Origin: an uncultured Bacteroidales bacterium
GTDB lineage: Bacteria > Bacteroidota > Bacteroidia > Bacteroidales > JAGOPY01
Direction: 5' to 3'
Assembly: GCA_963701785.1 (NCBI GenBank)
Contig: CAVPBC010000003.1
Location: 481,556-545,555 of the forward strand
DNA length: 64,000 nt
Shown: piece by piece, positions 1 to 64,000 of the stretch
Position numbering within the stretch: the stretch's first letter is position 1
Layout of the letters: the number at the start of each line of letters is the position of its first letter
Position numbers and translations under genes: made by a program
The notes under the pieces: generated by a model
The model's database searches: none
What the model saw: the letters and a program-made list of their open reading frames with translations, nothing else
Told to the model about the DNA's origin: nothing

Positions 1-894
1 GAAATGAACCGGACACTGGTCATGACGGAAGAAGTGCAGGGTGCTTCAAATATCGCCTCGGCCCATACGCTGGTTGATGGAAAACTTCAGGTCATCCCGC
101 ATTGCCGGATCGATAATATCGCCCCTGCTGCCAGCATCTCTTCATCGGTCAATGATATGAGCCATTGGCTCATTGCCCTGCTCGACAGCGGCCGATACAA
201 CGGGAAACAGGTCATTCCATGGCAGGCCATACGCAAAGCCCAATATCCAAGGTCTATCATCAGGCGTGCCGGGCACCCGTTCAATGCTTCCCATTATTCC
301 CTTTACGGATTGGGTTGGGACCTGCGTGATTATGAAGGGCGGGAAATCGTCTCCCATACCGGCGGGGTGGATGGTTTCGTGACTTCAGTAACCTTGTTGC
401 CGGAAGAAAACCTGGGCATTGTTGTCCTGACCAATACCGATATGAATGGCTTCTATGAAGCGCTCAAGTGGGAGATCATAGATGCCTACCTGGAGCTTCC
501 TTACCGCAATTACAGCCAGGTTTACATGAACCGGTATATGCCTGCTATGCAGAAAGACCTGGATATGGTTTCCTCCTGGAGAGATTCAGTTGAAATGAAA
601 TTGCCGATGAAAATCAAGCTTTCAAAATTTGAAGGCACTTATATGCATGAGGTTTACGGGAAGTCTTTTCTTAAAGCTGAAGGTGACCATCTGCTGATGA
701 CTTTGGAGCATCATCCTGACCTGACCGCGAAGCTTGAATATATCGGTAACGACCGTTTTCTTTGTACATACAGCCATCCTCTCTGGGGTATCAAAGTTTT
801 CCCTTTTGTGATCGAAGACGGGAAAGCCAGGTCGTTTACGCTCAGTGTCGCTGATTTCCTCGAATTTACAACTTATGAATTCATAAAGGAATAA
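1..894 (+). CDS. serine hydrolase of the beta-lactamase/PBP-like family, C-terminal part (5' end outside window)
   Basis: Frame is open from base 1 (track ORF 4..894). 'SHTGGVDGF' matches the KTG/HTG box of class-C beta-lactamase-like hydrolases and is followed by a ~130-aa C-terminal domain. The SxxK region is not in the window. Confidence 0.7.
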   Translation, partial: EMNRTLVMTEEVQGASNIASAHTLVDGKLQVIPHCRIDNIAPAASISSSVNDMSHWLIALLDSGRYNGKQVIPWQAIRKAQYPRSIIRRAGHPFNASHYSLYGLGWDLRDYEGREIVSHTGGVDGFVTSVTLLPEENLGIVVLTNTDMNGFYEALKWEIIDAYLELPYRNYSQVYMNRYMPAMQKDLDMVSSWRDSVEMKLPMKIKLSKFEGTYMHEVYGKSFLKAEGDHLLMTLEHHPDLTAKLEYIGNDRFLCTYSHPLWGIKVFPFVIEDGKARSFTLSVADFLEFTTYEFIKE

Positions 895-897
895 GGC

Positions 898-2052
898 TTA
901 TTTCTTAACTGAAGCTTTTACTGCTGCATGAAAGCCGGTAATATCATCTTCAATTTTTGATTGCCTGAACTTTTCTGCATAGCGAATCCCTTTCCCGGTC
1001 AAATCATCTCTTAATGACCGGGATTCCATAATTTTTCCGATCCAGGCCGCAATCTCCTCAAAATCATCCGGATTTACATATATAGCGGCATCACCGCCTG
1101 CTTCCGGAAAACATCCACCTTTTGAAGTGATGACCGGGATTTTACTGAAAAGCCCCTCAACGATAGGCATGCCAAAACCTTCAAATTGAGAGGGATAAAC
1201 CATTAATTGCGCATTCCTGCAAAGCCCGGGAACATATTTATAAGGCACATTTCCTAAAAAATGAACACGGTCTGAGAAGCCGTTCCTTATAATGTATGAC
1301 TGGATTTCTTTCAGATAATCTTTACCCAATCCAACTGCTGTGCCAATTACCACCAGGTCGAGATCGTATGTATCTTTAACAAGGTCAAAGGCATGAACCG
1401 TTTTTAACAGGTTTTTCCTTGGGGTAATAGCACCTATGCTGATAATGTACTTCCGGGGGGCTTTGAAATATTCATTGACATCCATGACTTCATCCTGGTA
1501 AAAGATCGGATCAGTGCCGGGATAAATAACAGTGATCTTATTTTCCGGCACCTGGTAAAAATTCACGATATCAAGCCTGGTCTGCTCACTGGCCGCAATA
1601 ATATAGTCAGCATTCCTGCAGGCATATTTTGTCTTCATTTTATAAAAGAATACATCAATAGCCGGGTAAAGTTTTGGATATCGGAGAAAAATCAGGTCAT
1701 GAATGACTACGACCTTGGTGGCTTTCACATTTTTGATGCCAAATGGTATTTCATTGCTTAACCCGTAATAAATATCAATTTTATCTTTCTGCAATTGCCC
1801 GGTGACCAGCCCGGAACGCCATAACGAGCCGCCCAGGATCCGGTGAAGGGGTTTATACGGAGTGATGATTATACTATTATCAGCGTCTACCTGATTTAAA
1901 TATGGGTTGTCCCCGGTTATTGATCTTGGAGTAAACAAATAAAACAGATCACCGGATGATTTCTTTGCCAGGGCACTATAAAACCTGCGGCCATAGTTCC
2001 CGAGGCCGCTGTTGTTGAAGAAAATCCTTTTAGCATCAATTCCGATGTTCAT
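898..2052 (-). CDS. glycosyltransferase family 4 (GT-B, group 1)
   Basis: 384-aa ORF with the C-terminal 'FEGFGMPIVEGLFSKIPVITS' E-x7-E motif typical of GT4 enzymes. Confidence 0.85.
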   Translation of the reverse strand: MNIGIDAKRIFFNNSGLGNYGRRFYSALAKKSSGDLFYLFTPRSITGDNPYLNQVDADNSIIITPYKPLHRILGGSLWRSGLVTGQLQKDKIDIYYGLSNEIPFGIKNVKATKVVVIHDLIFLRYPKLYPAIDVFFYKMKTKYACRNADYIIAASEQTRLDIVNFYQVPENKITVIYPGTDPIFYQDEVMDVNEYFKAPRKYIISIGAITPRKNLLKTVHAFDLVKDTYDLDLVVIGTAVGLGKDYLKEIQSYIIRNGFSDRVHFLGNVPYKYVPGLCRNAQLMVYPSQFEGFGMPIVEGLFSKIPVITSKGGCFPEAGGDAAIYVNPDDFEEIAAWIGKIMESRSLRDDLTGKGIRYAEKFRQSKIEDDITGFHAAVKASVKK

Positions 2053-2103
2053 TTCAAGGTGGTTTTTATGGTAACTGAAGGATTAACCCTTCAATTTCAA
2101 TAG

Positions 2104-2919
2104 CTAACTTAATGCAACATCTAAAAACATCATGACGGCAAAACCTAACATCGCACCGACAGTTGAAATATCAGTTTCGTTTCCTGTTTGCGATTCCGGA
2201 ATTAATTCTTCCACAACGACAAATATCATCGCACCGGCTGCAAAAGCAAGTGCATATGGTAATAATGGTTTAACCAGAAGGACCAGTAATGCACCCAGGA
2301 CACCGAATACCGGTTCCACGGCGCCCGATAATTGTCCGTACCAGAATGCTTTGATCCTTGAAAAACCTTCACGCCTTAATGGGATCGAAACTGCTGCACC
2401 TTCCGGGAAATTCTGCAACCCGATACCAACGGCAAGTGCAACTGCAGCACCAAGGGCTTCCGGTGAAAACTCCCCCGATAATGCGCCGAATGCGACACCC
2501 ACGGCAAGACCTTCAGGAATGTTATGTATAGTAATGGCCAAAACCAGCAAGATGCTTCTCTGCCAGCTTGTTTTTCGTCCTTCGGCTTTATCTATTTCCA
2601 AACCCAGATGAAGGTGGGGGAGTATCTTGTCGATGATGAATAAAAATAATCCTCCTGAAAGGAAACCTATGACTGCAGGCAGCCATGGAATGCCACCTGC
2701 GGCCTCTTCCATGTTAATCGCCGGTAAAAGCAACGACCAGAAACTGGCAGCTATCATGACACCAGCGGCGAAGCCCAGCATGGCATTCAGTATCTTTTTG
2801 TTTATGTTTTTAAAAAAGAAAACCATTGAAGAGCCCATGGCTGTAAGACCCCAGGTAAACAGGGTTGCAATCAGGGCCATCAGGATCGGGCTGTAACCTT
2901 GTAACCACTCAGTTTTCAT
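2104..2919 (-). CDS. zupT: ZIP-family divalent metal (zinc) transporter
   Basis: 271-aa polytopic membrane ORF with '[10 protein letters not shown]' and '[10 protein letters not shown]' ZIP signature helices. Confidence 0.85.
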
Positions 2920-2971
2920 ATACTTATGTATTACTTTACGTTATATTATTCGTTCCCAAAATTAGAGTTTT

Positions 2972-3028
2972 TCCGTCCTGCCTGGACAGGCAAAATTTAA
3001 TGTCCGGGCTGGGCGCTGAGTGTTCGCC
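2972..3028 (-). repeat. half copy of the ~160-nt attC-like repeat family (array-distal end)
   Basis: 'tccgtcctgcctggacaggcaaaatttaatgtccgggctgggcgctgagtGTTCGCC' aligns with the right arm of the copies at 7369, 8193, 11205 and 12143. The complementary arm is absent. Confidence 0.7.
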
Positions 3029-3040
3029 AGGCAATGTTGT

Positions 3041-3601
3041 TTAATTTCGCAATATGGTTCCATTTAACTGAATATGATCCCATTGTCCAATAGGTTCGTT
3101 CTGATAATAAACCTGCATTTCATCTATCCACTCTCCTTTATAATTCCTTTGTAATATCGACTCCTTTAGAATAATACTTGTTACTTCACCGCCCATGGTT
3201 CCTTGAAAAAAATCATACCAGGTACGGTAATGACCAAGACTATCAGGAATAGTGAAATTTTCATTTTCTAATAAATTAATTATCAGTAGTTTAGAACTAT
3301 CATATTTTTCTTCAATACGTAATGCATCTATTTTCAAATTGTGGAAGCTGTTTTTTGAGATCGAGTCTAATAAAATATTTACTGTTTTCAATAAATCATG
3401 ATCATTTTTAATTTTGATATAATGGTCAACAACTGGAACAAATTTATAGGAAATATTTACTGAATCAAATATTTCCCTGGTTGAATAAAGAGCAAATTCA
3501 TTATCAACCTTGGATAAACTGTTAGTATTACAACCGCAAATAAAAACTGTGATAATGAAATATAATAGGATAGATGTAAGAAATTGTTTCATCTTAAACA
3601 T
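3041..3601 (-). CDS. hypothetical lipoprotein
   Basis: 186-aa ORF with an N-terminal signal and a lipobox-like 'FICGC'. I recognise no family. Confidence 0.6.
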   Translation of the reverse strand: MFKMKQFLTSILLYFIITVFICGCNTNSLSKVDNEFALYSTREIFDSVNISYKFVPVVDHYIKIKNDHDLLKTVNILLDSISKNSFHNLKIDALRIEEKYDSSKLLIINLLENENFTIPDSLGHYRTWYDFFQGTMGGEVTSIILKESILQRNYKGEWIDEMQVYYQNEPIGQWDHIQLNGTILRN

Positions 3602-3603
3602 TG

Positions 3604-3909
3604 TTAGGCCACGTTTTCTTTATACTTTTTGATAACCTTGAATTCGTCTCTTTTGACTGAAATTTCTTCCTCTAGATCAAAGTCATCTTGAAGTCCGAGC
3701 CAGAATTTTGCAGAATTACCAAAATAATTACTTAACCTGAGCGCAGTGTCAGCTGTAATCCTTCTTTTCCCTTTCAAAATTTCACTAATCCTGTTTTGAG
3801 GAATATTAATGTCCTTCGATAATTTATAAGCAGAGATCTTTAAAGGGGTTAAAAATTCCTCAAGTAGAATTTCTCCGGGATGTATATTATTCAACTTTAC
3901 CATATTCAT
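3604..3909 (-). CDS. higA: HigA-family antitoxin (XRE HTH)
   Basis: 101 aa. 'HPGEILLEEFL..ISAYKLSKDINIPQNRISEILKGKRRITADTALRLSNYFGNSAKFWLGLQ' is the canonical HigA pattern. Confidence 0.9.
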   Translation of the reverse strand: MNMVKLNNIHPGEILLEEFLTPLKISAYKLSKDINIPQNRISEILKGKRRITADTALRLSNYFGNSAKFWLGLQDDFDLEEEISVKRDEFKVIKKYKENVA

Positions 3910-3914
3910 GCATT

Positions 3915-4091
3915 TTAATGATAATCAATTATTTCGACATTATATGAGTGCCCATTATCCCAATGAAAAATAATCCTCCATTGGTCATTAATACGTATGC
4001 TATGAAAATCTTTTAATTCTCCTTTGAGTTTCTCTAAATTATTAGAAGGCGGAATAATTAAATCATTCAAATTCAAAGAATTATTTAACAT
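3915..4091 (-). pseudogene. higB: 5'-truncated HigB (RelE-like killer protein) remnant
   Basis: My own translation gives 58 aa, below the track cutoff: MLNNSLNLNDLIIPPSNNLEKLKGELKDFHSIRINDQWRIIFHWDNGHSYNVEIIDYH. This matches the C-terminal two thirds of HigB toxins. The N-terminal ~30 aa are missing, with an in-frame TGA just upstream. It ends 5 nt before higA. Confidence 0.7.
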
Positions 4092-4107
4092 TCTGAGTTT
4101 TCTTCAA

Positions 4108-4125
4108 GCGCGCTCGTTACCACCC
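4108..4125 (-). repeat. 18-nt remnant of a 160-nt-family attC-like site plus the core of the next cassette
   Basis: 'gcgcgctcGTTACCACCC'. The 'gcgcgctcgtta' part is identical to the end of the copy at 11351-11360. The rest of the repeat and the higB 5' end are deleted. Confidence 0.6.
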
Positions 4126-4139
4126 GTTTTGATATGAGT

Positions 4140-4397
4140 CTAATCGTAATGAAACCTGCATTTAGCGATTTGAATCTCATCATTTACGTTCCTATATATC
4201 AATCGATGTTCTTCGGTAATTCTTCTGGACCAAAATCCCTGGTACTTATGTTTTAAAGGCTCAGGTTTTCCTAAACCGGAATAGTGGTTTCGCGAAATAT
4301 CTTTCAATAAATTATTTATTCTGGCCATTATCTTTTTATCGTTCTGCTGCCAATACAAATAATCTTCCCAGGACTCTTCGACAAAAACATATTTCAT
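4140..4397 (-). CDS. yoeB: YoeB/Txe-family toxin (mRNA interferase)
   Basis: 85 aa. 'WEDYLYWQQNDKK...GLGKPEPLKHKYQGFWSRRITEEHRLIYR' is the canonical YoeB pattern. It overlaps yefM by 4 nt. Confidence 0.92.
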   Translation of the reverse strand: MKYVFVEESWEDYLYWQQNDKKIMARINNLLKDISRNHYSGLGKPEPLKHKYQGFWSRRITEEHRLIYRNVNDEIQIAKCRFHYD

Positions 4398-4648
4398 GAC
4401 TCAATCAGATCTTTTTGAAACGATGATCTATTTTTTAATTTTTCAATAGCTGAATCTAACCTCTGTTCATTAATCTTAGATGATAATTCATGAGAGGTTG
4501 CCTTGAGCGAATTATATTCTTCTAAAGACATGATAACTACACCAGTGTCTTTTCCTCGGTTAATGATCAGTGTTTCAAAATTCCTGGTCACATTATCCAA
4601 ATACCGTTTAATATCTTTACGGAATTCGGAAATTGTCGTTGTTAACAT
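4394..4648 (-). CDS. yefM: YefM/Phd-family antitoxin
   Basis: The real start is Met48 of track ORF 4394..4789 ('MLTTTISEFRKDIKRYLDNV...VIMSLEEYNSL'). It is preceded by AAAGGAG. The upstream extension runs into the attC-like site. Confidence 0.9.
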   Translation of the reverse strand: MLTTTISEFRKDIKRYLDNVTRNFETLIINRGKDTGVVIMSLEEYNSLKATSHELSSKINEQRLDSAIEKLKNRSSFQKDLIES

Positions 4649-4663
4649 ATTATAGCTCCTTTC

Positions 4664-4693
4664 TGTACAAAATAAGGTACAAATATACGTACA
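4664..4693 (-). promoter_or_regulatory. putative yefM-yoeB operator/promoter
   Basis: Three GTACA cores at 12-nt spacing (TGTACA 4664-4669, GGTACA 4676-4681, CGTACA 4688-4693), 16-45 nt upstream of yefM. The minus strand reads TATATTTG (4680-4687), matching the Bacteroidetes -7 consensus TAnnTTTG. TGTACA-type palindromes are the known YefM-YoeB operator core in E. coli. Confidence 0.5.
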
Positions 4694-4743
4694 AATAAGT
4701 AAACTATTGCATAATTTGGAAAAAATATATTTGATCCCAAAAT

Positions 4744-4877
4744 GGGTGGTAACGGTTACGTGTATGAGTAGTGGTGGAGTACGGGGCACTTTCCTGTCAA
4801 ACTACACCGAAATTGATGCGAGGTCGAATGCTCGAATACGCTACAAGCTCCGCCATTACTTATACACGATGTTATTC
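4744..4877 (-). repeat. attC-like imperfect palindrome (unique sequence)
   Basis: GGGTGGTAAC...GTTATTC. The arms 'gtgtatgagtagtggtggagt' and 'gctccgccattacttatacac' are near-complementary. Confidence 0.7.
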
Positions 4878-4987
4878 CCCTGTAATTTTATATCACTTTT
4901 TATTATTTTTAGCAGTTCCCGTTTTATGTGCACAAAATACTATCCGGAGTATCTGTTTGATAAAAGGTCCTCGCTAATCACAATCAT

Positions 4988-6670
4988 TTATTTTAGCAAT
5001 ACGACACCAATCAATAGTCCGGCAAAGAGAATACCTATACTGATCAATATCCACCACCAGAGTTTACCCCATTTAGGAATCATAATTTCCCCGTCACCAT
5101 CTGTAAGAATAGTCCATGATCGAAATTCTTTTTTTAAGGCCCAGCGTTGAAAAAGGAAAATTAATAATCCGCCCGGCAGAGCGCCCAGAACGACAATTGC
5201 CCACCAGGTCATCACGGGCAAGTATGACAGCGGCAATAAAAGAGACATATTCAGACTCATATTCACCAGTGGTAAAGCCACTGGTGTTATCCCTCCCAGA
5301 CCTATGAACGTTGTAACCAATACCAGAGGAAGGCATTGTAATAAAAATAGTCCGGCATTCTTATTGCAGACAGGAGCCAGAAAAACCATATGGAACACCA
5401 ATCCCAGAATTATTGGCAGGCTCAACATCACGGACACTTGAATTTGCCAACTAACATTCCCGGATAACATACTTAACATAAGAATTGCAATCGACACGGT
5501 GTATGAGACCACGACAGGTATAAGATTTCCAATCGTTTCAATGATGACTTTCTGACAGAAAGTCGTTTTACATCTCTTTAATGCGAAAAATCCTGCCATC
5601 AAAGCAATCGGACCTAGAAACACCACAGCGGTTATCCAAAAACGGAATCCCCTATTATATAGCCCCCTGTTGAGGAACAACAAAATCAAACTTATCAACA
5701 GGATTACAGGCCAGCTTATACCGACAATCCAGTTTGTCCGGAGGTTAGCCCGGGCCGAATGATATCGCCTGGCAGCTTCCTGCTGCACGTCCTCAGGAAA
5801 AAGTTTGCTTAGTGGCCCCGGTTCACGGGGATTGGATAGTTCGTTTTTAACATTTAACACAACAGGATGATCATATTGGAAGAAAAAATAGATATAGACA
5901 ACTCCATGAACCAAATCGGCTACCATTGTTTCAATCGTCCAGCTGGAACCTTTTTCCATATGGACGGCATCCATAATAGCTGTTGCATCCCTGAAACTTA
6001 ATGGACCCTCTTTTTCAAGCAAGGGGCCCAGCAATTCATAAGCTTTGTCATAACGCCAGCAAGGATATCCAAAACTATTGGAATGATTGGCTACATTGAA
6101 ATTTGTGGACACCAGGAATCCATCACCCGGTGGTTTTCGTGTGAACACCATTTCGCCATCTTCACCAGCACTTATAATAACAGCGTCACCCGTGGCATCT
6201 GCAAAATGCAGTTGGTCGTGCATATACGGATAGTGTTGATGGAGATTGGCCCACCTGATAACTTCCTCAACCCTGGAGCATTCATGCATTATCTGCATGA
6301 TATAATGATGGTAGTATTCTCCTTTAACCAGGATTCGCTCTTTGTGCGGATTGATATCAAATCTTGGTAATCCGTTTGCATCGTATGCCAATCCTTTCTC
6401 GTTTACCCCCTGTTGGGGATTATCCGGTGTACCAATCCATATTACTCCGTATTTGGAAGAGTCGCCCGGTTCCACCCAATAGTAGGAATCCGGATTGATG
6501 TAATCGTCATTTCCTCCGAAAAAAACACTATCTCCCTTTGATATAGTAATTATCGAACATCCGGAGTGAAAAGTCTTGGTATCAGAAGGTTCATCTGAAT
6601 AAATTTGTTGAGCACAGATTTCTAATACCGCAATTAGTATAAATAAATTAATGAGTAGAAGTTTCTTCAT
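4988..6670 (-). CDS. Ntn-hydrolase (peptidase C45 / choloylglycine-hydrolase-like) domain fused to a polytopic membrane domain
   Basis: 560 aa with a signal peptide. 'HSGCSIITI' is a candidate nucleophile Cys, followed by 'GGNDDY' and 'GVNEKGLAYD' as in C45/C59 Ntn hydrolases. From residue ~310 there are about 8 hydrophobic helices. Confidence 0.6.
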   Translation of the reverse strand: MKKLLLINLFILIAVLEICAQQIYSDEPSDTKTFHSGCSIITISKGDSVFFGGNDDYINPDSYYWVEPGDSSKYGVIWIGTPDNPQQGVNEKGLAYDANGLPRFDINPHKERILVKGEYYHHYIMQIMHECSRVEEVIRWANLHQHYPYMHDQLHFADATGDAVIISAGEDGEMVFTRKPPGDGFLVSTNFNVANHSNSFGYPCWRYDKAYELLGPLLEKEGPLSFRDATAIMDAVHMEKGSSWTIETMVADLVHGVVYIYFFFQYDHPVVLNVKNELSNPREPGPLSKLFPEDVQQEAARRYHSARANLRTNWIVGISWPVILLISLILLFLNRGLYNRGFRFWITAVVFLGPIALMAGFFALKRCKTTFCQKVIIETIGNLIPVVVSYTVSIAILMLSMLSGNVSWQIQVSVMLSLPIILGLVFHMVFLAPVCNKNAGLFLLQCLPLVLVTTFIGLGGITPVALPLVNMSLNMSLLLPLSYLPVMTWWAIVVLGALPGGLLIFLFQRWALKKEFRSWTILTDGDGEIMIPKWGKLWWWILISIGILFAGLLIGVVLLK

Positions 6671-6736
6671 TTTGGTTTTCTATTTTACTCATTTATTTTT
6701 ATTATCAATCATTCTCGGTGTTTGTTTTTTTATGAG

Positions 6737-6864
6737 GCATAACGTTTCGCTTGCAGATTCCGTGGCGGCTCGCGCAGCAGATTCTCTTCGGAAAGATAAT
6801 GATTTTGCGGTGAAAGAACTCAAAATTAGTTTAATGCCGTCATGGAATTTGCAAGCTGTTACCA
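6737..6864 (-). repeat. attC-like imperfect palindrome (unique sequence)
   Basis: GCATAAC...GTTACCA. The arms 'gcttgcagattccgtggcggc' and 'gccgtcatggaatttgcaagc' are near-complementary. Confidence 0.75.
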
Positions 6865-6884
6865 ATAGCCAGAATTTTGAATAA

Positions 6885-7340
6885 TTAACTACTTAAAGAT
6901 TTGATAATTGTTTCGACTAAAATTGTGTACTCATCTTCGCTTTGATTTATAAAACTTATATGGTTAGCTTTAATTACTTTTTCTTCGATATCCAATAGGA
7001 TATTTTTGAATTTCATGTGATCAATTTTATTCCATAAAACAGGAATTATAGGGCGATTAGAACTATTAAACATTCTAAATTCCCAATTACACCATTCGCT
7101 ATGAAGCCAATCAGGTGAAAGAAGTACAAGCAAAATTTTTGAATTATTTAGATGTGATTCGAGTATGGGTTTAAAATAATTTTTATGCGCATTTGATGTT
7201 ATATTGTCTTTGTCGTAGAATATCGAAATGTTTGAGTCTATTATTTTGAGCTTTTTTTCTAACTTATCGGCAAATTGTTTTACCGCATTAAAATTTTTCT
7301 CCTTTGACCAAGTATAACTCACGAATATTTCAATTGACAT
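6885..7340 (-). CDS. stand-alone TIR-domain protein
   Basis: 151 aa. 'IFVSYTW' (beta-A), 'FYDKD' and 'ILLVLLSPDWLHSEWCNWEF' (S-x-WC-x-x-E with the conserved Glu) are TIR hallmarks. There is no fused domain. Confidence 0.8.
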   Translation of the reverse strand: MSIEIFVSYTWSKEKNFNAVKQFADKLEKKLKIIDSNISIFYDKDNITSNAHKNYFKPILESHLNNSKILLVLLSPDWLHSEWCNWEFRMFNSSNRPIIPVLWNKIDHMKFKNILLDIEEKVIKANHISFINQSEDEYTILVETIIKSLSS

Positions 7341-7368
7341 AGTTACAGGTTATTTTTTGACTGGTTAT

Positions 7369-7529
7369 TGGTAACGCTCAGCGCAGCGCCCTGGGCCGGG
7401 TTAATTTGCACGGGCAGGCGGGCGCAAGCTAGCTCAAAGTTACTAATTCAAAGATCAACGTGACAATACCGCCCGCCTGACCGGGCAAAGTTTTTAGCGT
7501 CCGGCCTGGGCGATGCGCGAATGTTACCG
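7369..7529 (-). repeat. attC-like site, 160-nt family copy
   Basis: TGGTAAC gctcagcgcagcgccctgggccggg ... ccggcctgggcgatgcgcgaat GTTACCG. The long arms are complementary with bulges. Confidence 0.8.
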
Positions 7530-7685
7530 GCCGGCCATAGATCGTTGGAATTGCGCACTTCTTTTGCGAAAGTATTCGATAATCTGCTCTGGAGTCATAC
7601 CAGAAATTTCTTCAGTGATTTTCGCCCTGATGTCACGCATCAATTTGACTGAGTCGAAGGTTTTATTTAATGTATCAGTCTTCAT
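7524..7685 (-). CDS. small protein downstream of and overlapping the PIN gene; putative antitoxin partner
   Basis: 53 aa from 'MKTDTLNKTFDSVKLMRDIRAKITEE..'. Its ATG overlaps the PIN stop (gattATGAAGACTGA). Its stop codon TAA is the TTA of core GTTACCG. The function is inferred from context only. Confidence 0.45.
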   Translation of the reverse strand: MKTDTLNKTFDSVKLMRDIRAKITEEISGMTPEQIIEYFRKRSAQFQRSMAGR

Positions 7686-8136
7686 AATCGATAATATCTT
7701 TAGGTGAACGAATTTCAAGGGTTGGATAACCGTTTAAAATATTGATTGCATTATACCCCCTGATTCTTTTAAGATTGACGATGTGCTTAAAATTCCAGGA
7801 AACTAAAACGTCAATATTATTGATTGTGGCCAAAGCAATATGTAAACAGTCATCTAAACTGGCTTGACCAACTACATTTTCTTTAATATATTCCTGAGCC
7901 AATGAAATTACTTCTGGACTAATAGACACAATCTCAGGTTGAAGATTCAAATTATTAATCAGATCTTTAACATTTTGAGGGGCTCGAATCAATTCACTCT
8001 GAGTCAGGTCTGAGATAACCAATTCAAAATCATGATCTTGGAATTTTTTGAACAATCTTTTTGATTCGTCCTCAAATTCAGGATCGAAGTAACCTCCAAT
8101 GACCGAAGTGTCGATATAGATTTTTAGCTTTCTCAT
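7675..8136 (-). CDS. PIN-domain ribonuclease (VapC-like toxin)
   Basis: 153 aa. 'KIYIDTSVIGGY' (first acidic residue), 'DDCLHIALA' and 'LVSWNFKHI' fit the PIN fold signature. Confidence 0.8.
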   Translation of the reverse strand: MRKLKIYIDTSVIGGYFDPEFEDESKRLFKKFQDHDFELVISDLTQSELIRAPQNVKDLINNLNLQPEIVSISPEVISLAQEYIKENVVGQASLDDCLHIALATINNIDVLVSWNFKHIVNLKRIRGYNAINILNGYPTLEIRSPKDIIDYED

Positions 8137-8192
8137 TGATACAAAGATACGAAATATTGATCGAGCTAATATTGTAATATTATCTGGCTGGC

Positions 8193-8352
8193 CGGTAACG
8201 CTCAGCGCAGCGCCCTGGGCCGGGTTATTTGGCCGGGCAGGCGGGCGCCCGCTAGCTCAAAGTTACTAAATCAAAGATCAAAGTGACAATACCGCCCGCC
8301 TGACCGGGCAAAATTTTTAATGTCCGGCCTGGGCGCTGCGCTTCCGTTAGGC
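8193..8352 (-). repeat. attC-like site, 160-nt family copy
   Basis: CCGGTAAC...GTTAGGC, near-identical to the copies at 7369, 11205 and 12143. Confidence 0.8.
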
Positions 8353-9246
8353 CCCGATTGTAATTCCAGCAGATAGTAGATTTGAGTAAAATTCTAGTTT
8401 GTTTAAAGTCGAGCTAGGCAACGTATTATATTTAATTTCAGTTGCTTTAAAAGTACTTTTAAAAAGTACTATAAACTTAGTTAATAATAGCTTAGATAAG
8501 AGCATAATAAGGTGACCATGGGAATTATTTGATGAATGTCTAAGATCCATTCCATCTAAATTCATTATGCTTAATCCTGTAGTATGTGCGTGAGCCGAAA
8601 GTAGATTATAAAGACTTTTCGAATGATCTGCGTGGATTTTAGAAAAATCCATTAATTTATTCCAACCATTAAATAATCTAGGCTCACCTTTTTCAATTAT
8701 TTGCTTTTGCTGATTTGCTGTGAACTTTTTAAAATAATCTGATTCAGTAATTTTCTTTCTGAACAATCGTATTTCTTCTTGATCTTTAAGTTTCTTTTCT
8801 TTTAAGAATTCTCCTTTGTGATAATATTCATTTCTTGAAATTAATCCACTGTAAATCCAATTGTAGTATCTGAATTGTATTTCATCTTCAGTTTTTGGTT
8901 GACAATAAATGAAATCGAAAATTAAAAAATTTTCAAGTTGCGCTCTTAGTAAGATGTAAAGACCAGAAATATCAAGAAATTTAGCCTTTAATTCAATGTA
9001 TTTTGAATCAATATCTTGACCCTTTAATAACTCAAGGATGGAATTACAATTTAATATGGTTTTTGTTGCTAATGTACTGATACGGTTTTTATATTCAGGT
9101 ATTTCAATTTTGCTTGTTATCAAATGAGTTTGAAGCATTATAAGTATATCCACAAATTGCAAACTCTCTTCTGCACCATCTTTAATGTTTTGCCTAAGAT
9201 GCATCAAATAGACACTTAAAATATCATGATTCTTTTGCGAAATCAT
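8347..9246 (-). CDS. hypothetical protein (cassette cargo)
   Basis: 299-aa AT-rich ORF, helical and K/E-rich. I recognise no motif. Its stop codon lies inside core GTTAGGC. Confidence 0.6.
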   Translation of the reverse strand: MISQKNHDILSVYLMHLRQNIKDGAEESLQFVDILIMLQTHLITSKIEIPEYKNRISTLATKTILNCNSILELLKGQDIDSKYIELKAKFLDISGLYILLRAQLENFLIFDFIYCQPKTEDEIQFRYYNWIYSGLISRNEYYHKGEFLKEKKLKDQEEIRLFRKKITESDYFKKFTANQQKQIIEKGEPRLFNGWNKLMDFSKIHADHSKSLYNLLSAHAHTTGLSIMNLDGMDLRHSSNNSHGHLIMLLSKLLLTKFIVLFKSTFKATEIKYNTLPSSTLNKLEFYSNLLSAGITIGA

Positions 9247-9262
9247 AAATAATACAATTGGG

Positions 9263-9394
9263 GCCTAACGGTTTGCAGCTATGCCCTGTAGCCGTTTTAC
9301 GGGGTTCGTCACTGTCAATCGGCATAATGTTTCTGCGGGGTACGCTGTTTCAACTTGCACTTTTATAGGCTATTGGGCATAGTTGCTGTTATGC
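9263..9394 (-). repeat. attC-like imperfect palindrome (unique sequence)
   Basis: GCCTAAC (a perfect RYYYAAC) ... GTTATGC. The arms 'gcagctatgccctgtagcc' and 'ggctattgggcatagttgc' are complementary. Confidence 0.8.
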
Positions 9395-9401
9395 ACAGAA
9401 T

Positions 9402-10118
9402 TTAATATATCTCTTTCTTTTTAATTTTTAATCCACTTAGTTCATAAAGCATCATACATAATTCTTTTATCTCTGATCCTTTTCCACTTTGTCTATAAAC
9501 CATATTGTATTTGCCATTTTTTCTCGCTTCAAAAATCCACTCTGCACCATCCATTATTATCATATTACTCCATTCAACTGTAGGTATTTCCCAGAAGTTA
9601 AGATTATAGATTTTGCTTATTACATCATCCCATTGACTTTCTGTTATTTGTATTGTATCATTTTGAACTAATTTTCCAGGACTATATCCGCCTGCTCCGT
9701 TTGTTCTCTTCACAAACAGCAAGTATTCGTTGTTCCTTTTTTCAAGTCGAATAGAAATGGGATTATGAAATGTTCGTAGCCAAGGAAAACGATATGTTTC
9801 AAAATCATAGTCTTTGTATAATTTTGGTTCGTTAAGCCCTGTCAATTGTTTAGAAAACCATGTATTTACAAACAATGCTAATTCTTTGCTTTTTTGATAG
9901 AATAAACTATCCTTTTCTTGCCTATAAACATTAACAGTATCAATTAAAAGTCGTGTTGGAAAATATAAAAGATTTGTGTCTTTACAGTAATACTGGTCAG
10001 TCACATCTATTGTGTCTTTCCCATTAATAAAAGTCATTTTTTGTCCTTGAACATTTAGTATCAAGTTCATCAAAAAAAGAATCAAAATAAGTTTAGTAGG
10101 TCTTATAATTTTGTGCAT
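9402..10118 (-). CDS. hypothetical secreted protein (cassette cargo)
   Basis: Start is at Met54 of track ORF 9402..10277 ('MHKIIRPTKLILILFLMNLILNVQG', signal-like). The upstream 53 codons lie inside the repeat. The ATG sits inside core GTGCATAAC. Confidence 0.6.
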   Translation of the reverse strand: MHKIIRPTKLILILFLMNLILNVQGQKMTFINGKDTIDVTDQYYCKDTNLLYFPTRLLIDTVNVYRQEKDSLFYQKSKELALFVNTWFSKQLTGLNEPKLYKDYDFETYRFPWLRTFHNPISIRLEKRNNEYLLFVKRTNGAGGYSPGKLVQNDTIQITESQWDDVISKIYNLNFWEIPTVEWSNMIIMDGAEWIFEARKNGKYNMVYRQSGKGSEIKELCMMLYELSGLKIKKKEIY

Positions 10119-10431
10119 AACGCTCCAGCGCAGCGCCCTGGCCCGGGTTATTTGGCCGGCCAGGCGGCGGCGTGAGGATGTAAAGTTAGATATTAGTAAT
10201 GCAAATTGCAAACAGATCCCTCGCTGCGCTCGGGATGACGCGGTTGACGGATGAAAACAGAAGCGGCGCGGCACCAAGGAAGAATGTAGTTCCGACTTTA
10301 CTTTGCGCCGCGCCGCTCTGGTTTTGATCCCCTCAAGTCGTCATCCCGAAGCGCAGCGAGGGATCTTTTGCGCCCCGCCTGACCGGGCAAAATTTTTAGC
10401 GTCCGGGCTGGGTGCTGCGCGTTCGTTATGT
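10115..10431 (-). repeat. attC-like site with 160-nt-family arms and an enlarged loop
   Basis: The arms match the family. The usual 44-nt loop is replaced by ~200 nt containing a second hairpin element. Confidence 0.7.
10214..10366. repeat. nested palindromic element inside the attC-like loop
   Basis: 'agatccctcgctgcgctcgggatgacg' (10214-10240) pairs with 'cgtcatcccgaagcgcagcgagggatct' (10339-10366). There is an inner stem 'cagaagcggcgcggc' / 'gcgccgcgccgctctg'. Confidence 0.7.
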
Positions 10432-10493
10432 GTAGCAGAGCATTAAAAATTAAGTCAGGCTTAGTTCTTGATTTTCTAATTCGATTTTGAGCT

Positions 10494-10775
10494 TTACGTT
10501 AGTTCCAGTGCATGAAATATCTTGATTACCGTTCCTATAGTCATATTCCTGCTATTTTTTTCAAGTTTGGAAATTTCGGATTTATTGACCCCAATTAATT
10601 GTCCTAATTCCTCCTGGGTCATGTTTCTCTCTTTCCTTGTTTTTTTAATCATTTCCCCAAGGATCTCCATTTTTAAATCAAATTCATATTGATCCCGATC
10701 AGGGGTACCACGTTTACCAATATATTTGTCCTTGAATTGGTCCAGTGTGATTCCTTGTTGAGCTTGCTTTGCCAT
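10494..10775 (-). CDS. XRE-family HTH antitoxin
   Basis: 93 aa. 'MTQEELGQLIGVNKSEISKLEKNSRNMTIGTVIKI' is an HTH_XRE. It lies 4 nt downstream of the toxin gene. Confidence 0.8.
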   Translation of the reverse strand: MAKQAQQGITLDQFKDKYIGKRGTPDRDQYEFDLKMEILGEMIKKTRKERNMTQEELGQLIGVNKSEISKLEKNSRNMTIGTVIKIFHALELT

Positions 10776-10779
10776 TGTA

Positions 10780-11115
10780 TTATGCTTTAAAATATTCTAA
10801 TCTAATCTTCAATGCTTTTTGAATTTCTGACTTTGGAGTTTTTTGTGATTTTTTAATAAAGCCATGAGTACAAATTACCAATGTGTTTTGATTATCAGTT
10901 TTATCCCAGAATGCTAATAATCTATAATCATTTGATTGAAAGCTTGTTCTAAATTCCCATATATCATCATTCAATTTCTTGAATAAATTTGGATCGAGCA
11001 TAATTCGTGCTTTATCAATGTTGAAAACAATTTTGTTTCTTGCTTTAATGTCTAAGGTAGTCAGAAAGATCTCGACTTCACTTAAAAAGACAACATTAAA
11101 ATGCTCTATCATCAT
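10780..11115 (-). CDS. RelE/HigB-superfamily toxin (phage Gp49-like)
   Basis: 111 aa. 'DIWEFRTSFQSNDYRLLAFWDK....LVICTHGFIKKSQKTPKSEIQKA' is the Gp49/HigB-like pattern. Confidence 0.8.
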   Translation of the reverse strand: MMIEHFNVVFLSEVEIFLTTLDIKARNKIVFNIDKARIMLDPNLFKKLNDDIWEFRTSFQSNDYRLLAFWDKTDNQNTLVICTHGFIKKSQKTPKSEIQKALKIRLEYFKA

Positions 11116-11204
11116 TATTTAAGTTGAAATGCAAAAATAGTAAAGTTTCCATATAAAGCAACAATTGGATTAAAAAAAGGAAAATTTAATACTGCCCTGT
11201 TACA

Positions 11205-11363
11205 CATAACGCTCAGCGCAGCGCCCTGGGCCGGGTTAATTTGGCCGGGCAGGCGGGCGCCCGATAGCTCAAAGTTACAAAATCAAAGATCAATGTGACA
11301 ATACCGCCCGCCTGACCGGGCAAACTTTTAATTTCCGGCCTGGGCGCTGCGCGCTCGTTATGT
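11205..11363 (-). repeat. attC-like site, 160-nt family copy
   Basis: ACATAAC...GTTATGT. It is most similar to the copy at 12143. Confidence 0.8.
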
Positions 11364-11375
11364 GTAGCCTTTTTG

Positions 11376-12110
11376 TCATTTCGCGGTAATTGTGAAAGTC
11401 CCGCCTAACAAAAGTTCATAGTTGTCTTTTGTTTTGCAAAGGGCTTTCCATTCAGTTATCGAGTTATCGTCAAGAAAAAGAGAGATTATTCTTTCTCTAT
11501 CCATTAATGGTTTTATTTCAAAGTCTGTCGCTGTTTCGAGCTCCGCTAATTTTCTATCTAAAATGTCAAACACTGTTTCATTGTCTAATTCAGATACAGC
11601 TAAAATGTGATTTTTTCTCAACGGCATAAAATATGGAAAGTCGCCAAACATATTATTAGTTGTGTCCCATTTATAAAGAGAGATCAAATCAAATTTTGTT
11701 AGTCTTTTAATTGAATTCTGCCTATCCAATTCAGGAACTAATTTTTTAAATCTTGCGAATTCATTAATTGTCAGCCAAAAGGATCCTTTTTGTCGCATTG
11801 AATAAGGTGGAGCATAGTCTCCTCTGTTAGCTTCATCGAATAGTTTTTGAAATGCCGGAATAAAAAATATAAAATTGTCACATTGTCTAATGGCGACCCA
11901 ATTTCCAGAAGCACATTGGTAGATTCCACACTCGTTGCAGATTATAGTTTGAAAAATTTGTTCATCTTCAATTTCCCCGTCTAATGCCTCAACTATATTT
12001 ATAAAATCTTCGCCATCAACTGTCAAAACTGTGAAATTCGCCATTCCTTGTCCAGAAGAGGTAAAGTCATATTGTTTTTTATAAGTTCCGAAGTTTGTTG
12101 ATGTCCACAT
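11376..12110 (-). CDS. hypothetical protein (cassette cargo)
   Basis: 244-aa intact ORF with a Cys cluster 'CNECGIYQCASGNWVAIRQC'. I recognise no family. Confidence 0.6.
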   Translation of the reverse strand: MWTSTNFGTYKKQYDFTSSGQGMANFTVLTVDGEDFINIVEALDGEIEDEQIFQTIICNECGIYQCASGNWVAIRQCDNFIFFIPAFQKLFDEANRGDYAPPYSMRQKGSFWLTINEFARFKKLVPELDRQNSIKRLTKFDLISLYKWDTTNNMFGDFPYFMPLRKNHILAVSELDNETVFDILDRKLAELETATDFEIKPLMDRERIISLFLDDNSITEWKALCKTKDNYELLLGGTFTITAK

Positions 12111-12142
12111 TATGTTATTCTAGAGCCAATATAAAAGGTTAC

Positions 12143-12302
12143 ACATAACGCTCAGCGCAGCGCCCTGGGCCGGGTTAATTTGGCCGGGCAGGCGGGCGCC
12201 CGATAGCTCAAAGTTACTAAATCAAAGATCAACGTGACAATACCGCCCGCCTGACCGGGCAAAATTTTAATGTCCGGCCTGGGCGATGCGCGTCCGTTAT
12301 GT
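12143..12302 (-). repeat. attC-like site, 160-nt family copy
   Basis: ACATAAC...GTTATGT. Confidence 0.8.
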
Positions 12303-13197
12303 GTAGCCTTTTTGTCATTTCGCGGTAATTGTGAAAGTCCCGCCTAACAAAAGTTCATAGTTGTCTTTTGTTTTACCAAAGTGGCATTACATTCAGTTAC
12401 TGAATTATAGTCAAGAAAAAGAGATGATTATTCCTCTTCATTGCTATCCATTAATGGTTTTATTTCAAAGTCTGGTTCGCTGTTTCGAGCGATCCGCTAA
12501 TTTCATCTATTTGCTTAAAGATAGGTCAATCGACACTGTTTCAATATGTCATAATTCAGCATAGCAGCTAAATGTTATTTCTCAATGGCATAAAACTATG
12601 GAAAGTCGCCAAACATTTTATTAGTTGTAATCCCATTTATAAAGAGAGATCATAATCAAATTTTGTTAGTCATTTTAATTGAATTCTGCCTATCCAATTC
12701 AGGAACTAATTTTTTAAATCTTGCGAACCTTCATTAATTGTCAGAAGCCGTTAAAAGGATCGCTTTTATTGTTGCAAGAGTTGAATAAGGTGGATGCCTA
12801 TAGTCTCAACACTGTTAAAAACCACTGCTTCAATCGATCCATATTTTTGACAATAGCCAAAAATAGCTGAGTGAAAAAGATAGCGATTAAAATGAATTTC
12901 GTCACATTGTCTAATGCGCCATGACGGCTGCATATTCCCAGAAGCACATTGTGTACGATTCTCACTGTCAATCGTTGCAGAATGTATCAGCGTGAAAAAT
13001 TTGTTCAACTTGCAATTTTACAGTCTAATGGCCATCAACTATATGTTATCACAAAATCTTAACCATCATACTGTCAAAACTGTGAAATTCGCCATTCACT
13101 TGTTCATGAAGCAGGTAAAGTCATATTGTTTTTTATAAGCTCCGAAGTTTGTTGATGTCCACATTATGTCTATTCTAGAGCCAATATAGAAGGTTAC
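12303..13197 (-). pseudogene. decayed paralogous copy of cassette 11376..12110
   Basis: The first ~75 nt and last ~80 nt are (near-)identical to cassette 11364-12142. The interior is alignable by eye but carries many substitutions and 1-10-nt insertions (909 vs 793 nt). Only short ORF fragments remain. Confidence 0.8.
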
Positions 13198-13301
13198 ACA
13201 TAACGGTTGGCCGCTAAAACCAGTGCGTGGAACATATTAGGGATCGCATTAAGCGATTCCGAGGTATTGACCAGCATTAGGTTTTTAGCGGCATGTTAGC
13301 T
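13198..13301 (-). repeat. attC-like imperfect palindrome (unique sequence, 104 nt)
   Basis: ACATAAC ggttGGCCGCTAAAACC ... GGTTTTTAGCGGCatg GTTAGCT. Confidence 0.7.
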
Positions 13302-13544
13302 GATGTATTCCATTGTCTTTTTATAAATGTTTGAATACCATGAAAATTTCAGAATATATCCTCTTAAATATTGATCTCTATCAACTAAGGACTGCAAAAA
13401 CAATCACCCACAAGCAATACAAATGGATTATCAGAAGGATCCAGTAAAACTACTCTCCAAAGCATAAAGCCAAAGTATAATTTTGGTTCGTAACCGTCAA
13501 TTGTCAGACAAAGCACAAAGTATTACAAGCATTGCTGTTTGCCT

Positions 13545-13758
13545 TTATAAACCATTTTTGATAAATGGTTTATATTTGTTTTGCCTACAAGTATAAGGTA
13601 GCATGTAAAAGCCGAATGGTATTGCAATATCGGCAAAGTAGCTATGAAAATGGCTATGTACAGTATTCACTGCAGCCCATATCGTGTCTCCAATTATAAA
13701 GAGGGCTGCAATTGTAAGTAACGTGATAATCTACTATTAGTTTATTTTGTTGTTTCAT
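13545..13758 (-). pseudogene. frameshifted small membrane-protein gene (decayed cassette)
   Basis: My own translation: 'MKQQNKLIV' then a frame change into 'IITLLTIAALFIIGDTIWAAVNTVHSHFHSYFADIAIPFGFYMLPY..'. The unit is bounded by GTTAGCTGATG (13295) and ..TATGCTAAC (13790). Confidence 0.35.
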
Positions 13759-13880
13759 ATATTTTGAAAAGGAATCATATCTATGCTAACGTTTGTGCAA
13801 ACGCACTGGTCTTGTTATATCATATCCATGCGGTTAAAGAAGTCATGTTACACGCCATCAATTGGTGTGTATCTTGACCT

Positions 13881-14181
13881 TTATACTGCCCTGGATTCCA
13901 ACGATGCCATAAGTGAAATGTCTTCATCTATTTTTTTCCAATGTATCCCTTAGCCCGACGGAGTAACCTCAAAATCCTGTAAATCCTCTTCTGTAGCTAC
14001 CACAAGGCGTGGCGACAAATCCCTTAAATTATATTTATTTTCCTTACCATCGACTTTAAGAATCAGCCATGGCGTGGATAAATGTACTTGATCTATGCTT
14101 AAAATAGATTTCATTGCTCTAAAGATAATTAAAAATTTCATACCATCTCCTCCAACCGGATTCTCTTAAAATAGATGGCAT
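13881..14181 (-). pseudogene. remnants of a DUF4160/DUF2442 gene pair
   Basis: 'MPSILRESGWRRW..' (from 14181) resembles a DUF4160 N-terminus and stops after 20 codons. Track ORF 13950..14141 ('LILKVDGKENKYNLRDLSPRLVVATEEDLQDFEVTPSG') is DUF2442-like. An in-frame TAA at 13950-13952 is followed by 'GIHWKKIDEDISL', the expected continuation. Confidence 0.5.
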
Positions 14182-14208
14182 AAACTGCTTAATCTTTGCT
14201 CCAATAAT

Positions 14209-15312
14209 TCATTCCAAATCCAAATTATCAAACGGACTTTTTATCTTATCTAGCCCTCGCTTGGTTATATGTGTGTAAATCTCTGTTGTCTTAGGACTCT
14301 GGTGACCCAATAATGATTGTATATAACGTAAATCTGTACCATGCTCAAGCAAATGGGTCGCAAAACTGTGCCTTAAGGAATGTACTGTTGCTTTCTTTTT
14401 AATACCGGCTTTGTGTTTGGCCAGCCTGAATACTTTCTGAACACTGGTCGGCGAATATTGCCCACCGAATTGCCCTTCAAACAACCATTCCCTTGGTTTG
14501 TACATCTTGAAATATTCACGCAATAAGGTCAATACCCTTACTGACAATATCGTTACCCTGTCCTTTTGACCCTTTCCCTGTTTTACAATCACCAGCATCC
14601 TTTTAGAATCAATATCATGGATCTTTAAATTGATCATCTCACCCAATCTTAGGCCTGTTGAATAAATTAGTGATAACATGGCCCTGTGTTTCAGGTTTTT
14701 TGCACATTTTAACAGCATGGCTACCTCCTCCTCACTCAATACATTCGGCAAAACTTTCGGCTTTTTCGGCCGCTGGATGTAATATGTCTTCACGGGCCGG
14801 CCCAAAACCTGCTCGTAGTAAAATTTGATGGCATTGATCGACTGGTTCTGGTAGGAGATGCTCACATCCCTCTTTTCAATTAGGTATAGCAAATACTCCC
14901 TGACCTGCTCATCGGTTATCTTTTCGGGATCCAGGTCCTTGTAATAAACAAGAAATTCCTGCATCATCGACCTGTAGGTCCGGATCGTATTCGGACTGTA
15001 ATTCTTCAGCAACATCGTTTTCACAAATTCTTCCGGGACCAAATCTACCTTCCCCTCTTCCCCTTTTCCCCTCTTCTCCTGGTCTCCCGGTCTCCCGGTC
15101 TCCTCTTCAAACGTCAGGAATCCTTCAAATTTCAGATTCAGCTTCTCCACGCCACCCGCCTGCGTTGCCACATGCCAGCACCTCTCCTTCGGGTTCCACC
15201 TCGCCCCTGGAATGGTTTTAATTAAATCAATAATCTCCCTGTCGTAAGGGAAATGGAGCTTTAACCGCTCTTTGCCTTCTATAAGGCCTTTTTCAATAGT
15301 TATCTTTTTCAT
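14209..15312 (-). CDS. tyrosine site-specific recombinase (Xer-like catalytic domain with an extra ~95-aa N-terminal domain)
   Basis: 367 aa. 'STGLRLGEM' (Arg I), 'KGQKDRVTIL', 'HSLRHSFATHLLEHGTDLRYIQSLLGH' (H-x-x-R, H) and 'TEIYTHI' (catalytic Tyr). The N-terminus has 'IPGARWNPKERCWHV'. An octamer-repeat-encoded linker gives 'ETGRPGDQEKRGKGEEGK'. Confidence 0.9.
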   Translation of the reverse strand: MKKITIEKGLIEGKERLKLHFPYDREIIDLIKTIPGARWNPKERCWHVATQAGGVEKLNLKFEGFLTFEEETGRPGDQEKRGKGEEGKVDLVPEEFVKTMLLKNYSPNTIRTYRSMMQEFLVYYKDLDPEKITDEQVREYLLYLIEKRDVSISYQNQSINAIKFYYEQVLGRPVKTYYIQRPKKPKVLPNVLSEEEVAMLLKCAKNLKHRAMLSLIYSTGLRLGEMINLKIHDIDSKRMLVIVKQGKGQKDRVTILSVRVLTLLREYFKMYKPREWLFEGQFGGQYSPTSVQKVFRLAKHKAGIKKKATVHSLRHSFATHLLEHGTDLRYIQSLLGHQSPKTTEIYTHITKRGLDKIKSPFDNLDLE

Positions 15313-15561
15313 CCTGTTTCAGATTTTTTTACCACTAATAGGAACATTAGTGGTCAATAGAAAGCACAATAGGGTTGAATGCTATTTATAACCTGATATT
15401 CAATACTTAACAGTAAGTTACACGGAGGACCGCAGAGTTATTCGCAGAGATACATTGAGAATACGCTCTGTGACCCTCTGTGAAAAACTCTGTGAACCTC
15501 TGTGAGAACTTATTCTTATACTTAATCCGGAAAATTGAAAAAAATACCCGGTGGGAGAGGG

Positions 15562-15689
15562 GAAAAGGTGAAAAGGTGAAAAGGTGACAAGGTGACAAGG
15601 TGAAAAGGAGACAAGGAGACAAGGAGACAAGGAGAAGAGGAGAAGAGGAGAAGAGGAGAAGAGGAGACAAGGAGAAATGGGGAAATGTT
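15562..15689. repeat. tandem octamer array (~16 x GAMAAGGW)
   Basis: gaaaaggt x3, gacaaggt x2, gaaaagga, gacaagga x3, gaagagga x4, and so on, read directly. It lies upstream of the recombinase gene. Confidence 0.9.
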
Positions 15690-15705
15690 AAAAGTAATTT
15701 AAAAT

Positions 15706-16413
15706 TTAAAATTCAACATTCAACATTTCAATGGTATGGCACGCCACCACCGCGGCAGTTTCGGTGCGTAATCGGCTGTTGCCCATGGAAACGCATTGAT
15801 AAGAGGCTTTTAGAGCTAATGAGATTTCGGTATCGCTGAAATCACCTTCAGGGCCGATCAAAATGGTGACGTCATTGCTTTTCTTATAAACCTTTTGCAG
15901 CAGCACCGGGTCGCTTTCTTCGAGATGGGCAATGAATAGCTGCCCTTTTCGATTCTCTGTGATGAATTTTTTATAATCAACCAATGGGTTTAAAACGGGA
16001 TGGTAAGCTTTCAGGGATTGCTTGACAGCCGAAGTAATAACCTTTTCCAGCCTGTCAATTCGCAGCTGCCGGCGCTCGGAATGCTCGCAGACGAGGGGAG
16101 TGATCTCATCTACACCAATCTCGGTGGCCTTCTCCAGGAGCCACTCGAACCGGTCAATATTCTTGGTCGGTGCAACGGCGAGATGCAAACGGTAATCCCG
16201 CTTTCCATAGTTTTCCTGCTTGCCAATAATTTCCACGGAAACCTGCCTGCTCTGCGAATCGATGATCCGGGCTTCGAAAAGTGTTCCACTGCCGTCGGTC
16301 AGATGAATGATTTCCCCTTCCCGCAATCGGAGTACCTTTTGACAATGCCTTGATTCTTCCTCGTTCAGGGAGTAGTAACTGCTTGTGATATCCGGCGTAT
16401 AGAACAGGTTCAA
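15706..16413 (-). CDS. rsmE: 16S rRNA (uracil1498-N3)-methyltransferase
   Basis: 235 aa. N-terminal PUA-like 'EESRHCQKVLRLREGEII' and C-terminal 'ILIGPEGDFSDTEI' SPOUT motif. Confidence 0.85.
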   Translation of the reverse strand: MNLFYTPDITSSYYSLNEEESRHCQKVLRLREGEIIHLTDGSGTLFEARIIDSQSRQVSVEIIGKQENYGKRDYRLHLAVAPTKNIDRFEWLLEKATEIGVDEITPLVCEHSERRQLRIDRLEKVITSAVKQSLKAYHPVLNPLVDYKKFITENRKGQLFIAHLEESDPVLLQKVYKKSNDVTILIGPEGDFSDTEISLALKASYQCVSMGNSRLRTETAAVVACHTIEMLNVEF

Positions 16414-16418
16414 ACAGA

Positions 16419-19400
16419 CTATTCTAAAATTATCTTCCTGATGAGAACCTTTTCTTCACTGGTCAGCCGCACCATGTAAACACCCCTCGGAAAACCGCTC
16501 AGGTTAATTGCCTGCTGGTAATCTTCCGTATTGTTAATGAAGGCATTTTTTATGATGGTCTGCCCCCGGGCATTAAAAACTTCTATTTCCATCTGCCCTG
16601 TTAGCCCTGCAGAAAGCAAGGTAAAATAACCGCTGCCGGGGTTGGGGTAGATGGTAAAGGTCCCCTGGGCTGGTATAATGTTTTCGTTCCCCGTGGTATT
16701 TGACACGGAAATATTATCGAGGTAAAGATTATTTCCGAGGTTGTTATAAGATTCAAACATGATCTTCATGTTCTTTTCGCCTGCCCATTGGCTGAGGTCA
16801 AGGGTGACACAATCTGCTCCCCATCCCAGGCTGCACCAGTCATCGTTGGCCTGGGGTGTAAACTCGTATGGCGTCGCGGGAGAGGTTTCAAAAATACCGT
16901 TACCATCCGGCCCGCTGGCCCAGATACGGGTCCAGTTTTCTTCGCAGCTGCTCGAAATGTAAATGATCAGCGAATCCTTCTGGCTGAAACGCTGCGCGTA
17001 TGCATGGTCGAATGTCAGGTAAATATTGGTAAGCTCACTGAAATTTAGATATGGACTGATCATCTGGTCGCGTTCAGCCATTTTGAAATACCCGTAGAAT
17101 TTCATCCTGGCCGTATGATTGCCGGTCTCTTCAATCAGGTAATCAGTCCATGTATTGCCCATGTCAGGATTGACCACCGTCCAGTTCCGGTCTGCAAGGG
17201 AGCCGGTTTCAAAGTCTTCCTCGAAAGGCAGGAAATAACCGCCGGCCTGGATATAATTGGTATGCGTATGGGTCACCTGCCCACTATTATTCGAAACAGT
17301 AAGTGAAACTTCATACTGTCCGGACTGCCTGAATTCAACGATAGGGTTCTGGGAATTTTCACTGGTCCCTTCCTTGAATTCAACGTGATTTGGTGAGAAT
17401 GTCCATAGCCACGCATTGGGACAATATTGGGTCAGATCTGTGAAGTGAGCATGTCCATTGGTACAGACCACAGTCTGATCTGCAATAAAATCTGCCAGGG
17501 GTAAAATAGTTTCATCTACCGTGATATATTCCGTAAAAGTGACAGAGTCAGTCCCGGCTTCGTTGACCACGATAAGCTTAACTTCGTAGGTCCCGGTTAT
17601 TTCATAAAGGATTCCTGAAGGATTTCTTTCGTTGGAAGTGGCAGGGCTGGCCCCGTCAAATACCCAGTACCAGGAAGTAGGAACACCCGAAGAGAGATCA
17701 GTGAAGTCGATGGCGCATCCCGGAGGTATCAATGTTTCATTCGCTTCGAAATCAGCCACCGGGCCGGCATGATACATATCGGATTCCCATAGGCCACGCC
17801 CGTATGTTCCGGCACGGAGAATGTCACCGGAAGGATCAACGGCATCATAATAAATTTCAACTTCGGTTATCGAAGCATCCACCGGAAGTCCGTCGGAAAA
17901 CATGATCCAGTCGGTCATGAAATTATCCTTGTAAAAAACGCCTAAATCGGAACTTAAATAAAGCCCGTCATGGCTGTTTTTATATGCGGCAATGCTCGTG
18001 TAAGCCACAGCGGGCAGCGTGCCCGTGATATCCTGCCAGGTTTGTCCCCGGTCAGTTGATTTGTGGATTTTGTTATTCAGTGAGATATAGACTACATCAG
18101 GGTTAAAAGGATCACATTCTATATCATTGATTCCGGCGCTTTCAGGTAATAGACCGGTAAGTTCTATCCATGCCGGGTTGACTGCCTTACAGTTGTCGGT
18201 GCGGAAAAACTTGTTGTCGTAACGGGCGGCAAATAGAATGTCGGTATTGGCCGGGGATTGTTCCAGGACCCTCATATCCTGGTTATTGATTCCGCCCAGG
18301 CCATCAGAGATCTTCTGCCATACGATCTGGCTGGAGGGCGATTTAATGTTTGTCGAACGCCAGACATTTTTATACCCGACAAACATGATATTCGGGTTAT
18401 ATTCATCAAGAATGAAAGGCGTAACCCATGCACCCGATTCATCGATCCCGTTGAATCCGTTATTAGCTACGGTTCCATTGCTTATATTCTGGTATTGCCG
18501 CTCTATATAACCGAAGTAAATGGTCCCATAACTGTAATTGCCGTCTACAGGGTCAACGGCACATTCCATGCCATCGCCGCCCATAATATTCTGCCAGTAG
18601 CTACCCATAAACGTCGAAGTGCCGTTGTCCTGGTAACCGTTAACGGTTTTGTTCCTTATCGTAGCACTCTGCCCGATTTTATAAACCTGTCCTATCGGCA
18701 GGCCATTGGTGATCTCGGTCCAGTTCTCGCCCTGGTCTGCAGAATAATAGATACCTCCGTCGTTTCCTGCATAGAGCCAGTTATTCAGTGGATTATATTC
18801 AAGAACATGAAGGTCGGCATGAACGGAAGGGACGCCGCAGTCGCCCCACCAGTGTGAACTGATGTTCCATAAAGTACCGCCGCTGGCTGATTTGAAACAA
18901 TTAACACCGCCGGCGAAAATAATATCAGAATCTGTAGGGTCGCAGGCGATATCCAGGTCGTACCAGGCCTGTCCGCCATCACCCCCGTTACAGCCCCAGC
19001 TCATGATGTTCGGCGCGATAGAACGAACGGCGAAAGTCTGGCCGGCATCGGTTGAACGGTAAAGACCTTTGAATGAATCCCCATTGGTGAGGATAACATA
19101 TACATAAGATGGATTGTCAGGTGTGACAGCAATCGCTGACCTCGAGCTTCCCGGCAGACCGCTGGTCACCTGGGAAAAAGAAAGCCCCCCGTTGGCCGAC
19201 CGGTAGAAGTTTCCGTTGGCAGCTGCATAAACGATATTAGGATCGTTGGGTTTGAATACGACGTCTTTGAAGTCGCCGTTTTCAGCCCGCGTCCAGGTCG
19301 CTCCGCCGTTTGCACTCCTAAAGAGCCCCCCATTGGTTGCCGCATAAATGATCATATTGTTCGTCGGGTGCATGAGAAGTCTGCCGACGACGTAATTACC

Positions 19401-20090
19401 GATCCCGCTGTTCCATGGTTCCCAGGTTTCACCTCCGTCGGTTGAACGGTAAACCCCTATTCCATAAGCATCCCCGGCATCACGGTCACCAGTGCCAATA
19501 TACATGACGGAAGGATTGGTGTGATCGATAAGGATCGCAGATACGCCGAGTGAGGGAAGATCCTGGGTAGAAGAGATCCAGTCAAAACCGCCTGTTGTGG
19601 TTTTCCAGAGGCCCCCGGAAGGTGAACCAACCCAGATCACATCCGGATCCACCGGGTCGAAAGCGATCGCATTAAGCCTGCCAAGTCCTTTGTACCCCCT
19701 GCCTTCAGGAAGTTCGAAAGGCCCCAGGTTGATCCAGTCGCCTGCCTGTGAACGGGCATCCGGATGCTTCGAAAGATAATTTTCATATGCCCTGACGACA
19801 TGGTCCTCGGGCCTGCGGGTTCCATCAGGATAGATCCGTCCTTCCAGCATCCTGTATTCCCATCTTTTAAATGGTTTCCAGCCTTTTACCTTATCCAGGT
19901 CACGGTTTTCAAAATAAATGTTGAAGGCCCTCTGAACATGGAAAAAATTCTCATCCGGATCAGTCATCATCTCTATCCAGTAAGGATAATCGGCTGTATC
20001 AGCAGTGTTTATCGCAGTGTTCTGTGCAATTGAAGAGAAAGTCAGTGAGGACCAGAGCAGGGTAATGAGGAACAATCTTCGTATATTCAT
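16419..20090 (-). CDS. large secreted BNR/Asp-box beta-propeller protein with PKD-like domains and a T9SS C-terminal sorting domain
   Basis: Repeated 'S.DGG.TW'-type Asp boxes (STDGGETW, SANGGATW, SADQGENW, STDRGQTW) and two PKD-like segments. C-terminal 'TIYPNPGSGYFTL...GVYMVRLTSEEKVLIRKIILE'. The start is taken at the signal peptide 'MNIRRLFLITLLWSSLTFSSIAQ' (track ORF extends to 20156). Confidence 0.8.
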   Translation of the reverse strand: MNIRRLFLITLLWSSLTFSSIAQNTAINTADTADYPYWIEMMTDPDENFFHVQRAFNIYFENRDLDKVKGWKPFKRWEYRMLEGRIYPDGTRRPEDHVVRAYENYLSKHPDARSQAGDWINLGPFELPEGRGYKGLGRLNAIAFDPVDPDVIWVGSPSGGLWKTTTGGFDWISSTQDLPSLGVSAILIDHTNPSVMYIGTGDRDAGDAYGIGVYRSTDGGETWEPWNSGIGNYVVGRLLMHPTNNMIIYAATNGGLFRSANGGATWTRAENGDFKDVVFKPNDPNIVYAAANGNFYRSANGGLSFSQVTSGLPGSSRSAIAVTPDNPSYVYVILTNGDSFKGLYRSTDAGQTFAVRSIAPNIMSWGCNGGDGGQAWYDLDIACDPTDSDIIFAGGVNCFKSASGGTLWNISSHWWGDCGVPSVHADLHVLEYNPLNNWLYAGNDGGIYYSADQGENWTEITNGLPIGQVYKIGQSATIRNKTVNGYQDNGTSTFMGSYWQNIMGGDGMECAVDPVDGNYSYGTIYFGYIERQYQNISNGTVANNGFNGIDESGAWVTPFILDEYNPNIMFVGYKNVWRSTNIKSPSSQIVWQKISDGLGGINNQDMRVLEQSPANTDILFAARYDNKFFRTDNCKAVNPAWIELTGLLPESAGINDIECDPFNPDVVYISLNNKIHKSTDRGQTWQDITGTLPAVAYTSIAAYKNSHDGLYLSSDLGVFYKDNFMTDWIMFSDGLPVDASITEVEIYYDAVDPSGDILRAGTYGRGLWESDMYHAGPVADFEANETLIPPGCAIDFTDLSSGVPTSWYWVFDGASPATSNERNPSGILYEITGTYEVKLIVVNEAGTDSVTFTEYITVDETILPLADFIADQTVVCTNGHAHFTDLTQYCPNAWLWTFSPNHVEFKEGTSENSQNPIVEFRQSGQYEVSLTVSNNSGQVTHTHTNYIQAGGYFLPFEEDFETGSLADRNWTVVNPDMGNTWTDYLIEETGNHTARMKFYGYFKMAERDQMISPYLNFSELTNIYLTFDHAYAQRFSQKDSLIIYISSSCEENWTRIWASGPDGNGIFETSPATPYEFTPQANDDWCSLGWGADCVTLDLSQWAGEKNMKIMFESYNNLGNNLYLDNISVSNTTGNENIIPAQGTFTIYPNPGSGYFTLLSAGLTGQMEIEVFNARGQTIIKNAFINNTEDYQQAINLSGFPRGVYMVRLTSEEKVLIRKIILE

Positions 20091-20162
20091 TATTATATAA
20101 CTTGATATCAGGAATTTACAAAAACCCAAAATTAACAAATTTTTATGAAAATTCACCGGAAT

Positions 20163-20282
20163 TTATTCAACATTCGGTGGAAATTTCTTCTCATATTTTT
20201 TCAATACAATTAAAATCACCCTGTAGGAAATGAAGATTATTACCGGAAGGGAGAGCAGCCAAAGGATCTGTGTGGTATGCAT
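20163..20282 (-). CDS. 39-aa single-pass membrane peptide downstream of cydB (possible small bd-oxidase-associated subunit)
   Basis: My own translation: MHTTQILWLLSLPVIIFISYRVILIVLKKYEKKFPPNVE. It has one TM helix and a basic tail. The assignment rests on position only. Confidence 0.3.
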   Translation of the reverse strand: MHTTQILWLLSLPVIIFISYRVILIVLKKYEKKFPPNVE

Positions 20283-20355
20283 GATATTTATCAGGAATTG
20301 GTAAGTGACTATTGGTTATTGGTTTGGAATTTGGGTTTTGGAATTTGGAATTTCT

Positions 20356-21513
20356 TTAGTATTTATGTCCTTCATCCTCCATCTCTTTCCTGTCAATCTT
20401 TTTATTGTTTATCGCTTTCCATGTGTACCAGATATAAGCAAATACGAAAGGAACCATCAGAGAGACATAGCTCATGGCGGTCAGCGTGTATTTGCTCGAT
20501 GATGCATTTTCAATGGTCAGCGAACTCTGCAGGTCATACACAGATGGGTAAAAAGCAGTATGGTTCAGCCCGGCCGTAAGGAAGAGGGCAAAAACGGTCA
20601 GGATGGTCCCGGGACCGACATACCAGATGGCCTTTCCGTGAAAAGTATCGTATGATCTCCAGGTATTATAAAGTCCATAAATGACAAGTCCAACACCCGC
20701 AAGCAGCAATATCAGCACAACAGGCATATTGGTGAGGTTATGAAGATATTTGAATGGTTCCATGATAACCTCACCGGTTTCAGGCGAATAAGCAAAGCCT
20801 TTACGGACAAGGATATTGACCAGGAAAAAGAGGAAGAAAAAGAGGAAAGGAACCGCATCCCTCAGTAACAGATGATAAGCCCTTTTATTGAGGATATCAT
20901 CATCGATCGAATTTATGAGATAAAGGTTCCCAAGCACCCTGGAAAGGAAGAATACCGCCAGCCCGAGTGAAAGATTGATGTAAACGGCATATCTTGAAAA
21001 ATCGAAAGCCAGTTCCAGCCCGTGGAAAGGGGTTTTCCATTCTGAAAAATTCATATCGCTTACAACGAAAGATGAGCCGGTAAAGAATGAAGCTACGGCA
21101 GTCCCGGTAAGGATAGTGCCCAATGCGCCGTTGAGATAGAGGAATGTTTCAAATGTTCTCTGTCCAAGGAAATTGTGTGGTTTTGTACGGAATTCATAAG
21201 CGATGGCCTGGATCACGAAAGCCAGCAGGATCAGCATCCATACCCAGTATGCCCCGCCAAAGCTGGTTGAATAGAATAGCGGAAAGGAAGCGAAAAAAGC
21301 ACCCCCGAAAGTTACCAGGGTCGTGAACGTGAATTCCCATTTGCGGCCAAGGGCGTTGACAATCATCGTCCTCTCGGACTCGGTCCGTCCTAACCTGTAA
21401 ATAAGCGTCTGCCCTCCCTGGACAAAGAACAGGAAAACAAGCAGTGAACCCAGCAGTGAGATAATGATCCACCAATACTGCTGTAAAGCCAAATGTGATA
21501 GATTTTCAAACAT
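20356..21513 (-). CDS. cydB: cytochrome bd ubiquinol oxidase subunit II
   Basis: 385-aa polytopic ORF 1 nt downstream of cydA, with the typical CydB N-terminus 'LQQYWWIIISLLGSLLVFLFFVQGG'. Confidence 0.9.
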   Translation of the reverse strand: MFENLSHLALQQYWWIIISLLGSLLVFLFFVQGGQTLIYRLGRTESERTMIVNALGRKWEFTFTTLVTFGGAFFASFPLFYSTSFGGAYWVWMLILLAFVIQAIAYEFRTKPHNFLGQRTFETFLYLNGALGTILTGTAVASFFTGSSFVVSDMNFSEWKTPFHGLELAFDFSRYAVYINLSLGLAVFFLSRVLGNLYLINSIDDDILNKRAYHLLLRDAVPFLFFFLFFLVNILVRKGFAYSPETGEVIMEPFKYLHNLTNMPVVLILLLAGVGLVIYGLYNTWRSYDTFHGKAIWYVGPGTILTVFALFLTAGLNHTAFYPSVYDLQSSLTIENASSSKYTLTAMSYVSLMVPFVFAYIWYTWKAINNKKIDRKEMEDEGHKY

Positions 21514-21514
21514 A

Positions 21515-23080
21515 TCAGTGTCCTCCTTCGTTGTTGGGGCCCTTTTTTATCTGGCCAGTTATGATCCTGACTTCGGCGATAAGCAATGCGGTGAATAATA
21601 CGGCGAACAGCCAGAAAGTGATCTGCACTGCTGAACTGTCGATTTTTGAAACTGCGGTAATTGTGGGCATCAGGTCCTGTATCACCCAGGGCTGCCTGCC
21701 GAATTCGGTCAGCATCCAGCCGGCCATCGAGGCAATATAGGCCAGCGGAATGGTAAACAGGGCAACATACAGGATCCATCGTTTTTTATGCAGGATATCT
21801 TTAAAAAGTAATATAAAAACGACCAGGAAAAGGATCATGAAATGAATTCCCAGTATGACCATGATGTGGAATGAATAGAAGCTGACCGGAACACTGGGGA
21901 CAATTTCTGAGGGGTCATCAAAATAACCAAAGCCAAAGTAGCGGAAATAATTATTAATGAAAACGGGGTCATCGAATTTAGCCCTCAGCGTAATCGCCAG
22001 TTCCTGGTCTTTATCTTTCACAGCCTGTTTATAATCCTTTAATGTCTTTATGGCAAGCCTTCCTCTTTCTATTTTCTCCTGATATGAAAGGATGCCTTCT
22101 ATCTCATTTCCTTTCACCAAATCTTTAATCCCCGGTACGAATGCATGAGGATCGAGGAAAGCCATATACGACAGCATATTGGGGATTTCAATCTTAACGA
22201 GGAATTCCTGCTCCCCGGGATCCTGCGGAGATTTTGGTATGGCAAACAGGCCTACCGCGACCAGAGGTGCATTTCTCTGCCCGTCGTAAAGCCCTTCCAT
22301 GGCGGCAAACTTCATGGGCTGAACCCTGGCCACTTCACGGGCCGACTCATCACCGGTTAAGAAAAGGAACACTCCCATTAAAAAACCGAATACGGTAGCT
22401 ACAAGCATACTGCGTTTGGCAAAAAGCAATTCCCTTTTATGGAGCATGAACCAGGCACTGATGCCAATAACGAATAAGGCGGCCAGGACATAGCCGGACG
22501 TAACTGTATGAAGAAATTTATTGATAGCAGTAGGGGAGAAGAGAACTTCCCAGAAATCCACCATCTCATTGCGGGCGGTATCGGGATTGAACCGCATCCC
22601 TGCCGGGTTTTGCATCCATGCGTTAGCCACCAGGATCCACAGCGCTGATAGGCTGGCGCCGACAGCCACCAGCCAGGTAGATGCCAGGTGGAACTTTTTG
22701 CTCACTTTGTTCCATCCGAAAAACATCACAGCCACGAATGTCGATTCGAGGAAAAAAGCCATGATGCCTTCCACAGCAAGGGGCGCGCCGAAAATATCAC
22801 CTACAAACCAGGAGTAATTTGACCAGTTAGTGCCGAATTCAAATTCGAGGATGATACCGGTGGCAACGCCAATGGCAAAATTGATCCCGAACAGGGTCAT
22901 CCAGAATTTGGTGATCTTTTTCCACTGCGGGTCGCCGGTCCTGACATAGATCGATTCCATTATGGCCATGATGAACGACAGTCCCAGTGTCAGCGGCACA
23001 AACAGCCAGTGGTACATGGCGGTCAGTGCAAACTGCGCCCGTGACCAGTCAACCAGGGTATAATCAATATTTTCAATCAT
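21515..23080 (-). CDS. cydA: cytochrome bd ubiquinol oxidase subunit I
   Basis: Start at 'MIENIDYTLVDWSRAQFALTAMYHWLFVPL' (Met37 of the track ORF). 'GWMLTEFGRQPWVI' is the CydA signature. Confidence 0.9.
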   Translation of the reverse strand: MIENIDYTLVDWSRAQFALTAMYHWLFVPLTLGLSFIMAIMESIYVRTGDPQWKKITKFWMTLFGINFAIGVATGIILEFEFGTNWSNYSWFVGDIFGAPLAVEGIMAFFLESTFVAVMFFGWNKVSKKFHLASTWLVAVGASLSALWILVANAWMQNPAGMRFNPDTARNEMVDFWEVLFSPTAINKFLHTVTSGYVLAALFVIGISAWFMLHKRELLFAKRSMLVATVFGFLMGVFLFLTGDESAREVARVQPMKFAAMEGLYDGQRNAPLVAVGLFAIPKSPQDPGEQEFLVKIEIPNMLSYMAFLDPHAFVPGIKDLVKGNEIEGILSYQEKIERGRLAIKTLKDYKQAVKDKDQELAITLRAKFDDPVFINNYFRYFGFGYFDDPSEIVPSVPVSFYSFHIMVILGIHFMILFLVVFILLFKDILHKKRWILYVALFTIPLAYIASMAGWMLTEFGRQPWVIQDLMPTITAVSKIDSSAVQITFWLFAVLFTALLIAEVRIITGQIKKGPNNEGGH

Positions 23081-23309
23081 CTGAAATATGTTTGGTGAGT
23101 TCGTCGATAACGTAGTCGCTTTTTTCCCGGTCAGAGTCAAACCGGTTGTCAAGAAAGTCCTGGAAAAAGAAGATCCTGAGGATCGCAAACATAATGAACA
23201 GCTTTACCAGGATGATGATCCATAGCTTTCGGCCCCAGGTCATAGACCGGAAGCCATCGTAATAGAAGAGAAAAATTCTCCGGGTAATATTTTTACTTTT
23301 CCCGAACAT
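23073..23309 (-). CDS. DUF4492-like small membrane protein preceding cydA
   Basis: 78 aa, overlaps the cydA start by 8 nt. This position and size are typical of the Bacteroidetes cyd operon leader gene. Confidence 0.6.
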   Translation of the reverse strand: MFGKSKNITRRIFLFYYDGFRSMTWGRKLWIIILVKLFIMFAILRIFFFQDFLDNRFDSDREKSDYVIDELTKHISDD

Positions 23310-23441
23310 TATCTTGATTTAATCCCTTTTATATAATTATATTTAGTGACACTAAATATGATTTGTCACAAAAATAAAGTATTAAAGATAATTCTGGTGT
23401 TAAGAAAAGTAATTTAGAAAGGAATCAAAATAAGGATAAGG

Positions 23442-24299
23442 TCAGATAAACCTGTCGAGGGAAAGGAAAATAATCACCGCCAGCACAAAATAATTGATCT
23501 TCATAAAATACCTGATCGGGCTGAAGGCGAGATCACGGACCGAAAGTAGCCTGGTAAACTGCCCGACGAGCCAGATCGAAGATATCAGCAACCCGGCCAT
23601 GACTACCCATGATTCGACTACGTCGAATGCGGGCAGCATCAATGTTGATACAGCGGTTGCCAGGATCCAGATAAATGTGATGTGCTTAATCTGACGGGAT
23701 GAATAGAGCTGTGTAATGGAAGGAAACCCGGCTTGGGTATATTCTTCGCCGTATTTAAGCATGAGCAGCCAGAAATGAGGCACCTGCCAGATGAAAAAGA
23801 AAAAGGCCATGAAAAGCGCCCTGGGGTCTGAGAGCTGGCCCCCTGCCGATACCCATCCGACTAGAGGCGGAATAGCGCCAATGACAGCACCTGGCACAAC
23901 GGCGAAAGCTGTCTTTTTTTTCAGTGGGGTATAGATGACATTATACCAGATCAGGGCAAGAAGACCAAGTTGCATCCCGAGCATTCCGGACCCTATGTAG
24001 AGGATAGATGACCCTGCTGCCGCAAGAAGGAAGGCAAAGAGCAGTGCCCCTGAAGGTGAAATTCTTCCAGAAGGGATGGGTCGGTTGCGTGTCCGTTCCA
24101 TTTTCAGGTCCTGCTCACGTTCCTGGTAATGGTTTATCGCTGAAGAGCCGCAGGCAAGAAGGAAAATTCCGATGGTCGGCAGGATCAACCCGGTATCAAA
24201 TGAACCCCCGGCCAGCAGATAACCCGTTATGGTCGTCAACGCAACCGCGAAGGTTATTTTTACCTTAGAGAGCTCAAGAAAGATCCGGAAAGACTTCAT
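23442..24299 (-). CDS. ctaB: protoheme IX farnesyltransferase (heme O synthase)
   Basis: 285-aa UbiA-family ORF. 'NHYQEREQDLKMERTRNRPIPSG' is the prenyltransferase motif. Confidence 0.85.
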   Translation of the reverse strand: MKSFRIFLELSKVKITFAVALTTITGYLLAGGSFDTGLILPTIGIFLLACGSSAINHYQEREQDLKMERTRNRPIPSGRISPSGALLFAFLLAAAGSSILYIGSGMLGMQLGLLALIWYNVIYTPLKKKTAFAVVPGAVIGAIPPLVGWVSAGGQLSDPRALFMAFFFFIWQVPHFWLLMLKYGEEYTQAGFPSITQLYSSRQIKHITFIWILATAVSTLMLPAFDVVESWVVMAGLLISSIWLVGQFTRLLSVRDLAFSPIRYFMKINYFVLAVIIFLSLDRFI

Positions 24300-24300
24300 T

Positions 24301-24423
24301 GATAAATTGTTAAATTGTTAAATTGATAAATTGTTAAATTGTTAAATTGTTAAATTGTTTTTCTTACTAACAACCGCTGACTGCTGACCGCTGACTGCTG
24401 ACCGCCAACCGCCGACCGCCGAC
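24301..24423. repeat. paired tandem arrays: 7 x (GWTAAATT) then 7 x (RACYGCY)
   Basis: 24301-24356 is an octamer array and 24372-24423 a heptamer array. They fill the ctaC-ctaB spacer. Confidence 0.9.
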
Positions 24424-24427
24424 TCTT

Positions 24428-25333
24428 TTACAGCCCTTTAATATACTCAATGATCTTCTGCACATCCTCCTCCTTCAGCGTTTGCTTGTAGGAGATCATC
24501 AGTCCCTGGTTAAATCCTTTTACCACATCGGCATTCGGTTCATATAAGGAGCGTTTAATGTATTCATCATCAACAATGACCGTGCGTTCCTGCCCGTCTG
24601 TGATGACTTCCACATCATGCCCGTAGATCCCCTTGAAAGATGGCCCGATGATCTTGCTTCCGTCAAGCGAGTGGCAGGTGATACAGGCATTTTGTTTTAA
24701 CAACGTGAGGCCCGGGTGCTCATCGGCCGGGATATCAGATTGGACAAGCCAGCTGTTATACTCAGCCTCCGGCAATACCCTTACTTTGCTGAGCATGTAT
24801 GAATGCCTGTCACCGCAATATTCGGCGCAGAACAGGTCATATTCCCCTTCAATCTGGGCCGTGAACCACATATAATTATTTTTCCCGGGGACCACATCTT
24901 CCTTGATACGAAAGGCAGGGATATAAAGGCTATGCAGAACGTCCAGCGAAAACAGGTCCAGTTTGACCGGTTTATTTAGTGGAACGACTAACTCCGATGA
25001 TTTCTTTCCGTTGGGGTACTCGAACATCCAGCTCCACATCTGGCCTGTAGCCTTTACCGGGATAGCGCCTTCAGGTACCTTTCGCATCGGACTGTAGCCC
25101 AGCCATCCGAAATAGAACATGATCAGCACCAATATTAACGGGATGACAGTCCAAATGATCTCCAGTTTGGTATTCCCTTCAATATTGGTGGCTTTTGGAT
25201 TTCTTTTCCTGCTGTAACGGATCATAAAATAGATCATCACCGCCGTGATACCTACCAGGAAAAACACCGAGATCCCCAATATGATGATAAAGGTCAGATC
25301 AACCCCTTGAACAAAATTTGAAGCACCAGACAT
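24428..25333 (-). CDS. ctaC: cytochrome c oxidase subunit II with fused C-terminal cytochrome c (caa3 type)
   Basis: Two N-terminal TM helices, CuA motif 'HSLYIP...CAEYCGDRHSYM', and C-terminal heme site 'CITCHSLDG'. Confidence 0.9.
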   Translation of the reverse strand: MSGASNFVQGVDLTFIIILGISVFFLVGITAVMIYFMIRYSRKRNPKATNIEGNTKLEIIWTVIPLILVLIMFYFGWLGYSPMRKVPEGAIPVKATGQMWSWMFEYPNGKKSSELVVPLNKPVKLDLFSLDVLHSLYIPAFRIKEDVVPGKNNYMWFTAQIEGEYDLFCAEYCGDRHSYMLSKVRVLPEAEYNSWLVQSDIPADEHPGLTLLKQNACITCHSLDGSKIIGPSFKGIYGHDVEVITDGQERTVIVDDEYIKRSLYEPNADVVKGFNQGLMISYKQTLKEEDVQKIIEYIKGL

Positions 25334-25343
25334 TTCTTTTTAT

Positions 25344-25622
25344 TTAGTTTCTTATCAAATAATCCACCAGCGTCAATACCGCAAATACAATAAACAAAAT
25401 CAATACAACCCCAAGCATGGCCCTGTAAACTTTTGGGTCATACTTCAGATGCATGAAGTACAATGCAACCACAACAGCTTTTCCCGAGGCTATGGCCAGT
25501 GCGGTCAATACCGTGAGCGTATAAAGATCGGCACCGAACACCGAAACCGTAACTGTCATAATGGTCAGCAGGATCAGCCCGATGAAAGTGCTTGCATGTT
25601 CCTTGTAACTTACAATATGCAC
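25344..25622 (-). CDS. ctaF: cytochrome c oxidase subunit IV (small, 3-TM)
   Basis: 92-aa hydrophobic ORF between subunits III and II, with the prokaryotic subunit IV pattern ('MHLKYD'). Confidence 0.7.
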   Translation of the reverse strand: MHIVSYKEHASTFIGLILLTIMTVTVSVFGADLYTLTVLTALAIASGKAVVVALYFMHLKYDPKVYRAMLGVVLILFIVFAVLTLVDYLIRN

Positions 25623-25667
25623 ATGGGCTGCTTGATCAGAAGTTTTATCGTGATTTCCAGTTCATGG

Positions 25668-25772
25668 TTCTATTGTTCATTGTTCTATTGTTCTATTGTT
25701 CTATTGTTCATTAATGTCTTACAGTCTTATATTCTTACAGTCTTACAGTCCTAAAGTCTTACAGTCTTAAAG
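25668..25772. repeat. paired tandem arrays: (TGTTCTAT/TGTTCAT)n then 7 x (TCTTACAG-like)
   Basis: 25668-25710 and 25717-25772. They fill the ctaE-ctaF spacer. Confidence 0.9.
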
Positions 25773-25777
25773 CCTTC

Positions 25778-26413
25778 TCAATGGATTAAATAAAACAACG
25801 GAAAGAGGTATATCCAGATCAAATCCACAAGATGCCAGTAAAGTCCTGAATTTTCGAGCAGCATGTACTTATCCTGCGTGATTTTTTGTTTCTGGATGGC
25901 CCTGATAACATACAGCAGAAATATGCCTCCGATTATGACATGAAGGGCATGTAATCCTGTCATGAAGAAATACAGGAAGAAAAACAATCTCTCACCGTTT
26001 GCCAATTCACTGTAATGTGCCATTCCCGGGAATAATCCGTGCTCGAACTTGGCTGACCATTCGAAAAATTTAATGACCAGGAAGATGCCTGCAGCAAATA
26101 TAGTCAGCCAGATCAATCTTTTTGACAATTGCGTATTCCCTTTCTGCATGGCTGTTATCGACATAGCTACAGTCATGCTGCTGGTCAGCAGGACGATAGT
26201 ATTAACGGTTCCCATTAAAACATTCAGGTCGAGGGAAGCTTCGAGGAAATTCTCATGGTAAATAAAGCGATAAATCATATAAACCAGGAAAAGGCCGCCG
26301 AATAAAAGGAGCTCGGTGAAAAGGAACAGCCACATCCCCATTTTGGATGACATATCATCACGGTTATGCCCGGAATTCGGTAAAACGAAAGTTGTGTCCA
26401 TATTCATAAACAA
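25778..26413 (-). CDS. ctaE: cytochrome c oxidase subunit III
   Basis: 211-aa, 5-TM ORF. 'LFFFLYFFMTGLHALHVIIG' and 'YWHLVDLIW' are subunit III motifs. Confidence 0.9.
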   Translation of the reverse strand: MFMNMDTTFVLPNSGHNRDDMSSKMGMWLFLFTELLLFGGLFLVYMIYRFIYHENFLEASLDLNVLMGTVNTIVLLTSSMTVAMSITAMQKGNTQLSKRLIWLTIFAAGIFLVIKFFEWSAKFEHGLFPGMAHYSELANGERLFFFLYFFMTGLHALHVIIGGIFLLYVIRAIQKQKITQDKYMLLENSGLYWHLVDLIWIYLFPLFYLIH

Positions 26414-26418
26414 AAAAT

Positions 26419-28020
26419 CTATTTAAAATCGTAAGGGCCATGCTCGGAAATTTCCGGGGCTTTGTCGAAATTCTGCAGCGGCGGCGGGGATTTGGTCTGC
26501 CATTCGAGGGTAACGCCTCCCCAGGGATTCCGGCTTGCAATGGCTCCTTTACGGTAACCGTTGATCAGGTTCACGATCATGATGATCATCCCGATGATCA
26601 GGATCCAGGAACCAACCGTCGAAATAACATTCAATGGCTGGAATTCAGGAAGATAGTCATAATAGCGCCGTGGCATCCCCATCATGCCCAAAATGATCAT
26701 AGGGAAATAAAGGATATTAAAGCCGATAAAAAGGAGGGCAAAAGCGATATTGGCCCAGCGGATATTATACATTCTGCCCCAGATCTTCGGGAACCAGTAA
26801 TGCAAGCCACCGAAAAAGGCAAACCCGGTACCGCCGAACATAACATAATGGAAGTGCCCGACCACAAAATAAGTATCATGCAGGTGCACATCGGTTGCAA
26901 GCGCTCCGATTACCAGGCCGGTAAGACCACCGATAAGGAACTGGAAAATGAAAGCCATGGCATAAAGCATCGGCGGTTTTACGTCGATGGACCCTTTATA
27001 CATAGTGGCTACCCAGTTGAAAACTTTCACGGCAGAAGGGATGGCGACAAGGAATGTCAGGATGGAGAATACAATCCGCGCCGGGCCGCTCATACCGGAG
27101 GTGAACATATGGTGTCCCCACACGAAATAACCGACGAAAGCAATGGCCAGGCTGGAATAAGCGATTGCTTTATAGCCAAATATGGTTCTTTGTGAAAAAG
27201 TTGGAATGATCTCCGAAATGATCCCCATGGCCGGCAGGACCATGATGTAAACCGCAGGATGGGAATAAATCCAGAATAAGTGCTGATAGAGGATTGGGTC
27301 ACCGCCGATGCTGGGGTCAAAAAGGCCCACACCGAATGCCCTTTCGGCAACGATCATCAAAAGGGTAATACCGACAATCGGAGTTGCCAGCACCTGTATC
27401 CATGCTGTCGCATACAAAGCCCAGGCAAACAGGGGCATCTGGAAGAAACCCATTCCCGGGTAACGGAGCCTGTGAATGGTAACGATGAAATTGAGGCCTG
27501 TAAGGATCGAAGAAAAACCAAGGATAAATGCGGCCAGTACCGCGATCGAAACGTTTGTCCCGGTTTTTACGCTGTAAGGCGCATAAAAGGTCCACCCTGT
27601 GTCAGGAGGTCCATCGCCGACAACAAGGGTGAGCAATGCCAGTACACCTCCCAGGAGATACAAATACCAGGAGAGCAGGTTGACTCTTGGAAAAGAGACA
27701 TCATCGGTCCCGAGCATGATCGGCAGGAAGAAATTCCCGAAAATTGCCGGGACGACCGGGATTATAAACAGGAAGATCATGATAACCCCATGCAGCGTAA
27801 ACAGCTGGTTATAGGTGTGTGGCTCGACGATTGTTTTTCCCGGTGCAATCAGCTCGAGGCGCATCAGGAACCCCAGGATGACACCTACGATAAAGAAAGT
27901 CACAATAGAGTAAAAGTAAAGCAGGGCAATCCTTTTATGGTCCACGGTAAAGAACCATGACCGGAAGCCTTTTGCTACCTGGAAAAATGTCAGATCAGGA
28001 CTGGATGCGTGCGTTGACAT
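26419..28020 (-). CDS. ctaD: cytochrome c oxidase subunit I (heme-copper, A family)
   Basis: 533 aa. '[15 protein letters not shown]', 'WGHHMF' and 'VGHFHYVM' are the histidine ligand motifs. Confidence 0.95.
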
Positions 28021-28023
28021 ATA

Positions 28024-28806
28024 TCAATTTTCTACTGACGGTTTATTTTTCTTCTTGCCGTTTATTACTAATGAAACAAAGAATCCCAGTGCTATCAGGA
28101 TGATCAGGCTTCCTGACACTTTTGTAATGTTGAATACGTATTTTTTGCCTTCAGCGTCATAACTGAAGCAGAATTTCAGCATTTTATTGATAGTGGGACC
28201 GGATTTTCCCTGTGAGGCTTCTACGACGGCCATTTTGAGATCAAAAGGCAGAAAATAGGTGCCATGCAGGTAGCGTGTTATTTTGCCATCAGGGCTCAGA
28301 ACAATGACAGCCCCGGGATGTATCCACTCTTTTCCTTCTTTTTTGATCTTATACCCGAGACTGTTGAGAAGATTGCTGATATTGGTGCTGTCGCCGGTAT
28401 GGAAGATCCAGCCATTTTCAACATCACTGTCATTTTTGACAAGTTTGGCATACGTTTCCTTTTTCTCTTTCGCAAGCCTTGTTTTTTCGGCCGGATTAAA
28501 ACTGATGGTAAAAACCTGGTAATCCTTTCCCAGCTGGATGGAGGCTTTTGAGATGACATCTGCCACACCTTCCAGCAGCGGGCTGCAGAGCCCCGGGCAT
28601 TCATAATAAACCGGCACAATAACTGTAGGCTTATCGATCTGCTCAAGTAGATTTACCGTATCGTATTTTTCGGTAACAAAGACCAGGTCACCCGGAATAT
28701 ATTCATCCAGGTGCTCATAGATCCCTAATTCCTCCTGCGCCTTAATGTTGACATTGACAAGGAGAGATATCAGGATTATAAAAGTTAAATTTTTGATCTT
28801 CAACAT
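28024..28806 (-). CDS. SCO1/SenC-family copper chaperone
   Basis: Thioredoxin-like ORF with 'YYECPGLCSP' (CxxxC) and a C-terminal TM helix. Start taken at 'MLKIKNLTFIILISLL'. Confidence 0.8.
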   Translation of the reverse strand: MLKIKNLTFIILISLLVNVNIKAQEELGIYEHLDEYIPGDLVFVTEKYDTVNLLEQIDKPTVIVPVYYECPGLCSPLLEGVADVISKASIQLGKDYQVFTISFNPAEKTRLAKEKKETYAKLVKNDSDVENGWIFHTGDSTNISNLLNSLGYKIKKEGKEWIHPGAVIVLSPDGKITRYLHGTYFLPFDLKMAVVEASQGKSGPTINKMLKFCFSYDAEGKKYVFNITKVSGSLIILIALGFFVSLVINGKKKNKPSVEN

Positions 28807-28993
28807 GTGATTTGGTTTTTTAAGATCCGGAAGCGGCAGCAAATTTAGAATAAATCTAAATAAGTTGCAAATTTAATTGTTGAAAATTTATCAGGGCATA
28901 TTTTAGATCTTTTGCTGCGCTACTAATGACAATCTAAAATTATTTTAGCCGGTAGATCCTTCGTTTCTCTCAGGATGATGACTTTGATGGTGT

Positions 28994-30583
28994 CTAGTTG
29001 ATCCTCTTCTTCTTCCCGGCCCATTCTTTTTCCCGAAGAATATATTTCTGGATCTTCCCGGTCGAAGTTTTGGGTAATTCCCCAAACTCCACGGCAGCAG
29101 GGCATTTAAAATGAGCGGCATGATCCCTGCAGAACCGGATTATCTCTTCTTCAGAGGCACTGGCACCTCTTTTTAAAGTCACAAAAGCTTTCGGGCGCTC
29201 TCCCCATTTTTCATCAGGTATGGCCACTACCGCGCATTCAAGAACTGCCGGGTGCCTGACCACTAATTGCTCGATTTCTATGGTTGAGATATTTTCTCCG
29301 CCCGAGATGATGATATCTTTCAGCCTGTCGCGCAATTCAATGTAACCATCAGGATGCCAGACTGCCAGGTCGCCTGAATGGAACCATCCTCCTAAAAAAG
29401 CTTTTGCGGTTGCCTCCTGTTGCAGGTAGTACTCTTTCATGACATTGTTTCCCCGCATGATCACTTCACCAATAGTTGATCCATCCCTTGCAACATCTTC
29501 CAAGTTTTCATCGACAACCCTTACCATATCTGCTGTAAGGTAAGATTGTCCCTGTCTTGCCCTGTAAAACGACTGTTCTTCATCAGGAAGTTTATCCCAT
29601 TCCGGGTGCCATTCGCAAACAGTGATCGGGCCATAGGTTTCCGTCAGGCCATAAACATGGACAGGCTTGAAATTAAAGGATTTGATCATATCCAGCAGGG
29701 TAGGGGAAGGTGGTGCCCCGGCTATGGTTATAGTAACAGGATAAGGAACAGGTTTTGCATTAGGATGGTTAAGTAAGTTTATCTGTAATGTTGGGGCCCC
29801 GTTAAAGTGGGTGACCCGCTCCTGGATTATCAGGTCCCAGATGAGGCCTGGGTCTGTTTTTCGCAGGCAAACATGGGTCCCGCCAATTGCAGTAACTGCC
29901 CATGTAAAACACCAGCCGTTACAGTGAAACATGGGTAAAGTCCACAGATAGACGCTTTCAGGGCAAAGCCTGGTTTCAATCGCTTCTCCCAATGCATTGA
30001 GGTAGGCGCCACGATGTGTATAAATCACCCCTTTCGGCCGCCCTGTTGTTCCGGAAGTGTAATTAAGGGAGATGGGCTCTTCTTCATCTTCAAGTTTGTA
30101 ATTAACCGGTTCCGGGGACCCACCTGAAAGAAAAACTTCATAAGGATCTTCCGGCAACCCGCTATCATTGACCTCAATGATCCTGATCCCGGTGAGGTCA
30201 AGCGGTTCCAGTAACGGTTTCAGTTCACTGTCGGCAAACAGTATGCGCGCTCCCGAATGCTCAAGGATATAACCGATTTCTTCGGCATTTAATCTCGTAT
30301 TGATGGGGACAAGAATACCGCCGGCAGCAGGAACGGCAAAATGGGCCTCCAGCAGGGCTGGGATATTGGGGCATAAAAAAGCGACACGATCATGTTTTTC
30401 CAGGGCGGAATTCCGCAGTTGCGAGGAGAATCGATTTACCCGTTCTTCAAATTCAAGATATGTATATCGCCTTTCCTGGTGAATAATGGCAATTTTTTCC
30501 GGGTAAACAAAAGCTGAACGGCGCAGGAAACTGGTTGGAGAGAGTTCAGTCCTGTATACTTTCTGAGGGTTTTCAGCAAACAT
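28994..30583 (-). CDS. AMP-forming acyl-CoA synthetase / fatty-acid-CoA ligase
   Basis: 529 aa. 'LNYTSGTTGRPKGV' (AMP-binding motif), 'GLTETYG' and 'SGDLAVWHPDGYIELRDRLKDIIISGGENI'. Confidence 0.9.
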   Translation of the reverse strand: MFAENPQKVYRTELSPTSFLRRSAFVYPEKIAIIHQERRYTYLEFEERVNRFSSQLRNSALEKHDRVAFLCPNIPALLEAHFAVPAAGGILVPINTRLNAEEIGYILEHSGARILFADSELKPLLEPLDLTGIRIIEVNDSGLPEDPYEVFLSGGSPEPVNYKLEDEEEPISLNYTSGTTGRPKGVIYTHRGAYLNALGEAIETRLCPESVYLWTLPMFHCNGWCFTWAVTAIGGTHVCLRKTDPGLIWDLIIQERVTHFNGAPTLQINLLNHPNAKPVPYPVTITIAGAPPSPTLLDMIKSFNFKPVHVYGLTETYGPITVCEWHPEWDKLPDEEQSFYRARQGQSYLTADMVRVVDENLEDVARDGSTIGEVIMRGNNVMKEYYLQQEATAKAFLGGWFHSGDLAVWHPDGYIELRDRLKDIIISGGENISTIEIEQLVVRHPAVLECAVVAIPDEKWGERPKAFVTLKRGASASEEEIIRFCRDHAAHFKCPAAVEFGELPKTSTGKIQKYILREKEWAGKKKRIN

Positions 30584-30613
30584 AGTACTAGGGCTTGGTT
30601 AAAGAAGAAGATG

Positions 30614-31105
30614 TTATTCTTCAATAAGGACTCCGCTGGCTATAAAATCGTAAGCGTAGACAGGTTCGGTGATTGCGGCCACTTCCTCTTCGGTTTTCCC
30701 ATCTTCCCGGGCATAATTTTGCAGGGTTTCAACCGGGATCAACTCCCTGATGGCGACCCCCTGGGCAATGAAATTCTTGCCAGCTGCATCAAGCGGGATT
30801 GTGAAACTTTCGTCAAGGAAGGTAACATGAATGGTTTCCCCATTACCCATGTCGACGTTCATCCAGCATCCGGAATGCTTGCAGGAAGCTGTGATATTGC
30901 CAGAGATAGTAATCCCGGTTGTATCCGAATCATTGAAAACTCCGGCAATCTCATTTGCAGGAATAGCACCGGCCGTAACAACTTCATTGCCGAAATTTCC
31001 GGTGGAGGGTACTGCCTTTTCGGCTTCAGCGCTGTCTGTTGGTTTGGGTGCCTGCCCGCAGGCTGCAGCGACCAGGATTAACAGGATAAGGCTAAGATAT
31101 TTCAT
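30614..31105 (-). CDS. DUF4920-like lipoprotein
   Basis: 163 aa. Lipobox 'VAAACG' and 'CKHSGCWMNV' match the DUF4920 pattern as I remember it. Confidence 0.6.
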   Translation of the reverse strand: MKYLSLILLILVAAACGQAPKPTDSAEAEKAVPSTGNFGNEVVTAGAIPANEIAGVFNDSDTTGITISGNITASCKHSGCWMNVDMGNGETIHVTFLDESFTIPLDAAGKNFIAQGVAIRELIPVETLQNYAREDGKTEEEVAAITEPVYAYDFIASGVLIEE

Positions 31106-31119
31106 GGGAAAAGGGATTG

Positions 31120-31614
31120 TTATCGTGGCAAGATTTCAATATCCTTGACATCTTCCAGGGTAACATAACCTCCATTGTTGCCGAAATTGTTGAGCACATA
31201 ATTAATTACCGCAACGGCATCATCTTTTGTGTCAGCCTGCGGCGGCATCGGTGCAGGGTATTTGACGGTTTTTTGTGCAGCCACTTTTTCAGAACCGTTT
31301 AAAACCTGTGAAACGGCAAGTGCTTTTTGGTTAAGAAGGAATTGTGAACCTACCAGGGTCGGGAAAACATTTGGAAGTCCCTGACCGTTAGCCTGGTGAC
31401 AGGCAATGCATTTTGCCTTATAGATTTGCTCGCCACGGGCCATCTGGGCAGCCATCTCATTGGTGTTTGCAGCAGCAGTTTCAGCAGCAGCAGCTTCTTT
31501 CTGAACTGCAGTTTCAGGTTTCTGGGTCTTTTGTTCGGTACCTGATGAACAGGAGTACATGACCAGGGCAATTCCCATAATTGCTAAGGCCAAAACAAAA
31601 TTTAATTTTTTCAT
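31120..31614 (-). CDS. class I c-type cytochrome (membrane-anchored/lipoprotein)
   Basis: Start at 'MKKLNFVLALAIMGIALVMYSC'. Ala/Glu-rich linker, heme site 'CIACHQANG' and distal 'PAPMPP' Met ligand region. Confidence 0.8.
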   Translation of the reverse strand: MKKLNFVLALAIMGIALVMYSCSSGTEQKTQKPETAVQKEAAAAETAAANTNEMAAQMARGEQIYKAKCIACHQANGQGLPNVFPTLVGSQFLLNQKALAVSQVLNGSEKVAAQKTVKYPAPMPPQADTKDDAVAVINYVLNNFGNNGGYVTLEDVKDIEILPR

Positions 31615-31694
31615 GGTTGTCGTATTTAATTGATTTGAATAGTTTCTGTGCAGCAAAATTAACCAATATATCCTATTTATTCGGGTAAAACAGG

Positions 31695-32432
31695 TTAATT
31701 TTTTGGGTGACAGCATTCCATGGTGGCTTTTTCTCCATCCTGGCTTAATTTCGGGCTGATATAGGGGATGCCAAGGTTAAGCCCGCGCAGGATGAATAAT
31801 ATACCCAACAGGATGATAAACACTGGAATAGCTTTAGAAAGGCTATTTCTGAGCTTCTGGGAAATTATATTTCCTGCCAGTGAAATAGCCAGCATCATGG
31901 GAATAGTTCCTATTCCAAAAAAGACCATATATAAAGCGCCTTCGTGAACACGGCTCATAACCAGGGCTCCTGCCAGGGCGATATAAACCAGCCCGCAGGG
32001 AAGAAAGCCGTTCAATAACCCTATAATAAATAGAGATACGAATGTTCTGGCCCTGAATAGCCTGACGAAAGGCTTTTTCATCATACCTGTTATGGAATCT
32101 GTAAAGCCAGCCAACTTTTTGCCGGCGGACCCAAGGCGGGGAATAAGCACAGCGAGGATCATGGCAGCCCCCAGGACAATAGATACCCATTGCTGCAGGC
32201 CACCAAGTGCAAGTCCCATGCCGGCGAGCCCGAAAAAAGCGCCCAAAATACCATAAGTGATGGTTCTTCCCGTATTATACAGCAGTCCGCCGCTTATCCT
32301 GGAAAACCATGACTGATTATTAAGTGGCAGGGCGATTGCAATTGGTCCGCACATGCCGGCACAGTGAAGTGAGCCAACGAGACCCAGCATCAAGGCTGGT
32401 ATAAATTCCAAATTCCAAATTCCAGATTCCAA
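31695..32432 (-). CDS. TauE/SafE-like membrane protein of the cbb3 accessory cluster
   Basis: 245 aa, ~7 TM. 'GSLHCAGMCGPIAI' and a second 'GFLPCGLVY' motif. This position after fixH is typical in Bacteroidetes. The first ~10 codons are encoded by an AATTCCAA tandem repeat, so the true start may be at 'MLGLVGSLHC'. Confidence 0.65.
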   Translation of the reverse strand: MESGIWNLEFIPALMLGLVGSLHCAGMCGPIAIALPLNNQSWFSRISGGLLYNTGRTITYGILGAFFGLAGMGLALGGLQQWVSIVLGAAMILAVLIPRLGSAGKKLAGFTDSITGMMKKPFVRLFRARTFVSLFIIGLLNGFLPCGLVYIALAGALVMSRVHEGALYMVFFGIGTIPMMLAISLAGNIISQKLRNSLSKAIPVFIILLGILFILRGLNLGIPYISPKLSQDGEKATMECCHPKN

Positions 32433-32459
32433 ACAAATAATAAATTAAAAATTACATGC

Positions 32460-32915
32460 TCAATGTGAAATGATCACGCTTTCTTCATAATAGTATTCCT
32501 TTCCACCCATCTTCCAGTCAAGCTTCAGCATCCACCTGCCTTTATCAAGCCCTGATACATCGAATGCCTGTTGAAGGGAGTCGCTGAGCCGCAATGGCAC
32601 GGTGAAATCCTTTCCCGGATCTGATGGCCGGTAGAATAATAATGAACCTTCCGGAATAAATGTAGAATCGATATCGGGGAATTGAATGATAATAAAGCCA
32701 GGTTCCTGGGTGATTTTTATTTTACCGGCAAGAGCTGATGTGTTATTTATTTTATCAATACGTTCCTGGTATACCAGCTCTTTTTCGTAATAGTTGTCTT
32801 CAACGAGGTTAATATCAAGACTGTTGATGAAGATGAAAAATGCGATGACCGAAATCAGGAAGATGACAATAACGATAAAGATACCCGTTCCCCAGTTAAA
32901 TTTCATTTTCATCAT
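32460..32915 (-). CDS. ccoH: FixH/CcoH-family protein
   Basis: 151 aa with one N-terminal TM helix. It overlaps the ccoG stop by 4 nt. Confidence 0.7.
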   Translation of the reverse strand: MMKMKFNWGTGIFIVIVIFLISVIAFFIFINSLDINLVEDNYYEKELVYQERIDKINNTSALAGKIKITQEPGFIIIQFPDIDSTFIPEGSLLFYRPSDPGKDFTVPLRLSDSLQQAFDVSGLDKGRWMLKLDWKMGGKEYYYEESVIISH

Positions 32916-34327
32916 GAATTAGGTCCGACAAAAATCGAAGTGATCTCTTCAATCAGCTTACCATTGCTGTAAACCCCGAACCTGACGGAAGTCTTATCAG
33001 AAATGACGTCCTGGCTGCTCAGGATCAGGAAGAAAACCGATTCCCCTAATGACTGTTTCTTCACGTTTATGCTATTTCCGATAATGGTTATCTCACCCTC
33101 GTGTGAAAGAACTTTTAACTCTACAGGGATATCCTGGTTAGTTTTATTGACCAGTTTGATGTTGTACAAATTGCTGATCCTGCCGGGTTCCGGCTCCTGG
33201 TAAAGCATGCCGGGTGCACGGAGAATAGTTGCTTCGATCGGACTCCTGGCCGTTATGGAATAGGTAAAAACACCCAGCAGAATTATTAGTACTGCTGAAT
33301 AAGCAATGGTCCTGGCATTGAATTTCATTTTCAAGCCTTCTGATATCATTTTTTCTGAGGCATAACGAATCAGGCCCTTCGGTTGATTAGTTGCATCCAT
33401 CATGGCATTGCAAGCATCGATACAGCAAGCGCAATTAATGCATTCAAGCTGTGTGCCGTTGCGGATATCTATGCCGGTCGGGCAAACCTGAACACATTGC
33501 GTACAATTGATGCAGCTTCCCTTATCGGCTTTTTCCCTGTCTTCACCCTTAAAAAATGTCCCTCTTGGTTCACCTCTTTTATAGTCATATGAAATCACAA
33601 TGGAATTCCTGTCAAGTAAAACGCCCTGAAGCCGCCCATAAGGGCATACAATTGTGCATACCTGCTCCCTGAACCAGGAAAAGATAAAATAAAAGACACC
33701 TGAAAATACCAGCATACTTCCAAGTCCTGCAAGGTGTTCGGTCGGGCTCTCCGTCACCAGGTCTTTCCATGCTTCCGTACCGATGATGTACATGAGGAAG
33801 AAGTTACTGATGATGAATGCAATGCCAAAGAATACAATGTGCTTCAGTGATCTTTTAAAGATCTTTCCTGCATGCCAGGGCTGTTTATCCAGCTGCTTCT
33901 GATGATATGCGTCTCCTTCGATCCAGTATTCAATTCTCCGGAAGATCAGCTCCATGAATACGGTCTGAGGGCAGCCCCAACCGCACCAGATCCTTCCAAA
34001 GGTAACGGTAAAGAGGATAATGAAAACCATCATCGAGATCATAGCCAGGAAGAAAAGGTGAAAGTCCTGCGGCCAGAAACGGACGCCCAGCAAAACAATT
34101 TCCCTTTCGATGAAATTCAGCAGGAGCAGCGGCTCGCCGTGTATCCTGATGAAAGGAGCGGCGAAAAAGAAGATCAATAGTGCAAAGCCGGCAATGTTGC
34201 GCCACAATGTAAGCCTGCCTTTTGGTTTTTTCGCATAAACCCAAACCCTGCTTCCTTTTTCATCAATTGTCGCCAGGCGGTCCCTGAAATCAGATTTTTC
34301 CTTTTCTTCCTTTTTAAATTGCACCAT
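32912..34327 (-). CDS. ccoG: cbb3 oxidase accessory ferredoxin CcoG/FixG
   Basis: 471 aa. 'CGWGCPQTVF', 'CPYGRLQG', 'CINCTQCVQVCPTGIDIR' and 'CINCACCIDAC'. Confidence 0.9.
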   Translation of the reverse strand: MVQFKKEEKEKSDFRDRLATIDEKGSRVWVYAKKPKGRLTLWRNIAGFALLIFFFAAPFIRIHGEPLLLLNFIEREIVLLGVRFWPQDFHLFFLAMISMMVFIILFTVTFGRIWCGWGCPQTVFMELIFRRIEYWIEGDAYHQKQLDKQPWHAGKIFKRSLKHIVFFGIAFIISNFFLMYIIGTEAWKDLVTESPTEHLAGLGSMLVFSGVFYFIFSWFREQVCTIVCPYGRLQGVLLDRNSIVISYDYKRGEPRGTFFKGEDREKADKGSCINCTQCVQVCPTGIDIRNGTQLECINCACCIDACNAMMDATNQPKGLIRYASEKMISEGLKMKFNARTIAYSAVLIILLGVFTYSITARSPIEATILRAPGMLYQEPEPGRISNLYNIKLVNKTNQDIPVELKVLSHEGEITIIGNSINVKKQSLGESVFFLILSSQDVISDKTSVRFGVYSNGKLIEEITSIFVGPNS

Positions 34328-34330
34328 GAT

Positions 34331-34396
34331 GATTTGCCGATTTGCCGATTTGTCGATTTGGCGATTTTCTTTAATTTTTAATTTTTAATTTTTAAT
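34331..34396. repeat. paired tandem arrays: (GATTTGCC)x4-5 then (TTTTTAAT)x3
   Basis: Read directly. They fill the ccoP-ccoG spacer and run into the ccoP stop codon. Confidence 0.9.
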
Positions 34397-34985
34397 TGCA
34401 AAGGTCTCCCTGCGGTGCCTTAGGATTCGGCGGATTGGTTCCTTTCAGGCTAACAATAAAGCTTGAAACCTGCTGGATCTGTTCAGGAGTGAGCTGATCT
34501 TTCCAGGAGATCATGCCTTTTTCAGGTACGCCGATCACAATCAGGTTGAAAATTTCCCCGATGGAACATCCGTGGATCCAATAGTCATCTGTAAGATTAG
34601 GCCCGACAATCCCCTGGCCCTGGGCAAGGTGGCATACCACGCAACTTTTGTCAAAAATGGCTTTACCGGCTTCCAGTCCCACAGCATCAGTAAGCAGGGT
34701 TACATTTGTTGCATCGATGGTACTGGCTGGCCGGGCAGCCTTATATTTCATAGTTGCCGCAGCTACCTCTTTGTCATATTCCGTTTCCTGCAGATCACCA
34801 GTTTTGATGATATGGAAACGGAAGAAATAGACGAAGGCAAATATGATTGTGATGTAAAACAACCATAGCCACCATTTTGGTAACTTGTTGTCCAATTCTT
34901 TTATTCCATCATACTCGTGACCGGAAAGCAGTTTGTCACCGGTCAGCTCATCTTTTTCTATCAGGTTATGTTCGTTTGGTTCCAT
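34392..34985 (-). CDS. ccoP: cbb3-type cytochrome c oxidase subunit III (monoheme form)
   Basis: 197 aa. The FixP N-terminal motif 'HEYDGIKELDNKLPKWW', one TM helix and heme site 'CVVCHLAQGQG'. Confidence 0.85.
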   Translation of the reverse strand: MEPNEHNLIEKDELTGDKLLSGHEYDGIKELDNKLPKWWLWLFYITIIFAFVYFFRFHIIKTGDLQETEYDKEVAAATMKYKAARPASTIDATNVTLLTDAVGLEAGKAIFDKSCVVCHLAQGQGIVGPNLTDDYWIHGCSIGEIFNLIVIGVPEKGMISWKDQLTPEQIQQVSSFIVSLKGTNPPNPKAPQGDLCN

Positions 34986-35019
34986 AAACCATATTATTTA
35001 TTCATTAATAATCCGTTAA

Positions 35020-35202
35020 TCAACTTTGGCTGTTTTCATCTTCCTCCAGCGGAAGGCGGCTGAAATCCTTTAAATCATCTTTCCTGATATTATATGTCTG
35101 AATAACCAGAACCAGAAAAGTTATGATAAATATCAGCATGGAAATGACGGCGAAGACATACACTCCTGCGATCGATCCGAGATATTCTTTTATCAGGTTC
35201 AT
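35020..35202 (-). CDS. ccoQ: CcoQ-like small membrane subunit
   Basis: 60 aa with a single TM helix, lying between ccoNO and ccoP. Confidence 0.6.
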   Translation of the reverse strand: MNLIKEYLGSIAGVYVFAVISMLIFIITFLVLVIQTYNIRKDDLKDFSRLPLEEDENSQS

Positions 35203-35210
35203 AATGAAAA

Positions 35211-37337
35211 CTATTTGGATATATCTGTGCCTAAACGCTGAAGGTAAGCAATCAGGGCAATGATCTCCTTGTCAGCATCAACTTCAATACCTGAGGTTTT
35301 CAGTCCTCCGGCGATCTGCTTTGCCTGGTTCTCAAGGTCGGCATTTGCCATTTTATCATACCCTTCTTCATAAGGAACGCCCAAAGATTGCATGATCCTT
35401 ATTTTGCGGGCCGTATAAGTAACATCCAGGTCGTTCTTTATTAACCAGGGATAAGTTGGCATGATCGATTGCTGGTTTAGTTTTCTTGGATCCATCATAT
35501 GGTTAAAATGCCAGGCATCAGGTTTGTACAACCTGCCACTTTTGACGCCTTCGCGGGCCAGGTCAGGTCCGTTGCGTTTTGACCCCCATTGGAACGGATG
35601 GTCATATACGAATTCGCCGGCTTTGGAATACTCGCCGTACCGTTCAGTTTCTGAACGGAATGGCCTGATGAGCTGCGAGTGGCAGGTATAACATCCTTCC
35701 CTGACATATATATCCCTTCCTTCAAGTTCTAATGGAGTGTATGGCTTAACACTGGAAATAGTGGGAATATTTGTCTTGATCAAATACATGGGAATGATTT
35801 CAACGGCCCCCCCGATCAAAATGGCTATCAAAGCCAGGATCAGGAATTGAACCGGTTTTCTTTCCAGCCAGCGGTGGCGGGATTCGCCGGCAGCGCGTTT
35901 GGATGAGAGTGGTGCCAACGCAGGGGCCAAAGCTTCTGTTTCTTTTGAGAACTGCCCTGATTTTACAGTTTTAACTATGTTCCAGACCCCAATTACAGCA
36001 CCTGTGATATACAGGGCGCCGCCAACTACGCGGGCAGCATACATCGGGATAATCTGGGTTACCGTTTCAAGGAAATTAGGATATTTCAGGAAGCCCATAT
36101 CTGTGAATTCTTTCCACATAAGTGTCTGGACGATAGCACCCCAGTATAACGGGATTGCGTAAAAAATGATACCCAGTGTGCCTAGCCAGAAATGGATATT
36201 AGCCAGGCGGCGGGAATACAATGTGGTGTTAAACATACGTGGCATCATCCAGTATAACATCCCGAAAGTCAGGAATCCATTCCAGCCTAAAGCTCCAATA
36301 TGTGCGTGAGCAACGGTCCAGTCGGTGAAATGGGTAAATGCATTTATGCTTTTTACCGACATCAGAGGGCCTTCCAGTGTAGACATCCCATATGCAGTTA
36401 CAGCGACAACGAAAAATTTCAGCACCGGATCTTCGCGGACTTTATCCCAGGCACCCCGAAGGGTAAGCAGGCCATTGACCATGCCGCCCCATGAAGGCGC
36501 GATCAGCATGATCGAAAAAACAACACCCAGGGTTTGAGCCCAGTTGGGGAGTGCACCGTAAAGCAGGTGGTGCGGACCAGCCCAGATATAAAGAAAGATC
36601 AAAGCCCAGAAGTGAATGATAGAAAGACGGTACGAATAAACAGGACGATTAGCTGCCTTTGGCAGGAAATAATACATCAACCCCAGGTAAGGCGTGGTAA
36701 GGAAGAATGCAACGGCATTGTGCCCATACCACCATTGTACCAGTGCATCCTGGACACCGGCATAAATCGGGTAACTTTTCAGTAGGCTGACCGGGATAGC
36801 AATGGAGTTTACTATGTGAAGCACGGCCACGGTAACGAATGTGGCAATGTAGAACCAGATGGCAACATAAATGTGCCTTGTTCTTCTTTTAATGATCGTG
36901 CCAAACATATTCAAGCCGAAAACCACCCAGATGAGTGCTACTAAAATATCAATCGGCCATTCAAGCTCGGCGTATTCCTTGCTGGTGGTGATCCCGAAAA
37001 TAAAGGTCAGCGCTGCAAAAACTATAATTAGCTGCCAGCCCCAGAAGTGAATGTAGCTGAGCATGTCGTTAAACATCCTGGCCTTGCAAAGTCGTTGTAA
37101 AGAGTAATAAACACCGGTGAAAATACCGTTCCCTACAAAGGCAAAGATCACTGCATTGGTGTGGATCGGCCGGATACGGCCAAATGTCGTGTAAGCAAGG
37201 TCGAAAGACAGTGATGGGAAGACGAGCTGCAAGGCAGCCAGTAATCCAACCACCATGCCAATGATGGCCCAGAAGAGCGTTGCATAGGCAAAATACTTGA
37301 CGATCCTGTTGTCGTAGTAGAATTTTTCCTGTTCCAT
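35211..37337 (-). CDS. ccoNO: cbb3-type cytochrome c oxidase, fused subunits I and II (CcoNO)
   Basis: 708 aa. The N-terminal 12-TM heme-copper domain has 'WWYGHNAV' and 'HAHIGALGW'. The C-terminal CcoO part has 'CYTCHSQLIRPF'. Confidence 0.95.
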   Translation of the reverse strand: MEQEKFYYDNRIVKYFAYATLFWAIIGMVVGLLAALQLVFPSLSFDLAYTTFGRIRPIHTNAVIFAFVGNGIFTGVYYSLQRLCKARMFNDMLSYIHFWGWQLIIVFAALTFIFGITTSKEYAELEWPIDILVALIWVVFGLNMFGTIIKRRTRHIYVAIWFYIATFVTVAVLHIVNSIAIPVSLLKSYPIYAGVQDALVQWWYGHNAVAFFLTTPYLGLMYYFLPKAANRPVYSYRLSIIHFWALIFLYIWAGPHHLLYGALPNWAQTLGVVFSIMLIAPSWGGMVNGLLTLRGAWDKVREDPVLKFFVVAVTAYGMSTLEGPLMSVKSINAFTHFTDWTVAHAHIGALGWNGFLTFGMLYWMMPRMFNTTLYSRRLANIHFWLGTLGIIFYAIPLYWGAIVQTLMWKEFTDMGFLKYPNFLETVTQIIPMYAARVVGGALYITGAVIGVWNIVKTVKSGQFSKETEALAPALAPLSSKRAAGESRHRWLERKPVQFLILALIAILIGGAVEIIPMYLIKTNIPTISSVKPYTPLELEGRDIYVREGCYTCHSQLIRPFRSETERYGEYSKAGEFVYDHPFQWGSKRNGPDLAREGVKSGRLYKPDAWHFNHMMDPRKLNQQSIMPTYPWLIKNDLDVTYTARKIRIMQSLGVPYEEGYDKMANADLENQAKQIAGGLKTSGIEVDADKEIIALIAYLQRLGTDISK

Positions 37338-37340
37338 AGA

Positions 37341-37481
37341 ATTGGTTATTGGGTTATTAGTTATTGGTTCATTGGTTCATTGGTCATTAGTCATTGGTCA
37401 TTAGTCATTGGTCATTAGGTTGTGATTTTGAATTTGTATTTTGAATTTGTTTGGAATTTGGTGTTTGGATTTTGGAATTTG
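37341..37481. repeat. paired tandem arrays (ATTGGTCA/TTAGTCAT-type, then TTTGAATT/TTGGAATT-type octamers)
   Basis: Read directly. They span the ccoS-ccoNO spacer and encode the last ~27 codons of the ccoS ORF. Confidence 0.9.
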
Positions 37482-37703
37482 TTCCGGATTGGTTTTATCA
37501 GCTTTCTCTTTTTGATCTTCAATGACATTCGTTTCATCATCAAATAAGATCCTGACAGATGGCGTATACTCATCATCAAATTGCCCTGCCTTGATCGACC
37601 ATATGAATGATACCAGGAAGCCTATGGCTACCAGCAGACTTACCGCGATGAGAATAAAGATGACGTTCACTGAGGGTATTGTGATATCATTAACAGTAAA
37701 CAA
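37401..37703 (-). CDS. ccoS: cbb3 oxidase maturation protein CcoS, with a repeat-encoded C-terminal extension
   Basis: 'VIFILIAVSLLVAIGFLVSFIWSIKAGQFDDEYTPSVRILFDD' is canonical CcoS. The tail 'KSKHQIPNKFKIQIQNHNLMTND' is read through the octamer array. Confidence 0.8.
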   Translation of the reverse strand: MFTVNDITIPSVNVIFILIAVSLLVAIGFLVSFIWSIKAGQFDDEYTPSVRILFDDETNVIEDQKEKADKTNPEQIPKSKHQIPNKFKIQIQNHNLMTND

Positions 37704-37777
37704 ATATAAAATATAATGCTGTAAAATGAACCCCGGTCATCTTTAAATATGCAAATTGATTTATATTTAGAGAGATT

Positions 37778-40177
37778 CTAAATATGCTTCTTTTTAGCCA
37801 TTAACAATGTGGTGAAAGTGGCAAATGCCACGGCTGTGACAGAACTTAAAGGCATCAGGATGGCGGAAAGGAGGGGGGTGAGCAAACCTGCTGCTGCAAA
37901 AGAAATTCCTATAATGTTGTAAATAAAGGAGATGATGAATCCGGCCCTGACAATTTTCATGGCAGTATGGCTGAAATGGATGAATCCCGGCAATTGCCGG
38001 AACCGGTCGGAATCAAGAATGCCATCGCATGCGGGTGAAAAATGGTAAACATTATCGGCAATGGTGATTCCTACATTGCTCTCTTTTAAAGCACCGGCAT
38101 CATTCAGGCCATCGCCAACCATCAATATTTTTTTTCCGGAGTTCCTCAGTTTTTCTATGTAGAGCAACTTGTCCTTTGGCGACTGCCTGAAATGAAGTGC
38201 CCCTTCATTCCCGAATAAAGGCAGCAGGTTGATCTTCTCGGCATCATTGTCACCTGAAAGCAAATGGAGCTCGTAATCGCCCTTCAGGTTTCCAATAGCT
38301 TCATGCATGCCAGGCCGGTACTGGTTCCTGATTCCAATAAAACCGATAGATTTTTTGTCTATCGAAACAAAAATCCTTGAAGAATAAGTCTTGAACTCAC
38401 TTTCCTTGCCGGTAATAAAGCTTTCTGATCCAACCTTTATCAAATGCCCGTTAACCTTACCTTCCAAGCCGAGAGCGGGGATTTCATTAAATCCGGAGAC
38501 CTCCATGACAGGACCCACGGACAAATTATTATAAAGTGCCTGGCTCAGGGGATGGGATGAATGCCTGACGAGTGACCTGATCAGCATGATACTGGTTTCA
38601 TCAATGGCGATATCGTCCAGTTCGATTTTATACGCATCATTTTGAGTGATCGTTCCTGTCTTGTCGAAAACTATCGTATCTACTTTTGACAATTCTTCCA
38701 GGATTTCAGTTTTTTTCAGATAAAAACCAGCCCTGCCGAAAATCCGCATGGTATTGCCTAAGGCAAAAGGGATGGTCAGTGCCAGGGCACACGGGCAGGC
38801 AACGATCAGGACGGATGTGAATGCATTCATGGCCAGCGAAGGATCTTTGATGAGCCAGTAAATCCCTGCAGCCAGGCTGATGGTAATAATTACGAGGGTA
38901 AAATAATGACTTACTTTATTGATCAAAGAATTCAGCGTTTTTTTTTCTGATTTTTGATGCAGATCCTGGTTCCATAACTCGGTCAGGTAACTCTGGACAA
39001 CTTCCTTTTCCACGATCAGTTCAATAGCGCTTCCAACCTGCCTGCCTCCGGCGAAGATGCGGTCTTTGACCTGCTTGTGGACAGGTGAAGATTCTCCGCT
39101 TACAAAGCTGTAATCGATATGACCATCGCCTTTGACGAGGATTGCATCGGCCGGGACCAGTTCCTGGTTGCGAACCACGATCCGGTTGCCGGGTTTCAGG
39201 TTTTTCAACGGAATGGAGGATTCATGTCCTTCTTCGTCAATGATGGTCACCGCTACAGGGAAATAGGATTTGTAGTCCCTTTCAAAAGAAAGGGCCTGGT
39301 ATGTTTTACCCTGGTACCATTTCCCGATCAGCAGGAAAAAGACCAGGCCGGCAAGGGAATCCATATACCCCTGGTCGATCCCTGCAAGGATCTCATAAGC
39401 GGATCGAAGAAACAGGACCGTGATACCCAGTGCAATAGGTACATCGATATTGATGATTTTTTTTCTTAATCCCTTAAATGCCGAAATGAAGTAATCCTGT
39501 GCCGCGTAGAAAACCACAGGCAGTGACAGGATAAGGTTGAAGTATGCAAAATTATGGATAAATGCCTGGTCGATAGGTTTACTGCCGGCCAGGTAGTCAG
39601 GAAAGCTGAACAGCATGATGTTCCCGAAGCAAAAACCAGCCACGCCAAGCTGGTAATAGATCTTTCTCCGGTTTTGCTTCGCTTTCTTCCGGTCGAGGTC
39701 GTCTAAAGTGATCTGTGGGATATAGTTCAGGGAAACAAGCAGTTCAACAAGTTTCCTGAGCGATAGTTCTTCTTCCTTAAAGGTAATGGTGACTTCCTTT
39801 TTGACGAAATTAACCATGGAATGCAGTATCCCTTTTTGAATCCTGTTTAAGTTTTCCAGTAACCAAATACAGGAACTGCAATGGATGGAAGGGATGAAAA
39901 GCCTTATCTTGCTGATGCCGCCATCGGAAAAATCCAGCAGGTCATTTCTGATTTCTTCATGATCAAGATACGCGTATTTCTGGCCGATTTCAGCCTCTTT
40001 TATCCTGATGCCGGGATTTTTTTCAATATTATAATATTCGCAGGCATCACTTTCTTTAAGGATCTCATAAACCGTTTTGCAACCAAAACAGCAAAAAGGC
40101 TTATCGTCAAAAATTGCAGGGTGTTTTCCGCAATCTTCTCCGCAGTGATAGCAGCTTATTTTATAGCTTTTGTCCAA
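37778..40177 (-). CDS. ccoI: copper-translocating P1B-type ATPase (CcoI/FixI)
   Basis: 799 aa. N-terminal 'CYHCGEDC', 'CPCAL', 'FDKTGTIT' and 'VGDGLNDAGAL'. Confidence 0.92.
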   Translation of the reverse strand: MDKSYKISCYHCGEDCGKHPAIFDDKPFCCFGCKTVYEILKESDACEYYNIEKNPGIRIKEAEIGQKYAYLDHEEIRNDLLDFSDGGISKIRLFIPSIHCSSCIWLLENLNRIQKGILHSMVNFVKKEVTITFKEEELSLRKLVELLVSLNYIPQITLDDLDRKKAKQNRRKIYYQLGVAGFCFGNIMLFSFPDYLAGSKPIDQAFIHNFAYFNLILSLPVVFYAAQDYFISAFKGLRKKIINIDVPIALGITVLFLRSAYEILAGIDQGYMDSLAGLVFFLLIGKWYQGKTYQALSFERDYKSYFPVAVTIIDEEGHESSIPLKNLKPGNRIVVRNQELVPADAILVKGDGHIDYSFVSGESSPVHKQVKDRIFAGGRQVGSAIELIVEKEVVQSYLTELWNQDLHQKSEKKTLNSLINKVSHYFTLVIITISLAAGIYWLIKDPSLAMNAFTSVLIVACPCALALTIPFALGNTMRIFGRAGFYLKKTEILEELSKVDTIVFDKTGTITQNDAYKIELDDIAIDETSIMLIRSLVRHSSHPLSQALYNNLSVGPVMEVSGFNEIPALGLEGKVNGHLIKVGSESFITGKESEFKTYSSRIFVSIDKKSIGFIGIRNQYRPGMHEAIGNLKGDYELHLLSGDNDAEKINLLPLFGNEGALHFRQSPKDKLLYIEKLRNSGKKILMVGDGLNDAGALKESNVGITIADNVYHFSPACDGILDSDRFRQLPGFIHFSHTAMKIVRAGFIISFIYNIIGISFAAAGLLTPLLSAILMPLSSVTAVAFATFTTLLMAKKKHI

Positions 40178-43100
40178 TCTTATTCATCCTCAAATGATTC
40201 AGATACGCAAGCAATGATACCAGTGCAATAATCGCTACCGTGTAATAAACGAAAGTCGGCACGGGAACAGGATCGCCGGCAGCATAGGAGTGCATGCCCG
40301 ACAGGTAATAATTCACGCCGAAATAAGTCATCAGCACAGAGCTGAAACCGATAAGTGCGGCGAAATTGAATCCAAAGACACCGTTCAGGCCTGGTATAAG
40401 TCTCATGTGTATGATAAAGGAATAGACGAGCACGGTGACCAGCGCCCAGGTCTCTTTGGGATCCCATCCCCAGTAGCGGCCCCAGGATTCGTTTGCCCAG
40501 ACGGCGCCGAGAAAGGTACCGATGGTAACAAGGAATACACCGATGATCAGGTTCATTTCGTTGATGTTTGTCAGCTCCTCAATGGTGGATTTCAGCTTAT
40601 TGAAATTATTTTTATTCTGCAGGCTGATCAGGACCAGGTTCAGGAACCCCAGCAGGGCCCCGACCCCCAGGAAACTGTAACTTGCCGTTATAATGGCCAC
40701 ATGGATCACCAGCCAGTAGGATTTGAGTACCGGCACCAGGTTGGTCATTTGCGGGTCGAGCCAGCTCAGGTTGGCTACCATCAGCGTTACTGAAGCCAGG
40801 ATGGCCGTGGTGGCCAGGGTGATTTTGGATGTCCTGGAGAAAAGGATACCGGAAAGTACCGTACCCCAGGCGATATAGATCATCGTTTCATACCCGTTAC
40901 TCCAGGGGGCGTGTCCGGCAACATACCACCTGATGGCCAATCCGATGGTATGCAGAACAAACAATGCGATGATCATTCCTATCAGGACACGGATGACCCA
41001 TTTCAGGTTAATCTTGCTGCTGAGTACCTGGATAAACAATATTATTATAAAGATCAGCCCTATTGTGCCGTACAACGGGAAGAGCCGCTTGAAAATATTG
41101 GAATTGTTATAGAAAATCTCAAGTTTTGATTTTAAGGTCGATGGCATAATATCCAGTACCGTACCTGTTCTGGAATGTTTTCAGGTAACCAAGCGTGGAA
41201 TCAGCCTGTGACCAATCGTTTGAACTCATGGCATCGACAACGGTGCTGTAATAAAGCGGGAGGATATTTCCTACAAATTTCGCGTCGGCACGTGTCAAAC
41301 GTGGAAAACGGATCCTCGGCGGTGTGCCATTTGTTTCCGGGATGTCCGGGTACAGGGAAAGCAGTCAGGAAATCTCCTGATACGGCCATAAAGAAGATAT
41401 TCACCCGTTCATCAACCTTGATAACGTCCTTGTCAAAACTGTTTCTTTCGACAGGTTTCTTATTATATGCCGTATTAATATGCTCGGAAAGTTTATAGAA
41501 ACCCATCTCCGGGTCCAGGAAATCATTAAACGAGGCATACTTACCATCAACCCCCAGCATTTTTTTAAGTTCCTTATCGGTCACCTTGATCATCGGCACA
41601 CTTTGCCAGTACATCGGGTTAGTCAGCATCCCCAGGAAGACCTGGTCGCTGTTTAATCCTGACATATTATCTTTCCTGTATATCTTGCGCATGATTTCGG
41701 AGGAAAGGGTATTTACCGGTTTCATCCGGCCATCCTGGTCCTGGACGATCAGTTGCCCGAATTTTTTTGCATGTTCTTTGCTGATATTTAAAGGATCAAA
41801 CGAAGTATTATGCTGGGAAAAGGAATCAATAGCTGAAAAACTTAAAGCGAATAGTAATAGCGAATGAAGCGAGTGCACTTTTCTTCTTCAGTTCTGAAGA
41901 CATTTTCGAAAGTTTGCGGAACCGGCTGTTCTTGCTGAAGAAATTGAAAACCAGTCCTGCCGCCATGATGAAATATCCGATATAAGTGATCAGCGTACCC
42001 CAGCTATCGTGGTTGACAGAAAGAATGGTACCTTTTTCATCTTTATCATAAGAAGACTGGAAAAACCTGAATCCGCCGTAATTCAGGATATTGTTCATAA
42101 AGATACGGTAAGGCTTTTCTATGTTTTTAACCGGATCCAGCACAGTTACTTCGCTGGCAAAGGAAGACGGGCTCATCGACCCGGGATATCTTTCCAGTTG
42201 AAAATCCCTGAGCATAACGGAGAAGGGTAATTCAATAATTTTTGAGCCATATGAAACTGCAAAATCTGCATCGCCAAGGGTGGTTCTGACCGGCTGTCCG
42301 ACCATGCCTTTCCCTCCCAGCACGCCGATTTCTTCGCTCTGTCCCTTATAGCTGAGCTTCATAACAATGGCGGCGACACCACTGGTTTCATGCGGTGAAG
42401 AGACCATCTGGGTTTTTCCGGATGCGTAGAATTGGCGGACAACAAGCTGAACCCCGTTAAAATCATATAACTGCATGGTATTCAGGGTATAGGTCGAATC
42501 CTTGCTGAGCGAGTCGGTTGTTCCGGCCATCATGTTCATGACCGTGGCATCGACCGGGGCGCGAAAAGTCAGCCCGGTTTCAGGGCTGTAATTGATCCGG
42601 ATGGCGTCAGGATTGGTTGTTTCTGCATTGAAACTCAGGCTTAAACCAGCTGTTTTCTTGCTCTCACCGGCTTTGATCAGTGCATTTTTTCTTTCGCCTT
42701 TGTCCACCGTGACATAGGTCATCATCGGGATGCCATTTGGAGCTTCCACAACAGCCTCGGCTGCATTGGGAATATATTTCACGTATTCAAGACGGATGTC
42801 TTCACCATCCATGGAATAAGTTTCGTTAAACCTGTTCTTCTTGAACTCGGTAAATAAGTATTCATCAGCGAAATAAGCCTTTTGCCCGTTCTTTTCAACG
42901 TTGACCTGGACATAGGGCCTTTCCGAGATGATCCTGTTTGATGATTCCCCTTCACGGATCATCATAGTCCCTTCATAGCCGGCATATCGGGTAATGGCTG
43001 CCCCTGCAAGGATGACAATGAATGACATGTGGAAAAAAAGGACACTGTAACGCTTACGTTCATATAGCTTGTATTTGAACACGCTCCCGACAAGGCTGAT

Positions 43101-43274
43101 GGCCCCAAGCAGCAAAAGGCCTTCAAACCATAGGGCATCGTAAACTACTGATTTGGCTGCCAGCGTTCCGAAATCATTTTCGATAAAAGTTGCCGTTCCG
43201 ATTGCGGCGGCAAAAATCAGCATCAGCGTTCCTGCAAATTGCATGGAGAATATAAAGTCGAATATTTTTCGCAT
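40161..43274 (-). pseudogene. ccsBA: cytochrome c biogenesis CcsBA (ResB-CcsA fusion), reading frame interrupted
   Basis: Fragments are 41826..43274 (ResB-like), 41201..41878 and 40161..41147 (CcsA with 'WGRYWGWDPKETWAL'). By my translation the frame changes at ~41875, ~41285 and ~41150, and the intermediate frame reads 'ADAKFVGNILPLYYSTVVDAMSSNDWSQADSTLGYLKTFQNRYGTG'. The total of ~1035 codons equals a Bacteroidetes CcsBA. It overlaps ccoI by 17 nt. Confidence 0.8.
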
Positions 43275-43391
43275 TGTTGAGAGTTTTAGAGTTTCAAATT
43301 CCAGCTCCTAACCCGATTAAGGGGAGTGGGGCTAACGTCAGCAAAAATAGTTAAAACAGGTATATTATAAAGAATGAATTTAAATAAATAT

Positions 43392-43560
43392 AAAAGAGGC
43401 TGTCTTAAAAGTCGCTATTTCTGTTTTATCGCAGATTATCGCTGATTCTACGCAGATTTCGCGAATTTATATCATTGATTATAAATAATCTGCGAGAATT
43501 TGCCTTTCATCTGCGTTAATCTGCGTGAAACATAAAAGCACTTTTGAGACAGCTTCTTTT
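43392..43560. repeat. MITE/REP-like element with 21-nt terminal inverted repeats
   Basis: 'aaaagaggctgtcttaaaagt' (43392-43412) pairs with 'acttttgagacagcttctttt' (43540-43560). The interior holds reiterated 'atctgcg' motifs. Confidence 0.6.
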
Positions 43561-43584
43561 ATCTAAACCCAATTTTTATTAATA

Positions 43585-44780
43585 TCAATGATGTTGCAGG
43601 CTCTCTTCCAGGTAAGGATGATTTTTCGCCACCAAGGGTGCAGCTTTGAGCGCACGGGCCACTACAAAGGCAAACATGCCGGCAAATCCCAGAAATGAAC
43701 CTATTTCAATGAAGCCGATCTGAAGCTTTCCATAAGTACCGACAATGATCTGCAGGTAAAGGTCTACCCAATGACCGAAAATAATAACAATACAGATAGC
43801 CATCAATGTGTTCTTATGACTCACCAGGTAATTCGAAAGCAGCAATACGAAAGGTATTACCCAGTTGATGATCAGTTCCATATAAAACAAGGGCATGAAC
43901 TCACCTTTTGTCCTTGGAAGGTAATAAACGGTCTCTTCGGGAATGTTGGCATACCAGATCAGGATATACTGCGCAAACCACAGGTAGGTCCATATGATGC
44001 TGAGGATAAAGATGTATTTCGAAAAGTCCTTCAGATGGGCTTTATTGAGGAATGGGAGATATCCCAATTTTCCTGAGTATTATAACGATCAGCGTGATGA
44101 CTACAGTTCCATGGTAAAAGGACATGACGAAATTTCTGACAGCAAAGATGGTACTGAACCAGTGAACATCTACCGACATGATCCAGTCGAAAGTTGCCAG
44201 GGAAAAAGTAATGGCAAGAGTGAAAATGTAAATCTTGGAAAAGAGCTCACTCCTGTAAAAATTCGTCATTCCGCCAATTCTGTCTTCTTTGAGGGACAAT
44301 CTTTTCAGGTACTGCGTCAGGAAGATCCAGACGGCAAAAAACAGGATATACCTGAAAATGAAGAAAGGGAGGTTGAGATAAGGGCTCTTATGCGCGATGA
44401 TCGGGTCATGGTCTGCTGCGCCATGATGGGCCCAGTGATAAATATCCGGCAAACCGAAAATCAAGGATCGGGATCATAAGCACGGCAATAACCGGGATCA
44501 CATTTGACATGGCCTGGGGTATCCTGATAAAAGCGCTTGACCAGCCTGCCTGTGTAATATATTGAAGGGCGGCAAAGAAGGTCGCTCCAATAGCCAGGGA
44601 AAGGAAATAATAGTTGTTCATCAGGTAATTGGCCCATGTTTTCGTGGGATTGATAAAGAAGCCAACGATGATGGTCACCAACCCGATCCCCATCAGTATG
44701 AAGGTCAGGTAGTTAAACTTCTTTGAGATCACGAGCTGTTTATCCATATTATAATTTTCCATAGTTGATTCTCCTTCCAT
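43585..44780 (-). pseudogene. actF: alternative complex III subunit ActF (NrfD-like), frame interrupted twice
   Basis: Fragments 44406..44783, 44042..44464 and 43585..44067 join into one polytopic protein. Frame changes are near ~44440 and ~44055. Confidence 0.75.
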
Positions 44781-44788
44781 CAAAATAA

Positions 44789-45365
44789 CTATTTACCCAG
44801 TTCCCTGACATAATGTATGATCTTCCAGCGGTTTTCAGGGCTGATCTGTGAGCCATGGGGCCCCATCAGCCCGGAAAGTGATCCGAGCGTGATAACATGA
44901 TATATCTCGCCGTCAGGCTTATTTTTCACAAGATCGCCTATCAATGAAGTGGGCTGGGCTGGAAATCGCTTGCTGGTAAACAGGAACCCTTTGCCATCAC
45001 CCCTGTCGCCATGACAGCTGACGCAGAAAATGCTGTATTGCTCCTTGCCTTTAGCGAGTGTTTCCGCAGTAACAGGAATGGGATTAATCAGTTCTAGCCC
45101 CGGCCCTTACCTGATCCTCAAAAGATTTAGCCTTAAACATATAAGCCGGTTGATGCCCTCTTGCAATCGTCCCCTTTACCGGTGCCTGCATGGTCAGGCT
45201 GTCACGGAACAATGGATTTGCCGTATAAGCATCATACGCTTCCGAATAATACATGTCAGGCATGTAGGCATACCCGGGATGATTGCGGTCATGGTTGCAA
45301 GATATCATGAGAAACATGACTGCCGCCAAAGGTATGATCGGGTATTTTAAACAGTTTTTTATCAT
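44789..45365 (-). pseudogene. actE: alternative complex III monoheme cytochrome c subunit ActE, frame interrupted
   Basis: The N-terminal fragment 45084..45365 has lipobox 'LMISC'. My translation of the C-terminal part gives 'CVSCHGDRGDGKG...ENRWKIIHYVRELGK*' in another frame, with the shift near ~45085. Confidence 0.75.
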
Positions 45366-45378
45366 AATGATCCAACTA

Positions 45379-45928
45379 TTAATCGTTTTCTTCTTCAATA
45401 TAATGCTCCGGCTGGACTTTTTCCGAAATTTCGACGGCTCCCGTCTCTTTCAGGATGGAAGTGATCCTTTTAACTTCTTCATCGGTAAATTCAGCCGTCT
45501 TTTCGATTACGATGGCGAATTTGTCATCTGTCGTGCGGGGATCGATCATGACCACATTTTTTCCCGGCCCGATCTTCTGCCTGATAAAGAAGGTCGTAAA
45601 TGTGAACAGTACCGCAACGAAAATGGTCCCGACAAACATAATGATGATAAAGGAAAGGGAATTCAGCGGTTTTCCACCGAATTTCAGCGGGTAATTGACA
45701 ACCGAGGTCCAGTAAAGGAAAGCGTAAATTGACAATCAGCCCGACTGTCCCGTAAATAAAAGTGAGTATGGGAAGACGGGTTTTCAATCCAAGCACATCC
45801 CATAACTCATGGATAGGGAAGGGGCTGAATATGTTCTTAATCGGGACATCCTTTTCCTTAAGCTTTTTAGCTGCGGCAACAAGGACGTCAGGATCATCAT
45901 AAATCCCTATGATATTAATGCTTTCCAT
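45379..45928 (-). pseudogene. actD: alternative complex III subunit ActD (DUF3341-like), frame interrupted
   Basis: Fragments 45524..45928 and 45379..45735 join at ~45727 ('..FIYGTVGLIV|SIYAFLYWTSVVNYPLKFGGKP..'). Confidence 0.75.
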
Positions 45929-45933
45929 CTTTT

Positions 45934-47298
45934 TTATCTTTCTTGATAGCTTGTTTCTTTTAAAATACCTTTCAATTCACTGATAGCCATCATCGGGATA
46001 AACCTGAAGAAAATCAGCAGGCCGAGGAAGAAAATACCGAGCGTGCCCAGGAAAAAGGCCTTATCATAAATAGTCGGGTGATAGGCTGCCCAGCTTGCAG
46101 GCAAAAAGTCTTTAGAAAGCGAAGTGACTACGATAACATAGCGCTCAAACCACATCCCTATATTTATAATGATGGACATGATAAAGACGATGGTAAGGTT
46201 CTTCCTTATCTTCTTGAACCAGAATAGCTGGGGAATGATTGCATTACAGGTTATCATGGCCCAGAATGCAAACGTGTAGTCACCTGTGATCCTGTTCTTC
46301 ATAAAAGTGAACATCTCGTATTCGGTACCTCCGTACCATGCAATGAACAACTCGGTCAGGTAAGCTGTGCCCATGATAAGGCTGATAAAGGTCAGGATCC
46401 TGGCAATGGCATCAAGATGGCCCTGCGTTACGAAATCTTCATATTTGAATACTTTCCTTACGATGATCATAAGTGTCATGACCATCCCGAAGCCTGAGAA
46501 AATAGCCCCGATGACGAAATATGGCGGGAAGATCGTCGTATGCCATCCGGGCATGACTGAAGTGGCAAAGTCCATGGAAACTATCGAATGCACCGAAACA
46601 ACCAGGGGTGCTGTTAAACCGCCAAGCAGCAGGGCAGCTGTTTCAAACCTCAGCCATCCGCGTGCGCTCCCGACCCATCCGAAGCTCAGGATGCCGTATA
46701 TCTTCTTTTTTAATTTTGATGTCGTCCTCTCCCTGATCGTAGCAAAATCAGGGATCATACCCATGTACCAGAATGTTCCGGAAGCCATCAGGTAGGTGCT
46801 GATCGCCACTACATCCCAGAACAAAGGGGAATTGAAATTGACCCATAAAGGCCCGCGGGTATTAGGATAAGGAAGGATGAAAAAGGCATCCCATACCCTG
46901 CCCATGTGCAGCATTGGAAATAGACCGGCGCAGAGGACTGCAAATACTGTCATGGCTTCAGCCGCGCGGTTGATGGAAGTTCTCCACCGCTGGCGAAGTA
47001 TTAGCAGAAAGATTGAAAATGCCGTGCCGGCATGACCGATCCCGATCCACCATACAAAATTGATGATATCCCATCCCCAGCCGACATTGTTATTAAGCCC
47101 CCATATCCCGATACCCGTCGTAACGAGCATATACATGCTCCACAGGCCTATCATGACCATTACTACGCTGATAAAGATTCCTATGTACCACCACCTGGGC
47201 GGGCTGTCGGCTTCAAACGGCCGTAAGATCTCACGGGTGATCTGCCTATAAGTCTTATTTCCATTTATTAGTTCGCCTCTGACTTCTGCTTTATACAT
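45934..47298 (-). CDS. actC: alternative complex III quinol-interacting membrane subunit ActC (NrfD/PsrC family)
   Basis: Intact 454-aa, ~10-TM ORF in the conserved position after actB. Confidence 0.85.
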   Translation of the reverse strand: MYKAEVRGELINGNKTYRQITREILRPFEADSPPRWWYIGIFISVVMVMIGLWSMYMLVTTGIGIWGLNNNVGWGWDIINFVWWIGIGHAGTAFSIFLLILRQRWRTSINRAAEAMTVFAVLCAGLFPMLHMGRVWDAFFILPYPNTRGPLWVNFNSPLFWDVVAISTYLMASGTFWYMGMIPDFATIRERTTSKLKKKIYGILSFGWVGSARGWLRFETAALLLGGLTAPLVVSVHSIVSMDFATSVMPGWHTTIFPPYFVIGAIFSGFGMVMTLMIIVRKVFKYEDFVTQGHLDAIARILTFISLIMGTAYLTELFIAWYGGTEYEMFTFMKNRITGDYTFAFWAMITCNAIIPQLFWFKKIRKNLTIVFIMSIIINIGMWFERYVIVVTSLSKDFLPASWAAYHPTIYDKAFFLGTLGIFFLGLLIFFRFIPMMAISELKGILKETSYQER

Positions 47299-47331
47299 AT
47301 TGAGAAATTTTAATATACCTGATCGTTACTA

Positions 47332-50300
47332 TTAATGGGTCTCTTCATGATGCTCATCCGGTATGGATTCCCCGGATGAATATGTCGGATAATTGATGGA
47401 ATAATTCCGCTTTTTGTCTTCCGGGTCCATATTCCTGACCTTGGTGACATAGCTTACCGAAGGCAGGGTATGGAGCTGCTCGAGCAACTGGTAACTCCTG
47501 GGGTTCTGGGTAATTTTTGCGATCTCGCTGTTCGGGTCATTGATATCGCCGAAATACGATAGCATCTCCCGGGCATGACTGCTGGCAGGCCGTCTTGATC
47601 TCGCCTTCCATGACACTGCGGTTTTCAATTTTAGCCTTCAGCTTTTGCTCCTGGATCCGCTGGACACACATCGAGCATTTCTCAACGACTCCCCTTGAAC
47701 GGACGGTCACATCAGGATTGAGTACCATTTTCTCCTGCTCGTTGCCCATATTGTAATTAAACCTTTTTTCATTGGTATATTCAAACCAGTTGAACCTTCT
47801 GACGCGATATGGGCAGTTATTCATGCAATACCGCGTGCCGATACAACGGTTGTAGGCCATCTGGTTCAAACCCTTCAGAACTGTGAGGAGTGGCAGCGAC
47901 CGGGCAGACATTTTCACAGGGTGCATTATCGCAATGCTGGCACATGACCGGCATGTGGGTAACTTCCGGGTTGTCGACTTCTTCCGAATAATACCTGTCG
48001 ATCCGGATCCAGTGCATGATCCTGCGGTTTTTCACTTCCTGTTTGCCAATCACGGCAATATTATTCTCGGCCTGGCAGGCAATGGCGCAATTGCCGCATC
48101 CTATGCAGGCATTGAGGTTGATGGCCATGCGTCCAGTGGTAGCTGTCGAAAACGGGAAGGTTGTAAAGTGATTTGTTCTGTTCCATGATCTCCATATGCA
48201 TTTCATTGCCTGCATTGGGATTTTCCTTCCATTGATCCAGGGTCGTTTCCCTGATAATGGCGCGGCCCTTCCATGGTATGATGGGTCTGCGTGGTCGCCA
48301 GCGGATAGGTTTTACCTTCGACTTTATCAAGGGTGACGGATTTTCCTGATAGTTGCCTGTAACCGTTTTTCAGGTTTGCAAAAGGATAAAGGTTCTTACC
48401 AATTCCGTCCGCTACTTTGCCGGCGCTGGTCCGGCCGTAGCCGATGGCTATGCCTATGGTATCCTTGTGCTGGCCCGGCTGGACAAGCAACGGCAACTCA
48501 ATGGACCCGTTGATCATCACCACATCTTCATTCTTCAGGCCATGCTCTTCGGCATAGGACGGGGAAACACAAACGTAGTTGTCCCACACAGCCTTGGAGA
48601 TCGGATCAGGCAATTCCTGCAACCAGGGGTTGTTGGCATGTTTTCCGGTTCCCAGCCCGTTCTTTTCATAAAGGACCAGTTCCAGGCCGTTCACGGTTTC
48701 TGCTTTTGCAAGGCTGAGGTCAACCTCCCGAAAATCAACAGCTGACAATTCAGAACCGCCAATTTCTGCGAATCCGTCCTGCAGGCTATTGTTCCAGAAT
48801 TGCTCAAATGAAACGAATGCAGATTGCTTTGGTAAAAATATCTTCTTCCCAGCAGGTCCTGATGTAATCGTAAATAGCTGTTTCATTTCCTGACCATTTC
48901 AAAAGGCTTTCCTGTGCCTGCCTGGTATTAAAGATATGGTTAATGACAGGCTGGGCAAGGTGAAGAAATTCTTTTGCGGCTCAGCGTCATTCCAGGATTC
49001 AAGGTAATGGTTATCAGGACAGACATATTTACACAACTGTGCTGTTTCATCAAGGGTTTCTGAAAATGAGACCGTCAGCTCGCATTTTTTCATTCCATCG
49101 ATGAACTTATCCGGTTCGCCATAATCATAGGCGGGATTGACTCCATAAAGGATCAGGGCTTTTACACTTCCGGCGTTCATTTCATCGACCACCCTGGTTA
49201 ATTCACGGTCACTTCCCTGGCGGAGGTACATGGGCTTGTTTATGTCCAGGGTTACTCCGTAATTATCGAGTAATATATTGATGGCATTGACGGCAGCCTG
49301 TATGTAGAAATCGTTTGTACCGGAGATCACTAGTGACCGGCCTTTGTTTGCCTTAAGTTCTGTTGCAATTGGCCTGACATCGAAAGGGGGAGCTGCGGTA
49401 GTGACGGTTTGCATGCCTTTTTCTGCGGCTAATTCATTGAAAAGATTGAGCAGGATAAGCAGTTCTTCCGATGGTTTCATCTGCACACGCGTATCGGCAT
49501 TGGAACCTGTCAGCGACATGTACGACTCAAACTGGATGTGCCGCGACATGTTATTTTCGTTGGTGAGTTTCCGGCCCTTTGTGTAATCCCTTGCATATTG
49601 AACCGGAAGGATCCAGTTTCCGAGGAAGTCAGCATTAAAGCCCACGATGAGTGAAGCTTTGTCGAAATGGTAGGAGGGAATGGCCCTGGTGCCGAAGTTG
49701 GCTTCATTGGCGTCGAGCATGGCGGCCGCAGAAATAGTGTCATAAATAACCCATTCCGTTGCCGGGTAAGCTAATTTGAATTCTTCAACTGCTTTGCGGG
49801 TTGATGGGCTAATAACGGTTGGGCTGAGAAGGACTATTTTCCCGTTACCGGCACTGATGGCCTTCAGCTTATCCTTTACTTCCTGGTCGACGACCTGCCA
49901 GCCGGTTTCCTGTTTATCTTTCAGGGGCTCTTTCAGCCTGGCCTGGTCATACAAGCTCAGGACAGAGGCCTGTACCCTCGCGTTCGTCCCACCCTGGGTC
50001 AGTTTTGACAATGTGTTTCCTTCGATCTTAATCGGCCTGCCTTCTCTCGATTTGACCACAATGCTGCAATAGTCGTAACCATCAAAAAAAGTTGAAGCAT
50101 AATAATTGGCGATCCCTGGTGTGATCTCTTCGGGCTGGCTGAGGTAAGGAATAGCCTTCCTGACGGGCATTTCGCAGCTATTGGCAAGTGCGGCATATCC
50201 GACCGTAAAACCGAGCATTTTCAGGAAATCACGGCGGCTCGGATTGATAGATCTATCATCCGCTGCCATGCCTTCCGCCAAAATCTCCTTTTCAGGCTGA

Positions 50301-50380
50301 AGCTTTTCTTTGCCATGCTCTTGCGGTGTCATGCCGTTATACTCATCCAGGCTTCTCCAGTATTGTTTTATATCGTCCAT
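47332..50380 (-). pseudogene. actB: alternative complex III subunit ActB (molybdopterin-oxidoreductase-like plus 4Fe-4S domains), frame interrupted ~6 times
   Basis: Tat signal 'SRRDFLKMLGF'. FeS motifs 'CIGCGNCAIACQAENN', '[14 protein letters not shown]', '[13 protein letters not shown]' and 'CSMCVQRI'. Fragments are 48899..50380, 48203..48886, 48061..48330, 47817..48215, 47537..47926 and 47332..47628. Shifts lie near 48955, 48840, 48270, 48130, 47890 and 47600. The total of ~1016 codons equals a normal ActB. Confidence 0.8.
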
Positions 50381-50404
50381 GGGTATAGAATTCTTAAAAG
50401 AAAA

Positions 50405-51587
50405 TTAATAATGGCATTTTGCACATTCGGTGCCACCAACATCTTCAACAGTGATGCGTGTGCGGGTGCCTGATTTGAGCTTCCTCATGCAGTTTTGCGA
50501 ATTTCTGGTAGTATCCGTTTTCGGTAAATTGAACTTCTGTAGTACGGTGACAGTCGATACACCATCCCATGCTCAGTTGCTGGACCTGCATGATCCGGTC
50601 CATGGATTTTACATCGCCATGGCATGATTCACATGCTACTTTTCCTGCAACGACATGCTGTGCATGGTTGAAATAGCTATGATCCGGGAGATTATGCACC
50701 TTGACCCACTCGATCGGCTTGCCTGTTTCCAGTGCCTTGTAAATCTTATCAATTTCTGTCGTGCCCGTGTTACGTCCCTGTTTAACAACGTTGTGGCAGT
50801 TCATGCAAACATTAACTGAGGGAATGCCTGCGTGTTTGCTTTCCGTCACGGAAGTATGGCAGTATTTGCAATCGATCTTGTTATCGCCGGCATGGACTTT
50901 ATGCGAGAACAGGACAGGCTGATCCGGGGCGTAGCCAGGCTGGCGGCCCATGTTCTGGGCTTCCACCACGGTGATTTCCGTAATGATGAAAATTGAAATC
51001 AGGATGACGATCACATGCACAAAGCGTGCTTTGATAAGTTTGGTTACAAAGAGATCAAATATTGCGGCAAACATCAGGATCATGGTGATTATAAACGTGG
51101 TCCCGTACTGGCGCTTATGATCTTTTGTGTCCTTGAAGAAAGCTTCCTGGGCAGCTTTTTCCTCATCGCTTATCACCTCAGACGGAGCTTGCGCCGCGGC
51201 AGCCTGTTCAGGATCGTAATTATCGATATAGTCAATTACGGCGATGATTTGCTCATCTGTTAATCCGGCGGGAGGCATAGGTATCTTATTATACTCCTCG
51301 AACAACTTAACGGCATATTCATCACCGGATTGAATAACTTCCTGGGAATTTCTGATGAACTTTATCAGCCACTCACGGTCGCGGCGCTGGGTTACCTGGT
51401 AAAGATCAGGCCCGACCAGTCTGCCCTTTCCAAGTTGATGACAAACCGCGCAGGCCTTAAAAAGCTGGGCTCCATCCGGAGCCTGGGAGAAAATTCTTTC
51501 CGCAAAGATGCCATCTGTAAACAGGATGGCCATGAGCAATAAGGCAGGAAGGATTTTGCGCATGGTCCGGCGTAAATATCTATGCAT
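50405..51587 (-). pseudogene. actA: alternative complex III multiheme cytochrome c ActA with an extra N-terminal cytochrome c domain; C-terminal frameshift
   Basis: Heme sites are CAVCH (N-terminal domain), CKYCH, CMNCH, CESCH and CIDCH in track ORF 50445..51587. After a shift near ~50478 my translation gives '..ITVEDVGGTECAKCHY*' (a sixth CxxCH) ending at 50405. Confidence 0.75.
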
Positions 51588-51769
51588 ATAAATGTATTTT
51601 AGTAAAACCTTGTTAAAAAGTTAACAATAACAAACTGATTTACACAGTGCTAAATAAAAACTTAAATGTAATCCAGTGAAATGTTAATTAGTGGATAAAA
51701 ATAGAAATAAATTGGCTTATCACAAACAGCACAATTTATTTTATGAAAATAGGAGAGAAATTATCAATG

Positions 51770-52578
51770 CTACCAGCTTCCTCCTGCACCGCCGCCTCCA
51801 AAGGATCCACCTCCGAATCCCCCGAATCCGCCGCCGCCGCCGCCGCCAAAGCTGCCTCCGCCGGAGCGGAAATCGCCCCAGGAACCGCCACCACCTCGGT
51901 TGCCCATCATCGAAGCCAGCCATAATGCAGTCCAGATTGAGGTGCCTTTACTGCCTGTAGTGTAATGGTTGCCGGAATTACGTCGCATGAACAGGATTAT
52001 GATAATGATGATGATGAGTGGGATTAAAACGCCGGCTGAGGTTCCCCCTGATTTCTTTTTATACTGGTCGGAAGTGAATTCCCCCTTTGCCAGCGAGATC
52101 AAAGTATTCGTTGCCTTGTCGATGCCGGTAAAGTAGTCTCCTGTTTTGAAATAAGGGATCATTTCATTCTCCACGATACGTTTGGCAATCGCATCCGGGA
52201 TAACTCCTTCCAGTCCGTAAGCGACTGAAATCCGGGCCTGGCCTTTATCATTGCCATATTTAGGTTTTACCAGGACGACAATGCCATTGTTTTTCCCTTT
52301 CTGGCCTACGCCCCATTTTTCCCCGACCCGGTCGGCAAATTCTTCTTTTGTCAAACCATTCAACGATCTTAACGATAATTACGACAATTTGCGAAGATGA
52401 ACTGTCATCGAATTTAACGAGTTTTTGTTCCAGTCTGCCGGAACTGGTTTTCAGAAAAAAGCCCTGCGTAATCATTTACCAGCCTGGGAGGAGACATGGG
52501 ATCGGGAATATCCTGCCCTATTCCTGTTAGACTGAACAGGAGAAGACCGGCAAATATGAGGTTTTTAATTAATTTCAT
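51770..52578 (-). pseudogene. TPM-domain protein (YgcG-like) with a Gly-rich C-terminal tail, frame interrupted twice
   Basis: Fragments 52414..52578 (signal plus 'LVNDYAGLFSE'), 52260..52475 and 51770..52363 ('GIVVLV...ARISVGYGLEG'-type, TM helix, poly-Gly tail). Confidence 0.7.
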
Positions 52579-52591
52579 AAGTAGGACTCCT

Positions 52592-53035
52592 TTACTCGCC
52601 AAAGCTGATTTCGTCGGATAATTCATTTACATCACCTGTCTGATAGGGAAAGTGTTTTTTTAAGTTAGTGCCAACCAGGTCAACCCCTTCAATGAGACCT
52701 TCCGTAAACCTTTCTTCCCGGAAATGATTTAGAAGTAAATTTTTCAGGCCATCCCAGAAATCTTCCGGGACAACAGCATTTATGCCTTTATCGCCTACAA
52801 CGGCAAATCTCCTGTTTTTTACTGCCACGTAAAAAAGCACGCCATTCCGTTTTTCAGTTTTATGCATGCCCATTTTATCGAAAATAAAAGCCGCCCGGTC
52901 AAGCACATCACCCTGGCAGCTGGTCTCGATATGGACCCTGATCTCACCGGAAGTATCCAGTTCGGCATTAAGAACTGCCTGCCGGATATCTTCCTTTTGT
53001 TCTTTAGTAAAAAAATCTTTCGCTGTTTTGAACAT
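52592..53035 (-). CDS. TPM-domain protein (phosphatase-like)
   Basis: Intact 147-aa ORF. 'SGEIRVHIE....NGVLFYVAVKNRRFAVVGDKGI' is the TPM pattern. It follows lemA. Confidence 0.75.
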   Translation of the reverse strand: MFKTAKDFFTKEQKEDIRQAVLNAELDTSGEIRVHIETSCQGDVLDRAAFIFDKMGMHKTEKRNGVLFYVAVKNRRFAVVGDKGINAVVPEDFWDGLKNLLLNHFREERFTEGLIEGVDLVGTNLKKHFPYQTGDVNELSDEISFGE

Positions 53036-53066
53036 AACAAACTACCGTATATGAAGGTTTATCCCG

Positions 53067-53669
53067 TCAGAATTTAACTTCAGGTACTTTTTCCGCACCT
53101 TCCTGGGCTTTGAAATATGGCTTTTGCTCAAATCCATAAAGGCTGGCAAAAAACCTGGCGGGGAATTTACGGGTATAAACATTATACGTCTTTGTCGTTT
53201 CATTGAACTTCATGCGTTCATTGGCGATCCTGTTCTCCGTTCCCTCCAGCTGGGCCTGCAGTTCAAGGAAATTCTGGTTGGCTTTCAGATCAGGATATTT
53301 TTCTACTACGACGAGTAACCTGGAAAGGGCCGAACTCAAACCGTCCTGGGCCTGTTGAAATTGCGCCAGTGTCTGTTCATTAAGGTTTTCCGCGTTTATA
53401 TTAACCGATGTCGCTTTCGACCGGGCTTCGATCACCTGGGTTAAGGTTTCCTGTTCGAAATCCGCGTAACCTTTAACGGTATTAACCAGGTTAGGGATCA
53501 GGTCGGCACGGCGCTGGTAAACATTTTCAACCTGCGACCAGGATGAAGTAACAGCCTCATCGTATTGCACCATCTTGTTGTATGTTGAAATCGAGGTCAG
53601 GAAACCTATCAGGACGATAAGGCCTAAAAATACAAATACACCTATTAGAACTAATAATGACTTTTTCAT
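53067..53669 (-). CDS. lemA: LemA-family membrane protein
   Basis: 200 aa with an N-terminal TM helix. 'YNKMVQYDEAV.SSWSQVENVYQRRADLIPNLV' and 'YPDLKANQNFLELQAQLEGTENRI'. Confidence 0.9.
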   Translation of the reverse strand: MKKSLLVLIGVFVFLGLIVLIGFLTSISTYNKMVQYDEAVTSSWSQVENVYQRRADLIPNLVNTVKGYADFEQETLTQVIEARSKATSVNINAENLNEQTLAQFQQAQDGLSSALSRLLVVVEKYPDLKANQNFLELQAQLEGTENRIANERMKFNETTKTYNVYTRKFPARFFASLYGFEQKPYFKAQEGAEKVPEVKF

Positions 53670-53746
53670 GATTTTGTGTTTAGAATTTGTGTTAATGCGA
53701 AATTACAAATATTAAGCAAGTTACTGCGGGTTTAAATATTAAGTTA

Positions 53747-55652
53747 TTATATCAACTCTATGCTGCGTTTGACAAATGCGGTCAGCTTTTCACCTTTAAG
53801 CAGGTTTTGTGAGATCAGTGCCAGGTCAAATAACTGCCGGACAAGCTTGTCCTGGTTTTCTTCTTCCGGCTGGTCAAGGATAGTCTGCATCAGGGGATGG
53901 TTGGCATTAACAACCAGGTTGTAAAATTCTGGCATGTTGCCAAGGCCCATATAGCCTCCTCCGCCCAGGGCCGACATATCTTTCATGCGGCGCATAAATT
54001 CCGGCTGAAGCACCAGGAACGGGACCTCCGACTCGCTCAGGTTTTCAAAAACAACTGTGAACTTTTCCTTTTCAATGTTCTTTTCAATGATGCCTTTAAG
54101 TTTTTCTTTTTGGGCATCATCCAGCTTTGAGATACTGTTTTCGTCTTTATTGACAAGTTTATCGACGGTATCGGAATCCACCCTGCGGAACATGATATCG
54201 GTCAATTTATGTTCCAGGGTATTAATGAAATGATTATCCAGGATGCCGTCCATTATGATAACATCGTACCCCCTTTCCGTTGCTGCCTGGATGAAGCTAT
54301 GCTGTTCCTCTTTATTATTGGCATACAGGTAGATCAGCTTGTTATCTTTATCTTTCTGTGATGGCTCAACATGACTTTTATATTCATCCAGGGTGAAGTA
54401 CTTTCCGTCGACATTTTTCAGGAGGGCAAAAGTTGCAGCTTTATCATAGAACTTTTCTTCACTGATCATGCCATATTCAATAAACACCTTGATATCGTCC
54501 CATTTCGATTCGAAGCCCGGCCTGTCTTTTTTGAAGAGGTCTTCCAGTTTCTCAGAAACTTTCTTCATAATGTAGCCGGATATCTTTTTTACATTTGAAT
54601 CGCTCTGCAGGTATGAACGTGAAACATTTAACGGGATATCGGGCGAATCGATGACACCATGCAATAAGGTCAGGAATTCAGGCACGATTCCTTCCACCGA
54701 ATCAGTTACAAATACCTGGTTGCAGTATAGCTGGATCTTATCTTTCTGAATTTCGACATTCCTTTTTACTTTGGGGAAATAAAGTATTCCCGTCAGGTTG
54801 AAAGGGTAATCCACATTCAGGTGGATCTGGAACAGCGGTTCATCAAAATTCATCGGGTAGAGCTCGCGGTAAAAATTCTTATAATCTTCATCGGAGCAAT
54901 CGGCCGGTTTCTTTTTCCATAACGGATCTGGATTATTGATGATGCGTGGTTTTTCGACCATCACCTCTTTGTCGTTCCCTTTCTCGTCTTTTTCGCCTTC
55001 AACTTTTTCCCATGTTTTTTCCTTTCCGAATTCGATCGGAACAGGCAGGAAGCGTGAATATTTCCTTAAGAAGCTCAAGGATTTTGCTTTCTTCGAGAAA
55101 ATCTTTATTCTCCTTATCGATATAAACAACTACCTCGGTACCTCTTTCTTTGCGGTCAATTTCAGTAATCGTATAATCAGGACTGCCGTCACATTCCCAT
55201 TTTACAGCTTTTGTCTGGCCCCCTTTTTTATATGTTTTGGTATAGATTTCCACTTTATCCGCCACCATAAATGAAGAATAAAAACCAAGCCCGAAATGGC
55301 CGATGATCGCATTTCTATCCGCTTCACTTTTTGTCTTGAATTTCTTGACAAATTCCTCTGCACTGGAAAAAGCGATTTCGTTGATATATTTGTCCACTTC
55401 TTCGGCTGTCATACCGATGCCGCGGTCTTTTATCGTGATTGTTCCGGCTTTTTTATCCAGTTCCACACGTATGGTCAGGTCGCCGAGTTCATCTTTAAAA
55501 GTCCCGACAGAGGCCAGGGTCTTCAGTTTTTGCGTGGCATCGACCGCGTTTGATATTAACTCGCGGAGAAAAATTTCATGATCTGAATAAAGGAATTTTT
55601 TAATGATGGGAAAAATGTTTTCCGTCTGAACGTTTATCTTACCGGTTTGCAT
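53747..55652 (-). pseudogene. htpG: molecular chaperone HtpG (Hsp90), one frame interruption
   Basis: N-terminal fragment 54999..55652 ('RELISNAVDA', 'DRGIGMT', 'IGHFGLGFYS') and C-terminal fragment 53747..55129. They join at ~55065 ('..ELLK|KYSRFLPVPIEF..'), apparently an extra base in 'cttaaggaaata'. Confidence 0.85.
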
Positions 55653-55737
55653 AATGTCAGTTTTTATTTGGGGGAAGAATGATCAAAGTGCATACCGTAA
55701 TTAAGTTGCTGACATTTTGACTGTTTAAGTAATTCTT

Positions 55738-55802
55738 CCGACGGGTGAATCCGTCGGTTCAAAGTATTTTACAAAATTGGAACCAACGGATTTACCCGTT
55801 GG
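55738..55802. repeat. inverted pair of REP-like hairpins (REPIN-like doublet), possible bidirectional terminator
   Basis: 'ccgacgggtgaatccgtcgg' (55738-55757) and 'ccaacggatttacccgttgg' (55783-55802) are inverted copies of one another, between htpG and ilvE. Confidence 0.6.
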
Positions 55803-55925
55803 AGCAGTATTAAAAGTTTAATTTATATTGAATTTAGATAGATTTTTGACCTGCTTTTTGGGGAAATATTTCTAATTTAGCCAAGTTAAAAACCAAACTG
55901 ATTGTAACTATAAAATAAGCTGAAT

Positions 55926-56945
55926 ATGGAAAATATTGACTGGGGAAGCCTGCCTTTCGGTTATTTCAGGACCGACTACAATGTCCGGTGTTATTACAGG
56001 GACGGGAAATGGGGAGAGATTGAGATTTCTTCATCCGAGTATGTGAACATTCACATTGCAGCAACCTGTCTGCATTATGGACAGGAGGCATTCGAAGGGA
56101 TGAAAGCGTTTCGTGGCAAGGACGGAAAGATCAGGATATTCCGCTGGCAAGAGAATGCCAAACGTTTCCGCAGTTCAGCAGATGGGATAATGATGGCTGC
56201 TGTGCCAGATGAGTTATTTGAAAAAGCAATTATGACAGCACTCAAACTGAACGTTAAATATGTACCTCCTTACGGAACGGGTGCAGCTTTATATTTCAGG
56301 CCATTGCTGATCGGGACCGGTCCGCAGGTAGGTGTCAAACCCGCTACAGAATATATGTTCATGGTTTTTGTCGGACCGGTAGGTCCATATTTTAAGGAGG
56401 GTTTTAAGCCTGTTTGTGTCCAGTTGCTGCGTGATTTTGACCGTGCGGCACCACTTGGGACAGGGCATATCAAAGTTGGCGGAAATTATGCAGCCAGCCT
56501 TTTACCGGCAAGCCGGGCCAAGGAGGAGGGCTGTTCTACAGTACTTTTCCTGGATGCCAAGGAGAAGAAGTATATTGATGAAGCAGGCCCCGCAAACTTT
56601 TTTGGCATAAAAGGTAATTCCTACATAACACCAGCCTCTCATACCATCCTCCCTTCCATAACGAACAAGAGCCTGCAGATGCTGGCAGAAGAATTGGGGA
56701 TGAAAGTTGAGGTCAGGAAAGTTCCCGTTGAGGAGCTTGCTGAATTCGATGAAGTTGGCGCCTGCGGTACGGCGGCCATCATTTCTCCCATAAAAAAGAT
56801 ACACGACAGGGAAACGGGACATATCTTTCAATACTGTAAAGACGGCAATGCCGGCCCGGTCTCCACCAGGCTCTATAATAAACTGAGGGCCATACAGTAT
56901 GGCGAAGAGCCGGATACTCATGCATGGTGCACGGTGGTTGAGTGA
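55926..56945 (+). CDS. ilvE: branched-chain amino acid aminotransferase (class IV PLP enzyme)
   Basis: Intact 339-aa ORF. 'LHYGQEAFEGMKAFR', 'GTGAALYFRPLLIGTG' and 'GNYAASL'. Confidence 0.9.
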   Translation: MENIDWGSLPFGYFRTDYNVRCYYRDGKWGEIEISSSEYVNIHIAATCLHYGQEAFEGMKAFRGKDGKIRIFRWQENAKRFRSSADGIMMAAVPDELFEKAIMTALKLNVKYVPPYGTGAALYFRPLLIGTGPQVGVKPATEYMFMVFVGPVGPYFKEGFKPVCVQLLRDFDRAAPLGTGHIKVGGNYAASLLPASRAKEEGCSTVLFLDAKEKKYIDEAGPANFFGIKGNSYITPASHTILPSITNKSLQMLAEELGMKVEVRKVPVEELAEFDEVGACGTAAIISPIKKIHDRETGHIFQYCKDGNAGPVSTRLYNKLRAIQYGEEPDTHAWCTVVE

Positions 56946-56985
56946 AGATTGAAGATTGAAGATTGAAGATTGAAGATTGAAGATT
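56944..56985. repeat. tandem heptamer array 6 x (GAAGATT)
   Basis: Read directly. It overlaps the ilvE stop codon and fills the spacer up to the start of the next ORF. Confidence 0.9.
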
Positions 56986-59381
56986 GGAAAATCTTTTATT
57001 CTTGATAACTAAACCTTTTATCGTTTTTGTTTTTCTTTTTATCGGGGTCCAGGCTTACCCTCAGGAACGATTTACCCAGGTCATCAAAGGTAAGGTGGTT
57101 GAAAAAAGTACACTTATCCCTTTACCAGGAGCTTCAGTGGTTTTATTAAACTCAGACCCGGTCATAGGAACTGCGACAAACGAAAAAGGGGAATTCCGGA
57201 TAGAAGGAGTGCCGGTAGGGAGGCAAAGCATTCGCATCAGCTATATCGGTTATTTAGAAACTACCTTCTCCAATTTAAACATCACTACCGGGAAAGAACT
57301 CATTATCACGGTATTACTCGAAGAGACTATTGAGGTGATCGATGAAGTGATCATCCGGCCGGAAACAGGCAAAGATCAGCCCATCAACACCATGGCAGTC
57401 ATCAGTGCAAGGTCTTTCACGATTGAAGAAACAGAAAGGTACGCCGGCAGCGTGGGCGACCCATCCCGGATGGCATCAAATTTCGCCGGTGTTTCAACGC
57501 TTAGCGACATGCAGAACGAGATCGTCATCAGGGGCAATTCGCCCATGGGCCTTCTTTGGCGACTCGACGGTGTTGACATCCCGAATCCGAACCATTTCGC
57601 TTCACTTGGGGCAACAGGTGGCGGTCTCAGCATGATCAACAATAATACCCTTTCCAACTCCGATTTTTTCACCGGCGCTTTCCCGGCAGAATATGGCAAT
57701 GCGCTGAGCGGAGCATTCGACCTTAAAATGCGGAACGGGAATGACGATAAATATGAGTTCACTCTGCAGGCTGGTTTCAATGGTTTGGAAGCAGGTGCAG
57801 AGGGACCTGTCATAAAGAAAAATGGATCATCTTTCCTGTTCAATTATCGCTATTCTATGCTTTTGCTTGTCGACAAAATCATCGGCACAGAAGCACTTTC
57901 AGTGTCTGCAGTGCCTTTCTATCATGACTTTTCGATTAAGCTAAATTTTCCGGGCAGGAAGCATGGAAAATTTTCTATCACCGGGATAGGTGGCATCAGC
58001 GGGATCAATGAAATTGAATCGGATAAAGATTCGTCTGAATGGAAGCAGTTCCTGGCAGGGTTCTGATTATCATTTTGGTTCCCGCATGGGGACGCTCCTG
58101 GCAACACATACATATTTTTTCAACCCGAAAGTAAGACTTGAAAGCTATATCAGTATTTCGGGGGTTAACAGTATTATAGAGCAGGATACATTTACTGTAG
58201 TAAATATGGAACCTGCAGCACAAAGAAGGCAGGACTCGTGGCAGTCCACGCTGCAATTTGGCAGCAGTTTCCATAAAAAGCTGAACCTGAAAAACCATTA
58301 TGACATGGGGATAAACATCCAGTTCATCTTTTATAAGTTTCTGGATAAATCGGCAGGTGATGGTGATGAATTAATTCCTCTTATCGAGGTTAAAGGGAAT
58401 TCGATATTTCTGAAAGGATATTTTCAATGGCAGCATAAATTTTCCGACCAGTTGGTCATGAATGCAGGAATCGACGGGCTTTTTTTTGGCTATAACGGTA
58501 AACTTGCAGCTGATCCCAGGCTAAACTTTAAATGGCAGATAAATGGCAAGCAATCCCTGGGCATGGGGACCGGGATTTTCAGCCAGCTTCCCGAAGAGAT
58601 GTTTTATTTTATTGAGACAGAACTGCCCGACGGATCTGTTGCCCTGACCAACCGGGACCTTGGATACATGAGGAGCTTTCACCTTGTGCTGGGATATGAT
58701 TACCTGATTGCCAGGAACCTGCGCCTGAAGACGGAAGCATATTACCAGCATCTGTTTAATATACCTGTGAAGGAGAATGTTCCGGCATATTCCATGTTGA
58801 ATTTCGGTGAAGATTCATTTACTTCCTTACCAATCATCGATAGCTTGATAAGCAGCGGTACCGGAAATAATTTCGGGATCGAATTTACCCTGGAACGATT
58901 CCTGGATAAAGGTTACTATATCCTGTTTACTTCATCTTTATTCAAATCTGTTTATAAAGGATTCGACAAGATTGAACGCAATACTGCCTTCAGCAACAAC
59001 TTTGTTTTTAATCTCCTGACTGGAAAGGAATTCTGTATAAGAAAAAAGAACTTTCTGAACATCGACCTGAGGACCACCTGGGCCGGAGGGATGAGGTATG
59101 TTCCGTTTTATACTATCGAGGCAGATGAACATTATTACATTAAAGTTAATGAATGGGATAAAGCTTACCGGGAGCGGCGGCCCGATTATTTCCGACTGAA
59201 TGTGAGGATTGGATACAAAATGAATTTCAAAAAGGCCACGGCCGAGGTGGCAGTCGACCTGCTCAACCTAACTAATCAGAAAAATATCTACTTTGAATTT
59301 TATGACCCCTCCACCGGGGAGATCAAGACCGTTTACCAGCTGCCTTTCTTACCGGTGCCGCTGATCAGGGTGCAGTTTTAG
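56984..59381 (+). pseudogene. TonB-dependent-receptor-like outer-membrane protein (CarboxypepD_reg domain, plug, beta-barrel), one frame interruption
   Basis: Fragments 56984..58066 ('IKGKVVEKSTLIPLPGASVVLL...GEFRIEGVPVG', plug-like 'VISARSFTIEE') and 57990..59381 (beta-barrel ending '..LIRVQF'). The shift is near ~58030. Confidence 0.7.
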
Positions 59382-59394
59382 CAAGTCGTTTCAA

Positions 59395-59469
59395 ATGAAT
59401 CCTGAAAGGATTCAATTCGAATAGCCGGAATATGGTTATTCATTTGACGCCAACCACAACGTGGTTGAA
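59395..59469. repeat. 75-nt repeat, copy 1 (three hairpins)
   Basis: 'atgaatcctgaaaggattcaattcgaatagccggaatatggttattcatttgacgccaaccacaacgtggttgaa'. The stems are tgaatcc/ggattca and caaccac/gtggttg. Confidence 0.9.
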
Positions 59470-59471
59470 TA

Positions 59472-59927
59472 TCATGGAAGGTATTTTTCATTGTAATCAA
59501 TCTTATGTTCATCAAGCAATTGCTTGAATTCTTCCCTGAAATTTTTAACGCTGTGATGTTCTTCCTGGTTTTTAACGTATTCAATTAAATTATTCTTTGC
59601 ACTAATTGAATATGTGAAGGCTCCATAACCATCCTGCCATCCATTAAATCCGGGAAACATGGATTCTTTTTTTATAAAATCCGTTGTTGCCAGTTTAATA
59701 TCCTTTACCAGAGTGGCCAGCGAAACTGTCGGATGGATATGTGTTATTATATGCAGATGATCCGACTCTGCATTTATTCGATATAAATGGCATTCCTTAC
59801 TTTTTAAAATGCCATAGATATACATAAACAATTTTTCGCGATCTTTTTTACAAAGGCATTTTTTACGATTCCTTGTGGCGAATACGATTTGATACAAGAT
59901 TTGTGTGTAGGTGCTCATAAATTTCAT
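59472..59927 (-). CDS. tnpA: IS200/IS605-family Y1 (HUH) transposase, REP-associated (RAYT-like)
   Basis: 151 aa. 'STYTQILYQIVFATRNR', HUH motif 'DHLHIITHI', and catalytic Tyr region 'LIEYVKNQEEHH'. Confidence 0.9.
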   Translation of the reverse strand: MKFMSTYTQILYQIVFATRNRKKCLCKKDREKLFMYIYGILKSKECHLYRINAESDHLHIITHIHPTVSLATLVKDIKLATTDFIKKESMFPGFNGWQDGYGAFTYSISAKNNLIEYVKNQEEHHSVKNFREEFKQLLDEHKIDYNEKYLP

Positions 59928-59961
59928 TTTTATTAAACCCTTTCAGGGTTTTTGTTTGTAA

Positions 59962-60360
59962 ATCCGTTCATTACCTATTCAAATTGAAGCTCTTCGGGCT
60001 TGGGGGAAATATCCCGAATATTATCTATTCAAATTGAAGCCCTTCGGGCTTGGGGGAAATATCCCGAATATTATCTATTCAAATTGAAGCCCTTCGGGCT
60101 TGGGGGAAATAATCCGTTCATTACCTATTCAAATTGAAGCCCTTCGGGCTTGGGGAAGATATTCCGTTCATTACCTATTCAAATTGAAGCCCTTCGGGCT
60201 TGGGGGAAATAATCCGTTCATTACCTATTCAAATTGAAGCCCTTCGGGCTTGGGGGAAATATCCCTAATATTATCTATTCAAATTGAAGCCCTTCGGGCT
60301 TGGGGGAAATAATCCGTTTATTATTTATTCAAATTGAAGCCCTTCGGGCTTGGGCAGGAT
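59962..60360. repeat. 8 tandem copies of a 50-nt REP-like unit
   Basis: The unit has a conserved 36 nt 'ctattcaaattgaagcccttcgggcttgggggaaat' (hairpin aagccc-ttcg-gggctt) plus 14 nt in two alternating variants (atcccgaatattat / aatccgttcattac). Confidence 0.9.
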
Positions 60361-60405
60361 GAAATCCATCAAGGTTTTTAAATATCAATGATGCTATATT
60401 TAATT

Positions 60406-60480
60406 ATGAATCCTGAAAGGATTCAATTCGAATAGCCGGAATATGGTTATTCATTTGACGCCAACCACAACGTGGTTGAA
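60406..60480. repeat. 75-nt repeat, copy 2
   Basis: Identical to 59395-59469. Confidence 0.9.
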
Positions 60481-60623
60481 TTTTATGTCCTTTTGATATT
60501 AATCCGGGAAATGCCGTAAAAATACCCGGTCGATCATAAATATTTTTAGAAAAAGATTGTATCACGCATATGGCAAGGAATTGAGAGTTATTATTATATT
60601 TACGATTGGATTAATCATATTAA

Positions 60624-61845
60624 ATGAAAATTGCCATCATCGGCGGTGGGGCGGCAGGTTTTTTTGCAGCCATTTCGGCTAAAGAAAACTGTCCGGATGC
60701 CAGGGTTGTTATTTTTGAAAAATCTCACAAACTTCTTTCCAAGGTGGTGGTATCGGGAGGCGGCAGGTGCAATGTCACCAATGGTTGCGACTCGATAGAT
60801 GAACTCTGTAAAGCTTATCCCAGGGGAGGGAGAAGCCTGAAAAAAGCTTTTTATATCTTCAATAACAAACATACTATGAAATGGTTTGAGTCCCGTGGAG
60901 TTCCTCTGGTCATCCAGGATGATAACCGTGTTTTTCCCGCATCCCAGAGTTCGCATAGCATTGTCGATTGCTTTCTCCGGGAGGCGGAAAGACTGGGAAT
61001 TCAAATTAAAACGGAATCAGGTGTTCAGTCGATTACACCACTCGAGAATAGCATAAGAGTGGCCTTTTCAAAAAATGAACCATTGCCGGAGGATTTTGAT
61101 AAAGTAATTGTTGCCACCGGGGGTTCTCCGAAAAGAAGCGGACTGGAATGGCTTGAGGCTTTAAACCATAAAATCGAAGACCCAGTTCCTTCATTATTTT
61201 CTTTCAATATGCCTGATGAAAAAATATCCTCGCTGATGGGTGTTTCAGTTGATCATGCTATCGTGAGGATCCAGGGGTCAAAGCTTTCTTCATCAGGGCC
61301 TTTGCTGATCACACACTGGGGGATGAGCGGACCAGTGATTTTAAAACTATCATCTTTTGGGGCAAGGATATTAAATGAGATGGGCTATGACTTTAGGATC
61401 CAGGTCAATTGGGTGAATGAGCTGAATAACGGGCTGGTTTCTGAACAATTGAGAGATATTTCTGAAGGACATTCCCATAAATTACTGTCTAACTTCAGGC
61501 CTTATGCATTACCCGCAAGGTTATGGCTATATTTATTAGAGAAGATCGAATTACAGCCAGAAAAACCATGGGGCGAACTCGGTAAGAAAGGCATGAACAA
61601 GCTGGTAAATGTTTTGACCAATGATGAATACAAGGTGAACGGCAGGACGACATTCAAGGAAGAATTTGTCACCTGCGGGGGTGTAAGCCTGGATAGCGTC
61701 GATATGAGATACCATGCAGAGCAAAGTATGCAAAAACCTTTATTTTGCCGGTGAAGTATTAGATATTGACGCCATCACAGGCGGATTTAATTTCCAGGCC
61801 GCCTGGACGACAGGTTTTATTGCAGGGAAGGCATGTGTTATGTAG
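60624..61845 (+). pseudogene. HI0933/BaiN-family NAD(FAD) flavoprotein, one frame interruption near the 3' end
   Basis: 'KIAIIGGGAAGFFAAI' and 'SGGGRCNVTN'. Track ORF 60624..61754 leaves frame near ~61707. My translation of the next frame gives '[45 protein letters not shown]', the conserved C-terminus. Confidence 0.8.
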
Positions 61846-62182
61846 CAGCCTGCGTCCTCCCCACCAACCAGTAAGGTATCCCTTGCTCTGAGCCAGTTTG
61901 GTTCCAGTATGCTGGAGTAACCTTTTTATTATTCCTTGTGAGTAGGCTTTTCTGGTAAACGGCAATAACCGGGTTGAAAACAATGTCGGTGACACCGAGG
62001 GTGTATCTTTTCGGGTTTGCCGGAGGATCAGAGATTTCTTCCTGTATTTTCACTTCATAACCGTTGAATTGAAGCAGATCTGTTAAAAAATCCGCCCTTT
62101 CCCTGGTGATGCCGGTTTCAACAATGGTGCAGCGGACCCCGTCCACCTCTCCGACATTATGTTTTCCTTTATTCAATGGCAT
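61838..62182 (-). CDS. hypothetical protein
   Basis: Intact 114-aa ORF. I recognise no motif. It converges on the flavoprotein gene and overlaps it by 8 nt. Confidence 0.5.
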
Positions 62183-62219
62183 AATCTGAAAAAATTAAAT
62201 CCCGAAACTAGACTTCTGA

Positions 62220-63628
62220 TCATTTCGTATATCGGGCTGTAGAAACCCACAATAACAATACCGGCACACAGATGATCAACCCGGTCCTGGTCGCCCAGTC
62301 GCTCTTGAAATAGGCGATGGCTTCATCGCTCTTGGTCAGGAACATGGCTTTAATAACCAACAGATAATAGTAAAGTGAAACGATGGTGTTCAGTAAAGCG
62401 ATCAGCACCAGGTAATAAAATCCTTGCTCTGCGGCTGCAGTGAACAGGAAAAACTTCCCGAAGAAGCCGGCTACCGGCGGGATACCTGCCAGTGAAAAAA
62501 GCGCCAGCATCATGACCAGGCTGAGTTTTGGATTGGTGCGGTAAAGTCCGTTATAATCGTCCATATTCTCTTTTCCGGTGGCGTTGGCAATGGCCGCAAT
62601 AACCCCGAAAGCTCCCAGGTTGGAGAAGATGTAAATGAGGGAGAAATAGATCACTGAGCTCATACCCAGCGGACTGCTCCCGATGATACCAAGGAAAATA
62701 AAACCAGCCTGGGAGATGGAGGAGAAGGCGAGGAACCGTTTCAGATTCTTTTGTCTCAGCGCAAACAGGTTACCGATAGTCATCGTCATAACCGAAGTTA
62801 TCCAGAGCACATCCTGCCACATGCCGGTAACAGCCGGAAATACCTTGTATAAGGATCATCATCAGGATAAATACGGCAGCTCCTTTGGAAATGACAGACA
62901 GATAAGAGGTGATGCTGACCGGTGCGCCTTCATAAACATCGGCAGCCCAGAGGTGGAAAGGCACGATGGAGATTTTAAATGCCATGCCGCTGAAGAAGAA
63001 GATAAAGGCCAGGATCTGCAGTGGATTTGCCGAGAATGACCGTTGAAATGTTCGTGAAATAAATTGATCCGGTGGTTCCGTAGATCATAGAAATCCCGTA
63101 AAGCAAGATAGCAGACGACAGGGCGGAGGAAAGGATCAGTTTCACCCCGGCTTCAGCCGAACGGTTCTTGTGGCGTTCATAGGCTGCCAGAGCGGCCAGC
63201 GGAATGGTGGCCAGTTCCAGTCCAATGTAAAACATCAGGAAATCACCGGAGGAGATCATGAAGTTCATCCCGATCAGGGTTGAGATGATCAGAAGGAAAT
63301 ACTCGCTCACTTTCGGGTGGTTTTCAGGATGCCTGATCCAGGTCCATGACTGCATAAAGACGATCAGCACACCGATATTCAGAACATTTTTCATCAGGGT
63401 GATGGTGCCGTTGGTATGGAACATACCGCCGAACAGTATCCCTTCCCGCAGGGGCAGGAAGCCGATGATCGTATGAACCAGGAAAAGCCCTATGGCCAGG
63501 GGTACTACCCTCTGCTTGACTTTGTCATCCATTGCCAGTTCAGCAATCAGGATGATCATTGTGATGATTGTCAGCACAATTTCGTGCCGCATCAATAAAA
63601 GGTTTTCAAATGTCATAACAAGTATCAT
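62220..63628 (-). pseudogene. nuoN: NADH-quinone oxidoreductase subunit N, frame interrupted twice
   Basis: Fragments are 62975..63628 (start 'MILVMTFENLLLMRHEIVL'), 62770..62985 ('[21 protein letters not shown]', the conserved NuoN motif) and 62220..62822. Shifts are near ~62980 and ~62800. Confidence 0.8.
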
Positions 63629-64000
63629 TGTTCTATTGTTCCAATAGTTCCAAAGTTCCAGCCCCAGGTGGGCGTCTAACGGTATCACCATCACCGTCAG
63701 TCTATCCACGATCGGCCCCAGGCTATTCATGATCATATCCGACAGCCAGAGCGGGAACATACCGATGGCGGTAATACCAACGATCAGCAATCCGACTGAA
63801 AACTTTTCATACCATCTGGCATCGCCGAGCTGCAAGATGATGGTCATCTCTTATCGGGCCGAGCAGCAGGATGGCGATAACACGCAGGATATATACGGCG
63901 GTGATCACGATGGAAGAGGCCGCAACGATGGTGGCTACCCGGTGAAAAATGTCAGCGTGCTGGAATGCGCCGAAGAAAACGGTCATTTCAGCCACGAATC
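63629..64000 (-). pseudogene. nuoM: NADH-quinone oxidoreductase subunit M, 3' part (5' end outside window), frame interrupted and no in-frame stop before nuoN
   Basis: Fragments 63807..63995 ('AEMTVFFGAFQ...') and the upstream part of track ORF 62975..63847 ('DARWYEKFSVGLLIVGITAIGMFPLWL'). The shift is near ~63830. The frame then runs through the spacer repeat into nuoN. Confidence 0.6.

Follow-up and report, generated by a model that had tools for sequence, protein, structure and literature searches.

An integron-like array of gene cassettes in a Bacteroidota chromosome, adjacent to a tyrosine recombinase that lacks the IntI-specific insertion

In a Bacteroidota chromosome, about eleven gene cassettes on the minus strand form a sedentary platform which most likely works like an integron, but the neighbouring tyrosine recombinase belongs to a widespread family that lacks the hallmark domain of integron integrases. 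The array was examined in a window of 64,000 nucleotides (the whole stretch of DNA analysed), and was compared with homologous loci in other genomes, metagenome contigs and plasmids. The original prediction, that the region is an integron-like cassette array with its functional orientation on the minus strand and crossover at G|TT, is supported by these comparative data, although the array is not an integron in the strict sense. No description of this system was found in the literature that could be searched.

Organization of the array

Nine GC-rich imperfect palindromes and two remnants separate AT-rich coding units, and each of the nine begins TAAC|G and ends GTTA. Five of them (7369-7529, 8193-8352, 10115-10431, 11205-11363 and 12143-12302) form one family of ~160 nt together with a half site at 2972-3028 and a remnant at 4108-4125; a 23-nt core of this family has 5 matches in the window, where 0 are expected by chance, and none lies elsewhere in the 64 kb. 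The other four (4744-4877, 6737-6864, 9263-9394 and 13198-13301) are unrelated in sequence but have the same architecture. All main ORFs in the array are on the minus strand. The array outside the sites is 33.7% GC, the sites are 54% GC, and the rest of the window is 45% GC. The features, in minus-strand order, are as follows; s1 to s9 are the attC-like sites.

14209..15312 (-), tyrosine recombinase, 367 aa, with a conserved N-terminal domain (residues 1-70, IPGARW...KCWH motif), a low-complexity linker (residues 72-87), a SAM-like core-binding domain and a catalytic domain (Pfam PF13495 and PF00589)
13950..14141 (-), 63-aa ORF of unknown function between the recombinase and the attI-like site, without a Pfam hit; an identical 63-residue gene is called in a Logan contig (L001)
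13788..13803 (-), attI-like simple site, CGTTTGCACAAAC|GTT on the minus strand, with the inferred crossover at the C of + strand position 13790
13204..13789 (-), cassette 1, decayed, with no long ORF; site s9 (13198-13301); its ends match only 10/16
12149..13203 (-), cassette 2, a decayed duplicate of cassette 3; site s8 (12143-12302, 160-nt family); ends 14/16
11210..12148 (-), cassette 3, 244-aa ORF of unknown function (11376-12110); site s7 (11205-11363); ends 15/16; 75% nt identity to a cassette in contig L132
10121..11209 (-), cassette 4, Gp49/HigB-like toxin (10780-11115) and HTH antitoxin (10494-10775) by Pfam; site s6 (10115-10431), with a nested palindromic insertion at about 10196-10370; ends 14/16
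9269..10120 (-), cassette 5, 232-aa ORF of unknown function (9402-10100); site s5 (9263-9394); ends 14/16
8199..9268 (-), cassette 6, 299-aa ORF of unknown function (8347-9246) whose stop codon lies in the TAAC core; site s4 (8193-8352); ends 15/16
7375..8198 (-), cassette 7, PIN-domain protein by Pfam (7675-8136) and 64-aa ORF (7524-7718) whose stop codon also lies in the TAAC core; site s3 (7369-7529); ends 14/16
6743..7374 (-), cassette 8, TIR-domain protein (6885-7340; Pfam TIR_2 and ThsB_TIR); site s2 (6737-6864); ends 14/16
4753..6742 (-), cassette 9, 560-aa membrane protein (4988-6670); site s1 (4744-4877); poor end pairing (10/16)
4116..4752 (-), cassette 10, YefM antitoxin (4394-4660) and YoeB toxin (4140-4397) by NCBIfam and Pfam; site deleted except for the 18-nt remnant at 4108-4125; ends 15/16
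2972..4115 (-), distal unit or units with a truncated HigB (3915-4091), HigA (3604-3909) and a 186-aa ORF (3041-3601), ending in a truncated, decayed family site (2972-3028) that abuts the zupT flank

The two ends of each unit were compared over 16 nt. The right flank of site k matches the reverse complement of the left flank of site k+1 at 14-15 of 16 positions for 8 of 9 units, whereas non-cognate pairings give 5-11, except that the three highly similar neighbouring units at 11210-13204 cross-match one another. The exception among the nine is the unit of the 560-aa ORF (4871 to 6743), with 10/16. In every good pair the match runs 10 nt and then breaks at position 11, a regularity that was not part of the original prediction; the + strand has G at the left end of the unit and T at its right end, giving G·T on the + strand and C·A on the - strand. 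The window's own array looks partly decayed, in that cassettes 1 and 2 are degenerate, two sites are deleted or truncated, and the palindrome usually seen 5' of attI is not evident; the array may no longer be active.

Comparison with homologous loci

The same architecture lies downstream of, and co-oriented with, homologous recombinases in other Bacteroidota and FCB-group genomes. Chains of cassettes were identified in the loci designated L008, L009, L010, L034 (Nibribacter koreensis), L048, L049, L051, L060 (Arundinibacter roseus), L061 and L078 (Belliella aquatica), with 48 links on the recombinase strand and 6 on the other strand, all of the latter being weak 12/16 matches, and a further array is present on a Chryseobacterium plasmid. 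Of 65 MAG loci, 31 break within 650 nt downstream of the gene, against 3 that break upstream. The linkage is not universal, however, as five of the homologous recombinases with a full 10 kb downstream (L030, L035, L039, L041 and L055) show no recognisable array. The longest ORF is on the recombinase strand in 89/94 cassettes, and the median cassette length is 715 nt.

The attI-like motif was found 66-1165 nt downstream of the recombinase stop in 17 other loci, most of them within 500 nt, with none upstream and one hit on the opposite strand. Homology between genomes in this region stops exactly at GTT.

Cassette 5, comprising site s5 and the 232-aa ORF, recurs at 98% identity in metagenome contig L149 with different neighbours on both sides, and homology ends at the two TAAC cores. 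Cassette 7 is 86% identical in contig L147, where it has a different neighbour and a breakpoint at GGTAAC. Where it could be measured, the right-hand ends of cassettes shared between contigs fall at +2/+3 nt from the G of GTT in 4 of 6 cases. A related strain (L087) shares the zupT flank (92%), diverges at 2976/2977, and has different distal cassettes. These comparisons support the original prediction that a cassette is the ORF plus the hairpin downstream of it on the minus strand, and that crossover is at the GTT/AAC core.

Structure of the attC-like sites

Once the split 3' arm of each site is restored from the start of the cassette, the sites consist of a cassette-specific stem of about 16 bp ending in AAC/GTT (the R box), an asymmetric internal loop with about 5 nt after AAC and 1-4 nt before GTT on the non-coding strand, and a long variable hairpin. 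Overall site length is 43-304 nt. On 84 distinct cassettes, 88.7% of R-box cells are paired, against 54.7% in shuffles, and the covariation score is 0.807 against 0.158 (0 of 500 shuffles reach it), with slid controls giving 0.10-0.14. The set was selected on at least 13/16 end matches and many sites belong to one sequence family, and the statistics are therefore inflated, although the position-specific pattern is not produced by that selection. Pair 11 is never a standard pair and is A·C on the coding strand, which is G·T on the other strand, in 81 of the 88 cassettes tabulated.

The bottom (non-coding) strand folds more stably in 9/9 window sites and in 86/91 reconstituted sites, with a mean difference of 5.8 kcal/mol (Wilcoxon p = 7e-16), and G·T pairs number 299 on the bottom strand and 103 on the top strand. 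The 5' spacer is longer than the 3' spacer in 88/91 sites, an asymmetry that appears to differ from that of classical attC.

The recombinase

The 367-aa recombinase scores 235.9 bits on the NCBIfam XerA/integron-integrase model (cut-off 220) but only 223.9 bits on the IntI model TIGR02249, below its cut-off of 265 and matched in 2 stretches. Its alignment to VchIntIA (2a3v), at 149 bits, skips chain residues 212-243, and the IntI-specific insertion is absent both from this protein and from all 15 aligned family members. The conserved N-terminal domain was modelled with AF2 at pLDDT 90. The top PDB fold match is the SMARCAL1 HARP domain (E 0.13, TM 0.47-0.50), and Pfam HARP scores below threshold in 12/15 members; both signals are sub-threshold, and the domain is only tentatively proposed to be HARP-like and to read branched or hairpin DNA. 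The protein belongs to a large Xer/IntI-related clade found in Bacteroidota and other phyla, mostly of the FCB group.

Discussion

We infer that the recombinase recognises the folded bottom strand of two sites and exchanges strands at AA|C (G|TT on the coding strand), thereby excising a circular cassette which is re-inserted at attI or at another attC, each cassette being a promoter-less ORF or toxin-antitoxin pair followed by its own structured site. This mechanism is consistent with the site structure and covariation, the strand asymmetry, the linkage to the recombinase and the sharing of cassettes, but without experimental or read-level evidence for circular cassettes or for recombinase activity, the catalytic role of the enzyme, the single-stranded substrate and the circular intermediate remain inferences.

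It is possible, but unlikely, that the array is an ordinary integron with a divergent or degenerate IntI. The AAC/GTT core, the imperfect palindromes, the co-oriented promoter-less cassettes and the TA-rich cargo are all integron hallmarks, the recombinase scores 223.9 bits on the IntI model and aligns to VchIntIA at 149 bits, and the short sites in Nibribacter read GCCTAAC...GTTGGGT, close to RYYYAAC/GTTRRRY. The missing insertion, the sub-cut-off IntI score and the extra N-terminal domain argue otherwise, as do, in the absence of a test with the IntegronFinder attC model, the R box of about 16 bp with a fixed mismatch at pair 11 and the longer spacer on the 5' arm of the bottom strand, an arrangement seemingly unlike attC. 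Published surveys report almost no integrons in Bacteroidetes.

A Xer-dependent module system like pdif modules or IMEX elements, recombined as double-stranded DNA by host XerC/D-type enzymes with the hairpins extruded as cruciforms or irrelevant, is less likely still. The recombinase does pass the XerA model cut-off, and XerCD can probably recombine a folded single-stranded site of CTX phage, such that no IntI domain would be needed in principle. There are, however, no 28-bp dif-like sites, the sites are structured elements with covarying stems, a dedicated recombinase with an extra domain is linked to the arrays, and the consistent G·T versus A·C strand asymmetry makes sense only for a single folded strand.

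That the hairpins are REP/BIME- or MITE-like repeats or transcription terminators accumulated in an AT-rich island, with the recombinase an unrelated neighbour, is largely refuted. One 160-nt family does dominate and is abundant in metagenomes (76 contigs), one site carries a nested palindromic insertion, and some recombinase homologues have no array. Within the window, however, the family is confined to the array, it is on one strand only in all 76 contigs, and where the recombinase is on the same contig the repeats lie downstream of it. The complementarity of the two ends of each unit across a whole ORF can be produced neither by insertion with target-site duplication nor by terminators, four sites unrelated in sequence share the architecture, the strand that folds better is the non-transcribed one, sites move together with their upstream ORF, and the association with the recombinase and the attI-like site recurs across families and phyla. 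Finally, although the unit-specific ends look formally like 16-bp terminal inverted repeats (GTTA...TAAC), small transposons that target hairpins are contradicted by L149, where the sequence-unique hairpin s5 travels with its ORF and the left breakpoint lies on the far side of the hairpin; the tandem duplicate in the window, which shares the hairpin on the same side, and the absence of a transposase from the units also speak against them.

A truncated member of the recombinase family was also recognised as the "xerD" next to the tigecycline-resistance gene tet(X3) on Acinetobacter plasmids, and tet(X3) sits exactly at its attI-like site.

Architecture of the cassette array

The region was read on both strands, and every feature of the original prediction, which described an integron-like array of gene cassettes with unit-specific inverse-complementary ends, is present. 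Nine GC-rich imperfect palindromes start TAAC|G and end GTTA, and five of these, together with a half site and an 18-nt remnant, form one ~160-nt sequence family. A 23-nt core of that family occurs five times in the array and nowhere else in the 64-kb window, with 0 occurrences expected by chance. The other four sites are unrelated in sequence but share the same architecture. An initial, loose hairpin scan was too permissive, giving 55 hits in the window, and was replaced by criteria based on core, spacer and chain. An Rfam scan of the whole window at gathering thresholds gave no hit, although this says nothing specific about attC. The features of the window referred to here are as follows.

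2972-3028, half site of the ~160-nt family
3915-4125, deletion that has removed the 5' part of a higB-like gene and nearly all of the neighbouring attC-like site, fusing two cassettes
4108-4125, 18-nt remnant left by that deletion
9263-9394, site of cassette C5, which also carries a 232-aa ORF
10115-10431, member of the ~160-nt family with a second palindromic element nested in its loop
10196-10370, the nested, near-perfect palindromic element (GATCCCTCGCTGCGCT...AGCGCAGCGAGGGATC)
13788-13803, minus strand, attI-like site
13950-14141, 63-aa ORF of unknown function between the recombinase and the attI-like site
14209-15312, minus strand, tyrosine recombinase of 367 aa
15049-15109, 8-nt repeats inside the recombinase gene that encode its low-complexity linker
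15534-15701, about 20 tandem 8-nt units (AGGTGAAA / AGGAGACA / AGGAGAAG) just upstream of the recombinase gene

The 16 nt to the right of each site were compared with the reverse complement of the 16 nt to the left of every site. Cognate (next-site) pairs score 14-15/16 whereas non-cognate pairs score 5-11, apart from cross-matches among the three nearly identical neighbouring units, and one unit, that of the 560-aa ORF, scores only 10/16. In every good pair the only early mismatch is at position 11, where the + strand has G at one end and T at the other. On the + strand each site reads as a unit-specific arm ending TAAC, about 5 unpaired nt (GCTCA or GGTTN), a long imperfect stem-loop, 1-4 unpaired nt, and then GTTA plus a unit-specific arm. 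All nine sites fold more stably as the + strand, which is the strand opposite the ORFs, by 2.6-8 kcal/mol. An insertion similar to the palindrome nested in site 10115-10431 sits in a family site of a related strain (locus L087, 1-120), and it may be a small mobile element that targets these hairpins.

The array lies between zupT and the recombinase gene, with rsmE beyond the recombinase. The contig that carries the recombinase is 836 kb, so the array is chromosomal. The array outside the sites is 33.7% GC, against 45% for the rest of the window, while the GC skew of the window is near zero and uninformative about replication direction. The cargo comprises HigA with a truncated HigB, YefM-YoeB, a Gp49-like toxin with an HTH antitoxin, a PIN protein with a small partner ORF, a TIR-domain protein, and several proteins of unknown function, one of which is duplicated and its copy decayed.

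The recombinase

The recombinase is a complete tyrosine recombinase (Pfam PF13495 and PF00589). It passes the NCBIfam model named 'XerA / integron integrase' (NF040815, 235.9 bits against a cut-off of 220) but fails the IntI model TIGR02249, which it matches in two stretches (223.9 against 265), and it scores 147 against 435 on NF011946. The XerC and XerD models score about 190 against cut-offs of about 330. Among solved structures the best match is archaeal XerA (5hxy, 157 bits). The alignment to the Vibrio integron integrase VchIntIA (2a3v) splits and skips chain residues 212-243, the segment where the IntI-specific insertion is expected, so the insertion is absent; it is also absent from all 15 aligned family members.

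Residues 1-70 form a conserved domain with the motif IPGARW...KCWH, followed by a variable low-complexity linker. AlphaFold predicts the N-terminal domain with pLDDT 90. Its best PDB fold match is the SMARCAL1 HARP substrate-recognition domain, but the match is weak (E 0.13, probability 0.75, TM 0.47-0.50) and Pfam HARP is a sub-threshold hit in 12 of 15 family members, so we treat 'HARP-like' as a lead and not as a result. A homology search with the N-terminal domain alone returned only 7 short stand-alone ORFs, of 61-123 aa, which may be frameshifted recombinase genes, and did not measure the size of the family. The tandem 8-nt units upstream of the gene are the inverse complement (84% over 61 nt) of the 8-nt repeats that encode the linker, with 491 nt separating the two arms. 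These could form a large stem that sequesters the 5' part of the gene, or could be a slippage-prone tract; linker length varies greatly between homologues.

Distribution of related recombinases and arrays

The family is very large, with at least about 8000 clusters at E <= 1e-20, mostly named XerD or site-specific integrase. A scan of species-representative genomes found at least 521 relatives, most of them in Bacteroidota (Lentimicrobiaceae at 73% identity, Bacteroidales, Cytophagales, Flavobacteriales) and others in Neomarinimicrobiota, Cloacimonadota, Delongbacteria, Ignavibacteriae and a cyanobacterium. An exact-sequence look-up of the recombinase returned only one extra 1.8-kb contig, so there was no strain comparison at the proximal end. 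In 31 of 65 MAG loci the contig ends within 650 nt downstream of the gene, whereas only 3 end that close upstream, which is what repeat arrays do to short-read assemblies; these arrays are therefore systematically lost from short-read assemblies and bins.

Where downstream DNA exists, the same site architecture appears on the same strand as the recombinase. Chains of cassettes with cassette-specific complementary ends occur in loci L008, L009, L010, L034 (Nibribacter koreensis, 12 or more sites of about 55 nt), L048, L049, L051, L060 (Arundinibacter roseus), L061 and L078 (Belliella aquatica), with 48 links on the recombinase strand and 6 on the other strand, the latter being weak 12/16 matches. 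In the Nibribacter koreensis array (12727-20530 of its locus) several sites have a second recurrent mismatch, T·T at pair 9, in addition to A·C at pair 11. Not every homologue has an array. No recognisable array or hairpin sites were found in the 10 kb downstream of the recombinases of loci L030, L035, L039, L041 and L055, and the family may include array-less (In0-like) members or members with another function. Full-length homologues also sit on Bacteroidota plasmids. On the Chryseobacterium sp. SNU WT5 plasmid (NZ_CP041688.1, 8968-19008 of locus L159) an array lies downstream of a recombinase that PGAP names 'site-specific tyrosine recombinase/integron integrase', and it contains an IS110 transposase and a group II intron reverse transcriptase in the opposite orientation, which recalls the attC-targeting group II introns of classical integrons.

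The attI-like site

The complement of the 5' arm of the first site marks the start of the first cassette. The sequence just before that start is conserved between loci, CGT(T/A)T(G/A)CAC..AC|GTT, and is usually preceded by a short palindrome of the ACGCNA...TNGCGT type and an ATATAAC-like motif. The conserved motif is found 66-1165 nt downstream of the recombinase stop in 17 loci other than the window, most within 500 nt, with no hits upstream and one on the opposite strand. In an alignment of four loci the intergenic region is homologous up to GTT and unrelated immediately after it, which is the expected signature of an attI-cassette junction. In some relatives (L118, 2260-3223; also L099, L120 and L003) about 960 nt separate the recombinase from the attI-like site, and by eye this segment appears to encode a Gp49-like toxin and an HTH protein; in the window the equivalent space holds the 63-aa ORF.

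Cassette mobility

A scan of metagenome contigs with the 23-nt family core returned 76 contigs, many of which carry 2-4 copies and none of which has copies on both strands. Three of them also carry a 72%-identical recombinase upstream of the sites. Cassette C5 is 98% identical in the metagenome contig L149, where the neighbours differ on both sides; identity starts at the TAAC of the site (9266-9269) and is lost just past the TAAC of the next site (10118-10121). Cassette C7 (the PIN module) is 86% identical in contig L147, with a different neighbour beyond GGTAAC. This comparative evidence settles the orientation question: the mobile unit is the ORF plus the hairpin downstream of it on the coding strand, as the original prediction had inferred from the tandem duplicate. 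Among contigs that share cassettes at 88% identity or more, four of six measurable right-hand ends lie 2-3 nt from the G of GTT, while left-hand ends run into the shared family sequence of the preceding site. The related strain L087, in which zupT is 92% identical, has the same chromosomal flank but different distal cassettes and diverges at 2976/2977.

Structure and covariation of the sites

The R box of each cassette was rebuilt from its 5' arm and the start of the same cassette, for 88 distinct cassettes from the window, genomes and metagenomes. Pairs 1-3 are invariant (GTT/AAC), pair 4 is mostly A-T or G-C, pairs 5-10 and 12-16 use three or all four Watson-Crick types, and pair 11 is A·C in 81 of 88. 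On the 84-row alignment 88.7% of cells pair, against 54.7% in shuffles, and the covariation score is 0.807 against 0.158 (0 of 500 shuffles reach it), with partner-slid controls giving 0.10-0.14. Pair 11 never forms a standard pair in this alignment. The set was chosen on at least 13/16 end matches, which inflates the totals but cannot create a position-specific mismatch.

A·C on the coding strand is G·T on the other strand, and in line with this the non-coding strand is more stable in 86 of 91 reconstituted sites from other loci (mean 5.8 kcal/mol, Wilcoxon p = 7e-16), where it holds 299 G·T pairs against 103 on the coding strand. On the non-coding strand the spacer after AAC (median 5 nt) exceeds the spacer before GTT (median 3 nt) in 88 of 91 sites, and the base before G|TT on the coding strand is C in 82 of 91. 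The longest ORF is on the recombinase strand in 89 of 94 cassettes, and median cassette length is 715 nt.

Context of tet(X3)

The protein search of plasmids hit a 221-aa, N-terminally truncated homologue, 59.5% identical to the window protein over its residues 130-366, on many Acinetobacter plasmids. It is the 'xerD/tpnF' of the published ISCR2-xerD-tet(X3)-res unit (PMC8635130) and is 87% identical to the intact recombinase of a Flavobacteriales MAG (L067). On the Acinetobacter indicus plasmid p80-1-2-tetX3 (NZ_CP041297.1, 5001-7150 of locus L158), the DNA after its stop codon is homologous to the attI region of L067 and of two other loci, L066 and L048, up to ...GGCGTATAGCCACTT|GTT (locus position 5886). 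After that GTT comes GTTATGTGCCATTTTTGA, followed by the tet(X3) start codon, such that tet(X3) begins 18 nt after the site, and the A at position 11 is as expected. About 25 nt past the tet(X3) stop codon lies AAAAACGGCTACTAAC, which pairs with that cassette start at 12/16, including the A·C at position 11, and a ~45-nt hairpin of modest quality follows. tet(X3) therefore looks like the first cassette at the attI of such a platform, picked up together with the 3' part of the recombinase gene. The papers that we read on tet(X) contexts do not interpret it this way (PMC8635130, PMC7494873).

Discussion

The interpretation of the region as integron-like is supported, with the correction that the recombinase is not an IntI. 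The simplest model is the integron model, in which two folded bottom-strand sites, or one such site and attI, are bound by the recombinase and strands are exchanged at AA|C, releasing a circular cassette that carries a complete site whose R box is closed by its own two arms and that can re-enter at attI. Catalysis by this enzyme and the circular intermediate are inferred. That the bottom strand is the recombined strand is a thermodynamic inference only. The strand asymmetry argues for a single-stranded DNA substrate and against a role of the hairpins in the mRNA, because the transcript has the sequence of the less stable strand. We propose, by inference, that the long, mismatch-marked R box and the N-terminal domain replace the extrahelical-base recognition carried out by the IntI insertion.

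By the accepted definition (Messier & Roy 2001; IntegronFinder) this is not an integron, because the defining insertion of about 35 residues near patch III is absent, but it does work like one. As in classical integrons, a tyrosine recombinase lies next to a simple attI, and the array consists of co-oriented, mostly promoter-less cassettes, each ending in an imperfect palindrome bounded by AAC...GTT that is conserved in structure and variable in sequence. The 3' arm of each site is split by crossover at G|TT, so each integrated cassette begins with the partner of its own 5' arm. The non-coding strand is the better-folding strand, one sequence family of sites dominates within a host lineage, the cargo is rich in toxin-antitoxin and defence-type (TIR, PIN) genes, and a group II intron and IS elements are found inside an array, that of the Chryseobacterium plasmid. 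In contrast, the recombinase has a conserved N-terminal domain of ~70 aa and a variable linker, and the R-box pairing extends over about 16 bp with a mismatch at pair 11, where classical attC probably has about 7 bp. The longer spacer is on the 5' arm of the bottom strand, no equivalent of the classical extrahelical bases was identified, and sites are often long (median about 125 nt).

The hosts are Bacteroidota, Neomarinimicrobiota, Cloacimonadota and related groups, where integrons are reported to be almost absent. The IntegronFinder papers report only In0 elements, and later one complete integron (Salinibacter), in Bacteroidetes (PMC9024848). A 2024 preprint lists Bacteroidota among clades 'previously found without any integrons' (10.1101/2024.07.02.601686). 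A classification of tyrosine recombinases notes an 'integron-like' subgroup in which the insertion 'is not fully conserved', but it describes no arrays (PMC8138268). No description of the present system was found, although the literature searched was incomplete and prior description elsewhere cannot be excluded, and it appears to be an undescribed, widespread variant of the integron principle.

We consider it somewhat more likely than not that a second, previously unrecognised lineage of integron-type gene-capture systems exists, widespread in Bacteroidota and neighbouring phyla, mostly of the FCB group. In this reading its recombinase evolved structure-specific recombination of folded single-stranded sites without the IntI domain, using a long mismatch-marked R box and an N-terminal HARP-like domain instead. 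The system would be the native context from which tet(X3), with the 3' part of the recombinase gene and attI, was picked up by ISCR2, making it a direct source of clinically relevant resistance cassettes. If the system is active, a large part of the bacterial world has its own cassette economy, rich in toxin-antitoxin and defence-type genes, that current tools miss. Recognition of folded single-stranded recombination sites would have been solved twice with different protein parts, which gives a natural comparison for how attC recognition works and may provide a new structure-specific recombination tool, and a concrete, testable origin is offered for the 'xerD-tet(X3)' unit that spreads tigecycline resistance.

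Other known systems were also compared. Xer recombinases (archaeal XerA, bacterial XerC/D) include the best sequence and structure match, archaeal XerA, and share a simple two-domain catalytic core without the IntI insertion, and XerCD-mediated integration of folded single-stranded CTX phage DNA would be a precedent for a Xer enzyme acting on a hairpin-folded strand. However, the recombinase described here carries an extra N-terminal domain and is linked to arrays of structured sites and an attI-like site, and not to a single 28-bp dif site or to chromosome dimer resolution. The arrays would formally be called CALIN (clusters of attC sites lacking an integron integrase) if the attC model of IntegronFinder hit these sites, because no IntI by that definition is present, but a specific, conserved recombinase gene and an attI-like site are present at the head of the arrays and the cluster is therefore not orphan. 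The pdif (Xer) modules of Acinetobacter plasmids are likewise discrete gene modules, often toxin-antitoxin or resistance genes, bounded by recombination sites and found in different contexts, but pdif sites are 28-bp double-stranded XerC/XerD sites in alternating orientation, while here the sites are long structured hairpins, all in one orientation, next to a dedicated recombinase; a pdif-like reading was rejected, as was one of transposons with terminal inverted repeats. A reading as REP, BIME or MITE intergenic repeats, dispersed between unrelated genes in both orientations, was also rejected, since within the 64-kb window the repeats are confined to the array and in all 76 metagenome contigs they are on a single strand.

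Follow-up and report, generated by a model that had tools for sequence, protein, structure and literature searches.

The window analyzed here is a 64,000-nucleotide stretch from an uncultured Bacteroidales genome. Its minus strand carries an uninterrupted open reading frame of 560 codons at positions 4988 to 6670, with an ATG at 6670 and a stop codon at 4988 to 4990. A preliminary description of this DNA had reported the frame without a strand; the plus-strand reading of 4988 to 6670 was rejected, as it contains stops throughout. The complete product, P0001 (560 amino acids), consists of a signal peptide, a propeptide, an Ntn-hydrolase domain, a linker helix, and a seven-helix membrane domain, and its full-length homologs are 25 to 89% identical to it. 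The N terminus (MKK and then 15 hydrophobic residues) has the look of a signal peptide that had been ascribed to it. This predicted signal peptide (about residues 1 to 21) and a short propeptide ending in HSG make up residues 1 to 37 (positions 6560 to 6670), an assignment based on the sequence and on the signal peptides or lipoboxes (e.g., LTAC and LSGC) of distant homologs. The Cys-Ntn hydrolase domain follows at residues 38 to 292 (5795 to 6559), and the motifs quoted earlier for this part of the protein, HSG|CSIITI (residues 35 to 44), GGNDDY (52 to 57), and GVNEKGLAYD (88 to 97), were all located. Next come a PLDc_N-like hairpin (residues 308 to 366; 5573 to 5749), in which an R-rich loop joins the first membrane helix to a second hydrophobic one, and a divergent four-helix DUF4396 domain without the canonical CxxxC (residues 369 to 516; 5123 to 5566). 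In the predicted model, a K/R-rich loop with a small beta-hairpin (residues 510 to 533) precedes the last membrane helix (residues 534 to 559; 4994 to 5071). All of these features lie on the minus strand. AlphaFold modeled the whole protein with a pLDDT of 85.9 and a pTM of 0.75, with low pLDDT for residues 1 to 36. PADLOC returned no match for P0001.

The gene is situated between two attC-like sites, which agrees with the mobile-cassette context proposed earlier. The upstream site, an imperfect palindrome at 6739 to 6862 (minus strand), is part of the preceding TIR cassette, and the cassette's own site (4748 to 4875, minus strand) extends over 128 nt from ATAAC to GTTAC and folds at −37.9 kcal/mol. 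At both borders (6862 to 6739 and 4875 to 4748), we found the attC-type palindromes with RYYYAAC/GTTRRRY-like cores that delimit integron cassettes. On the minus strand, the inner cores are GTTAT of the upstream site (6743 to 6739) and ATAAC of the gene's own site (4875 to 4871). The previously given range of 4871 to 6743 spans these inner cores, but the usual definition, which includes a cassette's own attC-like site, places the cassette at about 4749 to 6741. The 73-nt 5′ leader (6671 to 6743, minus strand) begins with the GTTAT core, and nine loci of other genomes have a conserved counterpart that starts with GTTRT. Nucleotide homology to other genomes ends at the cassette core sites, making this unit of about 2 kb an example of intergenome homology that stops at such sites. 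The loop of the upstream site contains TAATTTTG (6828 to 6821), a match to the Bacteroidetes −7 box TAnnTTTG that is oriented into the P0001 gene, for which it may act as a promoter element. Like integron cassettes, the gene forms a single, promoterless-looking unit bordered by imperfect palindromes with TAAC/GTTA cores, in a co-oriented array (with four near-identical 157-nt sites elsewhere) beside a tyrosine recombinase gene (14209 to 15312). Unlike them, it is large, and the recombinase scores above the cutoff of NF040815 (235.9 versus 220) but below the integron-integrase cutoff of TIGR02249 (223.9 versus 265). An inverted-repeat search at a homologous locus (L001) revealed no clear attC directly 3′ of the homolog, and a scan for TAAC...GTTA hairpins across 83 related loci was uninformative, with more matches in shuffled (254) than in real (147) sequences.

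The fusion of the two domains is conserved at full length in hundreds of assemblies from at least six phyla, with full-length homologs across phyla reaching down to 25 to 29% identity. Within any single phylum it is uncommon (1 of 400 sampled Bacteroidota genomes). The hosts include uncultured Bacteroidales, Chloroflexota, Ignavibacteriota, KSB1, and others, mostly anaerobes from sediment and soil. We found nothing in favor of, and give practically no credence to, the reading that two genes were fused by an assembly or sequencing error. The architecture recurs in more than 700 clusters at 90% identity and at 79 distinct genome loci, its continuous frame is found in independent assemblies from NCBI, ENA, JGI, and Logan over the whole 25 to 89% identity range, and the window's own genome has a single copy of the gene without stops. 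Nor did a split-gene form emerge: the genes downstream of stand-alone N-domain homologs (L085 and L086) are unrelated to the membrane domain, and one candidate, P0177, was rejected as a fragment at a contig end. Relatives of the N-terminal domain also exist in soluble form or with a single helix, and in close ones the fusion partner is a PAF-acetylhydrolase-type lipase (P0132), an AT3 membrane acyltransferase (P0252), or a metallo-beta-lactamase (MBL) hydrolase (P0121).

The N-terminal domain had been proposed to be an Ntn hydrolase of the C45/choloylglycine hydrolase clan, and both family matches and fold bear this out. The NCBIfam model NF040521 (C45_proenzyme) aligned residues 14 to 237 of P0001 with model positions 84 to 282 (E = 1.7e-11; 44 bits, under the curated cutoff of 85). 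Pfam PF03417 (AAT) scored 16.5 bits against P0001 (gathering cutoff, 23.2) and 27 to 39 bits, above the cutoff, against P0149, P0146, P0151, and other full-length homologs, and PF02275 (CBAH) scored 19.5 bits against residues 1 to 320, just under its cutoff of 20.4. As P0001 falls below the curated C45 and CBAH cutoffs, it probably represents a separate subfamily within that clan. The family profile matched solved CBAH chains with E values of 0.009 to 0.05 at best, and a phmmer search of PDB sequences with P0001 gave only chance matches. In structural comparison, with AlphaFold pLDDT values mostly above 90 across residues 38 to 292, the model shows the four-layer alpha-beta-beta-alpha fold, aligns by VIA-align with Bacteroides thetaiotaomicron BSH (3hbc) at a Z of 24.7 (rmsd, 3.0; 243 residues), reaches a Z of at least 8 against more than 860 chains, and is matched by Foldseek with E = 6e-11 and a probability of 1.00.

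The catalytic residue set of these enzymes is present. Residue 38 of the model aligns with Cys2 of BSH, Cys1 of PVA, Cys103 of AAT, and Cys143 of acid ceramidase, and C38 is retained by at least 90% of 26 diverse family members, as well as by 8 of 8 differently fused relatives. Residues N54, D56, N90, D97, D158, R178, N190, N192, R206, H237, and D252 are, like C38, invariant or nearly so across the family, with D56, N190, and R206 invariant in both the 26 members and the differently fused relatives. The oxyanion-hole and auxiliary residues of BSH used as a reference were Asp21, Asn82, Asn175, and Arg228. In a profile alignment, N90 (NEKGL) and N190 (TNFN) match the oxyanion Asn motifs, and D56 and R206 are, judging from their positions, the likely equivalents of Asp21 and Arg228. 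Gly37|Cys38 lies in a context like that of Gly102|Cys103 in AAT. The likeness to acyl-homoserine-lactone (AHL) acylases suggested in the preliminary description requires correction, as PvdQ-type enzymes, the classical AHL acylases, belong to a different, Ser-Ntn family. The substrates proposed there (lipids, AHLs, bile-salt-like compounds, and antibiotics) are conjectural.

The nearest solved folds are those of choloylglycine hydrolase and PVA (C59, PF02275; 3hbc and 6ufy, and 3pva from Bacillus sphaericus), with Z values of 22.8 to 24.7 over about 243 residues and with Cys38 superimposed on Cys2 and the NEKGL and TN motifs on the oxyanion Asn residues. Sequence identity to these proteins is only 17 to 20%, and the P0001 domain is more compact (about 255 versus about 320 residues). 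Whereas BSH and PVA are soluble, P0001 adds a signal peptide, a propeptide, and a C-terminal seven-helix membrane domain. The best sequence-family match is to isopenicillin-N acyltransferase (C45, PF03417/NF040521), with which P0001 has in common the Gly|Cys self-cleavage context and, at a Z of 20.6 (2x1d), the position of the nucleophile (Cys38 on Cys103). However, P0001 lacks the long alpha-subunit before the Cys, some 16 residues being all that separates its signal peptide from that Cys, and is predicted to be exported and membrane bound. NAAA and acid ceramidase (C89; 6dy0 and 5u7z) align with Z values of 19.1 to 19.3 and with Cys38 on the nucleophile, while the sequence relation is at the clan level only. 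As Cys-Ntn amidases acting on membrane lipid amides, they offer a functional analogy for an Ntn enzyme at a membrane surface; they are eukaryotic lysosomal proteins that contact the membrane by amphipathic helices, in contrast to the integral domain of P0001.

The C-terminal ∼250 residues of P0001 are strongly hydrophobic. Where about eight transmembrane helices had been predicted, AlphaFold gives seven long ones (residues 308 to 333, 342 to 366, 370 to 403, 408 to 435, 439 to 473, 483 to 513, and 534 to 559), with a pLDDT of 91.3 and a pTM of 0.89 for this domain alone. Helix 342-366 is kinked at an invariant G353-P354. The K/R distribution satisfies the positive-inside rule only if this helix does not cross the membrane; in the model it is one kinked helix. 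The preliminary description had not recognized the fusion architecture. The fusion is real, but its membrane half is recognizable as a PLDc_N-like hairpin followed by a divergent DUF4396 domain. PLDc_N matches were seen in the relatives P0142 and P0165. The DUF4396 model PF14342 did not match P0001 itself but matched 9 of 31 family members, 7 of them above the cutoff (best E = 1.7e-17; relatives at 36 to 62 bits), and hhalign related the fusion family to canonical DUF4396 with a probability of 80% (E = 1.4e-5). Homology to canonical DUF4396 covers residues 369 to 516 and includes a WRxA entry motif and a Trp before the last helix. Other comparisons of the membrane domain yielded no convincing relatives outside the fusion family. 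Foldseek found nothing in the PDB at E ≤ 0.001, the best Z among 48,161 chains compared by VIA-align was 6.9, which is at noise level for helical bundles, and an ESM Atlas feature search gave no usable match. A profile search for proteins of near length returned only the same fusion family or its fragments. ABC-2/ABCG/ABCA-type membrane domains, CcmB, and Rce1 (Z of 5 to 6) were likewise at the noise level of helical bundles, and the best ESM Atlas shape match, to an ABC-2 permease, had a TM of 0.44; we claim neither an ABC-2 relationship nor a new fold.

Could the membrane domain retain the presumed metal role of canonical DUF4396, coupling metal transport or sensing to the amidase? The canonical proteins combine an HMA domain with four helices bearing a membrane CxxxC, which is invariant in 10 of 10 examined; those of the same phylum adjoin YHS-domain genes, and a metal-resistance island of Acidihalobacter has DUF4396 genes on its flanks (PMC7760498). 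P0001, on the other hand, has no HMA domain and has gained three helices and a putatively periplasmic enzyme, the CxxxC, ME..N, and C-terminal Cys-His motifs are missing throughout the fusion family, in which the aligned positions are variable or hydrophobic, and P0001 itself goes undetected by the Pfam model. A metal role is thus very improbable, and the fusion would instead give DUF4396 a second, nonmetal context. Across the family alignment, the membrane domain contains no invariant charged or polar residue; it is therefore most likely an anchor and a platform or groove rather than a catalyst or ion transporter.

Taken together, P0001 is probably an exported, membrane-tethered Cys-Ntn acyl-amidase whose seven-helix domain serves as an anchor and as a platform for hydrophobic substrates, a reading drawn from sequence comparison and structural models. 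The signal peptide would export the precursor, and self-cleavage of the Ntn domain at Gly37|Cys38 would then expose Cys38 as the catalytic residue, as in BSH, PVA, isopenicillin-N acyltransferase, NAAA, and acid ceramidase. The covalently attached membrane domain, built from the PLDc_N-like hairpin, the DUF4396 fold minus its metal-binding CxxxC, and one further helix, would hold the active enzyme at the outer face of the cytoplasmic membrane. There, its platform or groove may present a hydrophobic, membrane-partitioned N-acyl amide, such as an amide-linked lipid or an acylated small molecule, to the active site. In the source genome, an integron-like cassette carries the gene, which would there provide an accessory function. 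Weighing against this reading are the subcutoff scores of P0001 with PF03417, PF02275, and NF040521, the failure to find a convincing solved structural relative of the membrane domain, and the single kinked helix modeled at residues 342 to 366, which is at odds with the K/R distribution.

The gene neighborhoods may point to a different substrate class. P0001 could belong to a catabolic set for peptide- or beta-lactam-like compounds, removing an acyl side chain (in the manner of PVA) or cleaving a small peptide amide as the periplasmic partner of serine beta-lactamase-family hydrolases and tricorn/PD40 peptidases, with the membrane domain serving only as an anchor. At about 23 of 83 loci, PF00144 (beta-lactamase family) genes lie no more than 4 kb away and mostly share the strand of the homolog; these loci are from Chloroflexota (L058 and L066) as well as Bacteroidales. 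The window's own genome has just 8 PF00144 genes in 4.47 Mb. Tricorn/S41 and PD40 genes are nearby at about 11 to 15 loci. The extra N-terminal metallo-beta-lactamase-fold domain of the full-length relative P0121 and the position of PVA and BSH as nearest solved folds are also consistent with such a role. However, PF00144 and MBL are hydrolase families of very wide scope, the counts are not independent because related Bacteroidales contribute many of the loci, and within the window the gene sits alone on its own cassette. Moreover, a conserved seven-helix domain exceeds the needs of an anchor, and there are single-helix and soluble relatives. We consider membership in such a set rather unlikely.

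Two other activities of related enzymes deserve mention. If P0001 were an acyltransferase rather than a hydrolase, the Cys38 thioester would acylate an extracytoplasmic amine acceptor, with the membrane domain supplying donor or acceptor. Isopenicillin-N acyltransferase is indeed a transferase with the same fold, and in P0252 the N-terminal domain keeps its catalytic set while fused to an AT3/HGSNAT membrane acyltransferase domain. The periplasm contains no acyl-CoA, though, and the DUF4396-like domain offers no invariant polar residue for acyl transfer, making this reading unlikely. In Pectobacterium and Agrobacterium, periplasmic enzymes of the PVA type cleave long-chain AHLs, and the best matches of the family profile among sequences of solved structures are to these PVAs (5j9r and 4wl2; E of about 0.01 to 0.02; Z of 23.4 to 23.8), which would suit a quorum-quenching AHL acylase. 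These weak matches do not surpass those to bile-salt hydrolases, the surroundings lack quorum-sensing-related genes, and the hosts are mainly uncultured sediment and soil anaerobes; we regard a quorum-quenching function as quite doubtful.

Cys-Ntn amidases include bile-salt hydrolases, penicillin acylases, acid ceramidase, and NAAA. To our knowledge, all characterized members are soluble or merely peripherally associated with membranes. A conserved integral-membrane version in hundreds of uncultured genomes points to a putative reaction at the bacterial membrane surface. Among the papers searched, none combined peptidase C45, transmembrane, and Bacteroidetes, and only one mentioned DUF4396. 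In a more far-reaching and tentative extension of the membrane-tethered amidase reading, the family might constitute an undescribed class of integral-membrane Ntn amidases. A metal-transporter-type fold (DUF4396) that lost its metal ligands may have become the lipid-facing module through which substrates reach a periplasmic Cys-amidase. Substrates of this enzyme would be amide-linked membrane lipids, such as sphingolipids or N-acyl amino-acid lipids, or lipidated amides of other kinds, and it would have spread across phylum boundaries among uncultured anaerobes, in part on an integron-like cassette. In practical terms, P0001, as a predicted amidase, provides a defined target for enzyme assays.

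With regard to substrates, the serine beta-lactamase-family and tricorn/PD40 neighbors suit peptide- or beta-lactam-like compounds at least equally well, which we counted against the membrane-tethered acyl-amidase reading. The lipase, acyltransferase, and MBL-hydrolase fusions among the N-domain relatives (P0132, P0252, and P0121, respectively) share an acyl and lipid theme, which we counted in its favor.

The minus strand carries a single unbroken open reading frame of 560 codons (ATG at 6670, stop at 4988-4990), with stops throughout the plus strand across 4988-6670. All motifs quoted in the preliminary description were found in the translation, here called P0001. The gene is present in one copy, free of stops, in the window's genome (4.47 Mb in 4 contigs), and its GC content is 42%, compared with 36% for the array in which it lies and 44% for the window.

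To establish how widely this architecture occurs, we searched protein and genome collections with P0001. A word-indexed search gave 766 clusters at 90% identity; nearly all of the top 120 were full length, and those with a name were almost always called hypothetical. An exhaustive search gave 1,333 representatives at 50% identity, among them full-length fusions with as little as 29% identity, along with many proteins of 330 to 380 residues consisting of the Ntn domain (N-domain) only. The join between an Ntn-like domain and a polytopic membrane domain, as first proposed from the DNA, is therefore real. With one genome per species, 204 stretches coded for a relative, and the best 79 distinct loci, all from uncultured metagenome-assembled genomes, belonged to Bacteroidales (Rikenellaceae and Prolixibacteraceae), Chloroflexota (Anaerolineae), Ignavibacteriota, KSB1, Gemmatimonadota, Sumerlaeota, Calditrichota, Marinimicrobia, and a deltaproteobacterium. 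When 400 genomes were sampled evenly from the window's phylum, only one other carried the full fusion, and three carried the N-domain alone. Taken together, these counts show a gene that is spread over several phyla, patchily, and is rare within any single one.

The proposal that the N-terminal part is an Ntn hydrolase held up as well. P0001 itself scored below the curated cutoffs of the Pfam models CBAH (E = 8e-4, 19.5 bits) and AAT/C45 (E = 7e-3) and of the NCBIfam model C45_proenzyme (E = 1.7e-11, 44 bits); its own sequence is consistent with the class though subthreshold. Distant full-length homologues exceeded the Pfam AAT cutoff. An AlphaFold2 model built from 26 diverse homologues was confident (mean pLDDT, 85.9; pTM, 0.75). 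Foldseek matched it to penicillin V acylase/bile-salt hydrolase (BSH) (E = 6e-11), and VIA-align matched it to Bacteroides thetaiotaomicron BSH (3hbc; Z = 24.7, with an rmsd of 3.0 over 243 residues), isopenicillin-N acyltransferase (2x1d; Z = 20.6), and N-acylethanolamine acid amidase and acid ceramidase (6dy0 and 5u7z; Z = 19.3). In every VIA-align alignment, residue 38 was the first to be aligned and coincided with the target's catalytic Cys. C38, N54, D56, N90, D97, D158, R178, N190, R206, and H237 are invariant or almost so in the family, and NEKGL and TNFN each align with one of BSH's two oxyanion Asn motifs. The N terminus is a predicted signal peptide, and some homologues have lipoboxes. 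The fold matches, the position of residue 38, the conserved catalytic residues, and these export signals all point to an exported Cys-Ntn hydrolase, which appears to make up its own subfamily, intermediate between C45 and C59.

In the model, the membrane domain forms seven long helices; residues 296 to 560 modeled separately gave a pLDDT of 91.3 and a pTM of 0.89. Fold searches gave no solved structure convincingly matching this domain, and a Pfam search of P0001's own membrane domain gave no match. Among 31 members of the fusion family, however, 9 matched DUF4396 in Pfam (best E = 1.7e-17), and 5 matched the two-helix PLDc_N motif immediately N-terminal to it. Profile-profile comparison aligned residues 369 to 516 with canonical DUF4396 (probability, 80%; E = 1.4e-5), whose conserved Cys positions are not retained across the fusion family. 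The only invariant membrane residues in the family are G353-P354, P419, and three Trp, with no invariant charge. Judged by these alignments, the membrane module is a probable homologue of DUF4396 that has lost the signature motif.

For comparison, we examined canonical DUF4396 proteins from the window's own phylum (loci L089, L090 to L094, L096, and L097). The stand-alone Bacteroidota proteins have an HMA metal-binding domain at the N terminus. CxxxC is invariant in their first helix, and they also share an ME..N motif and a Cys-His at the C terminus. The DUF4396 gene has a YHS-domain gene beside it at three related loci. These features suggest that canonical DUF4396 proteins handle metals, probably as a heavy-metal transporter or carrier family; the domain's function is probably metal related. 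Our literature search returned one paper with DUF4396, placing it beside a metal-resistance island (PMC7760498); the transporter or carrier assignment was not found stated.

Counts of Lys plus Arg across the family are high in loops 1-2 (2.2), 2-3 (3.1), 4-5 (1.1), and 6-7 (3.8), and loops 3-4 and 5-6 have almost none. If the Ntn domain lies outside, this distribution obeys the positive-inside rule only when helix 342-366 fails to cross the membrane. Such an arrangement would place the N terminus of the DUF4396 part inside, as is implied by the cytoplasmic position of HMA in the canonical proteins, but it conflicts with the model, in which 342-366 is one helix with its sole break at G353.

Close relatives encoded outside the window retain the catalytic set in other fusions: to the same membrane domain plus a metallo-beta-lactamase-fold domain (P0121), a PAF-acetylhydrolase-type lipase (P0132), an AT3/HGSNAT membrane acyltransferase (P0252), or TPR repeats (P0232). 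Such partners favor chemistry on acyl groups, at the membrane or within it, without naming a substrate. Genomic neighbors support a rival reading, with a peptide-like or beta-lactam-like substrate. No gene was a universal neighbor among the 83 loci compared; PF00144 beta-lactamase-family serine hydrolases recurred at about 23 loci (including two in Chloroflexota), Tricorn/S41 and PD40 peptidases at about 11 to 15, SnoaL_3 proteins at 14, OmpR-type response regulators at 11, and PEMT/ICMT-type membrane methyltransferases at 8, the majority of them co-oriented. The PF00144 association looks enriched, as the window's whole genome has just 8 such genes; however, many of the 83 loci are akin to each other, and both families are broad. 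We consider P0001 most likely to be a periplasmic acyl-amidase that is tethered to the membrane and acts on a hydrophobic amide. The architecture, real and conserved, is an uncharacterized pairing of a known enzyme class with a DUF4396-homologous membrane module, and our literature search found no paper describing it. A PF00144 protein with DUF3471 is also encoded at 4-894 on the plus strand, about 4 kb from the P0001 gene and outside the array, a proximity that may be coincidence.

The gene lies in a co-oriented minus-strand array (2972-15312) of YefM-YoeB, TIR, PIN, HTH, and Gp49-HTH pairs, and several unknowns, next to a co-oriented tyrosine recombinase. Imperfect palindromes with TAAC/GTTA cores lie between the small genes, and among them are four nearly identical attC-like sites of 157 nt (12300-12144, 11361-11205, 8350-8194, and 7527-7370, minus strand). 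The recombinase (14209-15312) passes the NCBIfam model for site-specific tyrosine recombinase/integron integrase and falls below the cutoff of the integron-integrase model TIGR02249; as it is a putative IntI at most, we term the array integron-like. Nucleotide homology to an 85%-identical gene on a 7.2-Mb metagenome chromosome begins at 6743, with the GTTAT core, and ends at 4886, just short of the attC-like site that belongs to the P0001 gene. Nine loci of the clade with at least 64% identity have in common a leader, some 75 nt long and starting at GTTRT, with unlike sequences upstream of it. These limits, the leader with its differing upstream sequences, and the palindromes support the earlier view of the gene as a cassette.

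Within the loop of the upstream attC-like site, TAATTTTG (6821-6828, minus strand) matches the Bacteroidetes −7 promoter box TAnnTTTG and is oriented into the P0001 gene, about 150 nt before the ATG. Elsewhere on the minus strand, 12100-12150 and 13150-13205 share about 50 nt (GTTATGTGTAACCTT.TATATTGGCTCTAGAATA..ACATAATGTGGACATC) after two successive core sites, so that two adjacent cassettes begin alike; the upper one lacks a long ORF. At locus L001/L012, the 85%-identical homologue (7925-9784) follows immediately after kdpD-kdpE with the GTTAT core and leader kept, and no attC-like site was recognizable between it and the next gene (glyoxalase). The downstream genes there (DUF4932, ParE, HTH, and nitroreductase) are cassette-like in appearance, and an attC-like repeat similar to those of the window lies at 14471-14581.

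Follow-up and report, generated by a model that had tools for sequence, protein, structure and literature searches.

What might a gene that encodes a TIR domain, and almost nothing else, be doing on its own in the middle of a string of small gene cassettes? The question is raised by a short open reading frame (ORF) in a 64,000-nucleotide stretch of DNA—'the window', below—from an uncultured Bacteroidales bacterium. An earlier, sequence-only reading of the window had seen in it a minimal, solitary and mobile TIR protein that could act as a compact defence or abortive-infection module, or else as the producer of a signal for an effector encoded elsewhere.

The ORF occupies positions 6885..7340 of the minus strand, begins with ATG, has a GC content of 27.9%, and specifies 151 aa (17.9 kDa). 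The two motifs by which it had been recognized, 'IFVSYTW' and 'LLVLLSPDWLHSEWCNWEF', are both present in the minus-strand translation. Judged by Pfam's curated gathering thresholds, the protein lies above the cut-off for three models: TIR_2 (PF13676; 45.9 bits, cut-off 28), ThsB_TIR (42 bits, cut-off 21.2) and TIR (PF01582; 28.4 bits, cut-off 21.3). An AlphaFold2 model made from an alignment of 17 sequences (pLDDT 86.4, pTM 0.84) contains, between residues 3 and 150, helices that alternate with five beta-strands; the strands comprise residues 3–8, 38–41, 67–74 and 98–102, plus a two-residue strand at about 128–129. Strand beta-A thus begins at residue 3, right at the start of the protein. Residues 3–150 form one complete TIR fold with nothing outside it and no extra domain, so the description of the protein as little more than a TIR fold, fused to neither sensor nor effector, was apt. 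Neither in the sequence nor in the model is there a signal peptide, an N-terminal targeting or coiled-coil region, or a T9SS C-terminal domain. When the model was compared with the PDB by Foldseek, the top 28 matches were all TIR domains (TM 0.46–0.67), among them Hydra TRR-2, RPPT-TIR, SPARTA TIR-APAZ, AbTir and MyD88. A profile of 25 family members matches best the TIR domains of plants (flax L6, 4.7e-11), PdTIR, BtpA/TcpB and AbTir. A fold search of BFVD returned giant-virus TIRs and phage deoxyribosyltransferases only, and a PHROGs search gave weak matches alone, to families of unknown function. The structure prediction, Foldseek search and profile comparison that had been proposed as a check therefore all support a TIR fold. 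This is a real gene, and its product is a whole TIR domain, free of any fusion.

Its residues speak to whether the protein is also an enzyme. In a pairwise alignment with AbTir, 'SEWCNWEF' of the query pairs with 'KDWTNYEL', and 'FYDK' with 'WYDE'. D43 corresponds in the alignment to AbTir D167, W83 to W204 and E87 to E208, the last two belonging to the alpha-C WxxxE motif; S8 sits at the position of the beta-A serine, S140. The glutamate singled out earlier as catalytic is E87, and it does align with the Glu of the AbTir WxxxE ('WTNYEL'). Mutation of S140, D167, W204 or E208 abolishes the NADase activity of AbTir, and W204 is required for production of 2'cADPR and is conserved among TIRs that produce cADPR isomers (PMC11374754). 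When 25 stand-alone relatives are aligned, F6, Y9, F41, D43, C84 and E87 are invariant, which points to purifying selection on the active site, and S8, K13, S75, W78, S81 and W103 are nearly so. The set of residues conserved in enzymatic TIRs—the Glu of WxxxE, the beta-A Ser and the beta-B Asp—is present in the 151-aa protein, which, to judge by these residues, is most likely an intact, catalytically competent, TIR-only enzyme.

The gene is packaged in the manner of an integron cassette: a single promoterless ORF followed by an imperfect-palindrome attC-like site with cores of the form ...AAC and GTT.... With its ends set by the usual crossover between the G and the TT of the core, the whole cassette spans 6743..7374 on the minus strand (632 bp), starting at 7374 with the TT of the R' core that lies upstream and finishing at 6743 with the G of the cassette's own R' core. 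Its attC-like site (6743..6870, minus strand, 128 nt) consists of an R'' core, GGCTATTGGTAAC, a 21-bp imperfect stem, and an R' core, GTTATGC. At the other end (7363..7375, minus strand), an R' remnant—G, then TTACCAATAACC beyond the crossover—lies 22 nt before the ATG. This remnant forms one edge of the attC-like site of the upstream PIN cassette, a site of about 168 nt (7363..7530, minus strand; GC 57%) that belongs to what we call type X and is one of five copies of its repeat family (repeats D2, D4 and D6). The sequence-only reading had taken the 13-nt inverted repeat GTTACCAATAGCC (6858–6870) / GGTTATTGGTAAC (7363–7375) to bound the cassette. The repeat is real, as the window contains only these two matches to it where 0.17 are expected, a number reached in 1 of 100 shuffles, but one copy is the R'' core in the attC that belongs to the cassette and the other is the 5' R' remnant; they are not the ends of the cassette.

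Within 6743..7374 the TIR ORF is the sole gene, just as the absence of a partner inside the cassette had been surmised. The interval holds no further ORF of 40 aa or more except a 77-aa plus-strand frame that runs across the attC and is probably spurious. Nor is there a sigma-70-like site on the minus strand from 7374 to 7341; with only 22 nt ahead of the ATG, the cassette has no room for a promoter. The two ends of the cassette are complementary to each other beyond the 7-nt core, at 12 of 13 positions for the TIR cassette, 13 of 14 for the PIN cassette and 16 of 17 for a cassette encoding a 299-aa protein, and complementarity of the same kind occurs in the 232-aa and Gp49/HTH cassettes. The two cores within one array site, in contrast, match over only about 6 nt; those of the attC at 7363–7530 share GGTAAC/GTTACC and no more. 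This is as expected if the cassettes were inserted independently of one another. The identical TIR protein occurs on one other contig only (L002), whose match to the window is 100% over 1135 bp, so that it supplies no second context from which to judge mobility.

Folded as single-stranded DNA, the attC-like site of the TIR cassette reaches -23.2 kcal/mol on the plus strand (z -2.76) and -18.9 kcal/mol on the minus strand (z -1.37), three G.T wobbles being possible in the plus strand only. The plus strand of the type X site at 7363–7530 folds at -48.4 kcal/mol (z -6.16), and throughout the minimum-free-energy (MFE) folds the plus strand is always the more stable, by way of G.T wobbles. We considered whether the plus strand might be the 'top' strand of the cassettes, instead, and this can be ruled out. 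ORFs stop within or beside the minus-strand R'' cores (a TAA lies inside GCCTAAC, at 8347–8349); duplicated cassettes share an ORF together with its downstream attC, at 96% identity; the plus strand folds more stably, as the recombining bottom strand should; and the recombinase lies at the high-coordinate end.

The array as a whole (2969..14208, minus strand) comprises about a dozen cassettes in 11 kb, every gene on the minus strand, with a GC content of 36% against 45% in the flanks. Its genes are set apart by GC-rich imperfect palindromes of 117–170 nt (one is of about 305 nt) that run from ...TAAC to GTTA..., and its cargo consists of toxin–antitoxin cassettes—an N-terminally truncated HigB with HigA, YoeB/YefM, PIN and Gp49/HTH—and several unknowns. 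The TIR cassette is approximately the ninth from the recombinase. Some members of the array are decaying: there is a degenerate duplicate at 12300–13170, and the HigB has lost its N-terminus. Scans of the window with Rfam and for tRNAs gave zero matches. Outside the array the genes are housekeeping ones. One flank has genes for a ZIP transporter and a glycosyltransferase; the other has those for an rsmE-like methyltransferase, cytochrome oxidases and a T9SS-sorted protein. This suggests that the array is a chromosomal element of a host in the Bacteroidota/FCB group. A search for effectors of the ThsA, SLOG or Macro type had also been suggested. Run over the cassette, the 11-kb array and the nearest flanking genes with Pfam and PADLOC, it found neither these, nor SIR2, nor any other effector, and ten flanking ORFs scanned between 15.7 and 37.3 kb are likewise housekeeping genes, with no effector among them.

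The family is rare: among 1.84 billion representatives, HMMER finds 170 matches at E <= 1e-3, a number that drops to 2 at E <= 1e-30. Of the best 150 representative relatives, some 70 have no more than 200 aa and are hence TIR-only, so the idea that a TIR protein on its own is out of the ordinary was overstated. The closest relatives, 43–52% identical, come from marine Flavobacteriaceae, and the homologs at 47–52% identity are full-length and of the same size. Close relatives occur in just two of 185,579 species genomes, one MAG from Flavobacteriaceae and one from Dokdonia (the query was a 5-sequence alignment, the 25-sequence alignment having no sufficiently conserved stretch), and marine metagenomes supply two further syntenic loci. 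No gene is shared among their surroundings, and a conserved partner can be rejected: the neighbors in L001/L007, L008, L016/L017 and P0002 are unrelated. Upstream (5') lie, variously, a Cyclase (PF04199), a sulfotransferase (Sulfotransfer_3), and an ECF sigma factor with an unknown protein; two of the upstream proteins, each of about 280 aa, give no better than E 0.54 when compared by BLASTP, and on the P0002 contig the one known neighbor is the downstream gene, DinB. We looked for attC-like hairpins around the Flavobacteriaceae homologs and found none, and so those copies are not cassettes. The close homologs sit in ordinary chromosomal surroundings rather than in defence islands.

One relative is a cassette. 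A 42%-identical protein of 161 aa (the true ORF is L006:8107-8591) is the sole gene of cassette L006:8063-8864, in a canonical integron array with classic attC sites and a truncated integrase. A TIR-only gene has thus ended up in a cassette at least twice. More distant relatives are found in islands of multiple TIR genes (L003, L022) and, in one instance (L025), inside a type I restriction–modification operon, followed by a kinase and a transmembrane protein. The broader TIR family, then, does occupy neighborhoods of the conflict type.

Short TIR proteins that act singly against phages, TIR genes in integron cassettes and defence cassettes of a 'streamlined' kind have all been published already, and the cassette gene has something in common with each. 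[quoted passage not shown] By description, these resemble the cassette gene in consisting of one gene with little beyond a TIR domain, in possessing the catalytic residue, and in lacking a partner; they differ in being enterobacterial, in having native promoters, and in not being integron cassettes. They need the TIR catalytic residue, and they respond to portal or tail-fibre proteins (PMC11350192). SpbK, of the integrative element ICEBs1 of Bacillus subtilis, is reported to be a single-gene TIR abortive-infection protein (PMC11984713). Like the cassette gene, it consists of one gene with a TIR domain, carried by a mobile element, and it reportedly depletes NAD+ upon sensing a phage protein. 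The closest matches in both sequence and structure are AbTir, PdTIR, BtpA-TcpB and plant TIRs such as L6, RPP1 and RPPT-TIR, which have the same fold and the same S, D and WxxxE residues; the 'SxWCxxE' of the cassette protein is as in the plant domains. Those proteins, however, have further parts, be it NB-LRR domains or a coiled-coil or targeting region at the N-terminus, and the cassette protein has none. SpbK is larger than the cassette protein, with an N-terminal region that is not TIR.

We tentatively favor the view, at a little short of an even chance, that the cassette, one of a sedentary array in the chromosome, is a self-contained, phage-triggered, anti-phage module of the abortive-infection kind, with NADase or cyclase activity. 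A compact defence, abortive-infection or signal-producing role of the sort first suggested would fit the evidence, its basis being family membership and context. In the mechanism we envisage, the TIR protein would be inactive as a monomer or low-order form until a component of an infecting phage—a portal, tail or similar structural protein in the known cases—drove TIR–TIR assembly. Composite active sites would then form around the WxxxE glutamate, E87, and cleave NAD+, and the loss of NAD+ would stop the infected cell. Because the cyclase-linked tryptophan (W83) is present, cleavage might also yield a cyclic ADPR isomer. Expression would come by read-through from upstream cassettes, or by relocation of the cassette toward the head of the array. 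Against defence stands the weakness of the PADLOC match, to ThsB1 (E 1e-7); this and the weak NCBIfam matches place the protein in no validated defence family. The ordinary chromosomal surroundings of the close homologs speak against it as well.

The same ThsB1 match can be read in another way. ThsB proteins are themselves small and TIR-only, and the cassette protein resembles those of Thoeris types I–IV in this respect, in its above-threshold match to Pfam ThsB_TIR, and in its cyclase/NADase Trp and Glu, W83 occupying the position of the W204 that AbTir needs to make 2'cADPR. It might, therefore, be an orphan signal generator that responds to infection by producing a cADPR isomer, or some conjugate of ADPR akin to it, that activates an effector encoded elsewhere: a ThsA of the SIR2/SLOG kind, a Macro-TM protein or a caspase-like one. 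We consider this unlikely. Thoeris has an adjacent ThsA or other effector, and here the cassette, the array and the genes that flank it most closely contain none, nor is any neighbor conserved over five homolog contexts. The NCBIfam Thoeris model ThcB4 scores 26.6 bits, far beneath its cut-off of 220. With no adjacent effector, and with curated models under cut-off, the gene cannot be counted a member of Thoeris, as a ThsB. A mobile single-gene cassette that depended on an unlinked partner, moreover, would be useless once transferred. The traits of the TIR effectors of CBASS and Pycsar, a cyclic-nucleotide sensor (SAVED/STING/CAP12 type) fused to the TIR and a cyclase linked to it, are lacking as well: the CAP12-PCTIR_TIR model scores 13.3 bits (cut-off 24.7), the protein has no extra domain, and the array contains no cyclase gene, PADLOC and Pfam finding only toxin–antitoxin modules there.

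Promoterless and some nine cassettes from the recombinase, the gene may be silent, and it is conceivable, if rather improbable, that it is nothing but an unexpressed 'biobank' item of the array, in storage and with no current function in this host. The short leader ahead of the ATG and the decay of other cassettes in the array would suit a passenger of this kind, and so would a GC content of 28% against 45% in the host, which suggests foreign origin. But the ORF is intact, full length by comparison with its homologs, and retains every family-invariant residue, and the neighboring toxin–antitoxin cassettes probably carry promoters able to read through into it. Storage and self-contained defence are, in any case, compatible rather than mutually exclusive.

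TIR-domain proteins are a noted class of integron cassettes from plant microbiomes (Ghaly group, PMC11089894), and there they have been interpreted as agents of 'host immune regulation'. That the cassette protein is directed at a host or a competitor, in the manner of TcpB, BtpA or TcpC, would agree with the best profile matches of its family, to the plant NLR TIR of flax L6, bacterial PdTIR, BtpA and TcpB, yet it strikes us as very improbable for a protein with no means of export or targeting that we can discern—neither signal peptide, targeting or coiled-coil region, nor T9SS C-terminal domain—and whose relatives come from free-living marine Flavobacteriaceae and from metagenomes. Scarcely credible is a non-immune, nucleotide-processing enzyme of the TIR/nucleoside 2-deoxyribosyltransferase fold class, since Foldseek does return deoxyribosyltransferases, at weaker scores, but sequence models assign the protein to TIR proper, and WxxxE/SxWCxxE is the signature of TIR NADases and not of deoxyribosyltransferases.

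The platform that carries the gene is the more unusual of the two. Streamlined defence systems are enriched among the cassettes of chromosomal integrons (Darracq preprint, 2025), and sedentary and mobile integrons alike are established as reservoirs of such systems (Kieffer 2025, Darracq 2025, Getz 2025). The TIR cassette is like the defence cassettes of those integrons in being a small, promoterless, single-gene unit in an array rich in toxin–antitoxin genes, with a 'streamlined' immune domain. It is unlike them in that its platform belongs to Bacteroidota, has a recombinase without the IntI insertion that is co-directional with its cassettes, and displays a non-canonical attC asymmetry.

That recombinase, a tyrosine recombinase of Xer/IntI-like character, heads the array at 14209..15312 (minus strand), upstream of the cassettes and transcribed in their direction. 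It has Pfam Phage_integrase and SAM_4 domains and an N-terminal extension of about 90 aa. It exceeds the cut-off of NCBIfam NF040815 (235.9 bits, cut-off 220) and falls under that of the integron-integrase model TIGR02249 (223.9 bits, cut-off 265). Aligned with VchIntIA (2a3v), residues 100–296 correspond to IntI 13–211, and residues 288–363 to IntI 244–319. The alignment skips IntI residues 212–243, approximately, and so the recombinase lacks the IntI-specific insertion of about 32 aa; its best match in the PDB is XerA, to which it aligns contiguously. The insertion of IntI reads the extrahelical bases of the attC site. Published work defines IntI by this insertion, and the IntI-specific additional domain, one of the criteria for an integron, is absent from the recombinase of the array.

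The attC-like sites depart from the canonical pattern as well. In MFE folds of all site types in the window, and of those at L019, extra unpaired bases lie near the R box on the arm beside the start of the following ORF. In the canonical L006 array, folded as a control, two single-base bulges appear on the arm beside the preceding stop codon, as expected. We have moderate confidence, from these predicted structures, that the sites in the window lack the canonical extrahelical bases on the R''–L'' arm. The L019 locus is instructive in another way, for its attC-like sites are of the same sequence family as the window's, and in the same orientation. At three other loci, a homolog of the recombinase is followed by small, co-directional genes of the toxin–antitoxin type; other Bacteroidota thus repeat the architecture. 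Metagenomes of Bacteroidota contain at least 7975 proteins of the recombinase family at E <= 1e-40, and the best 120 homologs listed are 52–86% identical to it and mostly full length. Bacteroidota have been treated as a clade previously found to be without integrons (Darracq preprint), although a review lists integrons in the phylum.

Could platform and cargo, perhaps, be parts of one arrangement? An uncharacterized, integron-like platform of Bacteroidota, with a Xer/XerA-like recombinase and an inverted attC asymmetry, might be trafficking a self-sufficient TIR protein that is sensor and effector in one, the fold itself sensing the phage. We offer this composite reading as speculation, and doubt that it will prove correct in its entirety.

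If the TIR protein is active alone, it would join the few TIR immune modules that consist of one protein, as a member both very small (18 kDa) and phylogenetically distinct, and it would be a convenient minimal system in which to study how a TIR fold with nothing attached senses its trigger and otherwise stays off. It would also widen the idea of integron cassettes as a defence biobank from Vibrio and the Proteobacteria to the Bacteroidota. The platform may matter more. Recombinases of its family abound in metagenomes of Bacteroidota, and software in which the IntI insertion is the defining mark of an integron would not score such elements as complete ones.

The tyrosine recombinase at the head of the array (window 14209-15312, minus strand) aligns to the integron integrase VchIntIA without the insertion specific to IntI (VchIntIA residues about 212-243); at its N-terminus it is extended by about 90 aa. 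The cassettes lie downstream of its gene, in the same direction. Homologs 63-73% identical to it occur in other Bacteroidota contigs (L019:10001-11092, L020:10001-11254 and L021:10001-11254), and there, too, small TA-type genes follow the recombinase, as they do in the window.

The attC-like sites are predicted to differ from canonical ones in the side on which their asymmetry falls. Sites were examined in the window (4745-4905, 6743-6870, 7363-7530, 8186-8352, 9260-9400, 10126-10431, 11198-11363, 12137-12303 and 13206-13300) and in the L019 contig (12495-12655 and 19329-19490). In every site type, the plus strand—opposite to the genes—is predicted to form the more stable fold, and in these predicted folds the additional bases left unpaired close to the R box are on the arm that adjoins the start of the next ORF. 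This is the opposite of the canonical attC pattern, at least as far as the predictions go; as a control, the canonical asymmetry was reproduced on the integron of contig L006.

One of these sites, 10126-10431, belonging to the type X repeat family, owes its length of about 305 nt to an insert of about 140 nt that is nested in its loop and strongly self-complementary (arms 10211-10230/10350-10369 and 10230-10281/10298-10349). Repeats of another kind are found at the recombinase gene: about 21 tandem 8-nt units (AAGGTGAA, AAGGAGAC and AGAGGAGA) lie immediately upstream (15534-15700), and an inverted, 84%-complementary copy of the tract (15049-15109) lies within the coding region, in the part for the Glu/Gly/Lys-rich linker of the protein.

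Elsewhere in the array, one cassette has been duplicated in tandem (11205-12149 and 12144-13205). It comprises a 244-aa ORF of unknown function and a type X attC; the copies are 96% identical over the attC and the ORF 3' end, and the reading frame of the second is degenerate. Another cassette (4988-6670, minus strand) is unusually large, with a host-like GC content of 42%. Its product is 560 aa long: the N-terminus resembles a signal peptide, there is a weak match to choloylglycine hydrolase (CBAH), and the C-terminal half is long, hydrophobic and multi-pass. Toward the distal end, a HigB-like toxin ORF (3915-4091, minus strand) spans only positions 35-91 of the 91 in the Pfam model, and so is N-terminally truncated, and the last attC-like site (2969-3040), adjoining a ZIP transporter gene, amounts to no more than half a site. 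Together, these remnants suggest that the array is decaying at this end.

Relatives of the cassette's TIR protein keep varied company. At two syntenic marine loci (L016:5026-6468 in one), the TIR homolog is preceded by genes for an ECF sigma factor and for an unknown protein of 131 aa, with intergenic gaps of 25 nt or less; L016 alone of the two has an Effector-associated domain 11 (EAD11) protein 3 kb upstream (2626-3159). More distant family members belong to islands (L003:2851-13592 and L022:565-3816) that contain several TIR-domain genes besides their own, encoding a 621-aa TIR-WD40 protein and TIR_2 proteins of 508, 272, 470 and 212 aa. In another contig (L025:111-5262), a 165-aa TIR-only distant relative comes immediately after the hsdM and hsdS genes of a Type I R-M system; its gene overlaps that of a Ser/Thr kinase, and a CyanoTRADDas_TM/LTD protein comes next. 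This last locus is a possible multi-gene TIR defence operon.

Follow-up and report, generated by a model that had tools for sequence, protein, structure and literature searches.

Split genes in the right-hand 23 kb of a Bacteroidales metagenome contig most likely reflect single-base consensus errors and not gene decay

Introduction

The window studied here, a 64,000-nt stretch of contig CAVPBC010000003.1 from an uncultured Bacteroidales bacterium, raises the question of whether the many frameshifted genes right of about 41.1 kb are lesions of the organism or flaws of its sequence. Pseudogenes of reductive evolution, for example in recently host-restricted bacteria, show a mixture of nonsense mutations, multi-base deletions, IS insertions and repeat slippage; their substitution load is raised and the decay is common to close relatives. 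Indels that fragment genes are also well documented in under-polished long-read assemblies (proovframe preprint, 10.1101/2021.08.23.457338; Kastor, PMC12007338; Sereika et al., PMC9262707; ARAMIS, PMC8574707), where the effect depends on coverage and polishing. In well-covered long-read assemblies the residual errors mostly concern homopolymer length (PMC8812927), with a share of more than 70% (PMC8574707). An earlier note on this DNA had favoured a change in consensus quality as the cause of the breaks.

Materials and methods

The breaks from ccsBA to the receptor gene were placed by blastx against the ORFs of 80 related loci and by frameshift-aware protein-to-DNA alignment. For the BaiN-like gene, nuoN, nuoM and the nuoM/nuoN junction we relied on ORF frames, splits of Pfam models and aligned contigs. 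A tally of stop codons within the blastx HSPs was swamped by spurious antisense ORFs of the reference set and the frameshift-aware alignment was used instead.

The nucleotide comparison was based on contigs from four unrelated metagenomes of different studies (X1-X4, 94-99+% identical) and on the JGI contig L161 (98.6%). Among the indexed public runs the highest share of the window's sampled words was 0.47 (X1). Exact-protein look-ups for near-identical contigs returned no match in five of six cases; the look-up with the aminotransferase gene yielded the usable contigs L161 and L162. A scan of metagenome contigs with CcsA gave a best match of 70% at the amino-acid level, which is too distant for placing indels at the nucleotide level.

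Results

Extent of the frame breaks

Protein-guided alignment revealed ∼24 coding frame breaks at 41.15-64.0 kb, whereas the 22.8 kb of coding sequence checked at 16.4-41.15 kb contained none (Table 1). The breaks affect ccsBA, actA-F, a TPM-domain gene, htpG, a TonB-type receptor, a BaiN-like gene, nuoN and nuoM. The abrupt loss of ORF integrity right of ∼41.1 kb described in the earlier note is therefore evident here too, and its tally of ∼22-24 breaks agrees with the total of ∼24 from protein alignment, ORF frames, Pfam splits and contigs. The genes it listed do carry breaks, though an event in the C-terminal tail of actC (45950) had been overlooked. Its gene labels match Pfam for those scanned (ccsBA, actA, actC, htpG, the BaiN-like gene and nuoN). 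Pfam gave no match for actB or the receptor and NCBIfam none for the TPM fragment; Rfam and tRNA scans across the window returned no matches either.

Table 1. Coordinates of the two segments and of the affected genes in the window (position 1 is its first nucleotide)
Feature	Position	Strand	Observation
Error-laden segment	41147..64000	.	∼30 one-base indels (∼1.3 per kb), ∼24 of them frame-breaking; extends to the window end
Clean comparison segment	16419..41147	.	22.8 kb of homology-checked coding sequence without frame break; aligned contigs gap-free inside coding sequence
ccsBA (ResB-CcsA fusion; 1043 aa in relative L001)	40161..43274	-	Extra bases 41154, 41290, 41859
actF	43585..44834	-	Extra bases near 44071, 44465
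actE	44798..45431	-	Extra base 45096
actD	45379..45940	-	Extra base 45731
actC (NrfD family)	45934..47298	-	Body undamaged; extra base 45950 changes only the final few residues
actB (∼1020 aa in relatives)	47332..50380	-	Extra bases 47554, 47873, 48129, 48269, 48829; missing base 48959
actA (multihaem cytochrome c)	50408..51587	-	Extra base 50480
TPM-domain/YgcG-like gene	51770..52659	-	Extra bases near 52370, 52437
htpG	53747..55652	-	Extra base 55070; elsewhere 84% identity to the L006 orthologue
TonB-dependent-type outer-membrane receptor	56984..59381	+	Extra G at 58045
HI0933/BaiN-like flavoprotein	60624..61845	+	Extra base 61707
nuoN, three frame pieces	62220..63620	-	Extra bases 62853, ∼62980; Pfam PF00361 model split over the pieces
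nuoM, 3' part, leaves the window	63621..64000	-	Frame change near 63810; indel(s) 63626/63646

At the right-hand rate, the left coding sequence that was checked (22.8 kb) would be free of events with a probability of ∼3e-12. The events are on average ∼0.78 kb apart and thus the onset can only be placed to roughly 38.9-41.15 kb. The CcsA part of ccsBA (40161-41147) is undamaged, and neither a repeat nor a join at 41.1 kb nor any other sequence cause is visible for a sharp onset inside this one gene.

The genes checked at 16.4-41.15 kb were free of frame breaks, in line with the earlier note. Each gene at 23.4-41.15 kb gave one in-frame HSP in blastx, the cbb3 oxidase and the P-type ATPase showed zero shifts in frameshift-aware alignment, and the NCBIfam models of cydA, cydB, an acyl-CoA synthetase and ccoG were covered end to end. 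As a control we aligned contigs of the same runs to 1-41 kb, where pieces confined to coding sequence showed no gaps. The indels encountered there were intergenic, restricted to a single run or study, or formed a compensating pair in one divergent strain. What looked like a shift and a stop between coxII and coxI proved to be the boundary of two separate genes aligned with a fused ORF in L017 and not a lesion. The clean part also holds a truly decayed duplicate at 12.3-13.2 kb, which carries multi-base indels.

Type, context and spacing of the lesions

All coding lesions involve one base, namely 23 extra bases and one missing base. In the ten broken genes examined by frameshift-aware alignment there are zero stop codons inside the coding regions; the stops that it reports mark the end of a gene or precede its start. 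Frame corrections of one or two bases were sufficient in these genes and no longer frame-shifting indel was found, the tally covering frame-shifting indels. Protein identity to the orthologues is still high (84% for htpG, 79% for actC and 68% for actA). Removing base 61707 gives back a 406-aa BaiN-like protein, with an ending that we take to be the conserved C-terminus of the HI0933/BaiN-like family. With the frame change near 63810 and the indel(s) at 63626/63646, nuoM runs into nuoN without a stop.

For 18 extra bases the exact position could be assigned. Fourteen of them are unlike both neighbours and one lies in a run of four or more. Since 14/18 copy no neighbouring base they are not homopolymer slips: slippage-like mutation is rejected (p=2e-11), whereas a model of random base insertion, with 58% non-copying expected, is compatible with the data (p=0.10). 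These sites thus bear out the earlier remark that the contexts are non-homopolymer. The concentration in homopolymers that is typical of systematic long-read errors was not found at these sites, and the small number of homopolymer sites (1/18) points to random rather than systematic errors. A shared motif at the indels, for instance a methylation-site context, had been suggested as a check, but visual inspection of the 23 site contexts showed none.

The spacing of the events is exponential (KS p=0.74), i.e. Poisson-like at ∼1.3 per kb, and on inspection the positions showed no periodicity, such as that of 500-nt polishing windows. Both strands and genes of unrelated function are affected. Among the intergenic indels of the segment, some may be genuine differences between strains; at 59430, for example, the same letters are found again in the second copy of an 82-nt repeat.

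That the pieces add up to proteins of normal length is the sole point in favour of a biological restoration of the frames through programmed frameshifting or transcriptional slippage. The chance of this seems negligible to us: the sites lack homopolymer or slippery contexts, ∼24 of them are spread over unrelated genes, and the same proteins are encoded in one frame in orthologues and in near-identical strains.

Comparison with close relatives

At site after site the X1-X4 contigs lack the extra base, often in all four runs. X1 contigs with at least 98% identity lack it at all three events they cover (41158, 41292 and 45950). The contig L161 lacks the G at 58045 and reads through the receptor frame there. 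The substitutions show no corresponding excess: relative to the X1 strain we counted 49 in 4960 positions on the right (0.99%) and 41 in 4238 on the left (0.97%; Fisher p=1.0).

The earlier note had also offered a chimeric contig as a sub-option. Under this reading the junction between two different strains, or between separate assemblies, would be near 41.1 kb, with lower quality on its right side. The onset is indeed abrupt, and one 10-kb stretch on the right has a somewhat lower word share of X1 (0.30 compared to 0.47). However, in the next right-hand 10 kb the share is 0.43. Moreover, the relatives are collinear over the boundary, with one X3 contig covering the stretch from left of 41001 up to 43260, and ccsBA, a single gene, crosses it as well. 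Divergence is the same on both sides, ∼3-6% for the X2/X3 strain and ∼1% for the X1 strain. As there is neither a break in collinearity nor a step in divergence at the junction, the data disfavour two strains or unrelated assemblies having been joined, and we regard a chimera as very unlikely. Had two assemblies of the same strain been merged, these data would look the same as after a drop in coverage or polishing.

Under genuine pseudogenisation, ∼24 frameshifts would truly be present in the lineage, with the loss of alternative complex III (ACIII), complex I subunits, HtpG and genes nearby. The frameshifts are present in the deposited sequence and, as in reductive evolution, many neighbouring genes are frameshifted while their homology is still recognisable. 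The resemblance goes no further. The lesions are all of one base, without nonsense codons, larger deletions or IS disruptions. Natural one-base indels look different from these insertions, which are non-templated and not located in homopolymers. The events occur irrespective of gene function and strand, and they are missing from strains ∼99% identical. Substitutions are not in excess, although 30 neutral indels should bring far more of them. The adjacent 41 kb are clean, and the true decayed duplicate within them has multi-base indels instead. Neither a mixed lesion spectrum with relaxed constraint nor lesions common to close relatives were thus found, and we consider regional pseudogenisation highly improbable.

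The insertions might nevertheless be real if a very recent regional shower of non-templated +1 insertions had struck one environmental Bacteroidales cell lineage, which was then sequenced before further decay. Such a shower could stem, for example, from a tract of error-prone repair or replication of at least 23 kb. We judge this scenario to be extremely unlikely.

Discussion

The events exist, are confined to one region, are missing from relatives and are unlike natural mutations. We conclude that, very probably, the consensus is poorer over the right 23 kb of the window than in the rest of a generally good metagenome-assembly contig, and that the breaks most likely are consensus errors without gene decay. 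This agrees with the leading explanation of the earlier note, as the breaks are private, one base long, nearly all insertions, Poisson-spaced and non-homopolymer, without an excess of substitutions. Several features expected of an artefact were observed: only very short lesions, missing from near-identical genomes, blind to function and strand, with substitutions not raised. We infer that the extra bases are absent from the source's own DNA. Stochastic single-base errors, nearly all of them spurious insertions, would have survived at ∼1.3 per kb, and because of these surviving errors gene callers would see split genes. The stretch likely rested on very few reads or missed polishing, and low coverage or missing polishing is the most likely cause.

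The pattern resembles that of under-polished or low-coverage long-read (meta)genome assemblies, in which single-base indels split conserved genes into adjacent fragments that join to normal length and substitutions are not raised. It differs from published long-read residual errors in that it starts sharply and affects a single part of a contig, consists of ∼95% insertions and is mostly non-homopolymer. Insertions outside homopolymers also depart from the textbook residual errors of long reads; they would fit random single-pass errors at very low coverage.

Error density can shift abruptly within a single long contig and therefore quality scores for a whole MAG can mask locally poor stretches. 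Automated annotation of this segment would flag ∼14 genes as pseudogenes or release dozens of fragment proteins into databases. Taken at face value, the sequence describes a bacterium without alternative complex III, part of complex I and HtpG, yet with caa3, cbb3 and bd oxidases, which would be a false metabolic inference. The breaks are most likely no real biological feature and their value is a practical one. In the freshwater Bacteroidales-like organism itself, ccsBA, alternative complex III (actABCDEF), htpG, the receptor, the BaiN-like gene and nuoM/nuoN are most likely intact.

Frame breaks to the right of 41.1 kb

An earlier note on this DNA had described, from the nucleotides alone, an abrupt loss of ORF integrity to the right of ~41.1 kb. 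We compared the window by blastx with the ORFs of 80 related loci. Each gene between 23.4 and 41.15 kb gave one in-frame HSP (among them the cox genes, the cbb3 oxidase, the P-type ATPase and the CcsA half of ccsBA, the ResB-CcsA fusion gene), and beyond 41.15 kb nearly all long genes gave 2-5 HSPs in differing frames. The alignment of the genes to their orthologues, which the note had asked for, was run as a frameshift-aware protein-to-DNA alignment and placed one-base events from ccsBA to the receptor; it found no shifts in two control genes, the cbb3 oxidase and the ATPase. The last 4.6 kb have no orthologous loci and were judged from ORF frames, Pfam model splits and metagenome contigs. 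Without base 61707 the BaiN-like gene yields a 406-aa protein, whose ending we take to be the conserved C-terminus of its family. On the left cydA, cydB, the acyl-CoA synthetase gene and ccoG, likewise lacking orthologous loci, span their NCBIfam models end to end. The described loss and the intactness of the left genes were both borne out, and the gene labels were correct for the genes scanned against Pfam. The right side carries about 24 coding events over its 22.9 kb; at this rate the chance of zero events in the 22.8 kb of left coding sequence checked is about 3e-12.

Positions of frame breaks and other features of the window (A: frameshift-aware alignment; B: ORF frames, Pfam splits and contigs)
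Feature	Position	Basis	Left out by every covering run
ccsBA	41154, 41290, about 41859	A	41859
actF	44071, 44465	A	
actE	45096	A	45096
actD	45731	A	45731
actC tail	45950	A	45950
actB	47554, 47873, 48129, 48269, 48829; one-base loss 48959	A	48129, 48269, 48829, 48959
actA	50480	A	50480
TPM-domain gene	52370, 52437	A	
htpG	55070	A	55070
receptor	58045	A	58045
BaiN-like gene	61707	B	61707
nuoN	62853, about 62980	B	62853
nuoM	near 63810; nuoM/nuoN junction	B	
cassette array	2980-15312		
palindrome elements	near 2996, 7363-7529, 8186-8352, 10126-10431, 11198-11363, 12137-12302		
HigBA-like pair	10494-11115		
decayed duplicate	12300-13200		
tyrosine recombinase	14209-15312(-)		
8-nt-period arrays	15534-15701, 20311-20363, 24290-24365, 25712-25776, 32398-32463, 37420-37490		
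coxII and coxI	26419-28842		
7-nt-period array	56940-56988		
IS200/IS605-family transposase gene	59472-59927(-)		
50-nt x 7.8 tandem array	59963-60354		
82-nt direct repeats	59395-59476, 60406-60487		

The coding lesions were of one base each, with 23 insertions and 1 deletion in the window. The frameshift-aware alignment required frame corrections of one or two bases only and reported no stop codons within coding regions. For 18 extra bases the metagenome contigs gave an exact position. In 14 of these 18 cases the base was unlike either neighbour, consistent with random insertion of a random base (58% expected, p=0.10). A run of four or more bases was present at 1 of the 18 sites, in agreement with the earlier remark that the contexts are not homopolymers. 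The spacing between events was exponential (KS p=0.74). Slippage-type mutation was ruled out by the neighbour contexts of the extra bases (p=2e-11).

The same sites in related strains

Contigs of four metagenomes (X1-X4), which come from separate studies and whose strains show 94% to over 99% identity, were aligned to the window. Nearly all contig pieces on the right side showed one to four one-base gaps, and every covering run left out the events in the last column of the table, among others. X1 contigs at least 98% identical carried three indels (41158, 41292 and 45950), all of which match window events, the contig lacking the base at each. The JGI contig L161, with 98.6% identity to the window across 2.9 kb, lacks the G at 58045 and has the receptor in a single frame. 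As a control, pieces lying wholly within coding sequence in 1-41 kb showed no gaps in X1-X4; the indels found there lay between genes, were seen in a single run or study, or formed a compensating pair in one divergent strain.

The near-identical strain in X1 differed from the window at 49/4960 nt on the right and 41/4238 nt on the left, and thus the right side carries no added substitution load. The X2/X3 strain diverged by about 3-6%, left and right alike. An X3 contig is collinear with the window from a point left of 41001 up to 43260, and the boundary falls inside ccsBA, which together with the even divergence argues against a join of different strains. The note's leading explanation, a change in consensus quality, is supported except for one of its options, the chimera of two strains, which is disfavoured.

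Judged by its respiratory gene set and relatives, the window is placed in a Bacteroidales-like bacterium. The closest match of ActC (79% identical) is in an uncultured Bacteroidales MAG from a species-level genome collection. Most of the public runs that share sequence with the window are metagenomes of freshwater, sediment or wetland, and the best indexed run contains at most 0.47 of the window's sampled 31-mers.

Other features of the window

The left part holds an integron-like cassette array of small ORFs on the same strand, including a HigBA-like pair, with GC-rich imperfect-palindrome elements, each about 130 nt long, between them. The adjoining tyrosine recombinase passes NCBIfam NF040815 ('tyrosine recombinase/integron integrase') and is under the TIGR02249 cut-off. 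Related strains show other element joins (4754->10440, 7402->11335, 10366->11301), so the cassette content is strain-variable. A decayed duplicate of gene 11376-12110 has repeat blocks 96-100% identical at offsets of 939, 941, 968, 1051 and 1054 nt and no long ORF left; it is a genuine pseudogene-like remnant within the clean part of the window.

Intergenic arrays of 7- or 8-nt period with differing unit sequences are sited between respiratory genes and have very high word depth in every metagenome compared. Their copy number is variable (L161 lacks 14 nt at 56943-56956). The direct repeats, 98% identical, flank the transposase and array unit, and one X3 contig jumps 59379->59928, indicating that the insertion at 59395-60487 is polymorphic. 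coxII and coxI are separate genes, 4 nt apart and in-frame with each other; at the related locus L017 they form one 808-aa open frame.

Interpretation of the frame breaks

Natural mutation or decay of the right side is not plausible. It would have to account for about 30 non-templated one-base insertions within 23 kb without added substitutions, in events that are blind to gene function and strand, end at an abrupt limit and are absent from 99% identical strains. Neutral decay should produce far more substitutions than indels, as well as nonsense codons and larger deletions. Real decay inside the window looks different, the repeat offsets of the duplicate drifting by tens of bases. A real regional insertion shower in this lineage is highly improbable.

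The pattern matches random read errors that persist where only a handful of reads underlie a consensus or polishing is lacking, and the gene-fragmenting effect of such errors has been described for long-read assemblies (10.1101/2021.08.23.457338; PMC12007338; PMC9262707). In well-covered assemblies the leftover errors are mainly homopolymer errors (PMC8812927; PMC8574707), whereas those of the window lie mostly outside homopolymers, which suggests that the errors are stochastic and stem from low coverage, not from a systematic source. Another kind of non-biological sequence corruption would have the same appearance. On this evidence the frame breaks are very probably an artefact, and the organism is best regarded as having intact copies of the broken genes.
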